Source of the DNA: Mobula hypostoma
Taxonomy: Eukaryota
Assembly: GCF_963921235.1 (NCBI RefSeq)
Contig: NC_086097.1
Span: forward strand, 81,036,001 to 81,100,000
Length of the DNA stretch: 64,000 nt
Direction: 5' to 3'
Position 1 is the first letter of the stretch. Each line of letters starts with the position of its first letter. The position numbers and the translations under genes were made by a program. Below the pieces are notes generated by a model that worked only from the letters and a program-made list of their open reading frames with translations, was not told the origin of the DNA and ran no database searches. Below are positions 1 through 64,000 of this stretch, piece by piece.

Positions 1-113
1 AAACAATGTTTATCCTTGGACATTAAGCTCCCTGCTATAATCTTCTTCAGCCATGATTCAGTGACGTTCACAATATCATCCACGCCAATCTGCACCTGTG
101 AAGTGCTATCTTT

Positions 114-298
114 TTTAATCTTCAGCCGCATACACAAATGAAATCATTGCTTCTTCTCCTGCTCCCACTGATTGGATGCAGTCCAACTCTGAAGACTGCC
201 ATGAAGCACTACCTTCTTTTAATCTTCAGCCGTGTACCTAAGCCATATCATTGCTTCTTCTCTTGCTCCTCCTGCTCACTGATTGGGCACAATCCAAC
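114..298. repeat. Imperfect direct duplication, unit about 100 bp
   Basis: TTTAATCTTCAGCCG...ATCATTGCTTCTTCTC...CACTGATTGG...TCCAAC occurs at about 114-167 and 218-298. Confidence 0.75.
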
Positions 299-319
299 AA
301 ATAGATTAGAAAGTAAGTA

Positions 320-322
<3 letters not shown>

Positions 323-358
<36 letters not shown>
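323..358. repeat. (CA)n microsatellite
   Basis: About 18 perfect AC units. Confidence 0.98.
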
Positions 359-363
<5 letters not shown>

Positions 364-1440
364 CAAGTGATATCAATTTGACTTAGAAGCGTTCATAGTA
401 AAATAATTTACCTAGATGCCACACTTTGGCCAGTGGCCTTAAAGGATTAGCCATGCCAAGAATAAGGTCACTTAATAAGCAAAGATCAAGGTGCCCTAGA
501 CAACCCATAGGCAACACTACAAGAAATCCTACAACAAGAGGCAGAGCACAATGCCTTTAGAATTGAAAACTTACCTCCTTGTTAAACCACAAACAATGGC
601 TTGAGGAAGCCTTTTGTGTTGCCGGCTCCAACACATTAACACAGTCCAAGCCTGTTGAAGAACACTGCTCTGAACACCAAGTGGGAATGTGGAGGACTGA
701 AAATGTTCTCACATCCATTGCTAGTTCCGACTGTCTTTTGTCTCTTGGCACCAAGAACAAAAGTGATAAAAAAAACAATTGTGTTTCATTTCGGAGATGA
801 AAACCCCACTTTCAGGTGGATTAGATGTTCTTTTATGGAGTTCATTCTCGGCACACAGAAAATGCTATCAACTTGTTGAGAAACTTTTGCCTTGAGAAGC
901 AATAGTGATCGGTCTTCTTTTACAGCATGGCAAAGGTATCCCCAGTTTATTTTTAAACAGACAGTTTAAGGCTTCTGGACCAGTGAAGGAGGCAAGTATC
1001 CCAGTTATGTCAAAGTCAGAATGTTGTGTGACTGAAGAGAAAACTTGGAACGCCCAGTTTTTTTTTCTTGGATTTTGCAGACTTTCAGTTACTGAGTAGT
1101 AAAGATTACAGGTACAACTAAACACATTTCAGTAAGAGCATTCTGTGGGTAACTCATTGCTCAGCTTACCTCAGAGAATAGATCCTCTGCTCTAGTCCCG
1201 CCTACAAAAAAAATACTGTCTTTAGCTCCCTTCTCCTTAATCCCCCATGCCTGTATTATTTGATCCTGATATGGAGAGCCAAATGTGCTGCTCCTTGGTG
1301 TCCAGGTTCCAGTCATGTAACTTCGGCAGTGACCTAGTCTTTTGGGCCACAGTGAGGCAGTACCACCCCTAGAAATTGCCCTAAATCTGCAGACAGCCAG
1401 CAAAGTTGATTTCATGAATGTAACAACTGAGAGGGATTTA

Positions 1441-2314
1441 GAACCATAAACCATAGAAAGATAGAAACTACAGCACAGAAACAGGCCCTTTGGCCCTTCT
1501 TGGCTGTGCCGAACCATTTTCTGCCTAGAACCACTAACCTGCACACGGACCATATCCCTCCATACACCTCCCATCCACGTATCTGTCCAATTTATTCTTA
1601 AATTGGAAAAAAGAACCCACATTTACCACCTTGTCTGGCAGCTCATTCCATACTCCCACCACTCTCTGTGTGAAGAAGCCCCCCCTAATGTTCCCTTTAA
1701 ACTTTTCCCCCCTCACCCTTAACCCATGTCCTCTGTTTTTTTTCTCCCCTTGCCTCAGTGGAAAAAGCCTGCTTGCATTCACTCTATCTATACCCATCAT
1801 AATTTTATATACTGTAGCGATGTGCTACACACAGCGCTAGAATAACCACACGGAGTCGGTGAGTTGGAGTTGCGATGAAAGAGGTTTATTCAAACTTCGC
1901 GGCCTGCTTTAAAGCCTTCCCGTTCCCGCCCTCCCTGGGCGGGACTACTGTGGGGAATGCATATTCCCAGACCCCTTCTGCGCGCGGGATTTTCCCCCTG
2001 CTGGTGAAGATGGCCTGGCACCCTTTTTGCTGCCGGCCCTCTGCCTGCGCGCGCTGTTTCGTGAGCCGGTTCGTGGGTGCCAGAAAGTGGGTCGCCACAA
2101 TACCTCTATCAAATCTCCCCTTATTCTTCTACGGTCCAGGGAATAAAGTCCTAACCTATTCAACCTTTCTCTGTAACTGAGTTTCTCAAGTCCCGGCAAC
2201 ATCCTTGTAAACCTTCTCTGCACTCTTTCAACCTTATTTATATCCTTCCAGTAATTTGGTGACCAAAACTGAACACAATACTCCAGATTCGGCCGCACCA
2301 ATGCCTTATACAAC
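1441..2314 (-). mobile_element. CR1/HER1-type LINE 3' fragment, split by a solo LTR
   Basis: [18 protein letters not shown]...RGDLIEV (ORF 1945-2313) continues as RLFPL...FFTQRVVGVWNELP (ORF 1534-1800). CR1 3' UTR with TTTCTATG-like tail. Confidence 0.93.
1813..2099 (-). mobile_element. Solo LTR (287 bp, Gypsy-like)
   Basis: TGTAGCGA...TCGCCACA termini, 4-bp TSD ATAC (1809-1812, 2100-2103), AATAAA on minus strand near 1885-1890. Removing it restores the CR1 sequence. CpG-rich. Confidence 0.88.
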
Positions 2315-2841
2315 CTTTCATTTCATTTATTTTATTGTCTCTCTGAACTATTGAAAAATACCAGTAATGGTCCCTAAAACAGTCCAAAACCATCAACAGT
2401 TTAAAAAAAAATATATAGTAACTTATTTCCATTCTGCCTCTTTATCAAAAGTCCTCCAATTCCCACTGAGACTCTTGGATCCTCTGGGCAACTGTCTGGA
2501 GTAACATTGAGGAATCTCAGCAAGATCGGGCCTCAAAGTTGGTGCCCACAGTGAACTGACCAATCCTGCCTCACGCATCTATCTGTATGTCCAATACTCT
2601 GCAAGTGACAGTGCACGTCTATAAGTCCACGATCTTCTGCTGTTTAATCAGCTAAATGCTGGTGAGCCCACTAGAAAAGGGGAATTGATAAAATGCATTG
2701 TTTGCTCCTGGATATTCATTCACTCAATCAATGTAATTCAATAGAAATAGCAAAACAGTCCTCAGCTTACTTAATAAAATACAATGCTAACTATGAGAAA
2801 TAATCTTGTTCCCTTTTTGAAAATAGTAAACATAATTCAAC

Positions 2842-3725
2842 TCAGAATCAGATTTAATATCACTGGCAAATGTTGTGAAATTTGTTGTTATGCAGCAGCA
2901 GTGTATTGCAATACACAATAACAAAGAAACTATAAATTGCAAAAGGATGTAAATATAAAACACATACACAGATATATATAAAATTAAATAGGTAGTTTAT
3001 AAAGAGAGCAAAAGAAGAAAAAAAAACTGAAGTCGTGTTCATGGGTTTATTATTCATTCAGGAGTCTAATTATGGAGGGGAAGAAGCTGTTCCTGAAACG
3101 TTCAGGCTCCTTTGCCTCCTCCTTGATAGCAACAATGAGAGGAGGGCATATCCTGGGTGATGGGAGTCCAAAATGATGGATGCCAACTTTCTGAGGCATT
3201 GCCTTTTGAAGGTATCCTTGATACTAGGGTGGGGCTCGGGCCTATTTTGGAGCTGACTGAGTTTACAACTTTCTGCAGCTTTTCCAATCCTGTGCAATGG
3301 CCCCTCCATACCAAGTGATGCAACTAGTTAGAATGCTTTCTAAGGTACATCTGTAGAAGTTTGCTCGAGTCCTTGGTGACATCCAGGTCTCCCCAAACTC
3401 CTAATGAAATATACCCACTGTCATGTCTTCTATGTAATTGCACCAATATATTCAGCCCAGGATAGAGCTTCAGAGATGTTGACACCCAGGAACTCAAAAC
3501 TGCTCACCCATCCACTGCTGTCCCTCAGTGAAGACTGGTGTGCATTCAGAAGACTTCCCCTTCCTGAAGTTCACAATCAATTCCTTGATCTTACTGACAA
3601 CAAGTGTTAGACTGTTGCTGTGACACTACTCAACCAGCTGGGCACTATCTGAAACCCCACCAACAACAGCTGTGTCATCGGCAAATTCATCGATGGTGTT
3701 TGAGCTATGCCCGGCCGCACAGTCA
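2842..3725 (-). mobile_element. Degenerate Rex/Babar-like LINE 3' fragment
   Basis: Decayed FADD motif, CLRKLASII.D..HPG.AL C-terminus, AAATCTGATTCTGA tail. Same family as 13690-14583. Confidence 0.75.
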
Positions 3726-3944
3726 CAAATCAGATATCCTTCTTTCGTTCAGATGGTATTTTGCAAACAAAACCAGATTCCTGGCCCCTTGCTCCAGAGA
3801 AGCCCAATTTTTTTCTGCCTAAATCAACTGAGATTCTGAAAAAGACATTAAACTTTTTTCTCGTACCAATGATTGTGAAATGCATACAGAAATAAAGAAT
3901 CCAAAAGTATTTTCTATAGGAGTTCTTCATTAATGTGTAAGATT

Positions 3945-5150
3945 AGTTTTGAGGGTATGATACCATCATCCTCTCAAAACTAATCAATAAGCTCCAAGAC
4001 CTTGGGCATCAATACTTCCTTGTTCAACTGGATTCTTGATTTCTTCACTCATAGACTCCAGTTGTTTTGAATTGGCAACAGCATCCCCTCCACAAAATCC
4101 ATCAGCACAGGTACACCACAGGCTGTGTGCTCAGCCCCTTCTCTAGTCACTTTGTACTTATGAATACATGGCTAAGTACAGCTCCAATGCCGTATTTAAA
4201 TCTGCTGACGACACCACTATTGTGGGATGAATCAAAGATGGTGACAATTCAGCATATAGGAGGGAGATTGAAAATCTGGCTTAATGGTGCCACACCAACA
4301 TTTCACTCAATGTCAGAAAAACCAAATAGCTGATTACTGACTACTGGAGAAGGAAACTGGGAGGTCAGTGAGCCAGTCCTCATCAAGGGATCAGAGGTGG
4401 TGAGAGTCAGCTACTTTAACTTCCTCAATGTTATCATTTTAGAGGATCTGTTCTAGGTACAGCGTGTGACTGCCATTACAAAGAAGGCATGGCAATGCCT
4501 CTACTTTCTGCAACGTCTAAACCATTTGGCATGCAATCTAAAACTTTGGCAAACGTCTATAGATGCGCATTGGAGCGTATACCGATTGACTACATCATGG
4601 CCTGGTATGACAATACTAATGCCACTGAATGAAAAAAAAACAATAAAAGGTAGTGGATACAGCCTAGTCCATCACAGGTAAAGCCCTCCCCACCATGGAG
4701 CATAATTACGCAGAGTACTGTCACAGGAAAGCAGCATCCATCATCGAGGACTCCCACCATCCATGCTATATTCTCGCTGCTGCTATCAGGATGTGGTACA
4801 GAAGCCTCAGATCCCAATTTACTCTATTTTACTGCTCTTTCATATGTGCTATATGTGCCTTGTGCTGTGTTTGGCCATTGGTACTGTGGTTTGCACCTTG
4901 GTCCCAGAGTAACACTGTTTCATTTACTAGTTGGCAGAGATACTAAAAAATCCATCCTGATGAAGGGTCTCAGCCTGAAATGTTGGCTGTTTCCTCTTTT
5001 CCATAGATGCTGCCTGGTCTGCTGAGTTCCTCCAGCATTTTGTGTGTGTTGCTTGGATTTCCAGCACGTGCAGATTTCCTCTTGCTCGTGACTATTTCAT
5101 TTGATTGTTTTTATGGGTATTCATGATTGAAAAATTAAATTTGAACTTGA
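3945..5150 (+). mobile_element. Degenerate Rex/Babar-like LINE 3' fragment (3' UTR interrupted by a hammerhead element)
   Basis: Remnants of T.TPQGCVLSP, ADDTTIVG, KKAWQCLYFLQRL, KAASIIED.HHP; TTGAACTTGA tail. Confidence 0.78.
4926..5090 (+). mobile_element. Short non-coding Penelope-derived element with hammerhead motif
   Basis: CTGATGA-AGGGTCTCAGCCT-GAAA-TGTT at 4957-4984, then the family 3' end. TSD ACT(G/A)TTTCATTT at 4914-4925 and 5091-5102. Confidence 0.82.
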
Positions 5151-5944
5151 CATCATGTCATCAGTAACTTTTCACTGCCACTTCTCCAGAAACACAATTT
5201 TTCTTCAAATGGACTGCTCTGTGCTGAACATAATTTTATCCTGGCTCAAAAGCAATAAATATTACTTCCAGGTATTATTTTCCAAATTATATTAAATAAA
5301 TAGTGATATTACACTTGACAGTCTCTTGGCCGACTCCATTTCCTCTTACTGACCAGCTCACATGGACACCCAATTCCCTTTGCTGTCCTACAACACAATC
5401 TGGTGGTATTTATTTAAAATTTCCTGATTTGAGCCAGAATTTTCTAACCTCCTGCATACATCACTCCTTCTTGAAGTCATTACTAAATGTGGCAAAAAAC
5501 TGAGATCCCACAAAGGAAATCTGCTCATTAATTTTGACACAAGGATGTTTCTTTTCCCATACTCAGTCTCCTATCATTCAACCTAATCCACCTCCTCCTG
5601 TTCCACACGTTTTCATTTTTTGATCTTTTCTGATCCAGAATTACGCTAAGCACCAAAAGAAAACCCCCATGGCCCAATTTCGCAAATTTCAAGGAGTGAG
5701 GAGGGTGGGGAAAGTATCCCTGTAGCTAACTTGTTGAGTTCATAGAAATAAAAATCATCCACATTACTTAGACATGACTTATGCTTTGTAATTCCATGCC
5801 AATCATCCGTGCAGTCCTGTACTTGTCAAGTGCACAATCACAAAATGCCTTATGATGGAGTGCAGTAACATCCCCACAAGCAATGGTAAATCATCAGCTC
5901 TGCAATTGTTTTCTCCCTCTCTTGATTTCTTAAATAATAGAATG

Positions 5945-6626
5945 CATCATCACACTCATCCATGCCCTTATATCCTCCCGCTTGGACTACTCCAACCCCC
6001 TGTACACTGTGATTAGTCAGTCGGCCCTGTCCCGCCTGCAACTGGTCCAGAACACCGCAGCCAGGCTCCTGACAGGTACCCGGAAGAAGGATCATATTAT
6101 TTCTATCCTGGCCTCCCTCCACTGGCTACCAGTACAGTTTAGAATTGATTTTAAGGTTCTCCTGTTTGTTTATAAAGCCCTAAATGAGCTGACCCCCTCC
6201 TATATCACAGACCTTCTAACCCCTTATTCTAATTCCAGGTCCCTCAGGTCGGTTGACTTGGGGCTTCTGGCTGTCCCGCGATCTAAATTTAAAATCAGGG
6301 GTGACCGCACCTTTGCTGTTGTAGCCCCTAGACTGTGGAACAGCATTCCCCTCCCTATCAGATCTGCCCCCTCCATTGACTCTTTTAAGTCCAGGATCAA
6401 AACTTACCTTTATTCACTAGCGTTTGAATCTTCCTGATGTGGCTGATTTTGGCACATGCCTAGGCTCATGTGTTGTTTATTTTGCGCCTATAAGCTGTGT
6501 GCCTTGTTGTTTATATCTGTGTTTCTTGTATTTCAGGTTTTAGCTACCTGCTATGGTTTGTCCAACATGGATTGTTTTTAAATGTGCTTTATAAATAAAT
6601 TTGACTTGAATTGACTCGATTTGACA
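5945..6626 (+). mobile_element. L2-clade LINE 3' fragment
   Basis: LDYSN...LQLVQNTAARLLTG...LHWLPVQFRIDFKVLL...APRLWNSIP (ORF 5982-6437), AATAAA and (TTGAC)n-like tail. Confidence 0.9.
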
Positions 6627-6981
6627 CTGTACAAGATAGTACATTTAGACCACAATATAAAGCAGTTGCACTGAGACATTTGAGGTCTCTATATTAAGCA
6701 TCCCAGTCATAGTTTATTTGTAGATTATAAATATATCAATGGGATACTTACATTTTAAGAGGTACTATATACAAATTATTTTCTTCTCTCACTTGAGCAT
6801 TTCAAGAGCATCACTTTCCTCACTAACAAGCAGTTATGAATATTTCTGCAAAACAATAGCTAGCACAATGAATTGTTAAATATTTCCCCACTGCACTTTC
6901 TCTCCTGACTTTACTAAAATGCATGCAAAATTCCCTTTCAAAGTCTTCATTGAAGTCAGAGTGCACACTCCATCTACCCAC

Positions 6982-7184
6982 CTCAGAGACTCTGCCATCC
7001 TCCGAAGATCTTCATTTTGTTGCTTCAAACGTTCAAGTTTTGCAAGTATCTTGGACAGTTCTCTGCTGGAGCGATCCGGCTGGTCGCTGTCTCTGACTAA
7101 ATGGCCGCCTATATAGAACAGCAAAGTCCCCCAGGCAAGAAGGATCAACATAATCCATCGCCAGGAGCTGGCCCATGGTCTCAT
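6982..7184 (-). CDS. FUT8: Alpha-(1,6)-fucosyltransferase, first coding exon (cytoplasmic tail, TM anchor, start of stem coiled coil; 67 codons + 2 nt)
   Basis: Translation [68 protein letters not shown] is recognisably the vertebrate FUT8 N-terminus. Similarity stops at a donor CTGAG|GTGGGT (intron GT at 6981-6980), giving 203 coding nt. The rest of ORF 6876-7184 is intron read-through. Confidence 0.97.
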
Positions 7185-7427
7185 CTTCAGCTGGTCAGCT
7201 CTCTCTGTACTCCACAGCAGTTGTTCACAGGTCAGGAGCTGGCATGCTTACGGGATCTGTGCCGAGATGAATGAGTTCCGTCTTCCACTCCCTCAAAGCA
7301 TTGTGCCAGTAATCAGATAAGCTCCTAGAATTTCTTGTAGCACTCTTTTCTTTCCTCCCCAAATAAAGCTTCCTCTTGATTTGACAACCAACAAATTCTC
7401 TTATTAAAAGCCTCTCATTTCGATACT
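7185..7427 (-). other. FUT8: 5' UTR part of the FUT8 first coding exon
   Basis: Strong acceptor on minus strand TTCTTTTTCTTCTCTTTCTGCAG|AGTATC (AG at 7429-7428), 243 nt upstream of the ATG. Confidence 0.75.
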
Positions 7428-8099
7428 CTGCAGAAAGAGAAGAAAAAGAACCCTTAATTGGATTAATTATAATAACTTGCAGATAATAGTCCACATAAGA
7501 AAGCAATTTCAATGAAGGCCCAGACACAGTTGTATGGAAAAAGGCCAGATATCTTTACCTAGCCTGAGAGATCCAAAAGTTCATGTGGTTAATCTACAGT
7601 GCACATTAAACATTATTTCAGACAAACACGACAAAAAACATTCATCTACAGACTGGCTTGAACTGTGAAGGCAACATATTGGCAGCAGCAGCAGAGGCTG
7701 TTGGAAGGGGAGAGAATACATTTCATTTGACCTGAAACAATAAAGCTGAATTGAAATTACACTTGGACATAGTACACAGAGGTAAAGATCCTTCAATACC
7801 ATTCTAAAACATTATCAAATTCTGACATGAAATGTAAGAGGCCATCCTTTTAAAAAGCAGATGTCTTCAAGTGTGCTATCAAGGGGCACTTATTCACGGA
7901 CAGGAATTTTGGATATGCCAGGACCATTCAGCTGTCTTCTTTTTCAGAGCTGAAGTCCCAAAGTAAATTGAGAGGAAATGTCCCTAATATTAAGGCAGCA
8001 TCTAAGAGAGTGTAAAGTCAAGTAGCACTGGCAAAACAAAGGGAATTAAGAGAAAATCTCCATTCATCAGCATCATATCCACACAATAATTATCACTGT

Positions 8100-9015
8100 T
8101 AGAGGTCAACCATTGCTATCCCATGATATCATCACAAAAGCTCGTCAGGACAGTGTTTTAGCCCTAGTGATCTATAAACCACTTCATCCATAAGCCTACC
8201 TTCTATTATAAAATTGGAAATGTTGATGTTTGCTGATGATTACACAATGTTCAATTTCATTCACAATTCTGAAGTGGTCCATGACTGCTTGCAGTGAGAT
8301 GTTCTGGCATAGGTTGGTCAGTGATGAATAACACTCATGCGTTTATGTGGCAGGCTATGGCTACCTTCAATAAAAGTCTGTCTAAGCACCCACCATTAAC
8401 ATTCAATGGAATTATCATTGTCAAATCCTCTTTCACCAATATCTAGGAGATCATAATTTACCAGAAATGAAACTGGTCCGGCCACATAAATACTTACAAG
8501 AGCATGTCCCGTCCTCAGACCTTTCCACCATCAGCAAAGGCACAAGAGATTGATAGAACATTCTCCACTGTACTGGATGAGTGCACTTACAATTGTCAAG
8601 AAACTTGGCGTTGTGTAGAACAAAGCAATATTCTTTGCTTATACCTCCACCGAACAGCTCATTCCCTCCACCAGCAGTGCAGAGTGGCTGCAGTGTGCAC
8701 CATCTGCAAATTTTGCTGCAGTTACTCAGCCAAGTTACTGCAACAGCATCACACAAACTGCAGCTTCAGCCACCAAGGACACCAGAACAGTGGATGCATG
8801 GGAACACCACCACGCACAGATCTCACTCGACATCGTACACTACCCTGACTTGGAAATATATATTTGTCATTCATCACTACTTGGTCTAAGTCCTGGAAGT
8901 CTGCACCCAACAGCACCATAGGGGTGTCTTCAACTGCAGTAGTTCAAGGAGATGGCTCAACTCCACTTTCTCAAGGGCAATGGAGGATGAGTACAAGTAC
9001 TCATCTTGTCAGTGA
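8100..9015 (+). mobile_element. Old, highly degenerate CR1-group LINE fragment
   Basis: Remnants of PQ.SVL.P and MFADD (about 8227-8241); later segments resemble a CR1-group C-terminus (SKSWKSAPNS). Confidence 0.55.
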
Positions 9016-10509
9016 TCCCAGACCTCCCCCGCCCCAACCAAAATGAATTTAAAACCCCATCAAATAGGTGCAGGTGAAGTTGGGTGAACATGCCAAGAGA
9101 ATTGCTTAGTATGATTGGAGGTGTGGGATCCTGTGTGGTGTGGGTAAATTTGGAGGCAGGACAGTGCTCAGTGTATTAATACAGGGTGACTTCGGCAGGC
9201 TGGTCAGTGAGAGAGAGTGTATCGAATGTTGGCTCTGGGGGTGAGAGGGTTGCGGGCAGATGTTGGGCATATAGTCATGCAGCTGATTGTGAGGGATAAG
9301 GACACAGGCAGAAAATGGAGGGTTGGAAAGAGCATGTGGAAAGAGAGAGTGGGTATCAAGCAGTAGTGATGGAAAATTAAAGGAGCCATGGAAGCTGGAG
9401 GAATCAGGCAGATAGTTGGCATGTTCGGAGATGGATGACAATTAAGAGTTGGTGGGATTAGAATAGGAAGGTTATGTAATGAGGAAGATGAATATCTCAG
9501 ATACTAGCTCAGTCTATGGAGAGTTCTTCCTTCACCAACACACTATCTCAACCTTTTGTTTAAAACCTGTTTCAGCATTTTGTGGTCCTGATAAAATGGA
9601 GAATCTGAAAATCTCATGATACAATTGTTGTAGTTTAAGAAGCAGCCATTCACCTCATTGAATCTACGCTGAATCCTTGCAGAGAAATTGATTCAATCTC
9701 ATTCCCCAGTTGTTTCCCTGTACTGTAGATCTGCAAATCATTTTCTCTTTTGAAAGTCCTGCTTCCTTCAATTTTACTGGCAGTAAATGTCTGAGCACAA
9801 CTCCACATGAGCAAATTTTTCCTTCTCTTTCCCCTTCTGTCTTTTGCCCATCAGGTTGTATCTGTGGATCCAGTCTTTGAAATGCTTGTGAATGCAAACC
9901 ATTTCTCTACATTTCACATCGCCAAACCCCCACCCCCCAGCTCAAGCAATTATAATCTTGTGCTCCTGTATCAAATCTTCTTTCAGCCCTCAATCCATTC
10001 CACCAACCTCATCTCTAGCTGTCTGCTGCTGATCAGTTTTCATACCCTGCTTTATGTGACTGAGCTCCAGAAGTCACTTCAATGCATGACAATTTCAGCC
10101 CAACAGCTTCCACTCAGCCTTGAAGTTAGTGCTAGCACAGAGTTTAGTAGCTATGCCCTGGAAACCCCTTTTCTTCATTCACAATGTAAATCAGCACTGA
10201 GGACCTGTGGACCTCTTCTGTTGTGACAAAACAACGTAAAAACATTATATTTAAACAACAATACTGCTTAACACTAAATTATATGCGAATGAAAACAAAT
10301 TAACATTTTACTTTACTAATCCAAGAAGAACGTAGATAATCTGCAAATTAATTAATCTACATCTGTTCTTTCAATACCCAAAGTTTCATACTAGATTAAT
10401 CAATAAACACTGGATTTGAATCATCACACAGTTTTTCAATAATCTCAAGGTGAAGGTGGTATATCATACATTAGCAAAACATCATTACCATGATAAACTG
10501 ACATCCAAA

Positions 10510-11148
10510 TGGAAGATCTCCAGCTGTCTTCCCATTTAAATTTAACTTTCCATTCATTCCCATTCTGACATATCTGTCCATAGCCTCCTCTATTGCCATA
10601 ACAAAGTCAAACTCGGGTTGGGAGAGCAACACATTATATCTTGACTGTATAGCCTCTAACCTAATGGCATGAACATTAATTTCTCTAACTTCCAATAATT
10701 TCTCCCGATTCCCTCCTTTTTTTTTTAATTCCCAGTTCTGGTTACCCTCTCATCCCTTCTCTTCCCACCTGCCCATCACATCCCTCCAGTTTCTCTCCTC
10801 CTTCCCTTTCTCCCACAGTCCAGTCTCATCTCCTATTTGATTCTTCCTCTTCAGGCCTTGACTTCTTCCACCTATCACTCCCCTGCTTCTTACTTTATCT
10901 CCTCTACCCCACTCACCCACCTCACCCCCCACCTGTTTGCACCTACCGCCTGCCACCTCGTACTCTTTCCTCTCCCCCCACTTTCTTACTGTGGCTTCTA
11001 CCTCCTTCCTTTCCAGTCCTGATGAAGCATCTCAGCTCAAAATGTCAACTGCTTATTCCCTTCCATTGATGCTGCTTGACTTGCCAAGTTCATCCAGCGT
11101 GTTGTGTGTTGCTCAAGATTTTCAGCATCTGCAGAACCTCTAGTGCTT
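10510..11148 (+). mobile_element. 5'-truncated degenerate Penelope-like element (end of GIY-YIG, 3' UTR, hammerhead remnant)
   Basis: Colinear with 31760-32300. CAGTC-CTGATGA...AAAA-TGTC at 11014-11051 (GAAA mutated). TSD ATCCAAA at 10503-10509 and 11149-11155. Confidence 0.85.
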
Positions 11149-13689
11149 ATCCAAAGCAAATACAGCTTAATCTTAAATTGGTAAAATTATCTTCAATTAT
11201 GCTGCAGGGAATGTCAATTGTAATACGTGATTAAGACAAATTACGTTGGTTAAAGTGAAGGGGCAGGAAAAAAAGTTGCAAAGAATACTAAGAAAAGTGT
11301 GTTTGATTTAGTTTTTATTGTTCTAGTTTATTGTTTCTTTCTACTTGCTAAATTGCTTTTTAATTATTTTGCATGTTTTCTACTGCTGGGTTTGACAGCC
11401 CCTGAGCCAGGCAAAGCTTATTCAAGTGAACAATGTGCTTTGCTGTTTGAAATTTCTTCCTGGTAGATCTAATGAAAGTATAAGAACACTATCACAGATA
11501 TTCCCTGCAAATGGACAATTCAGTGGATGGCACTGGAACTCTGAGCCACAGTGAAGAGCAACAGCAGTTAGAGTAAAAATGCACATTCAGCTACCGCGAA
11601 GCAACTGATGGTCAAGGTTGCAACAACCCAAAAGTGCCCCTGATCCATGAGTATTTAGTCTGCAAAATGTAAGCCTACATCTCCAGCATAGCCACACCTT
11701 TTAAATGCTGGAGCAAGAACAAAACCAAGTCATGACATTGATATATTTTTTAAAAATCCATTTGCTAATGGAATTCATCAATGGTATCATGGCCCTTGAT
11801 TCATGTTCCATGCCCTCTCTTGGTGCTGCACATTTACTTAGGACATGCAAGGTGAATTCTCTTGACTGGAGAGAATCCTGTAGATAAATGAGCTCAGTCA
11901 CCAAGAAGCACCATCAGCTACCGACCTAAGTGGAGAAGATCAAGCAACTCTGATTTAACCTTCTGAATATCCATCCAGGCACTGCACAGAGCGACGCCCA
12001 AGCTATAAGCATTCAGGTAGAGCACCAGGCAAAGTATGTAAATAGCAAAAAGTTTAAAATGCACTGAGAAGCTTAAAATAAAGAGGATCTAAAAATGCTG
12101 TTGAAATGGAACTGAAAGCAGCACAGAAATACTTGGCTTGAAAAACTGGCAGCAGGTTTGTGAAAGAATTCTGATCTTTAGGTAATCCTGTCACAGGTCT
12201 CACAAGGGCTGAGAAGGTCCTCTTCCACATGAGTGACCTCTGGTCATAACTGTGTGCCTGGGCTTTCATGTGTTTATATCTTTGACTCACAGAGGATCTG
12301 GAATGAAAATTGTGGATTTTGTGCCATGTGCTGTATGACCACAATTTTCCAATGCTTTTTATATTCCATTGAATTTGAATAACATAGCAAACAAATCCAA
12401 CTTGAAGGCGAACATGCCTGAGGATTTTATAATCTATGCAGCTTGCTGTTGTGAACGAACTAAAGGAGGGCTGCAATTATGGTCATCATAAATGAAGTCA
12501 CCAGAGCTAAGCGATGGTCTGTCAAGCAGTTCCTTTGGAGAAATGTAAAGCTGTCAAATGATAGTACCTTTGCTAGTAACAATCATTGGGATCATTGGTT
12601 CTGTATTAGTAAAATTAATAGACCATTTCAAGTTCTCATATGAATCATTTTATTGATGGCTCAATATACTGCCATTTTATTATTTCTTTAATAAACATTT
12701 ATTCTTCAAATGGGAGAGCATTGAGGCAATATACAAGGCAATAATTTGTTCTTTCACTATATTTTCTTGGGCTTTTCCAGAAATATTTTTATTTGTACTT
12801 GCATCTGGCTTAGAACTTGCCATTTTGGGACTGTGCTGTTGGCTTTTGCAATTATCCAATATTAAAGGCTAAACAGCTACCAATTCTTAAAAGCCATACA
12901 TTCACTGTAAAACACTTCAAAACATCCAAAAACTATGAAAGGAGGTACAGGAATAGCTCTTTAACATTTTGTTGTTCTATTTTGCCTGGAATGGAGATAC
13001 TGAAAAATGTTGAAAAGAGTAACTTGGCAGTTTAACAGCAATAAAGCAGATGAAGCAATGAGAAGTTAATACATGGAGCAGAATATTTCTTTTTTTCCAC
13101 AATACCATCCAAGGTTACATCAACAAAGGACTATTATAATGTTAACTCTTACCAAAAGGTTTTGATGAAAAAACCTGCAGCATTCCCTGGTGATTCAGGA
13201 TCAGTGTTCTAACTTCCAAGAAGTGCACATTCACCAAGAGTATCATTTACTTTGAGCTGCTCTGACTATAAATGCGCACCAGACCTTGCAAATTTGATCT
13301 TAAACTTCTTTTGTCTCAATTTCCTTCATCTTCATTCCCAATTTGTTAACTTTTTAACTTTCTGACGATGCTTGCAAGGTTCTGTGATTAAGGGAGTATT
13401 TAAATGAAACTATTTAAGTAATCTAGATATTTATCATTTTAATTTTCAGCTCTTTGGATTTTCAATTCTTTCATAAGATGGACGGCAATTTTAGCAGATC
13501 TGTGACATCTCCGGAAAGGCATGACCATGAAACACTCCAGCCTGTGAAGAAGGTACTTAAGTTCTTCCTCTTTCCACCAGCTCAATGTGGCTGTAGTAAA
13601 TGCAGCCTAATATTCAGGAACTGTCAGATTTCACCCCTTGGTATGAAGTTCAGGACCAGGAACACCAGAGCCCACGTGAGGGTTTCCAA

Positions 13690-14583
13690 CAGCTATGAAT
13701 TTGCTGATGATACAACCATTGTTAGCAGGATTTCAGATGGTGTTGAGAGGGCGTACAGGAGCAAGATATATCAGCTAGTTGAGTGGCGTTGCAGCAACAA
13801 CCTTACACTCAGTGTCAGTAAGACCAAAGAACTGATTGTGGAATTCAGAAAAGGTAGGGTGAGGGAACACACACCAGTCCTTATAGAGGGATCAGAAGTG
13901 GAAAGAGTGAGCAATTTCAAGTTCCTGGCTGTCAATGTCCCTTGAGAATCTAACCTGGGCCCAACGTAGCGATGCAGCTACAAAGAAGGCTCGGCAGTGG
14001 CCATACTTCAATAGACATTTGAGAAGATTTGGTATGTCACCAAAAACACTCAAACATTTCTACAAATGTACCATGGAGAGCATTCTAATTGGCTGTATCA
14101 CTGTGGAGGAGGGTGGGGGCAATTGCACAGGATCAAATTTAAATTGCAGAGAGTTGGAAACAGTCAATTCCATCCGGAGCACTTTCTCCGTAGTATCCAG
14201 GATATCTTCAAGGAGCGATGCCTCAAAAAGGCACCATCCAACACTAAGGGGGGTGGGGGGAATCCCCATCACCCAATCACCCAGGTCATGCCTTGTTCTC
14301 ATTGCTACCATCAGAAAGAGGTACAGAAGTGTGAAAGTCAACGATTCAGGAACAGCTTCTTCCCATCTGCAATCTGATTTATGAATGAACACTGAACCCA
14401 TGAACACTACCTTGTTAGTTTTTTTATTTCTATTTTAGCACTACTTATTTAATTTAACTAATATATATATTTACTGTAATTCAGCTTTTTTCTCTATTAT
14501 AATGTATTGCATTGTACTGCTGCTACAGAGTTAACAAATTGCACACCATATGCCAGTGATATTAAACCTGATCCAGATTCTGA
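13690..14583 (+). mobile_element. Rex/Babar-like LINE 3' fragment
   Basis: YEFADDTTIVSRI...LVEW...NNLTLSVSKTKELIVEFRK...FKFL; RFRNSFFPSAI; ATTAAACCTGATCCAGATTCTGA tail. Confidence 0.85.
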
Positions 14584-15194
14584 GCCGCAAAAGACCTGAA
14601 CATCACTCTACTGTCATACCTTGCAAACTCAGATACCACTGACCGGTAATTTCCAATAATTTCTCTTTTTAGTGCTTAATTCTATATATCATTATATTAT
14701 GTTCCCAAAAATATTGTTCGAAAACATTAACAAATCTTATTTGCAAGCTAGAACACTGAACATTGTTGCAAAGCTATGACATACAAGTAAATAGGTGTCT
14801 TATCTTACAATCTCAGTCACACTTCAGGGCGAACGTGAATAACTGCAGGGCAGGGGATGAGGATGAAATTAAGCTAACTCTGCCCTAAGTGAAAAACTGC
14901 TCAGCAAATTTGTGTGCTTTGTGAACTAATGGCTTTTAAATTATTCCCTTTTCACTGCCATCACTCCCATGAATAGGCATACAGTGGGTTAATTGGTTGC
15001 TAGTAACCTGGGCCATGCAAATGCTGACAACCAGTGCAACATTTCTTGACCCTCATTTACCCATCTAATGAATAAAAATACAGTTATATTTATGCTCACT
15101 TTACTAAGTAACTACACATATTGAATGCCAGATAATAGCTTGCAGCAGTTGATGCTTTAAAACCTTCCTCTAAAATGTCTCTTTTTGATCTTTG

Positions 15195-16295
15195 ATACAT
15201 AAAACAGTAGTGCAGGAAAGGGCCCTCTGGCCTACCATGTCTGTACTATGATGTCAATTTAAACCAGTCCCATATGCTTGCACATCATCTATATTCCTCT
15301 ATTCCCAGTTTGTAAACACATCTTAAACAATACTATTTTTAGACAGGATAGTTCTTGATGATAGCATGATTCTGGTACCTCTCACTTTCTGGACAAAAAA
15401 AAATAACTTGCCTTACATAACTGTTTTAAATTTTTCCTTCTTAACCTATGCCCTACAGTATATGTCATTTCCACTTTGGGGAAACAAACTCTGTCCATCT
15501 ACCCTATCTATGCCTCTCATAATTTTATATACTTCTATCAGGGGACCTTTTCATCTCTGGCATTCCAGAGAATACTATCCAAGTTTGTCAAAACTCTCTT
15601 TATAGTTAATATTCTCCAATCCAGACAATATCCTGGTGAACTTTTTCTGCACTTTCTTCAAAGTTTCCACATGCCATCCTTAATGTGGTAACCAGAAATG
15701 AATACAAAACTTCAGATGTAGCTTAACTAAAGTCTTATACACCAGTAATACAATTTGCCAGTTTCTACTAAACACCCTGAACAATGAAGGCAAGCATGCT
15801 ATATCCCTTCTTTACCCTGTGTGCAACTTTCAGTAAGCTGTGGATTTGTACCCCAAGATCACCTCTAGGCAGCAATGCCCTGAAAATTGCTGCTATTTAC
15901 TGAATACATTTCTCTTGCATTTGACCTCTTAAAATACAACACCTTACACTTGCCTACACTAAACTCCACCCGCTATTTCTCTGCCCAAATTTACAATTTG
16001 TCATATTTCTCTGCTGTATCATCTGATGACCCTCCTTTACCAGTTCTGATGCCATCTATACCAATCAGACCATTTTTACATTTACATCCAGATAAGAGGT
16101 CCCACAACTGATCCCCAAGGAACATCATGGAACACAGACCACCCAGTTAGAAAAACATCTATCCACCACTACGCTGTTTTCTATGACAAAGTAAATTTTG
16201 TATCCAATTACCAACTCCCTGTGGCTCCCATGTGACAAAGATCCCAGACCAGCCTTCCATGAGGGACCTTGACAATGTGTCTTACTGAATTCCAG
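15195..16295 (-). mobile_element. Old degenerate CR1 LINE 3' fragment
   Basis: Colinear remnants of the CR1 3' end seen at 1441-2314 (e.g. CTATCTATGCCTCTCATAATTTTATATACTTCTATCA). Confidence 0.7.
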
Positions 16296-16464
16296 TGGCG
16301 CCATTGGTCTAGATGGGGAGGGATTTGTTAGGTGCAGGCAGCAGTGTTTCTTGAATCAATATACAAATAACCCAATTATGGATGAGGTAATTAGTTTTGG
16401 AGAATGAGCCTTCACATGTGATGGAAAATTCAGTGAAGGAGAATTTTGAGGACACTTAGACGAC

Positions 16465-18843
16465 AAGACCATAAAACATAGGAGCAGAATTAGCCATATG
16501 GCCCATCAAGTCTGCTCCACTATTCAATCATGGCTGATCCTTTTCTCCCCCCTCCTCGGTCCCACCCTCCGGCCTTCTCCCTGTAACCTTTGATATCATG
16601 GCCAATCATGAACCTATCAATCTCTGCCTTAAATACACCCAATGATCTGGCCTCCATAGGAGCCTGTGGTAACAAATTCCACAAAATCACCACCCTCTAG
16701 CTAAAGAAATTTTTCCTCATCTCTGTTTTAAATGGACACCTCTCTATACTAAGGCTGTGCTTACAATACCATGGGCTCTTAATTTGGTAAACAACCTCAT
16801 GTATGGAACTTTGTCAAAGGCCATCTGAAAGTCCAAATAAACAACATCCACTACACCCCCTTTATCTAGCCTACTTGTGATCTCCTCAAAGAATTCCAAA
16901 AGATTCATCAGGCAAGTTCTTCCCTTAAGGAAACCATGCTGACTTCATCCTATCTTGTTCTGTGTCACCAAGTTCTCCATAACCTCATCCTTAACGATCA
17001 ACTCCAACATCTTCCCAACCATTAATGTCAGGCTAACCGGTATATAATAAAGGAAATCTATAATTTCCTTTCCGCTGCCTTCATCCTTTCTTGAAGAGTA
17101 GAGTGACATTTGCAATTTTCCAGTCCTCTGGCACTGTGCCAGAGTCCAATAATTTTTGAAAGATCATTACTAATGCCTCCACAATCTAACCACTACATCT
17201 TTCAGAAACCTACGGTGCAGTTCATCTGGTCCAGGTGGCTTATTTACACTTCGGTCTTTCAGCTTTATGAGCACCTTCTCCCTTGTAATAGTAACTGCAC
17301 TCATCTCTTTTCCCTCACACCCTTGAACACCTGGCACACTGCTAGTGCCTTCCAGAGTGAATACCAATGTAAAATATTCATTTAGTTCATCTACCATCTC
17401 CTGTCCCCCGTTATTATTTTTCTAATGGTCCTATATCCATCTCTTTTATATACTTAAAAAAGCTTTTTCTATTCACATTGTTTTCATATTTTTTCTTTTC
17501 CCTCCTAATGATTATTTTAGTTGCTTTCTGTAGGTTTTTACAAGCTTCCCAATCCACTTTCTTCCCACTAATTTTTGCTTTGTTGTACACTCTCCTCTTT
17601 TGCTTTTACTTTGGCTTTGACTTACCTTGTCAGCCACGGTTGTACTATTTTGCCATTTGTATATTTCTTCATTTTTGGAATACATCTGTCCTGCGTCTTC
17701 CTCATTTTTCCCAGAAACTCGTGCCATTGCTGCTGTGCTGTCATCCCTGCCAGCATCTCCTTCCAATTTACTTTTGCCAACTCCTCTCTCATACCACTGT
17801 AATTTCCTTTACCGCACTGAAATACTGCTACGTTCTTATCAAATTTCAAGTTGAACTCAGTCATATTGTGATCACTGTCTCCTAAGGGTTCTCTTACCTT
17901 CAGTTCCTTAACTGCCCCCAGTTCATTAAATAACACCCAATCCAGTGCAGGTAATCACCTCGTAGGCTCAACGATAAACTGCTCTAAAAATCCATCTCGT
18001 ATGCATTCAACAAACTCACTCTCGAGATCCATTACCACCTGACTTTCCCAATTGACCTGAATGTTAAAACCCCCCTTTTTGACACGTCTTTTCTATTTCC
18101 TGTTGTAATCTGTGGTCCACATCCTAGCTACTGTCTGTTGGCCTATATATAACTGCCATCAAGGTCCTTTTACCCTTGCATTTTCTTAACTTAACATCTT
18201 CTGATCCTATGTCACATCTTTCTACTGATTTGATGCCATTCTTTACCAGCAGAGCCTCACTACTCCTCTACCTACTTTCCTATCCCTCTGATACAATGTG
18301 TCACTTTGGACATTCAGCTCCCAACTACAACCATCCTTCAGCTATGACTCAGTGATGGCCACAACATCATACCCAACAATCCGAAAAAGTGCAACAAGAT
18401 CAGCCACCTTATTTTTTATACTCCATGCACTGAGATATACCACTTTGTATTTGCTACCCTTTTTGATTCTGCATCCCTAATGCACTGATACTCACCCTGC
18501 TGGCTGCAATTTTGTCCTATCATCTGCCTGCCCTTCCTGATAGTCTATCTTTGCTTTTTTACCATCCATCCTATCCTGATTCCCTTCACTCTGGTTCCCA
18601 CCACCTTGCCAAATTAGTTTAAACCCTCCCTAACAGCTCTAATCAACCTATTGGTCCCCCTCAGGGTTCAGGAGCAAACTGTCACCTTTGTACTGGCCAC
18701 ACCTCCCCCAGAAGAGATCCCAGTGATTTACAAACCAGAAGCCCTGCCCCAGCTTCTCAGCTATGTATTTGTCTGCCAGATCATCCCATTTCTAACCTCA
18801 CTGATACATGGCACAGGCAGAAATCTAGAAGTTACTACCTGCT
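16465..18843 (-). mobile_element. CR1 LINE with internal deletions (EN and RT remnants, 3' UTR)
   Basis: EPLGDSDHNMTEF...NWKEML...QPWLTR and DELNEYFTLVFT...PGPDELH; CR1 3' UTR at 16465-16545. Confidence 0.85.
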
Positions 18844-19455
18844 GAGGGAAAAAGACTCCAGGAATCAATAATAATGCACTAAAATTTTTATTCAAGTGCT
18901 AACCATCAAAAAGAATGACACTTATCTTAAGCTGTGATGATTAAAAAAGATCAAGTTAGTGAACAACCAGAGAGGGCGAGTCAAACGCAAAAGAGAGCAC
19001 ACAGGAGGACAAAAGGGAGCAAACTTGAGCCTGAGCAACAAAGACTCAACCACCTTGGACATAAAATAAATTCCGTGATGAGATTTATGGGAAATATTCA
19101 AAACAAAACTGTTGTGCTCATACCAGAAAAAAAGAGATGCTTCTTTTTCCCTTAGCAGTGAAAGATAGTTTTGAAAATAAAATATAACTTAGAGGCCTAT
19201 AATCAGATAATTATGCTTTCCATCTGATTATTTCACAGGAAAAATTTAGACTTAAGATAATAAACCCAAACGTGTATTTAGTTGTAAATGAAATTGAAAA
19301 ACAAATGCAGATGCTGGAAATCCAATGTAAAAACTGAAAATACTGGAAATATTTAACAGATCAACCAGCTGGCTTCACAGCAAGCTGAGTCACACTCCAG
19401 GGATGTTCACTTTGTCCGACTCATCCATCCCGTCCTCCTGTCAACATCAAATCAA

Positions 19456-19643
19456 ACACAATAAAATCTGCAGATGCTGGAAATCCAAGCAACACACACA
19501 AAATGCTGAAGGAATTCAGCAGGCCAAGCAGCATCTATGGAAAAAGCACTGCTGAAGGGTCTCAGCCCAAAATGTCAAGTGTGATTTTTTCCAAAGATGC
19601 TGCCTGGCCTGCTGAGTTCCTCCAACATTTTGTGTGTGTGTGT
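19456..19643. mobile_element. Palindromic miniature Penelope-derived element with a hammerhead remnant in the loop
   Basis: Arms 19492-19545 and 19585-19640 are reverse complements. Spacer holds CTGCTGA-AGGGTCTCAGCCC-AAAA-TGTC. Imperfect TSD AACA(TC/CA)AAATCAA at 19443-19455 and 19644-19656. Confidence 0.82.
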
Positions 19644-21493
19644 AACACAAAATCAACTTTATTTCACCCTGTTTCTGGTCTGGCAAAAGACCCCTTGACT
19701 TGAAATGTTAACCGATTCTCTTTCTGTGCTGGGTGGCCTGCTGAGTATTTCCATCCTTATCTGTATTTATGTCTATTCAGTAGTGTTCAATCACTGAGCT
19801 TCCTATGCTTGAAGCAACCTGTATAATCATTAAAGAAATATCGAATGCGATGTCACTTAGACTCTCTTACATCTTTTACAGGTTTCATGATTGCTGATCA
19901 CTACACAAGTACAATATTATGAAGGAAATTGCAACAGGCACAAAGCTTTCAGCCCCTTTAATGAAATGTGATATCCTTTGTGGAAAGGGCTTGTATTGTT
20001 CATGGCTCACTGTGATCATACTTTCAGATAACGTTCATGCCAACATTTTCCATTCTTCTCGAAGTTTCATATGAAAAATCGCTTGTCTGGCCAAGATAAT
20101 ACCTTGCTGCATGCTTTATGATCCAATAGAATTTTATTTCATCATCCAATGGAATTTAGTTGAAGGATGACGATAGGGCTAACCTGTTTTTGAAAGTACT
20201 CTGGGTATTCTTGGAAACCGCTCAGTGAATGTGAAACTTAAGCACAAGCGCTGTTGAAAAAATTGCATTTAATTGCAGTGTTAAACAATAGAATATCAAT
20301 ATCTTTAAATGGTCTAAAGTAAAATGCTTTGCTTCTATAATTCAAACAATACAATTTAAAATTAGTTCCACATTCTAATCACTTGACTGGCCCATGTCTA
20401 TTTCTCAAATGTCTTTCCTCCACTCCTTAAATCTGCGTTCCCCCGATTTCCTGCTTCTTGCATAGCCTTGATTTCCTTCAACCTACCACAGGCAATTCAA
20501 TGACTTAGCCCATTACAAACATCAAGGAGCGAAGTCAAGGTATCTGAAATGGGTTGTGCCCCGCAGAGGTCAGTTTTTTTTTTAAAAACTCTTTTGCTTC
20601 CTCTGCTCTTCTTTTGAGCTCCTGCTGCCCAGTGTATCCCAAAACACCAGTGATCAGATTCGATGCTCAGCGGGACAGTGGGCGGCTTAGCATGTTGATG
20701 CTTTTACTCCTACACACTGTGATGATTGTGGGTTGGCAAATGACGGTGGGAACATGGTGGGAGAAGCAGAGAAAGATTAAGTTTAGGGAACAGATTCCCA
20801 TGAAAGCAAACTCTGATATTCTTAGTAAAGAAGCAGCAGCAGGCTGTTAGTGACTTGTTGCAACTTAGTACATATACCCCTAAACTATTATATAATTTTC
20901 TGCCGTTAAAATTATCTGAGCAAATTGTTGAAATTAATGTATCATTACGATCGTGTCAATTGCATGGGTTAACTATGATCAATTGACAGCCACCTACTAA
21001 AATAAATGCTATACAAACTGCGTAATGGGAACACAAAGGGCAGGTTAAAACCTAGCCCTGTTAAGCAGATAAACATCAGTACAGCAGCATATAAATTACA
21101 AACCCTCCTTACATGATTTTGAGTATTTTTCTGTTTTAAAATAATAAAAGTAATGGTTAGTTGGTAAAGACTTCAAATAGTGCTTTGGTCAATGAGGAAG
21201 GCCTGTAACACTAAACACAAGCTCTGGGAAGACTAAGGAAAGCATAAAGTATTGCAGATATTTTAGCGACTGGAAACAATTCATGAACTGGAATGAAAGG
21301 AAAGGATGAAACATGAGGTAAGTGAATGTGTACTTGAGAAATCCACAGGCTTGTTCACTTGATACCTTGAGACCCATGGAATTCTCCAATACTGTAACCC
21401 TGTATACAAATGCAATTAATGTGATGGTCATCACTGTACACACTGGGAATGAAAGTTATCACTTTATGCTTGATTTTACAAGGTTTGTACAGG

Positions 21494-21672
21494 AGAGTGG
21501 GGGGGTGGAGAGAGAGGGAGGTAGAGGGGGGAGGGGGTGGGAGGGAGAGAGAGCGGGGAGGGAGGGAGAGAGCGGGGGTGGAGAGAGAGAGGCGGGTAGA
21601 GGGGAGGGGGGTGGGAGGGAGAGAGAGAGCGGGGGTGGGAGGGAGGGAGCAGGAGAGAGAGTGGGCGTGAGA
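21494..21672. repeat. G/A-rich low-complexity tract
   Basis: GGGA/GAGA repeats; the overlapping ORFs are compositional artefacts. Confidence 0.92.
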
Positions 21673-22551
21673 GTGCAGAAATAGCAACACATTAATTCAG
21701 ATTGACAAGCAACAATATCTAATCCCTAACAACTTTGAAAATACTTCACCAAATGGAGAACAGGGAAAATCATGTCAACTTTCTAAAGTACTTGGTCTAT
21801 ATTAGCTTCCATTCTATACAAAAGGTTTCAACAAATGGAGGCAACTATTAGGTGATGTGAGTGCATTTATCACATCCATGATATGTTTAATATAAAGGAC
21901 GATGAGTAGACTTGAGAACAGGATAAACACAGGAGACTGGGCTGCAACCAACATCAGTATAAACAGTGACATCCACTACCCTGTGGAACACTCTTCAAAT
22001 CTATAACAACATTCATCAGTATGCTTCTGGCTGAGCTCTGGTCCAATAATAGGAAAAGCAACTGCATCACATTTTTTGCACAAGTGCATTCCGATATTTT
22101 ATCATTATTTACTTCCATTTTACCTTGCCTTCTTCCCCACTGTGCTGTGCCTTTGTAATTGGCTACAAGTGACTGTGCGAAGTAGTTTCCAGTTCAAAGT
22201 TATCTAAGCTCAGTTTCAATTTGTTCTTGCAATTCCAGAGTCAATATTCATGGCAACATCCATTAGGAGGAAATTGCAAAGCTTGGACCTTCCAGACTCA
22301 GGCAGGCCACATCAGCCAATCCTCACAATTTATATTTCTAATCAATAGAACACTAGCAGAGGCTCAGAGTTTCGAAAGTTACTTAATTATCATAATGTGA
22401 AAGGCAAACCTAATAAATAAAAGTCTTTGAAGAGGGTTTATAAGTTATTCAAGTTCTAAAGTTGTAGGCAAAAGCCAAGACAAGCACTTTAGGCTTGGGT
22501 GTAATTTGCATTCCAAGTTCATCTAACGCAAGCTTTCTCCAGATAACAACT

Positions 22552-23647
22552 GAGAAGACCATCAGACGTGAGCAGAAATTAGCCAGTTTGCCTCTGGAGA
22601 CTGCTCCATCATTATATCATGACTGATTTATTATCCCTCTCAACACCATTCTTCTGCCTTCCCACAGTAATATTTGATGCCTGACGAATCAAGAAACTAC
22701 CAACCTCTGCTTTAAATATATTCAATGACTTTGCCTCCACAGGCATCCGTGGCAACGAATTCTACAGATTCACCCCCCCCTCGGGCTAAAGAAATTCTTT
22801 TTCATTCCTGGTCTAAATGGACATACATACCTCTATTCTGAGACTTTGCCCTCTGGTCCTAGACTCAAATTATAGGAATCATCCTCACCACATCAATTCT
22901 ATCTATGCCTTTCAATATCCGACAGGTTTCAATGAGATTCCTCATACCTTCTAAACTCCAGCAAGTACAGACACAGAGCCATCAACATCCGCAACCCTCC
23001 AATCCTCTGGAACCTCTCCCGTCCCCACTGATGATGCAAAGATCATCACCAGAGGCTCAACGATCTCCTCCCTCGTCTCCCACAGTAGCCTGGGGTACAT
23101 CTCATCTGGTCCTGGTGACTTATCCAACTTGATGCTTTCCAAAAGCTCCAGCACATCCTCTTTCTTAATATCTACATGCTCAAGCTTTTCAGTCTGCTGC
23201 AAGTCATCACTACAAGCACCAAGATCCTTTTCCATCGTGAATACTGAGGTAAAGTATTCATTAAATACCTCTGCTATTTCCTCCGGTCCCATACACACTT
23301 TTCCACTGTTCTAACATTGAACTTGCCTTCCTTAACACCAACTCAAGCTACAAGGTAACCTTTAAGGAATCCTTCACAATGACTCCCAAGTGCTTTTGCA
23401 CCTCTAATTTTTGAGTTTTCTCCCTGTTTGGAAAACAGTCTGCACCTTTATTCCTTCTGCCAAAGTGCATATCCATACATTACCCTGAACTATATTCCAT
23501 CTGTCACTTCTTTGCCCATTCTCCCAATCAGTCGAGGTCTTTCTTCAGACTTCCTGATTCCTCAACACTATCTACCCCTCCACCTGTTTTTGTATTCTCT
23601 GCACATTTGGTCATCAAAGCCATCAATTCCATCATCCAAATATTTGA
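22552..23647 (-). mobile_element. CR1 LINE fragments (3' part of the copy interrupted by the LTR retrotransposon, plus a second CR1 piece at about 22985-23310)
   Basis: CR1 3' UTR at 22552-22630; ORF 22951-23298 EVFNEYFTSVFT...KSPGPDEMYPRLL...[10 protein letters not shown]. Confidence 0.8.
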
Positions 23648-26600
23648 CATCAGGAAATATTGAGGATGCTTGACCCAGGACATCAAGAGGCAAAGATGAT
23701 CTAACAGAAAGCGATAACTTTAATAATAAACTGCAAAATAATAAGCCATGAGGTGCCACAAAACAAGAGAGAACAGATACATGACACTGTAACAAGGTAC
23801 CTGAAGGCTAGGAGCAACTGGTTGAGGCTGGTTCATAGGAGTGAACAAGGACTATGAATGAGAACTGGATTTAAATAGGCTGCAGGTGATGCGTTGGAAA
23901 CGACTGGCAGCTGTTTCCTGTTAGTTGGGTGGAGACTGACAGGAAACAGCCCACCTTAGGGTGGGCCCCCACTGACCCATGGCAATCTGGTTGGGTTCAG
24001 TGGAACTCCTCGATGAGCAATGGATCCAAGACGTAACTGAACAGCACCTAAGAGCTCTTCTTCCCTGTCGACCCAGGTACTGCACACCCTGTCAATGCCA
24101 ACTTGAAACCATCATCCAGTGAACTGTGCCCACTGACCCATCTTCTACCATCCTTAGTTCTGGAGGTGCAGGCTCAGGTAGATTGAGTGGTTCACGGACA
24201 GCGGACTTGAGACAGGACACGTGGAAGGTAGGCATGATCCTCAGGGAAGGTGGCAGCTGGAGTCAATAAATGACAGGGTTGATGTGATGCATAATCTTAA
24301 GGGGACCAATGAACCAGCGCGAGAGCTTGCGGGAGTCGACGTGCAGGGTCAGATTTTGGGTGGAAATCCAGACAAAGTCCCCAAGATGGAATAGTCTGGC
24401 TGAGTGCCAACAGTGTTTAGCCTGGCGGCAATTGGCACAGTTGGCAGTTAGGATGCTATTCCAAGCTTTCTGAAATCAGCAAACCAGGGCTCTGGTGGAC
24501 AGGACCTCCGTCTTTGGCTCCTACACAGGGGACAACAGGGGATGGTAGCAAAGGGTGACATACCCGTGGCAGAGAAGGTATGTAGATTATGCCACAGTTC
24601 TGTCCAGAGCTGATCCTTCTCCCACGTGGAAGGGCTAGAACTGGCGAAGTATCACAGAAACTTCTCCACTTGCTGATTAGTCCTTTCTGATTGACTGTGG
24701 ACTGCAGATGCTAGGCAGAGGACAAGCTCACTGAAGTACGGAGGAGGGAGAAGGTGGCTTGGTAGAAGCAGGAGATGAATTGTGGGACTCAGTCCGACAG
24801 AATGTCTTGAGGGAAACCGTGGAGGCAAACAACATGCTGGAGAACCAGGTCTGCTGTCTCAATGTCTGATGGAAGCCTGGGGAAAACAATGAAGTGGGCC
24901 ACATTGGAAAACCAGTCTATCACTGTCGTGATCACTGAAGATTCTTCAGAAGGTGACAAACCCGTGACGTTTGGAAACCAGGCGGGACCACGGGAGCCCA
25001 GAGGGCCGCTGGTTGGAGGAACTGAACTGGGCACATTGAGGACCTGCAGTGGCAAATTGACATACAGTTGTGATCATGGTGGGCCCCAGAACCAATGTCC
25101 AGAATCCAGATGGCTATAGAGTGGTGAGTAGTGGGCACACTGGAGTGCGTCAGAGCGCACAGCTGCCTGTGGCCCTGGCATACATGTCAGATGTAGCCAC
25201 CTCAATTACAAAAGGTCAGGAGGGCTTTGGCTAGTGAAGAATGGGAGCAGTGGTGATGTGTCTTGAGCTTGTTGAAAGCCTGGTCCGTGCCAACGCACCA
25301 CGTTGTCTGTGGGTTAGGTGACTTGGTAAGGGAAGTGAGTGGGGTGGCTGATTTGGCTGTAGTTCCTGATGAACTGACAGCAGATGTTGGAGAAGGCCAG
25401 GAAGTGTTATAGTTGTTTGAGGGAGTGCAGTTGGGCCATTCAACAATAGCATACACTTTCTCTGGGTCCATTTTAACGTCTTGGGGGTGAAAGGACATAA
25501 CTCAGGAAAGAAATGACTGGTGTGTGGTACTGGCATTTTTCCAACATAGTACAGTTGGAGGAGACACTGAAGGACTGAACAGATGTGACAGATGTGCTCT
25601 TGGGTGTCCTTAGAAAAGATGAGGATTGTGTCGAGGTAGACGAACACACACGTGTAGCACATCTTGAAGGATGTCATTAATGAAGGTTTGGAAAACGGCT
25701 GGACTGTTGGAAAGTCAGAAAGGCATCACCAAGTATTCGTAGTGGCTAGTGGGTGAGTCTTCCACTCATGCCCCTAATGGATGCAGATCAGGTTGTAAGC
25801 TCTCTGCAGATCACATTTGGTGAAGATCTGGGCCTCACTGAGCATTTCAAATGTGCCATCCATCAAGGGCAGATGGTACCGGATCCTAATGGTGATTTTG
25901 TTGAGTCCATGTAGTTAATGTAGGGATGAAGACCCCCAACTGTCTACTTGACAAAGAAGCCTGCACCATCTGGGGACTAGGATGGTTGAATGAAGTCATG
26001 CTGTAGCACTTTGGCGATGTAGTCATTCACGGCTTGGATCTCAGGAGGGGAGAAGGAGTACAGACAATCCTGGGGAAGGTTGGTGCCCAGGAGGAGGTTG
26101 TTTTACTGAAAGTGAAGGCAAAGTTGCTGCATCTACAGGTTCCGTGAGTTTGGTGAGGAGTTGAGGGATTCCTCTGTACCCACAAATTTATGGGGTGAAG
26201 TCAGCTGAGGGTGCAGGCAAGTGGTCCAATAAGCGGGTCCCTAAATCAGCGGTAAACTGGATGACCAGTGATGTAAAGGTTGTGTGTGGAGAGCCAGGGG
26301 TAATCCAAATGAGAGAAATGTTGAGTGATTCGATGAGGAGAATTGGATGGACGCACGGCGCTCTCCATTTCTCATGTCCATAGGCTGTGTAAACGCCCTG
26401 ACCATCCCAGACCCTGAGGAACGTCCATCAATGGTCGTGATGCAGAAGAGGTGAGAGATAGGCTTGGTAAGAATTCTGAGTTGCACACTGAGTCCAGTCC
26501 AGAAAGTTGCCTGAATCCACCTGTGTGCGTAGAGCCGTTAAAATGTGGAGGAGGACAGAGAGAGCAAGTCGGGCAATGGTGCTGGAACGAAGGGCCAGGG

Positions 26601-27843
26601 GGATGGGCGGAGTATGGAAGGCCCCTTATCTCTATCATCTCTACCTAGTGGTACCATTTATGCAGACACAAGACGTATTTGATACGTGGGGGATCAGCAG
26701 CTCTGCAGTAAGCACACAAGTGCTTCTCCACCAACACTCATGAGGAGTTTAAGAGAGATTTCCCTAACTGCCGAGTTCTGAAGGCAATGGTGTTGAGGGT
26801 CCTGCAGCCTGAAATGGTTCTGGAAACTAAACTGGCATTCTGGCTGATGATCTGGAGGGTCGTTCCGTGAGACACCTGTCTATTCAGAGGCCCAGGGTGA
26901 TGAGGCTTTTGAGGTCAGTGGGCAACTCCTGAGTAAACAGCTTGACTTTCACAATGGTACTGGCCAGCAACACTTCGGCATTTCTGCTGTGGGGGTCCTA
27001 AATTCATGGTGTAATCCAACAACTGAGCATGAGCCTTGATGCAGGCGAAGTAGCCAATCTGCTGCCCCTCTTCCACTTCCTAGATGGTTGAAAACCAGGT
27101 GCATCTCAGCCATAAAATCTTCCTATTGGTTACAAAAGAGGGCATTATTGTCCCAGTTAGCTCACTGATAGAAGGTCAGAGGCAGCCCAGATAGAGCTCA
27201 CCCACACAGTAGACGGATGGCAAAGGCAATTTTGCCTGCGTCCGTAGAATGCAGTGATGGTTTCAGCTCGGAATTTAAGATGCACTAGGACAGAAAGTTG
27301 CAGCATCCGGCTGGGGATCTATTGAAGCATTAGAATCTGGTGCTCCGAAGGAGGAGGTTGACTGAGGTGTGGTTGCTGTATTGAGACAATGGGTTGATTG
27401 AGAGTTGTGAACAGATGGCCAATGGTTTCCTGTTGCTTTTGGATCGTGTGCTCCTGTCAACAGACAACTTCCATTTGGCAAGCAAACTCTATAGGCTCAG
27501 TCGCTGGTTTACTCATCCTGTCAGGAAGCGTACAGGAGGCTTGACCCAAACAGAGCAGCTGAGACCCTCCAGCAGTGAGCGAAAACTGTGATAATAAACT
27601 GCAAAAGAACAAGCCACGAGGGGCCACAAAACAAGAGGGAACCAATACATAACAAGACAAGGCAACAGAATAACTGATGGCTAGGAGCAACTGATTGAGG
27701 CTGGCTGGCTCGTATGAGTGAATAAGGTTTGTGGATGAGAGCTGGGTTTATATAGGCTGCAGCTGAGGGGTTGGAAATGAGTAGCAGATGATTCCTGTTA
27801 GCTGGGTGGAGACTGGGATGTGCCTGGCTGTGCATGCTTGACA
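23648..27843 (-). mobile_element. Decayed Ty3/Gypsy chromovirus (Tf1/sushi-like) with both LTRs
   Basis: Homologous LTRs at 23648-23941 and 27519-27843 (TGTCA...TGACA). RT remnant VFVYLDTILIFS, integrase remnant VIDWFSNVAHFI.FPRLPS..ETADLVLQHV..LHGFPQDILSD, chromodomain-like end LDPLLIEEFH near 24001-24030. Imperfect TSD (T/G)TTGA. Many frameshifts and stops. Confidence 0.9.
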
Positions 27844-28462
27844 GTTGACATACAGCGTGAAAAGAAATGGCCACAATACTGATGCCTGCACAGCATCACT
27901 AGTCACCAACAGCCAACCAGAATAGGCCCTCTTTATTCCCACCCTTTGCCTCCTGCCAGTTAGCTAATCTTCTATCCATGCTAGCATCTATCTTGTAATA
28001 ACATGGGCTCTTACCTTGTTCAGCAGCCTCATGTCCGGCACCTTGTCTTCAAACAAACATCCACCGACTCTCCTTTGTCTATCCTGCCTGTTAATGACCT
28101 CAAAGAATTCCAACAGATTTATCAGGTACAATATTTCCCCTTCAGGAAACCGTGCTAACTTTGGCCTACTTTATCATGCACCCCCCTACCCCCCAAGTAC
28201 CCCAAAACCTCATCCTTAATGATGGACTCCAACATCATCCCAACCACTAAAGTCAGGCTAACTGGCTTATATTTTCCTTTCTTCTGCCTCCCTCCCTTTT
28301 TAAAGAATGGAGTGACATTTGCAATTTTCTACTCCTCTGCAGCCTTTCCAGAACCTAATGATTCTTGAAAGCTCATTACTAATGCCTCCACAATCTCTTC
28401 TGTTACCTCTTACAACCCTGGGGTGTAGTCCATCTGGTCCAGGTGTCTAATCTATATTCAGA
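27844..28462 (-). mobile_element. CR1 LINE, 5' continuation of the copy split by the chromovirus
   Basis: VTSDAVQASVLWPFLFTLYVN (decayed [13 protein letters not shown]) joins the sequence ending at 23647. Confidence 0.82.
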
Positions 28463-29681
28463 CATTGAGGTACCCTGAAATCCACCATCTCACTGGAGGA
28501 GCATTCTACTGCCTCCACTTGTTATACTCCTAACTTCTCAAGCTTAATTTCTAGCCTGTGCCTGTTCTCATCAAAGCCTGGCCAGTCGAACACTGCCCAC
28601 TCCAACAATGGCTGCTCCCACGATGACTGCTCTTCTTGAACCTAACTTCTTTTTACTGGCCCTCGCTGTGTTAGTATTATTATCATTCCACAATATCCTG
28701 CTCTGCAGCCAAGTCCTAACACGTCTCGCTTGCTTTTTAAAACTGTCACGTAAGATCCACAAGGAACTGTCTCCAGCTCACTGTACAATATACCTCTCTG
28801 CAGGCAAGTCCTGACATGTACTATAAAGCTTGCTAGCCAATAGTGGTTACCAAACATTTTTTAAGATATACTGTATATTTCCTTGTAAACGGAACAGTAT
28901 TTAATCTGAGATCTCTTTGACTGGATGCTTCTAATGTTTGTGTATTTGCATAACTTTAACAATATTATCATAAACAAGTCCAGTTTGAAACAGACTTCTG
29001 TATCCTTTAGGTTCCTGCAGTCATCTAACACCAGAAAGGGGCTCTTTGGATCACCGAGTGTGTACTGATTTCAAGCGCACATTTCACCAAAATCACTTTT
29101 GTTCTCCCCACGTTCTCAAAAATTCCCTCTAGATTCCATTACTCATTTACCCAAAAGGGATGCACAGTGGCCAAATAACTTCTAACCTATATGTCCTTGG
29201 GAAACTCACAGTCAATAATTTGAACATACCACACCGACTGTACTGGAGATCAGAAGTGAATCCAAGCGAGCGAAGCAGCGAGGCAGCAGCTCTGCAAACT
29301 GCACCAATGTATACTTTGAGTCATTCAGAAATGAAGAACTATCTTTAACAAACGCTCGATGATTAAGGGGAAATAATATAAGAAGAACTTTCTATAATGA
29401 AACCAGATCTCTTAGAAAAGACTGGAAGGACTGGCATTCACACCTAAAACAATAAAGGATATTTCCTCTTTCATGTAGAAGTGGAATTAAAATCCAGAAT
29501 TATGTGGCTGCCACAAACAAGTGCAAAAGGAATTCAGAAGAGTTATTTTTCCTAGAGACTGTTTAGAACATAATACTTACAACATGCAACAGGAATTCTG
29601 CAGATGCTGGAAATTCAAGCAACACACATCAAAGTTGCTGGTGAACGCAGCAGGCCAGGCAGCATCTGTAGGAAGAGGTAC

Positions 29682-29717
29682 AGTCGACGTTTCAGGCCGA
29701 GACCCTTCGTCAGGACT
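29682..29717 (-). ncRNA. Minimal type-I hammerhead ribozyme, core intact
   Basis: AGUC-CUGACGA-AGGGUCUCGGCCU-GAAA-CG-UC-GACU: stem I AGUC/GACU, both core boxes, stem II, palindromic ACGU in place of stem III, GUC cleavage triplet. Confidence 0.75.
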
Positions 29718-30634
29718 AACTGAAGGAAGAGTGAGTAAGGGATTTGAAAGTTGGAGGGGGAGGGGGAGATCCAAAATGATAGGAGAAGACAGGAGGGGGA
29801 GGGATAGAGCCGAGAGCTGGACAGGTGATAGGCAAAAGGGATACGAGAGGATCATGGGACAGGAGGTCCAGGAAGAAAGTCAAGGGGGGGGGACCCAGAG
29901 GATGGGCAAGAGGTACATTCAGAGGGACAGAGGGAGAAAAAGGAGAGTGAGAGAAAGAATGTGTGCATAAAATAAGTAACAGATGGGGTACGAGGGGGAG
30001 GTGGGGCCTTAGCGGAAGTTAGAGAAGTCAATGTTCATGCCATCAGGCTGGAGGCTACCCAGACGGAATATAAGGTGTTGTTCCTCCAACCAGAGTGTGG
30101 CTTCATCTTTACAGTAGAGGAGGCCGTGGATAGGCATGTCAGAATGGGAATGGGATGTGGAATTAAGACGTGTGGCCACTGGGAGATACTGCTTTCTCTG
30201 GCGGACAGAGCATAGATGTTCAGCAAAGCGCTCTCCCAGTCTGCGTCGGGTCTCGCCAATATATAAAAGGCCACATCGGGAGCACCGGACGCAATATATC
30301 ACCCCAGTCGACTCACAGGTGAAGTGTTGCCTCACCTGGAAGGACTGTTTGGGGCCCTGAATGGTGGTAAGGGAGGAAGTGTAAGGGCATGTGTAGCACT
30401 TGTTCCGCTTACACGGATAAGTGCCAGGAGGGAGATCAGTGGGGAGGGATGGGAGGGGCGAATGGGCAAGGGAGTTGCGTAGGGAGCGATCCCTGCGGAA
30501 TGCGGGGGGGTGGAGGGAAAGATGTGCTTAGTGGTGGGATCCCGTTGGAGGTGGCGGAAGTTACGGAGAATAATATGTTGGACCCAGAGGCTGGTGGGGT
30601 GGTAGGTGAGGACCAGGGGAACCCTATTCCTAGT

Positions 30635-31937
30635 AGCTTCTTTTTGGATTCCAGACCTAATCAGTTCCCCTCTACCACCACTCTGCTCCGTCTAGTGGAA
30701 TTAGTCCTTACTCTTAATAATTTCTCCTTTGGCTCCTCCCACTTCCTCCAAACTAAAGGTGTAGCTATGGGCACCCGTATGGGTCCTAGCTATGCCTGCC
30801 TTTTTTGTTGGGTTTGTGGAACAATCTATGTTCCGTGCCTATTCTGGTATCTGTCCCCCACTTTTCCTTCGCTACATCGACGACTGCATTGGCGCTGCTT
30901 CCTGCACTCATGCAGAACTCGTTGACTTTATTAACTTTGCCTCCAACTTTCACCCTGCCCTCAAGTTTACCTGGTCCATTTCCGACACCTCCCTCCCCTT
31001 TCTAGATCTTTCTGTCTCTGTCTCTGGAGACAGCTTATCCACTGATGTCTACTATAAGCCTACTGACTCTCACAGCTATCTGGACTATTCCTCTTCTCAC
31101 CCTGTCTCTTGCAAAAACGCCATCCCCTTCTCGCAATTCCTCCGTCTCCGCCGCATCTGCTCTCAGGATGAGGCTTTTCATTCTAGGACGAGGAAGATGT
31201 CTTCCTTTTTTAAAGAAATGGGCTTCCCTTCCTCCACTATCAACTCTGCTCTTAAACGCATCTCCCCCATTTCACGTACATCTGCTCTCACTCCATCCTC
31301 CCGCCACCCCACTAGGAATAGGGTTCCCCTGGTCCTCACCTACCACCCCACCAGCCTCCGGGTCCAACATATTATTCTCCGTAACTTCCACCACCTCCAA
31401 CGGGATCCCACCACTAAGCACATCTTTCCCTCCACCCCTTCTGCATTCCGCAGGGATCGCTCCCTACGCAACTCCTTTGTCCATTCGTCCCTCCCATCCC
31501 TCCCCACTGATCTCCCTCCTGGCACTTATCCGTGTAAGCGGAACAAGTGCTACATATGCCCTTACACTTCCTCCCTTACCACCATTCAGGGCCCCAAACA
31601 GTCCTTCCAGGTGAGGCAACACTTCACCTGTGAGTCGACTGGGGTGATATACTGCGTCCGGTGCTCCCGATGTGGCCTTTTATATATTGGCGAGACCCGA
31701 CGCAGACTGGGAGAGCGCTTTGCTGAACATCTACGCTCTGTCTGCCAGAGAAAGCAGGATCTCCCAGTGGCCACACATCTTAATTCCACATCCCATTCCC
31801 ATTCTGACATGTCTATCCACGGCCTCCTCTACTGTAAAGATGAAGCCACACTCTGGTTGGAGGAACAACACCTTATATTCCGTCTGGGTAGCCTCCAGCC
31901 TGATGGCATGAACATTGACTTCTCTAACTTCCGCTAA
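30635..31937 (+). pseudogene. Truncated Penelope RT/GIY-YIG ORF with one frameshift
   Basis: ORF 30389-30925 (..LTLNNFSF...GVAMGTRMGPSYACLF) shifts into ORF 30792-31937 through an extra T in the T6 run at 30801-30806. Confidence 0.88.
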
Positions 31938-32227
31938 GGCCCCACCTCCCCCTCGTACCCCATCTGTTACTTATTTTATGCACACATTCTTTCACTCACT
32001 CTCCTTTTTCTCCCTCTGTCCCTCTGAATGTACCTCTTGCCCATCCTCTGGGTCCCCCCCCTTGACTTTCTTCCCGGACCTCCTGTCCCATGATCCTCTC
32101 GTATCCCTTTTGCCTATCACCTGTCCAGCTCTCGGCTCTATCCCTCCCCCTCCTGTCTTCTCCTAGCATTTTGGATCTCCCCCTCCCCCTCCAACTTTCA
32201 AATCCCTTACTCACTCTTCCTTCAGTT

Positions 32228-32263
32228 AGTCCTGACAAAGGGTCTCAGCCTGAAACGTCGACT
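32228..32263 (+). ncRNA. Hammerhead ribozyme copy with core mutation (CUGACAA), probably inactive
   Basis: AGTC-CTGACAA-AGGGTCTCAGCCT-GAAA-CGTC-GACT. Confidence 0.65.
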
Positions 32264-32332
32264 GCACCTCTTCCTACAGATGCTGCCTGGCCTGCTGCGT
32301 TCACTTACAACATACGTAGGTTCTATCACATA

Positions 32333-34080
32333 CAGTGGCGATGCTGAGGAGCTGCCCAGCAGAAATTACAATAGCATCACCAAGAAATTAACTGAAATTT
32401 GACATACAAATTGCAGCTGCTTTTTCAGTATAGGTTTGAATACAGCTTGATTCTCCAGTTGATCTAGTGAAACAGCACTCCCAATTACCATAGCACCCAC
32501 ACAGCAATAAAGTTATAAACTCTGTACTGGTCTAAGGTCAGATCCACTCCACACTTCTGCTTATTTGCTCGTTGTCAATGTCTTGCCGTTGCTGTGCTCG
32601 GATCAGTTAAGCTGATCTAAGATCAGTTAAGGTGGTGATGTCACTCACTCTCACTCATGCGAGAGATTGATAGTATACATACATTGTGCAGGATCCAGGC
32701 GCAGATCCATGGTCTCACGAGACTAATAGATGCCACACGCACACATTGTGCTTTTACAAGCTAGCGTGGGCCTGGCACGTGCATTATTTTGGCTGGCGTG
32801 AAAAATGGATCGATTTTTAGTGAGAAAACGACCTCATCCAGAGGAATCAGTGGTGTCTCAGCCTGAACCTGTCTTAATTGAAAGTGACATGCAGAAAGAA
32901 GCAAGTGGGGATGAGGACGACAGCAGTTCATCGAAGGAGTGTGAGAGCGAAGTAGAGGAACAAGAAATGGAGTGGGATTCAGAAAAGAATCTGGATGAAG
33001 CTGCTCTTAGTGCTAGTGGGAATACTGTTAGTGATGTTATCCAGCAGCCTGAGGAAGGACTCCATCGGCCAGCATTGAAAAAATACCCTTTGCAACAGTT
33101 TGGCAATCAGCAAAGGAGTTTTATTCGTGGCTGGTTTGACCTGTACTCCTGGCTGGAATATTCGATCACGAAAGATACTACGTTCTGCTTCGCATGCAGG
33201 CATTTCCTGTGTGCCGGACATGGGTTCCATTCTGAGTCTACATTCACTATCACCGGTTACCACAACTGGCGGAAAGCTACAACAACTTTCAAAATCCACC
33301 GTGTAAGTGCAGCTCAGAAGTTTGCTATGGACACATGGGCCGAATTCAGATTGAGAAAACAAGACAGATCGAGATTGGGAAATATGCTTGATAAAGGACA
33401 TGCAAAGATTGTCCAAGAAAATTGTGAGTATATGAGAGCAGTGGTTGACTCTCTACACTATACTGCATGCCAAGGCATTGCCCAGCGAGGACACCGGGAG
33501 GATGATGGATCTGGCAATAGGGGAAACTTTGTGGAGTTGCTCAGTGTAATTGGGCAGTTTGATAAGACTGTAGCTAAAAAAAAAATAGAGGACAATCCTG
33601 GAAATACCGAAAATACCCATCACAATATCCAAAATGAAATTATGGCTATTATGGCAGATATGGTCAGATGTCAAGTGAGTACAGAAATCAAGGAGGCTGC
33701 ACATTTTGCCATCATGGTGGATGAAAGTAAAGACTTGAGTAAAAAGGAGCAAATATCAGTGGTGGTGCGTGATTCACGTTGTGCGCTGTGGGTCGGATGC
33801 TCTTCTGGTTTGTTTGTTTATGCTCTGTGTAGCCCGGATTGTCTCCAAAGTTGTGGACACTGTCACAGTTCACTTCTATATTATATTTATCAATTGCTGT
33901 TGCTTGTGAATCAACAGAGGCATTTATAGTAGGCACATAATGCTTGAAACTGACTTTTGAACACCACGCATCTGGCCTTGCGAATACATATTACCAAACA
34001 GTACATCCCTCAGAACCATCACCGAATATATTCAGCCCCACTGTAGCACCAGCAAGAAAAAATCTCTGGTGCCGCCACTG
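32333..34080 (+). mobile_element. Internally deleted hAT DNA transposon (ZMYM1-like, TTF zinc finger + DUF4371-type transposase)
   Basis: TIRs CAGTGGCG / CGCCACTG, extending to about 14 bp if CpG decay is allowed. ORF 32805-33929 has RSF...WF..YSWLEYS...FCFACRHF, RGHRED....RGNFVELL and FAIMVDESKDLSKKEQISVVVR, then loses similarity near 33770. Confidence 0.88.
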
Positions 34081-36387
34081 CATAGCAAAGATACATTCAA
34101 AACAAGTCATCAAAAGTACAGGAAAGGAAAACAAATCACGCTTATGGGTTTTAACTTAAGGCAGACAATATTGTGTGCACTGTCCTCGACTTTTGTTGTT
34201 GACGTGACCCTTGTGAGCAATTTTGACAAGTGCAGATCTAAAATCCTTGATGGGCCCTGAAATTAGTAGCAATAAAACAAATTATTTTTATATGGTTTTA
34301 AGTACAAGAGTTTTGTCTTTAATACTATAGATAGTTGACTTTTTAATAATAATATTTTTAATCAGTCCTGGCATTGGGACTGACCCTTATAAAGGACGTT
34401 CTTCATTAATTGGACTGGTATGCTCAAGGGATGTGGTCAAAATCTTCTGAGCAAGAGGCTTAAGCTGACCCAAAAGGTTGATGTATTTAAGATCTACTTC
34501 ATCCCTTGACTTTATTATTCCTCAGTTTTAAATGAAGCGTGACAAAATAAATTTGTAGATGACCTGTAAAGAAATATCTACAATTTCTGAATTTTATTAC
34601 TGATGGATTGCTAAACTCTAGCTTTAGGGATTGTGGTATGGCAGTACTCAAACTGGAAACTTAGATCACACTTGCCATAATTAAGAAATATACTGATTTT
34701 AAAAAAGGCAGAGGTTTTAAAAAGATTACATCAAAAAGGATGGGAAAAGTTTCAACTGAGCATGAACACCAGTGTGGCGGATCCTGCTTGTCTGAATGGC
34801 AACAGTGAATACTTCAAAAGAAATACATCTCAGAAGCAGTACAATGCAAATATTCTAGTACATTGCCCATTTATTCCAAGAAAGGGGTCATGTTTCCACC
34901 TGGAGGTGTTTGTGGAACAAGGATTTGATAATGCAACTTTTCCTCTCCCTCAAAAATGCTTTGTGTCTCTTTTGTCACACAAATAAAATATCCAGACAAT
35001 GGATTTATATATTTTTATTATTAGTGCCTTTGGGCTACCCTTGTGTCAAGAAACAATGAATATAATGCTCTTCAGCCAGTCTTCTTTGTCCAAACAAATA
35101 TCAGCAACTTTAAATGATGGGCACCTCCCTTCCGCTAAAATTTTAAATCCTGAGAGTCTGTCATTTTATCCAAAATGCTCATAGTTGATGTTTTATACAA
35201 TTCTTTTGAATACTTCTCACCTCCAAACCCCATACATATTTTCAACTGTTTCCATTTGGACAGTAATACCTAAAGGCTTAGAGAGCACGTTACCAAGGAA
35301 TCCTTAGACTTAATAATCACCAACAACTCAACTTCACTCGTGCAGTAATGCCACTCAAGTTTTGGGTTGACAAAACTTTGATAACAAAATATAACTTGCA
35401 GCATTGCTCTACTCCATCTTTCACTCAATCTTGAGATAAACAGCTTCATTTTTCAGTTTGGATCTGTAGCAAAAAGTGTGCTTAATAGGACTGATAACAG
35501 TCCTGGAAGCTGTTCACTTTTCTTTAACATGTCAGCAATGTTCCTTGATTAGGTGTTTGTCTCTGAAAGGTGGCTTGATATTCTGGTGGTTAATTTAAGA
35601 AGAATACCCAATGAGTTATCATGGATCAACACAAACTTGACAGAAGCCAATGGTCATCTGCACCATTGCCTAGGACCTGACCTTAAAATGTCACTTGCAC
35701 ATGAGGAACTACTGAAAATTTTTTGTCTACTCCATATATTGATGTGTATCAATAAGACTGCAAGTCATTTGGATAAAAACAATGCTTCCACTGAAGTAAA
35801 ACAGAGACTGAATAAATTACTCTTGCTTCTACATATGATCTGATATCCACTGGCAAAGTATTCCTAGTTGAGGAAATTCATATATTATTGGATTGGTTGA
35901 AACTTTTCATTCCTATGTCACTATTTGCCATTTTTGTTATTTGCTTCGACACAAAGTTTGTGCTATGCACTGACATGTGCATCTTCTCTGCACCAGCTTA
36001 TGAATTTCACATCATTACCTAATTCCATGTGTTTTGTTTTCTCCTTTATCACTTGTTGTGATAGATATTCACTGTCCTGGGCCTGGGTGCTTCTTGTTTT
36101 TTCTTGCCAACCTCAGCCTTTTAAACACTAGCAGATGACATTTCTAAAAATGAAAGAATTGTTTTTGAATAAATTAAAATTCCATCTGATATTTTTTATT
36201 TAGCTTCTGGTCATAAATGGGAGCCAGTCTTCAGTTCTTCATGTAAATGGCAAGCAGTAATCAGTTTGAAGTTAAAAAGATAGTTTTGCAAACAAGAGTA
36301 GTCTATAGAGCCACAGACTTGTTGGTCCTACAACACCTGGTCTAACTACTAAAGAGGTGCATTGTAAGTCAATGGGTTATTTAATTT

Positions 36388-36529
36388 AACCAGTCCTGCT
36401 GAAGTGTCTCAGCCCAAAATGTTGACTCTACTCTTTTTTATTGATGCTGCCCAGCCTGCTGAGTTCCTCCAGCATTTTGTGTGTGTTGCTCGGATTTCCA
36501 GCATCTGCAGATTTTATTTTGTTTGTGAT
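36388..36529 (+). mobile_element. 142-bp hammerhead-led non-coding Penelope-derived element
   Basis: Starts with CAGTC-CTGCTGA-AGTGTCTCAGCCC-AAAA-TGTT-GACT. Perfect TSD TGGGTTATTTAATTT at 36373-36387 and 36530-36544. Confidence 0.88.
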
Positions 36530-38659
36530 TGGGTTATTTAATTTGGCTGCTTCAAACTAGACAACACAGGCTAAGTTGTTTAGTAAGTGGGAGTAGGCTG
36601 TTGAAATGCTTTTGGCATGGACTAGATGGGCCGAAGGGCCTGTTTCTCTGCTGCACTTCTCCATGATCTAAGTGTGCTATTTGTTTGATGATTGTGATTT
36701 GATGTCTGCTTATGACTAATTATTTAGATCAGGGAATAGCTGGTATAAAAATTACTGTTTCTCCAGGAATGGAATTGGTGCAATGGAAATTTATGAAGCT
36801 GGCCCTTGATGGAACCAAAGAAAATCCTGGCCTCAACTGATGTCTCGGCCATGCTCAAAATCAGTTTCTAGATAAGCAGTCAAGCATCTACAAAATTGGA
36901 AGTCAAGTTTATGGTGATAAATTAATGGACTGATGGGAATCTATAAATCAAACAAACTACATAATTGAAGCATCTTATTTTGATAACATATGATAGGAAA
37001 TTATTTGCTTCCTGTCAAACAATGAATACCAGACAGATAAGTTGACCTACATTTTCTCAATATGCTCCAACGATGCATGGGACAACAATGACAGGAACAT
37101 TGAAGTGTTTCAATTTTATTTTAACAATATTCACCACCATTGGTGGTAGGTCTTTCAGTTATGCTTTAAAGATGGAATAGCTTCTCAATTAGTGTGGTCT
37201 CTTTAAAATGTACAGTTCAGAGTTCAACCCAAATACAGAAGCAAGTAATTATTAGAAACGAAAATGAGCAATTCTGGTGTCCTTGCTAGTATACGTTTGT
37301 ACTTACAGGCTCAAAGCATGTTTGAAGGTCTTCAATTACTCAGATGGCAGACAACTCTTCCCCTCCCCTCCCCTCCCCCACCCCACCACTCCAATTCCTT
37401 TGGAAGCATTCCAAGGACTTATGCTTGTAAAACTTCTCCCTGAGCTTACCCTATGAACTGATTAGAATACTGAAAACAATGAACTGGGGAAGATTATGTG
37501 GAAAAGGTACTTGAGGCTGGGAAGTCACCTTGGACTATGACATAAAAGGAGTAAAATGCGCAATAAGCATGAAATTAATGAAAATTGTTCTTCTTCCTTC
37601 ATATTACGACCAAGACCAATGCTTTCCTCATAAAACATTCACATATGGTTGTTTGCAGAGGTTTCTGGATATTGACAGAAACTTTAGCTTGCTTTACCTA
37701 ACCCTCACTCTGCTGCCTGACCAGCATTTTGTGTGTGTTGCTCTTCTGAACAATTATTAAACCCTCCTGAATTACAATTGACCCCAAGTACAAAAGTACA
37801 TTTTCATGTTTGTGTGCATGATTCACATGCACCAACTTTCTGCTGTGAGATGCTGTTTTTTAAAAAATTTTCTGTAAATAGGATACAAAATAATAGACTG
37901 TGAATTTTGGAAAATATAAATCACTTTTCATGCGCTAAGAAAAGGGTAATTTATTTGGTAATAATCCATTCTAGCATATGGCCATTTTGCAGTTTTGTTG
38001 TGAACCAGTCAATAGTTCTTATCATATATACTGGTGACAAAGCCAAAGATGGGGATAAACTCAGGATCAGCACAGGAGGATTTTTTTTAAGAAAAGGAAA
38101 AAACTATGAGTATAAATTAGTGAGAAATACAAATACAATTAGATTGTTTTTAATTTACATGAAAGGAAGAGATAGGTCTAAGTGAATGCTATCTCCCTGA
38201 AGAATAGTTAGGGGGTACAAAGAAATAGCAGTGGAGATGCCAATAGTTTTCATCAGTCCTTCTGGTGTAAGATACTACAAACATACCATTAATTCTGACT
38301 AAAGCTGGGAATGAATTAAATGCCATAATTATCAGTAGATAATTAGAAAAGGCTTAAGGATGAAAACACCCCTGGCTTATTTTGTAGGATCATTAAAGAA
38401 ATGATAACTGAGATCACGGCTGCATTGGTAATTATTTCCCAAAAATCCTGAGATTATGGAGCAGTGCCAGTAGATTGGTAAATAGCCCATGTGGTATCGC
38501 AACTCAAAAGGAGAGGAGGGTGTAAAGGGAGGGCAACTATAAGCCAATTAGCTTTGCATCTGTTATGCAAAAATGTTCGAAGCAATTATTAGCAAAGTAA
38601 TAGAAGCACCTTTACAAAAATTTCCACCTAATCAGTCAATATGGTCGCATAAAGGTCAA

Positions 38660-40384
38660 ATTCTTTAACAGATTTGACAGTGTGGCCCCTGCCCATCCCA
38701 CACATGAGCCATCTGTTGTCGGCTCCCAACCAACACATATTCCACTCTCCCCTCCTACCCCGCCTCACAGTCCCCCACCCTGCTCTCATGACTATACCCC
38801 TTCCCCACACGAAACCACCAAGGTGGGCTTCACAGCTCTACAGGTGAGAAGACAGCTGAAACGTCTCAACCCAAGCAAGACTGTAGGACCGGATGGTGTC
38901 AGTACCAGGGTGCTCAAAGCCTGTGCCCCTCAGCTATGTGGAGTACTTCGCCATGTATTCAACCTGAGTCTGAGGCTCCGGAGGGTTCCTGTATTGTGGA
39001 AGACATCCTGCCTCGTCCCTGTGCCGAAGACGCCGCGCCCCAGCGGCCTCAATGACTACAGACCGGTGGCATTGACCTCCCACATCATGAAGACCCTGGA
39101 GAGACTTGTTCTGGAGCTGCTCCGGCCTATGGTCAGGCCACACTTAGATCCCCTCCAGTTCGCCAACCAGGCCCGACTAGGAGTTGAGGATGCCATCGTC
39201 TTCCTGCTGAACCGTGTCTACGCCCACTTGGACAAGCCAGCGAGCACTGTGAGGGTCATGTTTTTTGACTTCTCCAGTGCGTTCAACACCATCTGCTCTG
39301 CTCTGCTGGGGGAGAAGCTGACAGCGATGCAGGTGGATGCTTCCGTGGTATCATGGATTCTTGATTACCTGACTGGCAGACCACAGTACGTGTGCTTGTA
39401 ACACTGTTTGTCCGACAGAGTGATCAGCAGCACTGGGGCTCCACAGGGGACCGTCTTGTCTCCCTTTCTCTTCACCATTTACACCTCGGACTTCAACTAC
39501 TGCACGGAGTCTTGTCATCTTCAGAAGTTTTCTGATGATTCTGCCATAGTTGGATGCATCAGCAAGGAAGATGAGGCTGAGTACAGGGCTACGGTAGGAA
39601 ACTTTGTCACATGGTGTGAGCAGAATTATCTGCAGCTTAATGTGAAAAAGACTAAGGAGCTGGTGGTAGACCTGAGGAGAGCTAAGGTACCGGTGACCCC
39701 TATTTCCATCCAGGGGGTCAGTGTGGACATGGTGGAGGATTACAAATACCTGGGGATACGAACTGACAATAAACTGGACTGGTCAAAGAACACTGAGGCT
39801 GTCTACAAGAAGGGTGAGAGCCGTCTCTATTTCCTGAGGAGACTGAGGTCCTTTAACATCTGCCAGACGATGCTGAGGATGTTCTACGAGTCTGTGGTGG
39901 ACAGTGCTATCATGTTTGCTGTTGTGTGCTGGGGCAGCAGGCTGAGGGTGGCAGACACCAACAGAATCAACAAACTCATTCATAAGGCCAGTGATGTTGT
40001 GGGGATGGAACTGGACTCTCTCACAGTGGTGTCTGAAAAGAGGATGCTGTCTAAGTTGCATGCCATCTTGGTCAATGTCTCCCATCCACTACATAATGTA
40101 CTGGGTGGGCACAGGAGTACATTCAGCCAGAGACTCATTCCACCGAGATGCAGCACTGAGCGTCATAGGAAGTCATTCCTGCCTGTGGCCATCAAACTTT
40201 ACAACTCCTCCCTTGGAGGGTCAGACATCCTGAGCTAATAGGCTGGTCCTGGACCTGGCATAATTTACATATTACTATTTAACTATTTACGGTTCTATAA
40301 CTATTTATTATTTATGGAGCAACTGTAATGAAAACCAATTTCCCCCAGGATTAATAAAGTATGATTATGACTATGACTATGACT
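38660..40384 (+). mobile_element. Young 5'-truncated Rex1/Babar LINE; RT interrupted by one stop
   Basis: ORFs 38682-39401 and 39408-40238 are in the same frame (NDYRPVALTS, FFDFSSAFNT, GAPQGTVLSP, KFSDDSAIVG). GGATTAATAAAG and (TATGAC)n tail. Confidence 0.93.
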
Positions 40385-40632
40385 TCTCAGCTCACATCTA
40401 AATTCCTGGTCGGGGTTTCCTGTTTTAAATTCATTGGATAAATAACCCAAATCCCCCACCTCTTTGTTTATTTGGGCCAGCAAAGTAAAAAAACACTGAA
40501 CAATAGAGTTCCTATTTAATGATGTCAGATTTTGTTCTGATAGCTACAATTCAATGCCATTCATCAAGACATCATTGATATTATCACTAACTCTGCATCT
40601 GCAAAAGAATGCACAATAGGTATCAATAATTG

Positions 40633-40772
40633 CACCACAGACAAAAATTGCTGGTGAACGCAAACGTTGACTGTACCCCTTCCTATAGATGCTGCCCGGC
40701 CTGCTGCGTTCACCAGCACTTTTTGTGTGTGTTGCTGAAATTTCTAGCATCTGCAGATTTCCTCGTGTTTGC
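40633..40772 (+). mobile_element. 140-bp Penelope-derived element with short inverted 5' piece
   Basis: CACAGACAAAAATTGCTGGTGAACGCA is the inverse of TGCGTTCACCAGCACTTTTTGTGTGTG. Retains AAACGTTGACTG (3' half of the hammerhead). TSD ATCAATAATTG at 40622-40632 and 40773-40783. Confidence 0.85.
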
Positions 40773-41392
40773 ATCAATAATTGGATTGTTATTTATTGAC
40801 TGTATAGGCAATTAATTCAGTTATCCTTTGATTGCGTTCCTTAACTGTCATATGTCATATGTTGTTATGACTCCCAATTAAAACAGGAACACAAAACTGT
40901 CGCTCTGTAATTTATGACCCTGGCAAAGTTGTCTCATTATATCATCCAAGCTTCTGACTGCTTTATTGAAAACCATTTCAGTCAGTAAACGTCACCAAGG
41001 TCCTTCATCTGCCGAAACGATGCCTCTGCATAGAGTGCATGGTGTATGTTTCATGATTAATGCCTATTTCCACAACAGTCCAAATTCAATAAACGATTTA
41101 ATTTCTTCAAATTGTTTTGAATAAAATCTGTCCATCTAGCAGTGATCACTTGTCTGCAGAGACTCTGATTTCCAGCTTACTTCCAACATTGATAGCAGTA
41201 TCCTTATCAGTAATGTTGATTAATTCCAATTGATCTTGGAAAGAAAAAAAATTGTAAAATAGATTGTTTTTTTCACAAAATAAGGCTACTTTGAAGTTCA
41301 GTTCCTGCACCATTTGTTATTTTTCCTTGGAGAACTGATAAACAATGGAGTACTTTAAAACATGGTGACAAATCTGCAAAGACTGCTAGTAA

Positions 41393-41825
41393 AATCAAGT
41401 TCAACTTTATTGATATTCAACTGTATACATGTTCACTGCCAAACGAAACAACGTTCCTCTGACCAAGGTGTATAAAACAGTACATATATCTCACACGCAA
41501 AACAAAGTATTATTACTACAAATAAATTAGCAAATATTAAACTATATTCCAGAAGATTGACATTTAGTATAAGGTGTATTTACCACACAGGTCAAAAAGT
41601 AAAAAATATAATGCTAATGACATGTGTGATGAGACCTGGGTGATGGCAGGGAGTTCAGTAGTCTCATAGCCTAGGGGTAGAAGCTGTTTCCTATCCTAAC
41701 ACTCTTTGTCCTAATGCTATCGTACTTTCTGCCTGATGAGAAGGCACAGAAGGGAGGGGTCACTGACAATGCTAAGGGCCCTGTGTACACAGTGCTCCTG
41801 ATAAATTTCTCTAATGCGTGGAAGG
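41393..41825 (-). mobile_element. Rex/Babar-like LINE 3' fragment
   Basis: SGRKYDSIRTKSVRIGNSFYP C-terminus; 3' UTR homologous to 4880-5150. Confidence 0.72.
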
Positions 41826-42049
41826 AAGACAGATTACCATGTTTTTTTCTTTTTTTCGGTGGCTCGCGCATGGAGTGCGTGTGTCAGTGTCAAAATCCTA
41901 AAAAGGTCAGGTGACAGAGTGTGAAAGGAGTAGATCTGGGTAAGGCCAGTGTTTTTCTGGCTGCGCAGGCACAGGAAGTATCGGTATCAGAGGCCTAAAC
42001 TAGGCTGCAAATAAAAGGAAGGTAGGCTCAAGCGGAGTGTGCTAGTGTT

Positions 42050-43650
42050 AGAATGAGAAGTCTTTGGCTCAACAGACTTTGGCGTGAACAGCGAAGGCAC
42101 AGTTAAGAAGAGGCAAGCCATTTTTCTAGTACAGAGTAGTCAGCATTTAATGCTCCTCTTGTCAGATGTGGGAATTCGGGGTATATGATGGTATCCCTGA
42201 TGATGGCATCTGCAGGAAATGCTCCCAATTTCAGTGCCTGACTGACAGGGTCGAGGGGTTGGAGCTGGAGTTGAATGTTCTCAAGGTCATCCGGGAGGCT
42301 GAAGATATGATAGCTAAGACTTTTGAAGAAGTGGTCACATCCAGAGTACAGGCTTCGGACAGTAGATGGGTGACCACCAAGAGAGGTAAGGGAGTTAAGA
42401 AGTCAGTGCAGGGTTTCCCTGTGGCTATTCCCCTCAGCAACATGCTTATTGCTTTGGATACCGCTGTGTGTTGACCCATCAGAGCATGGCAGCACTGTGG
42501 CTGGCTCAGAGGCTCAACGGGGAAGGGTAAAGTCAGGCAGTATGGTGGTTATAGGGGACAGAAAGGAAATTCTGTGGTCACAAAAGAGACACCAGGATGT
42601 TTCAGAGTGGCTGCAGGGTATTCTCAAGGGGGAGGGTGAACAGCCAGATGCCGCGGTGCATATTGGCACCAATGACATATGGAGAAAAGGGAAAGAGGTC
42701 TGACGCAGTGAATATATAATTAGGAAAGAGGCTGGAGAAGGACCTCCAAGGTACTAATCTCCAGATTATTCCCGGTGCCACGGGCTAGTGCAGAGCATGG
42801 GTAAATGAGTGATTTCAGGGACAGTGCAGGGAGCAGCGTTTCAAGTTCTTGGATCATGGGAACCTTTTCTGGGGAAGGGGTTACTTGTACAGGAGGGATA
42901 GGTTGCAATTTCACTGGAGGGGAACCAATTTCCTGGCCGGGAGATTTGCTAATGCTACTTGGGAGAGTTTAAACGAGTTTTGAAGTGGGCTGGGATTTGG
43001 AGCACCAGGTCAATAAGGAAAGGATTGGAGCAGAAGGTAGATGTTAGGAAAAGTAGTGAAAGGCAAAAATTGAAAGAACAGGTATGATGGGTCAGACAGT
43101 TCGAAGTGTGTATGTTTTAATGCTAGGAGTATAATGGGTAAGGGTGATGAACTTAGAACATGGATCAGTACTCATAAATAATGAAGTTGTGGCCATTACT
43201 GAAACTTGGTTGAGAGAGGAGCAAGGGGTGGGCTATTAATGTGCCAGGTTTTCGAAGTTTTAGAAAAGATAGAAAAGGAGGTTGGGGGGGGTGGAATTGC
43301 ACTACTAATCAGGGACAATATCGTAGCTGAACTCAGGGGAATCTTAATGGAGGGGTCACACCGAGTTCATTTGGGTAGAATTCAGGAACAGGAAGACTGC
43401 AATCACACTGATGGGATTGTACTACAGACACCCCCTCCCCAACAGCCACATAAAAGGGTTGTTGTCATGGGGATTTCAACTTTCCTAATATATACTTGGA
43501 TCTTCTTAGTGCAAGGGGTTTGAATAGGGCAGAATATATTAAGTGTATCCAGGAAGATTTCTTTAATCAATATGTGGACAGTCCAACAACAGGAGGGGCG
43601 ATATAGCTCAGATGCAGATATGGGCAGAGAAATGGCAGATAGAGTTTAAC
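42050..43650 (+). mobile_element. Degenerate CR1 LINE 5' region (ORF1 zinc-finger/leucine-zipper and esterase remnant, start of ORF2)
   Basis: MWE...ICRKCSQFQCLTDRVEGLELEL; VHIGTND; decayed NARSI..K.DEL, ITETWL, GGGIALLIR. Confidence 0.82.
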
Positions 43651-43742
43651 CTGATGCTCCTAACTTTCCCCATGGAGAAGCCACTTATATGCAGTGAGAA
43701 ATGGTCAGCCTGCGACTTCCAAATGTCCACAATCATCTCTTT

Positions 43743-43866
43743 GGGTTTTGGCCCGAAACATTGACTGCACTTTTTTCCATAGGTGCTGCCTGGCCTGCTG
43801 AGTTCCTCCAGCATTTTGTGTGTATTGCTCGGGTTACCAGCATCTGCAAATTTTCTCTTGTTCGTT
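43743..43866 (+). mobile_element. 124-bp Penelope-derived element starting inside hammerhead stem II
   Basis: Begins GGGTTTTGGCCC-GAAA-CATTGAC. TSD ATCTCTTT at 43735-43742 and 43867-43874. Confidence 0.82.
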
Positions 43867-43904
43867 ATCTCTTTAGTCCTGTCCACATTGATCATTCTGG
43901 ATTT

Positions 43905-44543
43905 CCATGAGCCAGTCAACAGGGATTGGAGGTGGAGATGGTAAGTAGCTTTAAATTCCTCGGCGCTATCATATCAGAGGATCTGTTCTACGACTAGCAC
44001 CTAAGTGCCATCACAAATAGGCACAGCAGCACCTCTACTTTCTTAGAAGTTTGCACAGGTTCGTCATGTCATCTAAAACTTTGACAAACTTCTGTAGATA
44101 CACAGTTGAGAGTGCCCTTATTGGTTGTGCTATGGCCTGGTGTAGAAACACCGGTGCCCAGGAACAGAAAGTGGTGGTTGCAGCCCAGTTCATCACAGGC
44201 AAAGCCCTCTCTGCCATTGAGCACATTTACATGGAGTGCTGCCTTGAGAAATTAGCAACCATCATCAAGGACTCCAACTATCTAGGTCATGCTCTCTTCT
44301 TGCTACTACCATCGGTCCCATACCACCAGGTTCATAAACAGTTATTACACTACAACCATCAGGCTCCTGAACTGATGTAGATAACTTCAGTCACCACAAC
44401 TCTGAACTTCTGCACAGTGGTTGTTTGCCAGTCTTTGTTTGTGCATAGTTTTTCATAAATTCTATTGTAATTCTTCATTTTTCTGTAAATGCCTGCGAGA
44501 AAATTAATTTCAAGGTAGTATAGTAAATTTTATTTTGACTTGA
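43905..44543 (+). mobile_element. Rex/Babar-like LINE 3' fragment
   Basis: LTNFCRYTVESALIGC..AW...CLEKLATIIKD...GHALF (ORF 44051-44380). Confidence 0.78.
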
Positions 44544-44706
44544 GGTTGTTGAAATGACTTTGATAAATCATCTTTTGCTTTTTCCATCTCTTACACAGAT
44601 CAAGAATAAAATCTAATGTAATTGCAATAAAATTATCAACCTGAAATCACAGGAAAATACTACTGAGTCTGCAAATTGTAGTTAGAGTAATGTGCAAAAG
44701 TCCTTT

Positions 44707-44740
44707 ATATATATATATACACACACACACACGCACACAT

Positions 44741-44790
<50 letters not shown>

Positions 44791-44796
44791 GTATGT
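44707..44796. repeat. Compound (TA)n(CA)n(TA)n microsatellite
   Basis: Read directly from the sequence. Confidence 0.95.
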
Positions 44797-45085
44797 GAGC
44801 ATGTGGCCAAGTGGTTAAGGCATTGGACTAGCAACCTGAAGGTCATGAGTTCGAGCCCCAGCTGAGGGAACGTGTTGTGTCCTTGAGCAAGGCACTTAAT
44901 CACACATTGCTCTGCGACGACACTGGTGCCAAGCTGTATGGGTCCTAATGCCCTTCCCTTGGACAACATCGGTGTCGTGGAGACTTGCAGCATGGGCAAC
45001 TGCTGGTCTTCCATACAACCTTGCCCAGGCCTGTGCCCTGGAGAGTGAAGACTTTTCATGATCTCACAAGACTAACGGATGCCTT
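44797..45085 (+). mobile_element. tRNA-derived SINE with CORE-like segment
   Basis: A box TGGCCAAGTGG (44804-44814), B box GAGTTCGAGCC (44847-44857), then TGTGTCCTTGAGCAAGGCACTTAA. Confidence 0.85.
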
Positions 45086-45514
45086 ACAGATTGTCTATAG
45101 CTAGGTTGCCTTAGACTTTTGCACAGTACTGCAGTAACTTTATGTATTGCATGTACTGCTGTCACACAAAAAAATTCATGACATACTGTATTTGAGTGAT
45201 GATAAACCTGAATCTGATATGAGTCTCTATGGGGACTGAGAGTGGAAAGGGGGCAGAGAGAGGGGAATCATAGTTGGGAAAAGGGAAAGGGAGAGGGGAG
45301 GAAAGGGAATCACCAGAGAGACATTCTGTGATGATCAATAAATCATTTGTTTGGAATCAAATTACCTTGCTTTGTGTCTCAGGCCTGCATCACCCACCCC
45401 CCCTCCACTGCCCCAGCACACCTTCTCTGCCAGCTGCCCTATACCTTTCCCATGGTGTTCCACCCTTGCCACTCCCAATATCCTTTGCTCCTGCCAAATT
45501 TACAAACTCACTCT

Positions 45515-45666
45515 ACTCCATGTTGATAAATACAGTACCATGCACACCCAATACTCCACATTGACAAACATAGTACTGTGCAAACCCAATACTCCACGTT
45601 GACAAATACAGTACTGTGCACACCCAATACTCCATGTTGACAAACATAGTACTGTGCACACTCAAC
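45515..45666. repeat. 38-bp minisatellite, 4 copies
   Basis: Units start at 45515, 45553, 45591 and 45629 (ACTCCAYRTTGAYAAAYAYAGTACYRTGCAMACYCAAY). Confidence 0.93.
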
Positions 45667-46589
45667 ACATTTGGAGGAGACTGTACCTGGTGACCACAAC
45701 GTTTACTCTTAACACTCAGTGTCCCGAGTTCTGGTAAACTTTAAAAAAATAGTCAAAGTTTCTTGCAGAGAAATTTAAGCATGTGAAAATATTCCACACA
45801 CTAATCAGTAGAAGCCCAATGTATCCAGATGAGCAGGAGTGCAAATCCAAATGGTTTTCCTTTGCTGAAATTACATGCAGTCTGAATGAACATGGTCAAG
45901 TGCCAGTGGTTATGGATTTTCTTTAAACACAGGAAACTGGTTATATAGAGGGTGAAATTTATAGGGAACATAGGGCAGTTTATGGCAAATAGACTACAAT
46001 TACACATTGTAGTCAAGTGCAGGCAGCACCTATACAATGTGGCCAATTTGTTGTCATTTGCTTGTAATTTTGAGTAAAGAAAAATTTTAGAGCAATCCAA
46101 AGGTGTTTAGGATCCCTGAAATTTAATACAGTGGGAAGGAAAGTACAAAGGCTAACTATGCTAAAGCTCTGCTCTCGGATATCAATTGGCTTCATAAATT
46201 TGTAGTTTTTTGTCTTCTGGCCAGCTGCTGAAGTGATAAATAAATTGCATGAATAAAATTACACATATACTTTATTTTTACTGCATACATTACTCTCATA
46301 CGCATTTAGATTTGAGACAGCTAACACTGTATGCATTTCACTGTATGTTTCAATGAGACAACATTATTTGTCTAGCATTTTGTAATGAGCTACATTGCAA
46401 GAATAAAAACTCAAATAATATGGTTTAATTGATTATAATTATGAATAATAACAGGAAAATGAACAATTTCGGAATTCACTGGAGGTATTAAATTGTTCCA
46501 GCATATGGCAATCAAACATTGTTGTTACTTAATGGGGTCATTAAAGAAGGAACCACACTTTTATACTACTTCAACAAACATCTGGGAAA

Positions 46590-47350
46590 TTGGTTTATAT
46601 TTGCCATATGTACCAAGGTACAGTGAAAATAATTGTTTTCTGTTTTGTCCATACAGACCAATTCAGTATAAGTGTGTACTGAGGTCAAATCAAGTATTAA
46701 GCACAGAATAAAGCCACAGTACAGAGAAAGTGCAGTGCAATTGGTCAGCAAGGTGCAAGGTTACAAAAAGGTAAATTGTGAGACCAAGAATCCATCTTAT
46801 CCTACTAGGAAAACATTCAATAATCTTATAACAGTGGGACTGCAGTGGGCAGAACAATTGCCATGTTAAGCTGCTTGTATCCAGATAGGATACTTTATAT
46901 AGTGCATTGATAAACATTAGTGAAGGCCACAGGGTATATGCCAGACTTCTTTAGCCTCCTGAGGAATCAAAGACATTGAAGAACTTTCTCGGCTAAGGCA
47001 GGTAATTAGTGACGTTCACTCCAAGGAACTTGAAACTTGCAACCCTCTCAAACTCGACACTGTTGCTGTAACAGGAGCATGTGCACTGACCCCTTCTTGG
47101 AGTCAGTGACTAGCTGTTTTCTTTTGCTGACACTGAGAGAAAGATTGTTGTCATGACACCATGTCACTAGGCTTCCTGCACTCCAACTCAACATTATCTG
47201 AGATTGGCCCACTACGATGGTATCTTCTCCAAGCTTATAGATACTGTTAGTGCAGAATATGTATGTCCACACAGTCATGAGTGTACAGGGAGTTGGGTTG
47301 AGGGCTGAGGTCTCACCCTTGTGGGAATGATTGCCAGCATTGAGAATAAT
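46590..47350 (-). mobile_element. Degenerate Rex/Babar-like LINE fragment
   Basis: IYKLGEDTIVVG...LVTWCHDNNLSLSVSKRKQLV (ORF 47048-47452). Confidence 0.7.
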
Positions 47351-47669
47351 TGAATGACAATTAAGCTTAAAAGCTTTTGCTTGATGTGCGATGGAGAAAT
47401 CATTGCATCTACTGGATCTAAGAAAGGCAGGGAAGGACAAAGTGACTAACAATGATTATGAGTAAACTGAAAACCAGTCGCAATGATGAGTTAGCTGGAC
47501 TTATATAGGAAAATGTACAATTCAGATGTGAGACCTCATTTGGAGATACTGGCATCAGGCTTCATGACAGAGATGGAAGGGATCAGAAAATACAATGCTG
47601 CCACGGATGAGGGAGCTCAGTTATGAAGATGCAGCATGTTAGGAAAATGAAGACTGGTCTGTTTGGAAG

Positions 47670-47950
47670 AGGATTAGATTTATTTGACACTTGTACATCA
47701 AAACATTGAAACATACAGTGAAATGCATCGCTGGCATCAATGACCAACATGGCCCAAGGATACGTTGGAGGCAGCCTGCAAGTGTTGCCATACGTCTGCC
47801 ATCAACACAGCATGGCCACAACTTGCTAACCCGAACCCGTATGTCTTTGGAATGAGGGAAGTAACAAGAGCACCCAGAGGAAACACACACAGTCACAGGA
47901 AGAACATAAAAACTGTTAAAGTGTTACACTAAATGCTACACTATCGCATC
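47670..47950 (-). mobile_element. V-SINE (HE1-like V domain)
   Basis: Plus strand ATGTCTTTGGAATGAGGGAAGTAACAAGAGCACCCAGAGGAAACACACACAGTCACAGGAAGAAC resembles the reverse complement of the V-SINE central domain. Confidence 0.72.
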
Positions 47951-50289
47951 ACCATGAAAAGAATGCAAAGAGGTTTGCAAGATGACAAGAGCTGTTGATG
48001 GTCTAGATAAAGTAAAGGGAGTCAGAAAGGTGACTGAGAAAAAGTAGAAGAGTGGGGTCAAACTAATTGATCTTTGAAAAGAAACTGATACAGGTATGTT
48101 CTGTAAATGTATATGAATCCTGGGACTGCAAAACTCTTGCCCCCACCTCCAAAAAACTAAACTGACTTCCCCAATTACTCCCTTTTCTCTTTTGAAAGGC
48201 TGTGTATTCCTATGAGAACCAACAAGCCACTTGAAGCAATGACCCTATCATCAAACCAATTATATTATATTTAAACGGTGTCTCTAATATGAGAAACACA
48301 GCAAACAAAATAAATTGACGATGACAGTAAATCAAGAGATAAAATGAGAAGGGTCAAAAATAAACACACATTCCTATTACTCAAAACACATAAATCTAAA
48401 TTATTTTCAACATAAGTCACTGCTCCATTGGAGGAAACACAGCCATCAAAATCTGAAAATTGCAAGTTGAAGCAAGCACGATGATCATATCTCTTCAAAA
48501 TAGTGCAATGGGTACTGGGGAAGCTTATGTCCACCTGTGCAAGTATAAAGAGTCTTGATTTAGTTGGTCAGCTGAACAATGGTAGTTCCAGCATTTCCAC
48601 CTGGGTACATCAGCCTGGGTGTTTGAGATGAAATCTCTGGAGTACGTTTTGACACCTCAGATGTCTGACTCTGAGTCAACACTGCTGCTGTGTCAATACC
48701 AAACCCAGATGCTGAACTCAAAATACACACTTTAATATATTAAAGGAAAGAGGGCAAAGTTGGAAATTTTTCAGAACTAAATTTCGAAGATCAGATCATC
48801 AGCAGCTGAAGGCAGATCAGTGAACAAACAGAAAATAAAATGCTGGAGATAGTCAGGAGCCAATGCAGCACCTGTAAAGCAGGAAACCGAGTTCATGCTT
48901 CAGGTCAGGCTATTCAGATCTAGACAAAGTTGGAGAGTAAGCATATTACAGAAACAAGAGCAAAGAAACAAAAGGCAATCTAGGGATCAGTGAAAACTGA
49001 AAATGCACAAAGCAGCAGAATCGGAGTACATGGCTCTGCAAAGATTGTGGAGAGCACCATGAAATCAATTTCAGTGTACAAGAAAAATATGAATTAAAAT
49101 AATCTGCTGGAAGTGGATAAAAGCCACAGCTGTTAAAAGTTTGTACGAGAAAATGTATTTATTGCAAAATATAAAAGTTGCTGAACTTCAAAATATTAAA
49201 TTTTGCAGATAAAATTTTATTTTCTTTTAAAGGTTTTAAGTTTCTGTCCTCTGCATCAGGATAAATGTAGCCATTAGAAGCTTCCTGTTCTCATTATCTT
49301 ACAGAAAGTGTAAATGCAGTGTCAGCCGGAAGACTATCAAAGCTGTTTTTAACAGTCTGCCAGCATTTGATTCAGGATCTAGTGTCCCACTGTATCTCAT
49401 GCTACTTTTGCCCATGTGCTACAAAGGTAGAACTCACACAAACCACTCAGTACCAACATGCAGTCAATTAATGTGGGACCTCACAAAACTATGTAACCTT
49501 CCAGCACGATAGAGGTCCTTGTTCTGTCATGCTGATGTCAGAATCATTGCAAATTAGTTTTCCACTATACTTCTATCTACTTTAATCCAACAACTTTGTT
49601 GAAGTTCTTATCCACATTATGTTATTGCCCATTTGGCCTTGACTTTGATCTTATAGGTATCTAAAAACTACTAAAAAGTTCCAATGCCAAAGTATAAACA
49701 CAGGCCAACCTCCTTTCATCATTTAACCCTCTACTTCCTGATTGCTATTGTTTTCTGAATAAACAACACCTTAATTTGGAAATCCTTAAAATTATTTTAA
49801 AATCCCTCTCATTCCTTGTCATCCTATCAGTGACCATCTCTTTAAAAACAAGATATTTGTATTATTCCAGAAATTCTTAGCTGCCATGTCTTCATCTATC
49901 ATCTTATTAAGCTGTAGAATTTAGGACATAAGACAGTCAAAATGCTTCTTCACCTCTTTATAAGTCTAACATCGAACTTTGATCAAACTTTTAACCGCAT
50001 GTTCTAATATTCTCTTATAAAGCTTGGTACCAAATTGTGTCAGATCATGATCAAGAAGCTGACTGAAAGCTTGGCTACAATAAAGGCATAATATAAAGGT
50101 GTGTGAACTGTAAGTTTACCTGAAAGAACTGAGCAAATTGTGTTATATCTTTGAGACATGATTGTACCAACTACTGCTGCCCTGTTAATTGGTCTGCTTT
50201 TGTTATTTGCCTTTCTAAGCAGCAACACTTACAAGGCTTCTGACGCTGCAAAATGTACACATCTTCATTATTGTCATATATCGAATTGT

Positions 50290-53200
50290 CTTTAAAAAGG
50301 TGCATCCAGGAAGGTTTCTTAAATCAACATATAGATAGTCCAATAAGAAGAGGGATCATACTGGACTGGGAATTGGGATATGAGCCTGGCCAGGTGACTG
50401 TCCATTCAGTATCTGATGCTGGTTTAAGATGGCGCTGATGAATCTCAGTAATTTCTGACAGGTGGCCAATGAAACAAGGAAAACAACAAAATACTTTGTT
50501 AATCATTCTTTTTCTGGTAAATGATCACAAGCAATAGTCTGTATCTTCCTTTTAAACTTGGAGGCAATTCGACACGACAAAACTGAGCCGAAGCAAGTGT
50601 TACGAATCCCTAGGTTTCCTTTGCTGTGGCCTGTCACTTTAAGAGAGTGCCTGAGTGAGGCGGGGCTAACAATGACGTCAGGTGGCAGCTTTCTCAGCTC
50701 ACTTCTGGCTTTTACGGGGAGGAAGGGGGAGGAGGAGGGGAAGAGGGAGTGGGGAGGGGAAGAGGGAGTGGGGAGGGGAGGAGGGGGAGGGGGGGAGGGG
50801 AGGAGGGGGAGGGGGAGGGGGGAGGGGAGGAGGGGGAGGGGGGAGGGGGAGGGGAGGAGGGGGAGGGGGGAGGGGAGGAGGGGGAGGGGGGAGGGGGGAG
50901 GGGAGGGGAGGGGAAGAGGGAGTGGGGAGGGGGGAGGGGAGGGGAGGGGGAGGGGGAGGAGGGGGAGGAGGGGGAGGGGAGGGGGAGGAGGGGGAGGGGG
51001 GAGGAGGGGGAGGGGAGGGGAGGGGGGAGGGGAGGGGAGGGGGAGGGGGAGGAGGGGGAGGGGAGGGGGAGGGGAGGGGGAGGGGAGGGGGAGGGGAGGA
51101 GGAGGGGAGGAGGAGGGGGAGGGGGGAGGAGGAGGGGAGGGGGAGGAGGAGGGGGAGGAGGGGGGGAGGAGGGGGAGGAGGGGGAGGAGGGGGAGGGGGA
51201 GGGGGAGGGGGAGGGGGAGGAGGGGGAGGAGGGGGAGGGGAGGAGGGGGAGGAGGGGGAGGGGGGAGGGGGAGGGGGGGAGGAGGGGGAGGGGAGGAGGG
51301 GGAGGGGAGGTGAGGGGAGGGGAGGGGAGGAGAGGAGGGGAGGGGAGGGGAGGAGAGGGGAGTAGGGGGAGGGGAGGGGAGGAGGGGGGAGGGGAGTAGG
51401 GGGAGGGGAGGGGAGGAGGGGGAGGGGAGGGGAGGAGGGGGAGGGGAGGGGAGGAGGAGGGGGGAGGGGGAGGGGGAGGAGGAGGAGGGAGGGGGAGGGG
51501 GAGGAGGGAGGAGGGGGAGGGGAGGAGAGGGGAGGGGAGGGGAGGAGAGGGGAGGGGAGGGGGAGGAGGGGAGGGGAGGAGAGGGGAGTAGGGGGAGGGG
51601 AGGGGAGGAGGAGGGGGGAGGGGAGGGGGAGGGGGAGGGGAGGAGGGGGAGGGGAGGAGGGGGGAGGGGAGGAGGGGGAGGGGGGAGAGGGGAGGGGAGG
51701 GGAGGGGGGGGGAGGGGGGAGAGGAGGGGGAGGGGGAAGAGGAGGGGGAGGGGGGGAAGAGGAGGGGGAGGGGGGAGGGGAGGGGAGGAGGGGGGGAGGG
51801 GAGGAGGGGAGGGGAGGAGGGGAGGGGAGGAGGGGGAGGGGAGGGTGTAGGGGAGGGAGAAGAGGGGAAGGAGTGGGGAGGGGGAGGGGGAGCGGAAGAG
51901 GGGGAGGGGAGGGGGAGGGACAGAGGGGGGAAAACTGTCAGTTGGAATGAGAGAGACAGAACAGCTGCTCTCGTAGTCTGAGTAAGACTTGGATTTAAGA
52001 ACTGCCGGGGCAAGATTTGCACCAGAATGTGTGTCTGTTACTTCATATAATCCAAAGGAGTGGATTTAGGAATGTCCTGTGGGACCACTCAAAGTTAAAC
52101 CTTGCCTGGGTATGTCATGTGGTAATCACTTGAAGATGACATTGCTGTGACAGGTCACTTTGGTGATATATCTAAGTGGACTTTGGATCAATTCAACAGA
52201 CAAGATGTTCGACAACGGTTTGCATTGACCTGTGGAATTCGACATAATTGCCATCTCTCTACATTTACCCTGGATTACAAATATCTCTGTCCCATAATTT
52301 ATTCCAAAGTGTCTGGACCCGATGTTTCGATGGTGATTTAAGCACCAGTCTGCATCAGAAATGTCAGGTATAGGCTGAATCGAGGTGGCAGAGTCCATGC
52401 CCCAGAGTCTATCAAAGCTACTGAACCAATGTTTGAATGACAATTTAAGCACCAGAGAAGATTGAAAAGATCAGAGTGTCAGGGCCTGAGCCAAAGGACA
52501 GGGTAGTTCAGCTTAATGCTCTGCAATGTTTATTCGGCTCTGCGCTGAACTAAGAGTCTGGGGACTCATGGTGGACTATTGTTCAGAACGCTATTTGCTT
52601 ACAGTTATTGTTTGCATGATCTCTTTTCTCTGCACATTGGGTACTTGACAGTCTTTTTAAAAAATGGGTTCTTTGGGGTTTCTTTGCTTCGAGGCTGCCT
52701 GTTAGGAGATGAATCTCAAAGTTGTATAATGTAAACATACCTTGATAATGAATGTACTTTGAACTTTTGAGTTTTGAAGTTTGAGTTAGGGAACAGTGAT
52801 TCTAGTTTTAAAATAGCTACAGATAAGGATAAGTGTGGATCTTGCAGGGAGTATTTAATTGGAGCAGGGCAAATTAAGAGTGTATTCAGCAAGAACTAAG
52901 GAGAGTTCATTGGTTACAGCCTTTGAGCAAGTCCAAAGCGAACATGTACAGGGGGTTGAAAGGCCACGTGCGCAGATAACATGACAGGTATATTCCAGTA
53001 AGAGGGGAGGACAAGGATGGCAAGGGAACTTTGGAAATCATGAGAGGTGAGGATTTAGTCAAAGAAAGTTTGAGGAAGAGAAAATCAGAGCCCTTCAGGA
53101 TCTTCAAGAAACCTGAAAAGAACTCAATAAGGGAATTAGGAAAGTCATGAAGGGCCATGAAAATCCTTTGGCAAGTAGGATTAAAAAGAATCCCTGGATA

Positions 53201-53445
53201 TTCTATACATACATCAAGAACAAAAGGATATCTATGTAGTGGACAGAACCATTTAAGGGTAAAGGAGGAACATATGCTTGGAGGTGGAAATGAAAAATTA
53301 GATATTTAGGAGGTGAGGTCCACAATGACTCATTTGCATCAACATTTACCAAGGCTTTGGATGAAATCAGTGTGCTGATTCACTCAGGCATTTCTAGATA
53401 AAGGAGGAGGTAGTGTTAAGTCTCTTAATGAATAAATCGCCTGGA
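50290..53445 (+). mobile_element. Degenerate CR1 LINE interrupted by a 2.4-kb insertion (about 50411-52785)
   Basis: CIQEGFLNQHIDSPIRRGIILD...EPGQVT stops at about 50410; LGNSD-like sequence resumes at about 52786. Confidence 0.65.
50716..51930. repeat. 1.2-kb almost pure G/A tract (GGGGA/GGA repeats)
   Basis: Only a handful of pyrimidines on the plus strand across 1.2 kb. Confidence 0.97.
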
Positions 53446-53710
53446 AATGCATAATAATCCAACTAAAGACTAATTAATGAACTATTAAGGGTCAACCTGA
53501 CTTGCTTGCTTTTATAATCAGTTTCCACGATAATTTAAACTGTTCTATAGAATTTCCTGTTCCCAATACCATTTTCAAAACCTTTGTGAATAACCAACCC
53601 CAAATGTTTCTTAAACTAAAGATTATTAAGACAATTCTTATTTCACCATGTTGTTTCTGTTAAATTGAATCACTTCTCAGTTACTCATAGTTAGTTGCAT
53701 CTGTCATGTA

Positions 53711-55320
53711 CAGTGGTGTTAGAAAGTTTGTGAACCCTTGAGCATTTTCTCTATTTCTGTATAAATATGACCAAAAATGTGATCAGATCATCATGTAAGT
53801 CCTAAAACTAGATAAAGACAATCCAATTAAAAATAATACAAAAATTATACTTGTTCATTTATTTATTAAGAAAAATGATCAAATATTACATGTATTTGTT
53901 GGAAAAAGTATGTGAACCTTTGCTCTCAGTAACTGGTGTAACCTACTTGTACAGCACTAACTTCAACCAAATACTTCCGGTAACTGTTGCTCAGTCTAGC
54001 ACATCAGCTTAGAGGAATTTTAGACCATTCCTCCATTCAAAACTGTTCCTGTTACACCAATAATTCTGGGATACCTTGCATGAACAGCCCTTTTCAGGTC
54101 AGTCCACAGCATCTCAATTGGGTTAAGATCTGGATTTTAACTTGGCCATTTCAAAACACAAACTTTCTTCTTTTTAAACCATTCTGTTGTTGATTTAATC
54201 TTGTGTTTCAGATCATTGTCTTGTTGCATCATCCGACTTCGATTAAGCTTCAGGTGATGGACTGCTACCCTGGCATTCTCCTGTAAAAGGTCTTGATACA
54301 ATTTTGAATTCATTATTCCCTCAACGATTACAAGCTATCCAGGCCCTGAGGCAGCAAAGTAACTCTAAACCATGATACTCCGCCCACCATGCTTCATAGT
54401 TGGGATGAGGTTTTGGTGTTGGTGTGCAGAGCTCTTCTCCTTCCAAACATAGCAGTGTGTGCATTTCTGCAAAAAAGTTCAACTTTTGTGTCATCTGTCC
54501 ACAGAATATCAACCCAAAAGTATTGTGGAACATCAATGTGGTCTGTGTAAACTTGAAACCTGCAGCATTTTTTTTTCCTGAGAGGAGTGCTTTTCACCAT
54601 GGTATCCTTCCATGAACACCATTTTTGTTCAGTGTTTTTCTTATAGTGGGCACATGAATAGAGACTTTAGCAAGTTCTAGAGATTTCTGCAGGTCTTTTG
54701 CTGTTACGCTTGGGTTCTTTTTCACCTCCTTCAGCATTGCACATTGTGGTCTTGGTGCAAACTTTGTATGACACCCACTCCCAGGGAGAGTAGCAACAGT
54801 ACCGAGTTTCCTCTGTATGCAGACAATTTCTCTCTGTGGACTGATGAACACATAGGTCTTTTGAATTTCTTTTTTAGCCTTTTCTAGCTTGATGCATCTC
54901 TACAATTCTTCTTCTACGGCCCTCTGAAAGATCGAGGCACTGTGCATATAAACAGATCTTTCTTGAGAAGAGCAGGCTCTGTCAGTAACCTGATTTTGTG
55001 TGTCCTTTTTAAAGGGCAGGGCATTCCTACATCCAACACCTCCAATCTCATCTCATTGATTGGAACACCTGACTCCAAATAGCTTTTGTAGATGGTGTTA
55101 CCCCTGAGGTTCACATAATTTTTTGAACCTAAACTGTGATTGTTTATATGGCGTACTCAGTAATGATGGGAAGAAGTACAATTGTTTGTGTGTTATTGAT
55201 TCAGGCAGATTGTGTTTGTCTATTATTGTGACTTAGATGAAGATCAGACCGCATTTTATGAGTATTTAATGCAGAAAACCAGGTAATTGGAAAGGATTTA
55301 CCAACTTTTTCATGCGACTG
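53711..55320 (-). mobile_element. Full-length decayed Tc1 transposon with long (about 200 bp) IR/DR-type inverted repeats
   Basis: TA|CAGTGGTG...GCGACTG|TA. Inner repeats near 53903-53919 and 55108-55125. Frameshifted transposase: TLPGSG...KKNP.VTAKDLQKSL, ILWTDDTKVELF, QQDND, WP...PDLNPIEMLW. Confidence 0.92.
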
Positions 55321-55604
55321 TATGTGGCATTTCAACCGTCTATTTCTATCCTCCTTGTCTGCCACATTCTGTTCACCAGTTACCAATTTTTTGCAACTTG
55401 CAGTCAGTAGGAAACAAAGTGTTCATTATTTTTCAGAGCCATCCAAAAATGTCTTCAATGCCAGCCATTCAAGGCATTAGGAAAGAACAATATATGCTTC
55501 ACTGGATCTACAGCCTGGGTGAAGAGAATACAAAGCAGCTTGAACACTTAAACAGTCAGAGGAAAGAATCAATACAACGTGGTTAATGTTAACACAGAAA
55601 GGAT

Positions 55605-56134
55605 CAAGGAGGAGCAACATAATCTCCTGGAGAAAACTCAGTGGGTCAAGCAGTGAGAGAAATAAATTGTTTTGGATTGAAACCCTGCATCAGGACTGAG
55701 AAGGAGAAGTGAGATGGTCGGCACTGAGAGGGGAAGAGGACTGGCAAGAAAAGATTCCGAGGTGATTCGTGGACTGGAGAAGGGTGTAAGATAACAGGCG
55801 GGTAGTGTCAAGCCCTGCAGGTGGTGAACAGGGAGGAGTTGGCAGGTGAATGACAGATGGAGACAGACAAAGAAAGAAGAGGGAAAAAAACACCAGATAG
55901 ACCAGGTGTGGGGGAGGGGAAGATTGCAGATGGGACACAGCTGCTGGAGGCCATAAACAGGAAAAAAGTGCTTTCAGAATTGAATTTGGTGAGAATAAGA
56001 ACAGTAGAGGAGAAAGGAGAGGTGAAAATGATTAGAACCAGCTCGGGGGTGGGTTACCATCCCTTAACCAACTGAATTCCTCCAGCAGATTGTATGCTGG
56101 TCTAGCTTCCAGCATCTGCAGTCTCTTGTGTCTC
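55605..56134. mobile_element. Older Penelope-derived element with inverted ends and hammerhead remnant
   Basis: Minus-strand CAGTC-CTGATGC-AGGGTTTCAATCC-AAAA near 55670-55698. Plus-strand family 3' end TTCCTCCAGCAGATTG...TTCCAGCATCTGCAG at 56075-56125. Confidence 0.65.
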
Positions 56135-56292
56135 GAGGTATTAATTTGGATATTTACTAAATATAAAAATACATACAAAGAGGGCTTGGAGAAGAAAAGG
56201 AGAAAAAGAGAGAAAGAGGACAGACTGAAATAAAATTGGTGGATATCTACTAAATATCTAGTGGGTATTGGTAAGATATTTTACATGGTGTA

Positions 56293-59200
56293 CAGTAGTT
56301 CCCAAATTTTTTTGGTTACTGCCCCCCTTGGCTCTCAGCTCACACCCCAGCATTCCCCTTTCTCTTTCTGGCCATTACATAAAACTATAAATAATTTTGA
56401 TTTATGCTGCACAGTGAAAAAAACAGGAACTGCAAATTCAAAGCAGTGACAATTAATTGCTAAAATTATTCAACTCTATTAGAAGCTATAAATACAATTA
56501 TTTCTTTATTTATTTATAATAAAAACAATTTTCATCAACAAATTTTGACTGAACATTAGTAGTCCAACTATTCACAACTTCATTGCTTCTTCACCTTTCA
56601 AGGAGACAGATAGGCTTGGTGCACTGATACCAGCTTCTCAACATCAGGCTGAATGTTACTCAGGAGTCTTCGATCCCCATCTTCAGTAATTTGCAGTCTG
56701 TTTCATTGCTCTGAAACAAGTTGGGTGACTGTACTAATCCACGCTCCGCTAAGTATGATGTCGGAAATGGATTAAAGAACATCTTGACCTTTTTCCAAAG
56801 TGCAGTATAGCGTTCAGAGATTTCCTTCTGCAACAACAAGTCTAAGAGGGCTAAGAGAGTTGTAAAAGAGCGCCTGAAGGCTTTATGTGTCAATGCAAGG
56901 AGCATTCGTAATAAGGTGGATGAATTGAAAGTGCAGATTGTTATTAATGATTATGATATAGTTGGGATCACAGAGACATGGCTCCAGGGTGACCAGGGAT
57001 GGGAGCTCAACGTTCAGGGATATTCAATATTCAGGAGGGATAGACATGAAGGAAGGGGAGGTGGGGTGGCGTTGCTGGTTAAAAAAGAGATTAACGCAAT
57101 AGAAAGGAAGGACATAAGCCGGGAAGATGTGGAATCGATATGGGTAGAGCTGCGTAACACTAAGGGGCAGAAGACGCTGGTGGGAGTTGTGTACAGGCCA
57201 CCTAACAGTAGTAGTGAGGTCGGAGATGGTATTAAACAGGAAATTAGAAATGTGTGCAATATAAGGAACAGCAGTTATAATGGGTGACTTCAATCTACAT
57301 GTAGACTGGGTGAACCAAATTGGTAAAGGTGCTGAGGAAGAGGATTTCTTGGAATGTATGCGGGATGGTTTTTTGAACCAACATGTCGAGGAACCGACTA
57401 GAGAGCAGGCTATTCTGGACTGGGTTTTGAGCAATGAGGAAGGGTTAATTAGCGATCTTGTCGTGAGAGGCCCCTTGGGTAAGAGTGACCATAATATGGT
57501 GGAATTCTTCATTAACATGGAAAGTGACGTAGTTAATTCAGAAACAAAGGTTCTGAACTTAAAGAGGGGTAACTTTGAAGGTATGAGACGTGAATTAGCT
57601 AAGATAGACTGGCAAATGACACTTCAAGGATTGACGGTGGATATGCAATGGCAGGCATTTAAAGGTTGCATGGATGAACTACAACAATTGTTCATCCCAG
57701 TTTGGCAAAAGAATAAATCAAGGAAGGTAGTGCACCCGTGGCTGACAAGAGAAATTAGGGATAGTATCAATTCCAAAGAAGTAGCATACAAATTAGCCAG
57801 AGAAAGTGGCTCACCTGAGGACTGGGAGAAATTCAGAGTTCAGCAGAGGAGGACAAAGGGCTTAATTAGGAAGGGGAAAAAAGATTATGAGAGAAAACTG
57901 GCAGAGAACATAAAAACGGACTGTAAAAGCTTTTATAGATATGTAAAAAGGAAAAGACTGATAAAGACAAATGTAGGTCCCCTGCAAACAGAAACAGGTG
58001 AATTGATTATGGGGAGCAAGGACATGGCAGACCAATTGAATAATTACTTTGGTTCTGTCTTCACTAAGGAGGACATAAATAATCTTCCAGAAATAGTAAG
58101 GGACAGAGGGTCCAGTGAGATGGAGGAACTGAGCGAAATACATGTTAGTAGGGAAGTGGTGTTAGGTAAATTGAAGGGATTGAAGGCAGATAAATCCCCA
58201 GGGCCAGATGGTCTGCATCCCAGAGTGCTTAAGGAAGTGGCCCAAGAAATAGTGGATGCATTAGTGATAATTTTTCAAAACTCGTTAGATTCTGGACTAG
58301 TTCCTGAGGATTGGAGGGTGGCTAATGTAACCCCACTTTTTAAAAAAGGAGGGAGAGAGAAACCGGGGAATTATAGGCCGGTTAGCCTAACGTCGGTGGT
58401 GGGGAAACTGCTGGAGTCAGTTATCAAGGATGTGATAACAGCACATTTGGAAAGCGGTGAAATGATCGGACAAAGTCAGCATGGATTTGTGAAAGGAAAA
58501 TCATGTCTGACGAATCTCATAGAATTTTTTGAGGATGTAACTAGTAGAGTGGATAGGGGAGAACCAGTGGATGTGGTATATTTGGATTTTCAAAAGGCTT
58601 TTGACAAGGTCCCACACAGGAGATTAGTGTGCAAACTTAAAGCACACGGTATTGGGGGTAAGGTATTGGTGTGGGTGGAGAATTGGTTAGCAGACAGGAA
58701 GCAAAGAGTGGGAATAAACGGGACCTTTTCAGAATGGCAGGCGGTGACTAGTGGGGTACCGCAAGGCTCAGTGCTGGGACCCCAGTTGTTTACAATATAT
58801 ATTAATGACTTGGATGAGGGAATTTAATGCAGCATCTCCAAGTTTGCGGATGACACAAAGCTGGGTGGCAGTGTTAGCAGTGAGGAGGATGCTAAGAGGA
58901 TGCAGGGTGACTTGGATAGGTTGGGTGAGTGGGCAAACTCATGGCAGATGCAATTTAATGTGGATAAATGTGAAGTTATCCACTTTGGTGGCAAAAATAG
59001 GAAAACAGATTATTATCTGAATGGTGGCCGATTAGGAAAAGGGGAGGTGCAACGAGACCTGGGTGTCATTATACACCAGTCATTGAAAGTGGGCATGCAG
59101 GTACAGCAGGTGGTGAAAAAGGCGAACGGTATGCTGGCATTTATAGCGAGAGGATTCGAGTACAGGAGCAGGGAGGTACTACTGCAGTTGTACAAGGCCT

Positions 59201-61911
59201 TGGTGAGACCACACCTGGAGTATTGTGTGCAGTTTTGGTCCCCTAATCTGAGGAAAGACATCTTTGCCATAGAGGGAGTACAAAGAAGGTTCACCAGATT
59301 GATTCCTGGGATGGCAGGTCTTTCATATGAAGAAAGACTGGATGAACTGGGCTTGTACTCGTTGGAATTTAGAAGATTGAGGGGGGATCTGATTGAAACG
59401 TATAAGATCCTAAAGGGATTGGACAGGCTAGATGCGGGAAGATTGTTCCCGATGTTGGGGAGGTCTAGAACGAGGGGTCACAGTTTGAGGATAGAGGGGA
59501 AGCCTTTTAGGACCGAGGTTAGGAAAAACTTCTTCACACAGAGAGTGGTGAATCTGTGGAATTCTCTGCCACAGCAAACTGTTGAGGCCAGTTCATTAGC
59601 TATGTTTAAAAGGAAGTTAGATATGGCCCTTGTGGCTACAGGGGTCAGGGGGTATGGAGGGAAGGCTGGGTTCTGAGTTGGATGATCAGCCATGATCATA
59701 ATAAATGGCGGTGCAGGCTCGAAGGGCCGAATGGCCTACTCCTGCACCTATTTTCTATGTTTCTATGTTTCTATGTTTAATATGATATTTTGAACTTTGG
59801 CTTCAGCTCAGAGTTATTTTGTAATGAGATTAGTTCTTCTTCCATCCTTCCTGTTAATTTTTCACAAAAAGTGTTCAGGAATGGATTTATTACCAAGCTG
59901 GAATTTGGATCGAAAGAAGATCTTAAATCTCTTTCACATGTATTTATTGCAGGTTGCCCAGGGGGGCACAGCTAATTTGAAGATCATCACCTGTCATTCT
60001 TTCTTTCTCTTCCACCTTTGAGAGGCTTGGAAATTGGAAAAGTTCACGGCGGTGAATAAGGTAAACTTGGACAGAAGTTAAGATTCACATAATTTCCTTG
60101 TAATTGAAGACCAATTTCATTAAACTTTGTGAATAATTCTGACAAATAAGCAAAGTCACACTTGATATTCATGAGTTGATTACTGAAAGAAGTATTCAAA
60201 TCTTCAAAGAAATTTATCACAGTTTCAGAAGGTGCATAAAGGCATCTCAGACAATTTCCTTTTGAGAGCCGCCTGACTGCTGTGTGTAAGAGCAAGCATT
60301 CAAACTGTTCATCAATCTGAATAAAAAGATCTCCAAATAGTCAAGATCTAAGACCATGGGGTCTGATTTTATTTACTGCTGTGATAATCTTATGATTTGT
60401 TCAGTTGATCACTTAGGATTTTTGCTACAAGATATTTCCAGTGAATAACACAGTGAATGGTAAATATGTTAGGTACTACTTTTTTCAAGAAAGTAATAAC
60501 TCCAAAATGGCATCCTGTCATTGAAGGTGCCCCATCTGTTGCACAGGTAAGAATGTTGGTGAACAGAATGTTCTTCTCTTTGAAAAATCACTCAACAGCC
60601 CGAAATATTGATTCCCTCTTTTCTCATCCCCTGGCAAATAACAACTCTTGAATCATGCTTTCCATCTTTTATGAAGTGATAATAACTAAGAAGGAAAGAT
60701 TATTTGCAGTTGACTTATCCAACTGCAGCACAAATTCTATTGTTCTAAGTATGTCGCACAATATATCTTCCACATTCTCAGACATCTCATATATTTGTCT
60801 TTGAACAGAGCTGTTGCAGAGCGGAATTACTTCCATTATTTGATCTGGAGACAAGCAAAACCATTCTCAGAATCTTCCTTACTGCTGGAAGAATCAGTTC
60901 TCCTTCGATTGTATGGAGCTTTCCAGATTTAGCAATGAACAATGAAATGTTATATGAAGCACGCAAACCATCACTGTTGTGTCGTGAAGTGCTGGCAAAC
61001 GTGTTTTGAAGTGTATTACGTTTCTTAAAGGTTCATGAAGTGACTGAAAATAAACCAGGTTCTTGTTAGTTTATCAGAGTGTATTCTCATCAAATGTTCA
61101 AACAGCCTGGACAATTTAATTGTCTCACTTGAAAAAATGTTTAAAGACAACAGACACATAAGCTGCTGTTGATTTCCTGGTGCTGGTACAAATACTTATT
61201 TTAGATACTCCCCACTACATTGTCAAACACTTCTTTTTCGTTTGATCTGTTTCTGCCACTTTCATTAAGGATTAATGACCACAATCAACTATTGTTTAAG
61301 TCCAAACTCAAGCACTGCGATCAATAAAGGGGAAAGCTAGGACATCATAATAGTTCAGGACAAATCTGACTCTGCCTGAGGGTACATAAAGTGGGGCAGC
61401 GATACCTTGGTTGGGCTGTGGCTAGAGAAATGCGGTCAAGGCCATTTGAAAGGGAAGATTCTGAATTTTACCCCATTGAATACAATACCCTAATTCTCAG
61501 GAACTGTGTCACTGCATGATTAGAGTATGGAAATCATACTAGCTAACATTGTACTACAGTAGTGAATGGCAATAATGCGTGGACTGGTCTAGAAATTACG
61601 CAATTTCATCAGTCCAGATTTTTCATGATACGTCAAATACAGAAATGTCGTATTGATTTTCAGCAACTATAAAGCGCTTTGAGCAAAGGCTCAGAGAATG
61701 GCGAGTTATCAAGAGATGAGATGACTACGTGATCATTGTAATCAATTATGAGATCAACTGCCTATAATATATAATTCATTTCTTATATTAAACCTGTAAT
61801 CCCTTGCTACGAAGCACTCCCTCCAACTGACCCCTTTGTTTTTTTATCACCCCCCTTAGAAACTTCCGCTGCCCCAAGAGGGGTGATATTGCCCACTATT
61901 CCAGACCATTG
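56293..61911 (-). mobile_element. Decayed hAT Buster/Charlie-type transposon split by a CR1 insertion
   Basis: Ends CAGTAGTTCCCAA and ...AGACCATTG, both next to GTGTACA. Transposase remnants IPLCNSSVQRQIYEMSENVE...LQLDKST, LLHTAVRRLSKGNCL, FPTSYLAERG on both sides of the LINE. Confidence 0.85.
56843..59778 (+). mobile_element. Young CR1/HER1 LINE with near-complete ORF2 (APE endonuclease + RT) and 3' UTR
   Basis: NARSIRNK...[54 protein letters not shown]. One frameshift near 57260 and one TAA at 58825-58827. (TTTCTATG)3 tail. Confidence 0.96.
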
Positions 61912-61999
61912 GTGTACATCATTCCCTGTGTTTCTTCATTTGAGTTGGACAGATGCTGATTATGATCCTCTACACATTTCAAAAATTCTTCACCTTGAA

Positions 62000-63010
62000 A
62001 GGCAGGTATTAAAGGCAATGGAGTTGAGGTCACAGGGCGCCTGGATGAAATGGGATCTTCCCAAGCGCAAGATCACTTGGGCAGAGCTTTGGAGGCTGGA
62101 GCCCTTCCACATTTCTTTCCTCCTGCGGCCTGTGTATGATACCATCACAGTTGCACACATGGGGGCTGACAGAGAGCCCTAATGGCAAGCTTTGTAGTCA
62201 GTAAGGTTCAGTGTCACACATACTGTCAGGATGCAAAACAGCTTGAACACAAGAACGGTATAGCTGGCAGCACGACAAGGTCCTGCTGTCCCTTGCTGAC
62301 ACACTGGAGTGGCAGAAGTGTAAAAAGAGACCAGCTGGCAGACAGGCAAACAGGGCAGTCATTTTCATCAAGGAGAGGGCCACGCTAGTCATATCAAAGA
62401 GGCCTAAATTTAATCTGCTGCAAACTGCCAAATCATGGGAGAAGAGGGTCATTGTGGGGAGGAAGCTGCAGTTCCCGGAGGTGGTACAAACCACACTTTG
62501 ACCAGATATCGTACTGTGGTCCACCAAAGACAAGAAAATCATCCTGGTGGAGCCCACAGTACCATGGGAGGAAGAATGTGAGGAGGCTCACGAGAGGAAG
62601 GCCCTGAAGTACCAGTCCTTAGTCCAGGAGTGCAGGGACAAAGGACGGCAGTTGTGGCTATTTCCCGCGCAGATTGGCTCTAGAGGGTTTCTGGCAAGGT
62701 CAGCATGGAGGTTGCTCTCTACGCTGGGCCTTGATGAAAAGAACCAGAACCAAGCAGCTCACAGGATGGGGGAGGAAGCAGAAAGAGCCTCTTGCTGGAT
62801 ATGGAGCAAGCGAGAGGAGTTGAGGTGGAACTCGGAAGCAGATGGGCAGTGACTTGGCCACCACTGCCGACCCAACAGCTAGAGAGTGTAGTTGTTAAGG
62901 GATGAAACACTCTATGAAGGCTGGGAACCACATGATGACATCTGCTCCTGCCCAAAGGCCATGGTTACCTCATCAGGTAACTGTAGAGAGCACCCCGGTA
63001 TATGATGCAA
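62000..63010 (+). mobile_element. HERO-like non-LTR retrotransposon 3' fragment (restriction-like endonuclease)
   Basis: QGAWMKW...ITWAELW.LEP..ISFLLRPVYDT, HILSGC...W.HDKVL, PDIVLWS...IILVEPTVPWEE.CEEAHERK..KY..LV.EC..KG. Confidence 0.85.
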
Positions 63011-63813
63011 AATCTTTGCTAGATTCCTGATGACTCTCAGACCCAACTGAAATCCCTTTCCCATCGTTGCTCTATTATTACATCAATCTCTCTGAAAAAT
63101 TACCACCTGATTTCAATCCCACTTTTTCTATATCAAAGTAATTATCAAACGACAAACAGCTCTTTAACTGTTCCTCAACTCCTACCAACCCGATTCATTT
63201 TTACAAATTTTTTCATATGTAATCATTCTCAAATAAATGCATGAATTTATCTCAAACAATTATACATAGGAAAACAGATAACAAACAGTCCCCTGGGCAA
63301 CATTCTAAAATAATTCCCCATCCCCACCCAATTAACCTACACAATGACTTCAGACTTACTAGAGTGGGATTTCCTCCATTTACATTAGAGTTGCCTTTCA
63401 CAGCTCCAAGTGCTGGACAACCATGGTTGCATATTTGCAATTGCTTGAAATTCATCAATGCAACCATAATCTTCTGTCTACACATTTAATGTAACTGGGA
63501 GTCAGAACCATTATTGTATGCCTTCAGAAGTAATGCAGGAAGTCACTTATAAATATTACTCTATATGCACTGTGTTGTTTATGCTAGATGTTACGCACCA
63601 CAAATGTGTCTGGTATTAAGGTGTATTAATCAATTGTATACACTCCAGTCATTTCATTGCATATATAAAAGGCATATTATTGATAAATTGCTGAATACTT
63701 AAAGCTCTAGCTATAGCTGTTGAGCCTTCAGTGAAATCTTAAAGTAAGCAGCAATAACAAAACAGGAAAATTAGTGTGACATAACACCACCACTGGACTA
63801 AAGATACATTTAT

Positions 63814-64000
63814 ATTAGATTAGATTATGAGGACACTCAGTCCTCGTTTATTGTCATTTAGAAATGCATGCATTAAAAAATGATACAACGTTCCTCCAGA
63901 GTGATATCACAAGAAAACACAGGCCAAACCAAGACTAAAACTGACAAAACCACATAATTATAACATATAGTTACAACAGTGTAAAGCAATACCATAATTT
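63814..64000 (-). mobile_element. 3' end of a Rex/Babar-like LINE running off the window
   Basis: (ATTAG)n tail, TTTATT, and ACAACGTTCCTC shared with 41448-41459. Confidence 0.6.

Follow-up and report, generated by a model that had tools for sequence, protein, structure and literature searches.

A Penelope-like element and its short relatives

The window analysed here is the whole 64,000-nt stretch of Mobula hypostoma contig NC_086097.1, and all positions are those of this stretch. It contains a 5'-truncated Penelope-like element (PLE) with an inverted arm, together with short repeats; these represent the 3'-terminal repeat of a Neptune-type PLE of 3.5 kb. The features are as follows.

29586..32302, both strands: 5'-truncated PLE with inverted arm; exact 11-bp TSD at 29575-29585 and 32303-32313
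From ~30760, plus strand: plus arm of this element, with RT C-terminal half, linker, GIY-YIG, 3' UTR and ribozyme; stops 70 nt after the core start
30765..31937, plus strand: open frame remnant with RT YIDD motif, CX4CxxC linker and GIY-YIG endonuclease
32228..32263, plus strand: second ribozyme copy, in the plus arm, with an altered core base (CUGACAA)
30634-29586, minus strand: minus arm, carrying the full tail
29682..29717, minus strand: sole intact minimal type-I hammerhead of the window; predicted cut between 29686 and 29685
29586..29681, minus strand: post-ribozyme end module (PLE tail), with two 3'-end sites ~36-40 nt apart
4926..5090, plus strand: short copy, 165 bp; ~25 nt of filler, then the 5' edge of a decayed ribozyme and the full tail; 12-bp TSD with 1 mismatch
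10510..11147, plus strand: 5'-truncated copy of an older subfamily, 638 bp; endonuclease C-terminus, UTR, decayed ribozyme and tail; 7-bp terminal direct repeat (by eye)
~19456..19643, both strands: short head-to-head pair; tail-less plus arm from core C, minus arm with tail; degenerate 11-bp TSD with 2 mismatches (by eye)
36388..36529, plus strand: short copy, 142 bp, from the 5' edge of a decayed ribozyme; 15-bp TSD
40633..40772, both strands: short head-to-head pair, 140 bp; ribozyme mostly absent, last part kept; 11-bp TSD
43743..43866, plus strand: short copy, 124 bp, from stem II, without CUGAnGA; 8-bp TSD
55605..56134, both strands: old divergent inverted pair; minus arm with decayed ribozyme and UTR, plus arm with tail; profile E 1e-7 and 6e-7

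The arms of the long element are 97.8% alike over 995 nt. A single ORF combines RT (RVT_1, E 3e-5) with a C-terminal GIY-YIG domain (E 1e-3 and 2e-4, narrowly below the curated cut-off), the unit measures ~3.5 kb, and partial tandems (pLTR), an adjacent inverted truncated copy, an optional 30-40-bp tail and a TSD are all present, as in EN+ PLEs. The linker, CKRNKCYIC, fits the CX2-5CxxC zinc finger (PMC8557442), a feature common to the Neptune and Nematis clades; the first-pass annotation had named a Neptune-type RT as the mobiliser, and this is supported.

Every related copy in that annotation (at 4926, 10510, 19456, 36388, 40633, 43743 and 55605, and in both arms of 29586-32302) was found again, as were three degenerate copies absent from its list (19306-19369, 19693-19768 and 48799-48909; profile E 1e-5 to 1e-6). 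Five copies had been described as short, with TSDs of their own; the sizes (124-188 bp) and TSDs (8-15 bp) agree, but those at 19456 and 40633 are head-to-head pairs, not monomers. Copies had also been said to start at or inside the ribozyme: three of the five begin at its 5' edge (4926 after filler, 36388, and the plus arm at 19456) and 43743 begins at stem II, but 40633 keeps the last part only. The label "non-coding" has an exception in the copy at 10510-11147, which contains endonuclease-coding sequence (79% to 31794-31932) and is therefore not non-coding. The family is as dense as had been thought, with 202 profile matches in 100 random 10-kb stretches (1 Mb; ~200 per Mb) vs 0 in reversed sequence, and a descriptor search returned 16 hammerhead matches vs 0 in the control. 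An Rfam scan of the window gave no hammerhead model match at E<=1, and no tRNA, 5S or 7SL match.

The motif at 29717-29682 consists of a 4-bp stem I, CUGACGA, an extra A, stem II, GAAA and a palindromic ACGU. With both cores (CUGAnGA and GAAA), stems I and II, the extra base, a palindromic stem-III remnant and an NUH site in place, it is predicted to be a minimal type-I hammerhead, as the earlier reading had it. A ribozyme consensus had been held to be common to the copies, in whole or in part, but in the window this is the one place that fits the strict minimal-hammerhead descriptor; the others have decayed. A comparison of 26 young-type with 34 old-type copies shows the same hammerhead core in both, with N7 variable. 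Among 80 related loci, all metagenome contigs, 18 give sense-strand matches to the same fold with other stem sequences, against 1 antisense match and 0 in the reversed control, in a search where pairing is imposed by the descriptor itself.

Many short copies start at the 5' base of stem I

We number the first core base (CUGAnGA) as +1, which puts the first base of stem I at -4 and the cut site at +28. A single base, 4 nt ahead of CUGAnGA and 31 nt ahead of the cut, accumulates 5' ends; it corresponds to 29717, the base where short copies begin genome-wide. In a young set of 119 copies selected by tail sequence alone, 28 of the 88 that reach +1 stop in -8..+1, compared with 3/60 in -18..-9 and 8/96 in +2..+11 (binomial P 6e-14 vs 100 flanking nt). 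The same -8..+1 window holds the ends of 18 of 63 inverted arms. Among random copies of all ages, the interval -10..+1 holds 35/142 ends and -20..-11 holds 6; of 30 old-type copies, whose UTR differs, 8 also end in -10..+1. Genome-wide, ends at the first stem-I base exceed those at four other positions ~7- to 50-fold (purine-preceded ends: about 2660 at -4, 150 at -14, 380 at +28 and 55 at +52; non-T-preceded matches: 3969 at -4 vs 234 at +12), in counts that compare different 21-mers of differing CpG content, one position each, with ends separated from point mutants by eye among the first 100 matches for each.

The first-pass annotation, which would have been contradicted by scattered ends, was thus right about a sharp boundary at the ribozyme. 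This boundary is not the GUC cut site: with 31 nt between the peak base and the cut downstream of it, the unit is not a product of self-cleavage, and copies include the uncut ribozyme. Some two thirds of the copies that extend this far continue past the 10-nt window, many shorter ones start within the motif, and 1 of 30 full-length copies begins at -4, where more might be expected to begin if it were the main mRNA start. By eye, ACGA precedes the start in 6/100 matches at -4, as short re-copied template pieces at the junction.

The -4 base sits within what we take to be a YYANWYY initiator-like word. As stem I begins at this very initiator-like A, a start site and a structure edge are indistinguishable by sequence. 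The downstream promoter element of Drosophila Penelope (PMC2377424) has no in-register match at this start. The ORF opens in the tail region just downstream of the ribozyme module, with a likely start (MPT) near +160, and an RNA start at -4 would therefore make the ribozyme a 5' leader. We rejected splicing at the pyrimidine-tract/AG that immediately precedes stem I: young and TSD-flanked copies show no shared leader or upstream exon, and no GT-AG joint occurs among the joints listed, which come from assembled contigs of uncertain RNA origin.

3' ends and junctions

Young copies end at two 3' sites, near reference position 2690 and at 2725-2737. Among 18 TSD-flanked direct copies starting at -4, 10 are 93-99 bp and 7 are 132-136 bp long. 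Nine of the 18 have no extra bases before the start and nine have 1-12, the last of which is G in 6/9 and A in 3/9; a single extra G occurs in 1/18, and the cap signature at -4 is weak. An inverted neighbour accompanies 63 of the 119 young copies. Strict TSD mapping of random copies succeeded in 22/187 (null 6/366), too insensitive for end mapping, and lenient all-against-all extension displaced ends upstream through chance matches; the random-copy end counts above were made otherwise.

Short and long copies share their masters

The repeats had been proposed to form a self-propagating SINE- or retrozyme-like family, a view that the comparison of 36 short with 48 long young copies does not support. 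In this one young subfamily, over ~114 nt, the same four haplotypes occur at the same frequencies in both groups, divergence is 1.8% in short and 1.6% in long copies, and no variant among 11 variable sites separates the two (lowest Fisher P 0.13). With haplotypes and age shared, there is therefore no separate SINE lineage with diagnostic variants of its own; the two groups derive from common masters. A leader common to the copies is likewise lacking, and roughly half of the young set continues into the element, up to full length. A fixed 5' head, as in a SINE, is found for about a third of the copies reaching the site, and this head is the ribozyme itself. Tandem hammerhead units, as in retrozymes, are absent from the window and occur at 4/89 young loci elsewhere; unit ends set by cleavage are not seen, the peak lying upstream of the cut.

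Origin of the short copies

We think it probable that an autonomous Neptune-type PLE gives rise to the short copies as dead-end by-products, through internal tail-site priming and run-off at a fixed RNA 5' end, probably a transcription start. In this model, the RT probably begins within the element RNA, at either of the two tail sites (~95 or ~135 nt downstream), and probably runs off where hammerhead stem I begins; that base would be a capped RNA start, and the pile-up would mark an RNA end rather than a pause. The ribozyme lies inside the copy and had not been cut when it was copied. Longer copies, without an end at -4, may come from tandem read-through or circular RNA, and head-to-head pairs may reflect two cDNAs, one per target strand. 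Internal priming is suggested by analogy with the anole Poseidon protein in vitro, which initiates internally at two tail sites, needs downstream ORF-start RNA, and gives products whose length falls as the RNA is shortened from its 5' side, ribozyme cleavage being dispensable (PMC11167929). An internal pLTR promoter has been reported for Penelope (PMC2377424).

A wider reading, which we put forward tentatively and would not yet favour, is that this "strong-stop" outcome is the default of PLEs: a capped transcript beginning at stem I would be copied from tail site to cap, hundreds of thousands of stubs, each with promoter and ribozyme, would be left across the genome, and full-length copies would need ribozyme-made circles or tandems. 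If so, the start site and the two priming sites of the element would be readable from the genome, along with a trace of cleavage in vivo, and the abundance of solo minimal hammerheads in animals would be explained.

The by-product origin could also hold with the RNA end left by 5'-to-3' trimming stalled at a folded or protein-bound ribozyme. We regard this as unlikely. The peak does fall where stem I begins, in old as in young subfamilies, half of the TSD-flanked copies carry no extra base, and the anole ribozyme cleaves only with the element protein, implying binding (PMC11167929); against this, the folding stability of the module in silico is ordinary (z +0.2 to -0.6 vs mononucleotide shuffles), G is the commonest last extra base, and the ORF layout suits a start at -4.

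It is quite unlikely that the peak arises on long RNA, from an RT pause on leaving the ribozyme or from a joining artefact of stem-I self-complementarity. Many inverted junctions use stem microhomology, and a shoulder of ends lies at +2..+21 (15/119 young copies), as such events would give, but the peak persists in copies without an inverted arm (13/56, P 3e-7). RNA structure, moreover, blocks RT on its 3' side and not once it has been copied. Near-full-length copies, which mostly cross the site on a second pass, seldom stop there (1/12; P 0.07-0.08, not significant).

Amplification of an independent SINE- or retrozyme-like family from short masters by the PLE enzyme is very unlikely. The fixed 5' head, own TSDs and very high copy number are what such a family would have, and head-to-tail junctions, keeping 70-200 nt past the tail, occur at 7/89 young loci (4 with at least two ribozyme-bearing units), one junction recurring at 4 loci. 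Each of the 7 junctions is, however, unique among the loci compared, no variant splits short from long copies, and the short copies lack the downstream RNA required by the anole enzyme (PMC11167929). Short or tandem masters may make a small contribution, the comparison covering one young subfamily over ~114 nt.

That ribozyme self-cleavage defines the unit is hardly credible, and it explains at most a minor class: 3/119 young copies start at ~+28/+29 (scored +35, with a 2-nt reference difference), purine-preceded ends at +28 outnumber those at +52 and -14, and in three junctions a piece that ends at the cut, or 1 nt short of it, is fused to a copy whose start is -8/-4, but the main peak is ~7-fold larger, and about a third of the +28 matches are stem-I microhomology joins to an arm ending near -4.

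PLE replication and the role of the PLE hammerhead are described as open questions (PMC8557442, PMC7761336). A single-base 5' boundary before an uncut ribozyme, in thousands of copies, argues that the common insertion is not made by cleavage, and singles out one base and two priming sites as directly testable. For repeat curation, it is a warning that such stubs resemble a SINE yet carry no lineage of their own.

Comparison with known systems

Animal non-LTR retrozymes (PMC7761336; bioRxiv 10.64898/2026.07.22.740005) share the pLTR origin, the type-I hammerhead and the non-coding character, and a retrozyme-like minority of Mobula loci has 200-450-nt tandem units; the short Mobula copies differ in being monomers or head-to-head pairs rather than tandems, with ends that are not ribozyme-cut. 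The solo minimal hammerheads of metazoan PLEs (Cervera and De la Pena 2014, PMC4209133) have the same short stem I, extra base before stem II, G10.1-C11.1 pair and palindromic 15.2-16.2, and most single motifs were already called probably truncated PLEs; in Mobula the density is far higher (~200 matches per Mb), and the ends have been mapped and do not lie at the cut site.

EN+ PLEs of the Neptune/Nematis type are described with 5' truncation, a pLTR, an inverted arm and a 30-40-bp tail, and they share with the Mobula element RT plus C-terminal GIY-YIG, the CX4CxxC linker, partial tandems, a head-to-head arm, the tail on one arm and 7-16-bp TSDs (PMC8557442, PMC3846280, available sections). 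Truncation in Mobula is, by contrast, non-random, about a third of ribozyme-reaching copies stopping in a 10-nt window, for which we found no description in those sections. The Poseidon element of Anolis carolinensis (Frangieh et al. 2024, PMC11167929) belongs to another clade, its ORF starts inside the ribozyme rather than after it as in Mobula, and we found no genomic 5'-end peak reported in the sections available; in the same sections, it shares two 3'-end sites bracketing the tail, an ORF start adjoining the ribozyme, the use of both target strands and the dispensability of cleavage.

Results

Sequence comparison within the window recovered every short and long copy that the first-pass annotation had listed (at 4926, 10510, 19456, 36388, 40633, 43743, and 55605, plus both arms of the element at 29586–32302). 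TSDs, which it had ascribed to all five short copies, are clear and 8–15 bp long in four and degenerate in the fifth; two of these copies are head-to-head pairs. Its description of the copies as non-coding fails for 10510–11147, which carries coding sequence. The strict minimal-hammerhead descriptor matches once in the window, at 29717–29682. The elements and other features of the window are as follows:

29586–32302: 5′-truncated Penelope-like element (PLE) with inverted arm; RT, CX4CxxC linker, GIY-YIG
19306–19369 (−), 19693–19768 (+), 48799–48909 (−): additional, very old end-module copies (terminal repeat region), from a profile search
32802–33929 (+): open frame, 375 aa, DUF4371 (E 1e-16), which we take to be probably a hAT-like transposase remnant
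56811–59676 (+): LINE remnant, endonuclease and RT
38604–40238 (+): LINE remnant, RT and ALKBH8_N-like domain
13427–14384; 44021–44380: LINE remnants, RT and ALKBH8_N-like domain
50718–51929: GGGGA-type G-rich satellite, 1.2 kb
45514–45665: 38-bp tandem, four copies

The short copies are the last 95–135 nt of an element unit that upstream walking puts at ~3.5 kb. The element protein finds its best named matches in rays and sharks (70–94% identity), which places the host among ray-like cartilaginous fishes, and its CX4CxxC-type linker is that described for Neptune and Nematis PLEs (PMC8557442). Partial tandems occur at 4/30 loci in one set and 12/30 in another. With the C of the CUGAnGA core as position 0, the ORF lies downstream: it opens within the repeat's tail region and probably starts near +160. 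The end-module profile gives 202 matches in 100 random 10-kb stretches and none in reversed sequence, which for a genome of 3.48 Gb extrapolates to roughly 700,000 arms; a single 21-mer from the young motif has about 56,000 exact occurrences.

The motif is a type-I hammerhead of the minimal form set out in PMC4209133, a paper that already describes solitary minimal hammerheads as truncated PLEs. Across 26 young-type copies and 34 of the old type (two subfamilies) its core is identical, N7 being variable, and the descriptor also matches the motif with other stem sequences at 18/80 related loci and at none in the reversed control. At the cleavage-site C, point changes to purine, mostly to G, which is expected to block cleavage, are ~3–4 times those at a control C at +51 (about 810 versus 225 genome-wide, judged by eye); CpG mutability may account for this excess.

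When 5′ endpoints were mapped, as the annotation had proposed, they formed one peak, at −4, the first base of stem I and 31 nt ahead of the predicted cut (between +27 and +28), and the claim that the minimal unit is bounded at the ribozyme holds. For this mapping, 120 young loci were chosen by tail sequence alone (30 from one tail search; the other 90 account for the first 92 of 6178 exact matches), and one without a main alignment was dropped (n = 119). Among the 88 young copies reaching +1, 28 stop in −8..+1, as against 3/60 in −18..−9 and 8/96 in +2..+11; the excess persists without inverted arms (13/56, P 3e-7), 18/63 of which end in the same interval, and the remaining young ends are scattered, up to −1464. 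All-age copies from random sequence (≥50 bits) end in −10..+1 in 35/142 cases and in −20..−11 in 6, and the old-type set in −10..+1 in 8/30, the ends in both sets being blurred by divergence. Genome-wide, ends were counted as a non-reference base before a 21-mer, with true ends and point mutants split by eye in the first 100 rows each. Purine-preceded ends number about 2660 at −4 (3969 matches; 67/100 true ends), 150 at −14 (219; 70/100), 380 at +28 (1191; 32/100), and 55 at +52 (280; 20/100), ratios between positions being rough because the 21-mers differ in CpG content; +12 gave 234 matches in total, ends plus point mutants. Stem-I microhomology accounts for about a third of the small excess at +28.

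Three near-full-length copies of 30 (L392, L403, L404) begin at +77/+78, where a hairpin is predicted. In three cases only (near the L040 junction; G000:C5:143588754; G000:C2:47892397, on other contigs), a ribozyme piece ending at the cut site or 1 nt before it is fused to a copy whose start lies at −8/−4, as if RT had jumped onto the cleaved RNA 3′ end.

The 3′ ends fall at two sites, one near +93, the other around +126 to +138, and the stretch between them is the PLE tail, for which two internal RT start sites have been demonstrated (PMC11167929). TSD-flanked direct copies starting at −4 (n = 18, from 50 loci, 20 of them picked as lacking element sequence upstream) measure 93–99 bp in 10/18, 132–136 bp in 7/18, and 85 bp in one.

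Short and long young copies have common masters: four haplotypes occur at equal frequencies in 36 short and 48 long copies, 0/11 variable sites separate them (lowest P 0.13), divergence is 1.8% versus 1.6%, and no leader common to the short copies was found. There is thus no sign of a family of their own; the SINE-type lineage and the retrozyme identity suggested for the dispersed copies both failed when tested. Head-to-tail junctions with 200–450-nt units occur at 7/89 loci, with at least two ribozyme-bearing units in four:

L264, L293, L310, L329 (also L244, L277, L281): retrozyme-like tandem arrays, repeat plus 70–200 nt of ORF start

L329 holds three units together with a TSD-like repeat. 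Among the loci fetched, no two share a junction; that of L329, searched genome-wide, occurs at four. A joint similar to a tandem-array junction appears in two public runs.

Discussion

The short copies work like, and are, the truncated end of an EN+ PLE, and we regard their origin as by-products as very probable. The enzyme would bind near the ORF start, prime at a tail site, and then copy until it reaches the 5′ end of the RNA. In a linear transcript that begins at −4, a competent priming site would sit in the 5′ repeat, and the stub would therefore be the default product; long copies may come from tandem read-through or circles. Near-full-length copies reaching the 5′ ribozyme pass beyond it in 11/12 cases (P 0.07–0.08).

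A hard template end likely underlies the 5′ peak, and we lean toward its being a putative capped start at −4. Drosophila Penelope has an internal promoter (PMC2377424), and initiator-like words are described in rotifer pLTRs (PMC3846280). Several observations count against a capped start: its signature is weak (extra stretches before −4, absent from 9/18 TSD-flanked copies, end in G in 6/9), only 1/30 near-full-length copies start at −4, and −4 is both a start-like A and the edge of the stem. The main rival holds that the RNA 5′ end is made by trimming down to the protected ribozyme. In non-element flank, T usually precedes a G before the −4 start (13/18 and 14/20 rows in two sets, by eye), which could reflect a cap-derived base together with a non-templated one, or template re-copying.

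A literature search covering main texts yielded no published description of the 5′ peak; Fig. S2 of PMC11167929, which maps genomic copy ends, may bear on it. Among known systems, the 200–450-nt tandem loci resemble non-LTR retrozymes as described in PMC7761336 and bioRxiv 10.64898/2026.07.22.740005.
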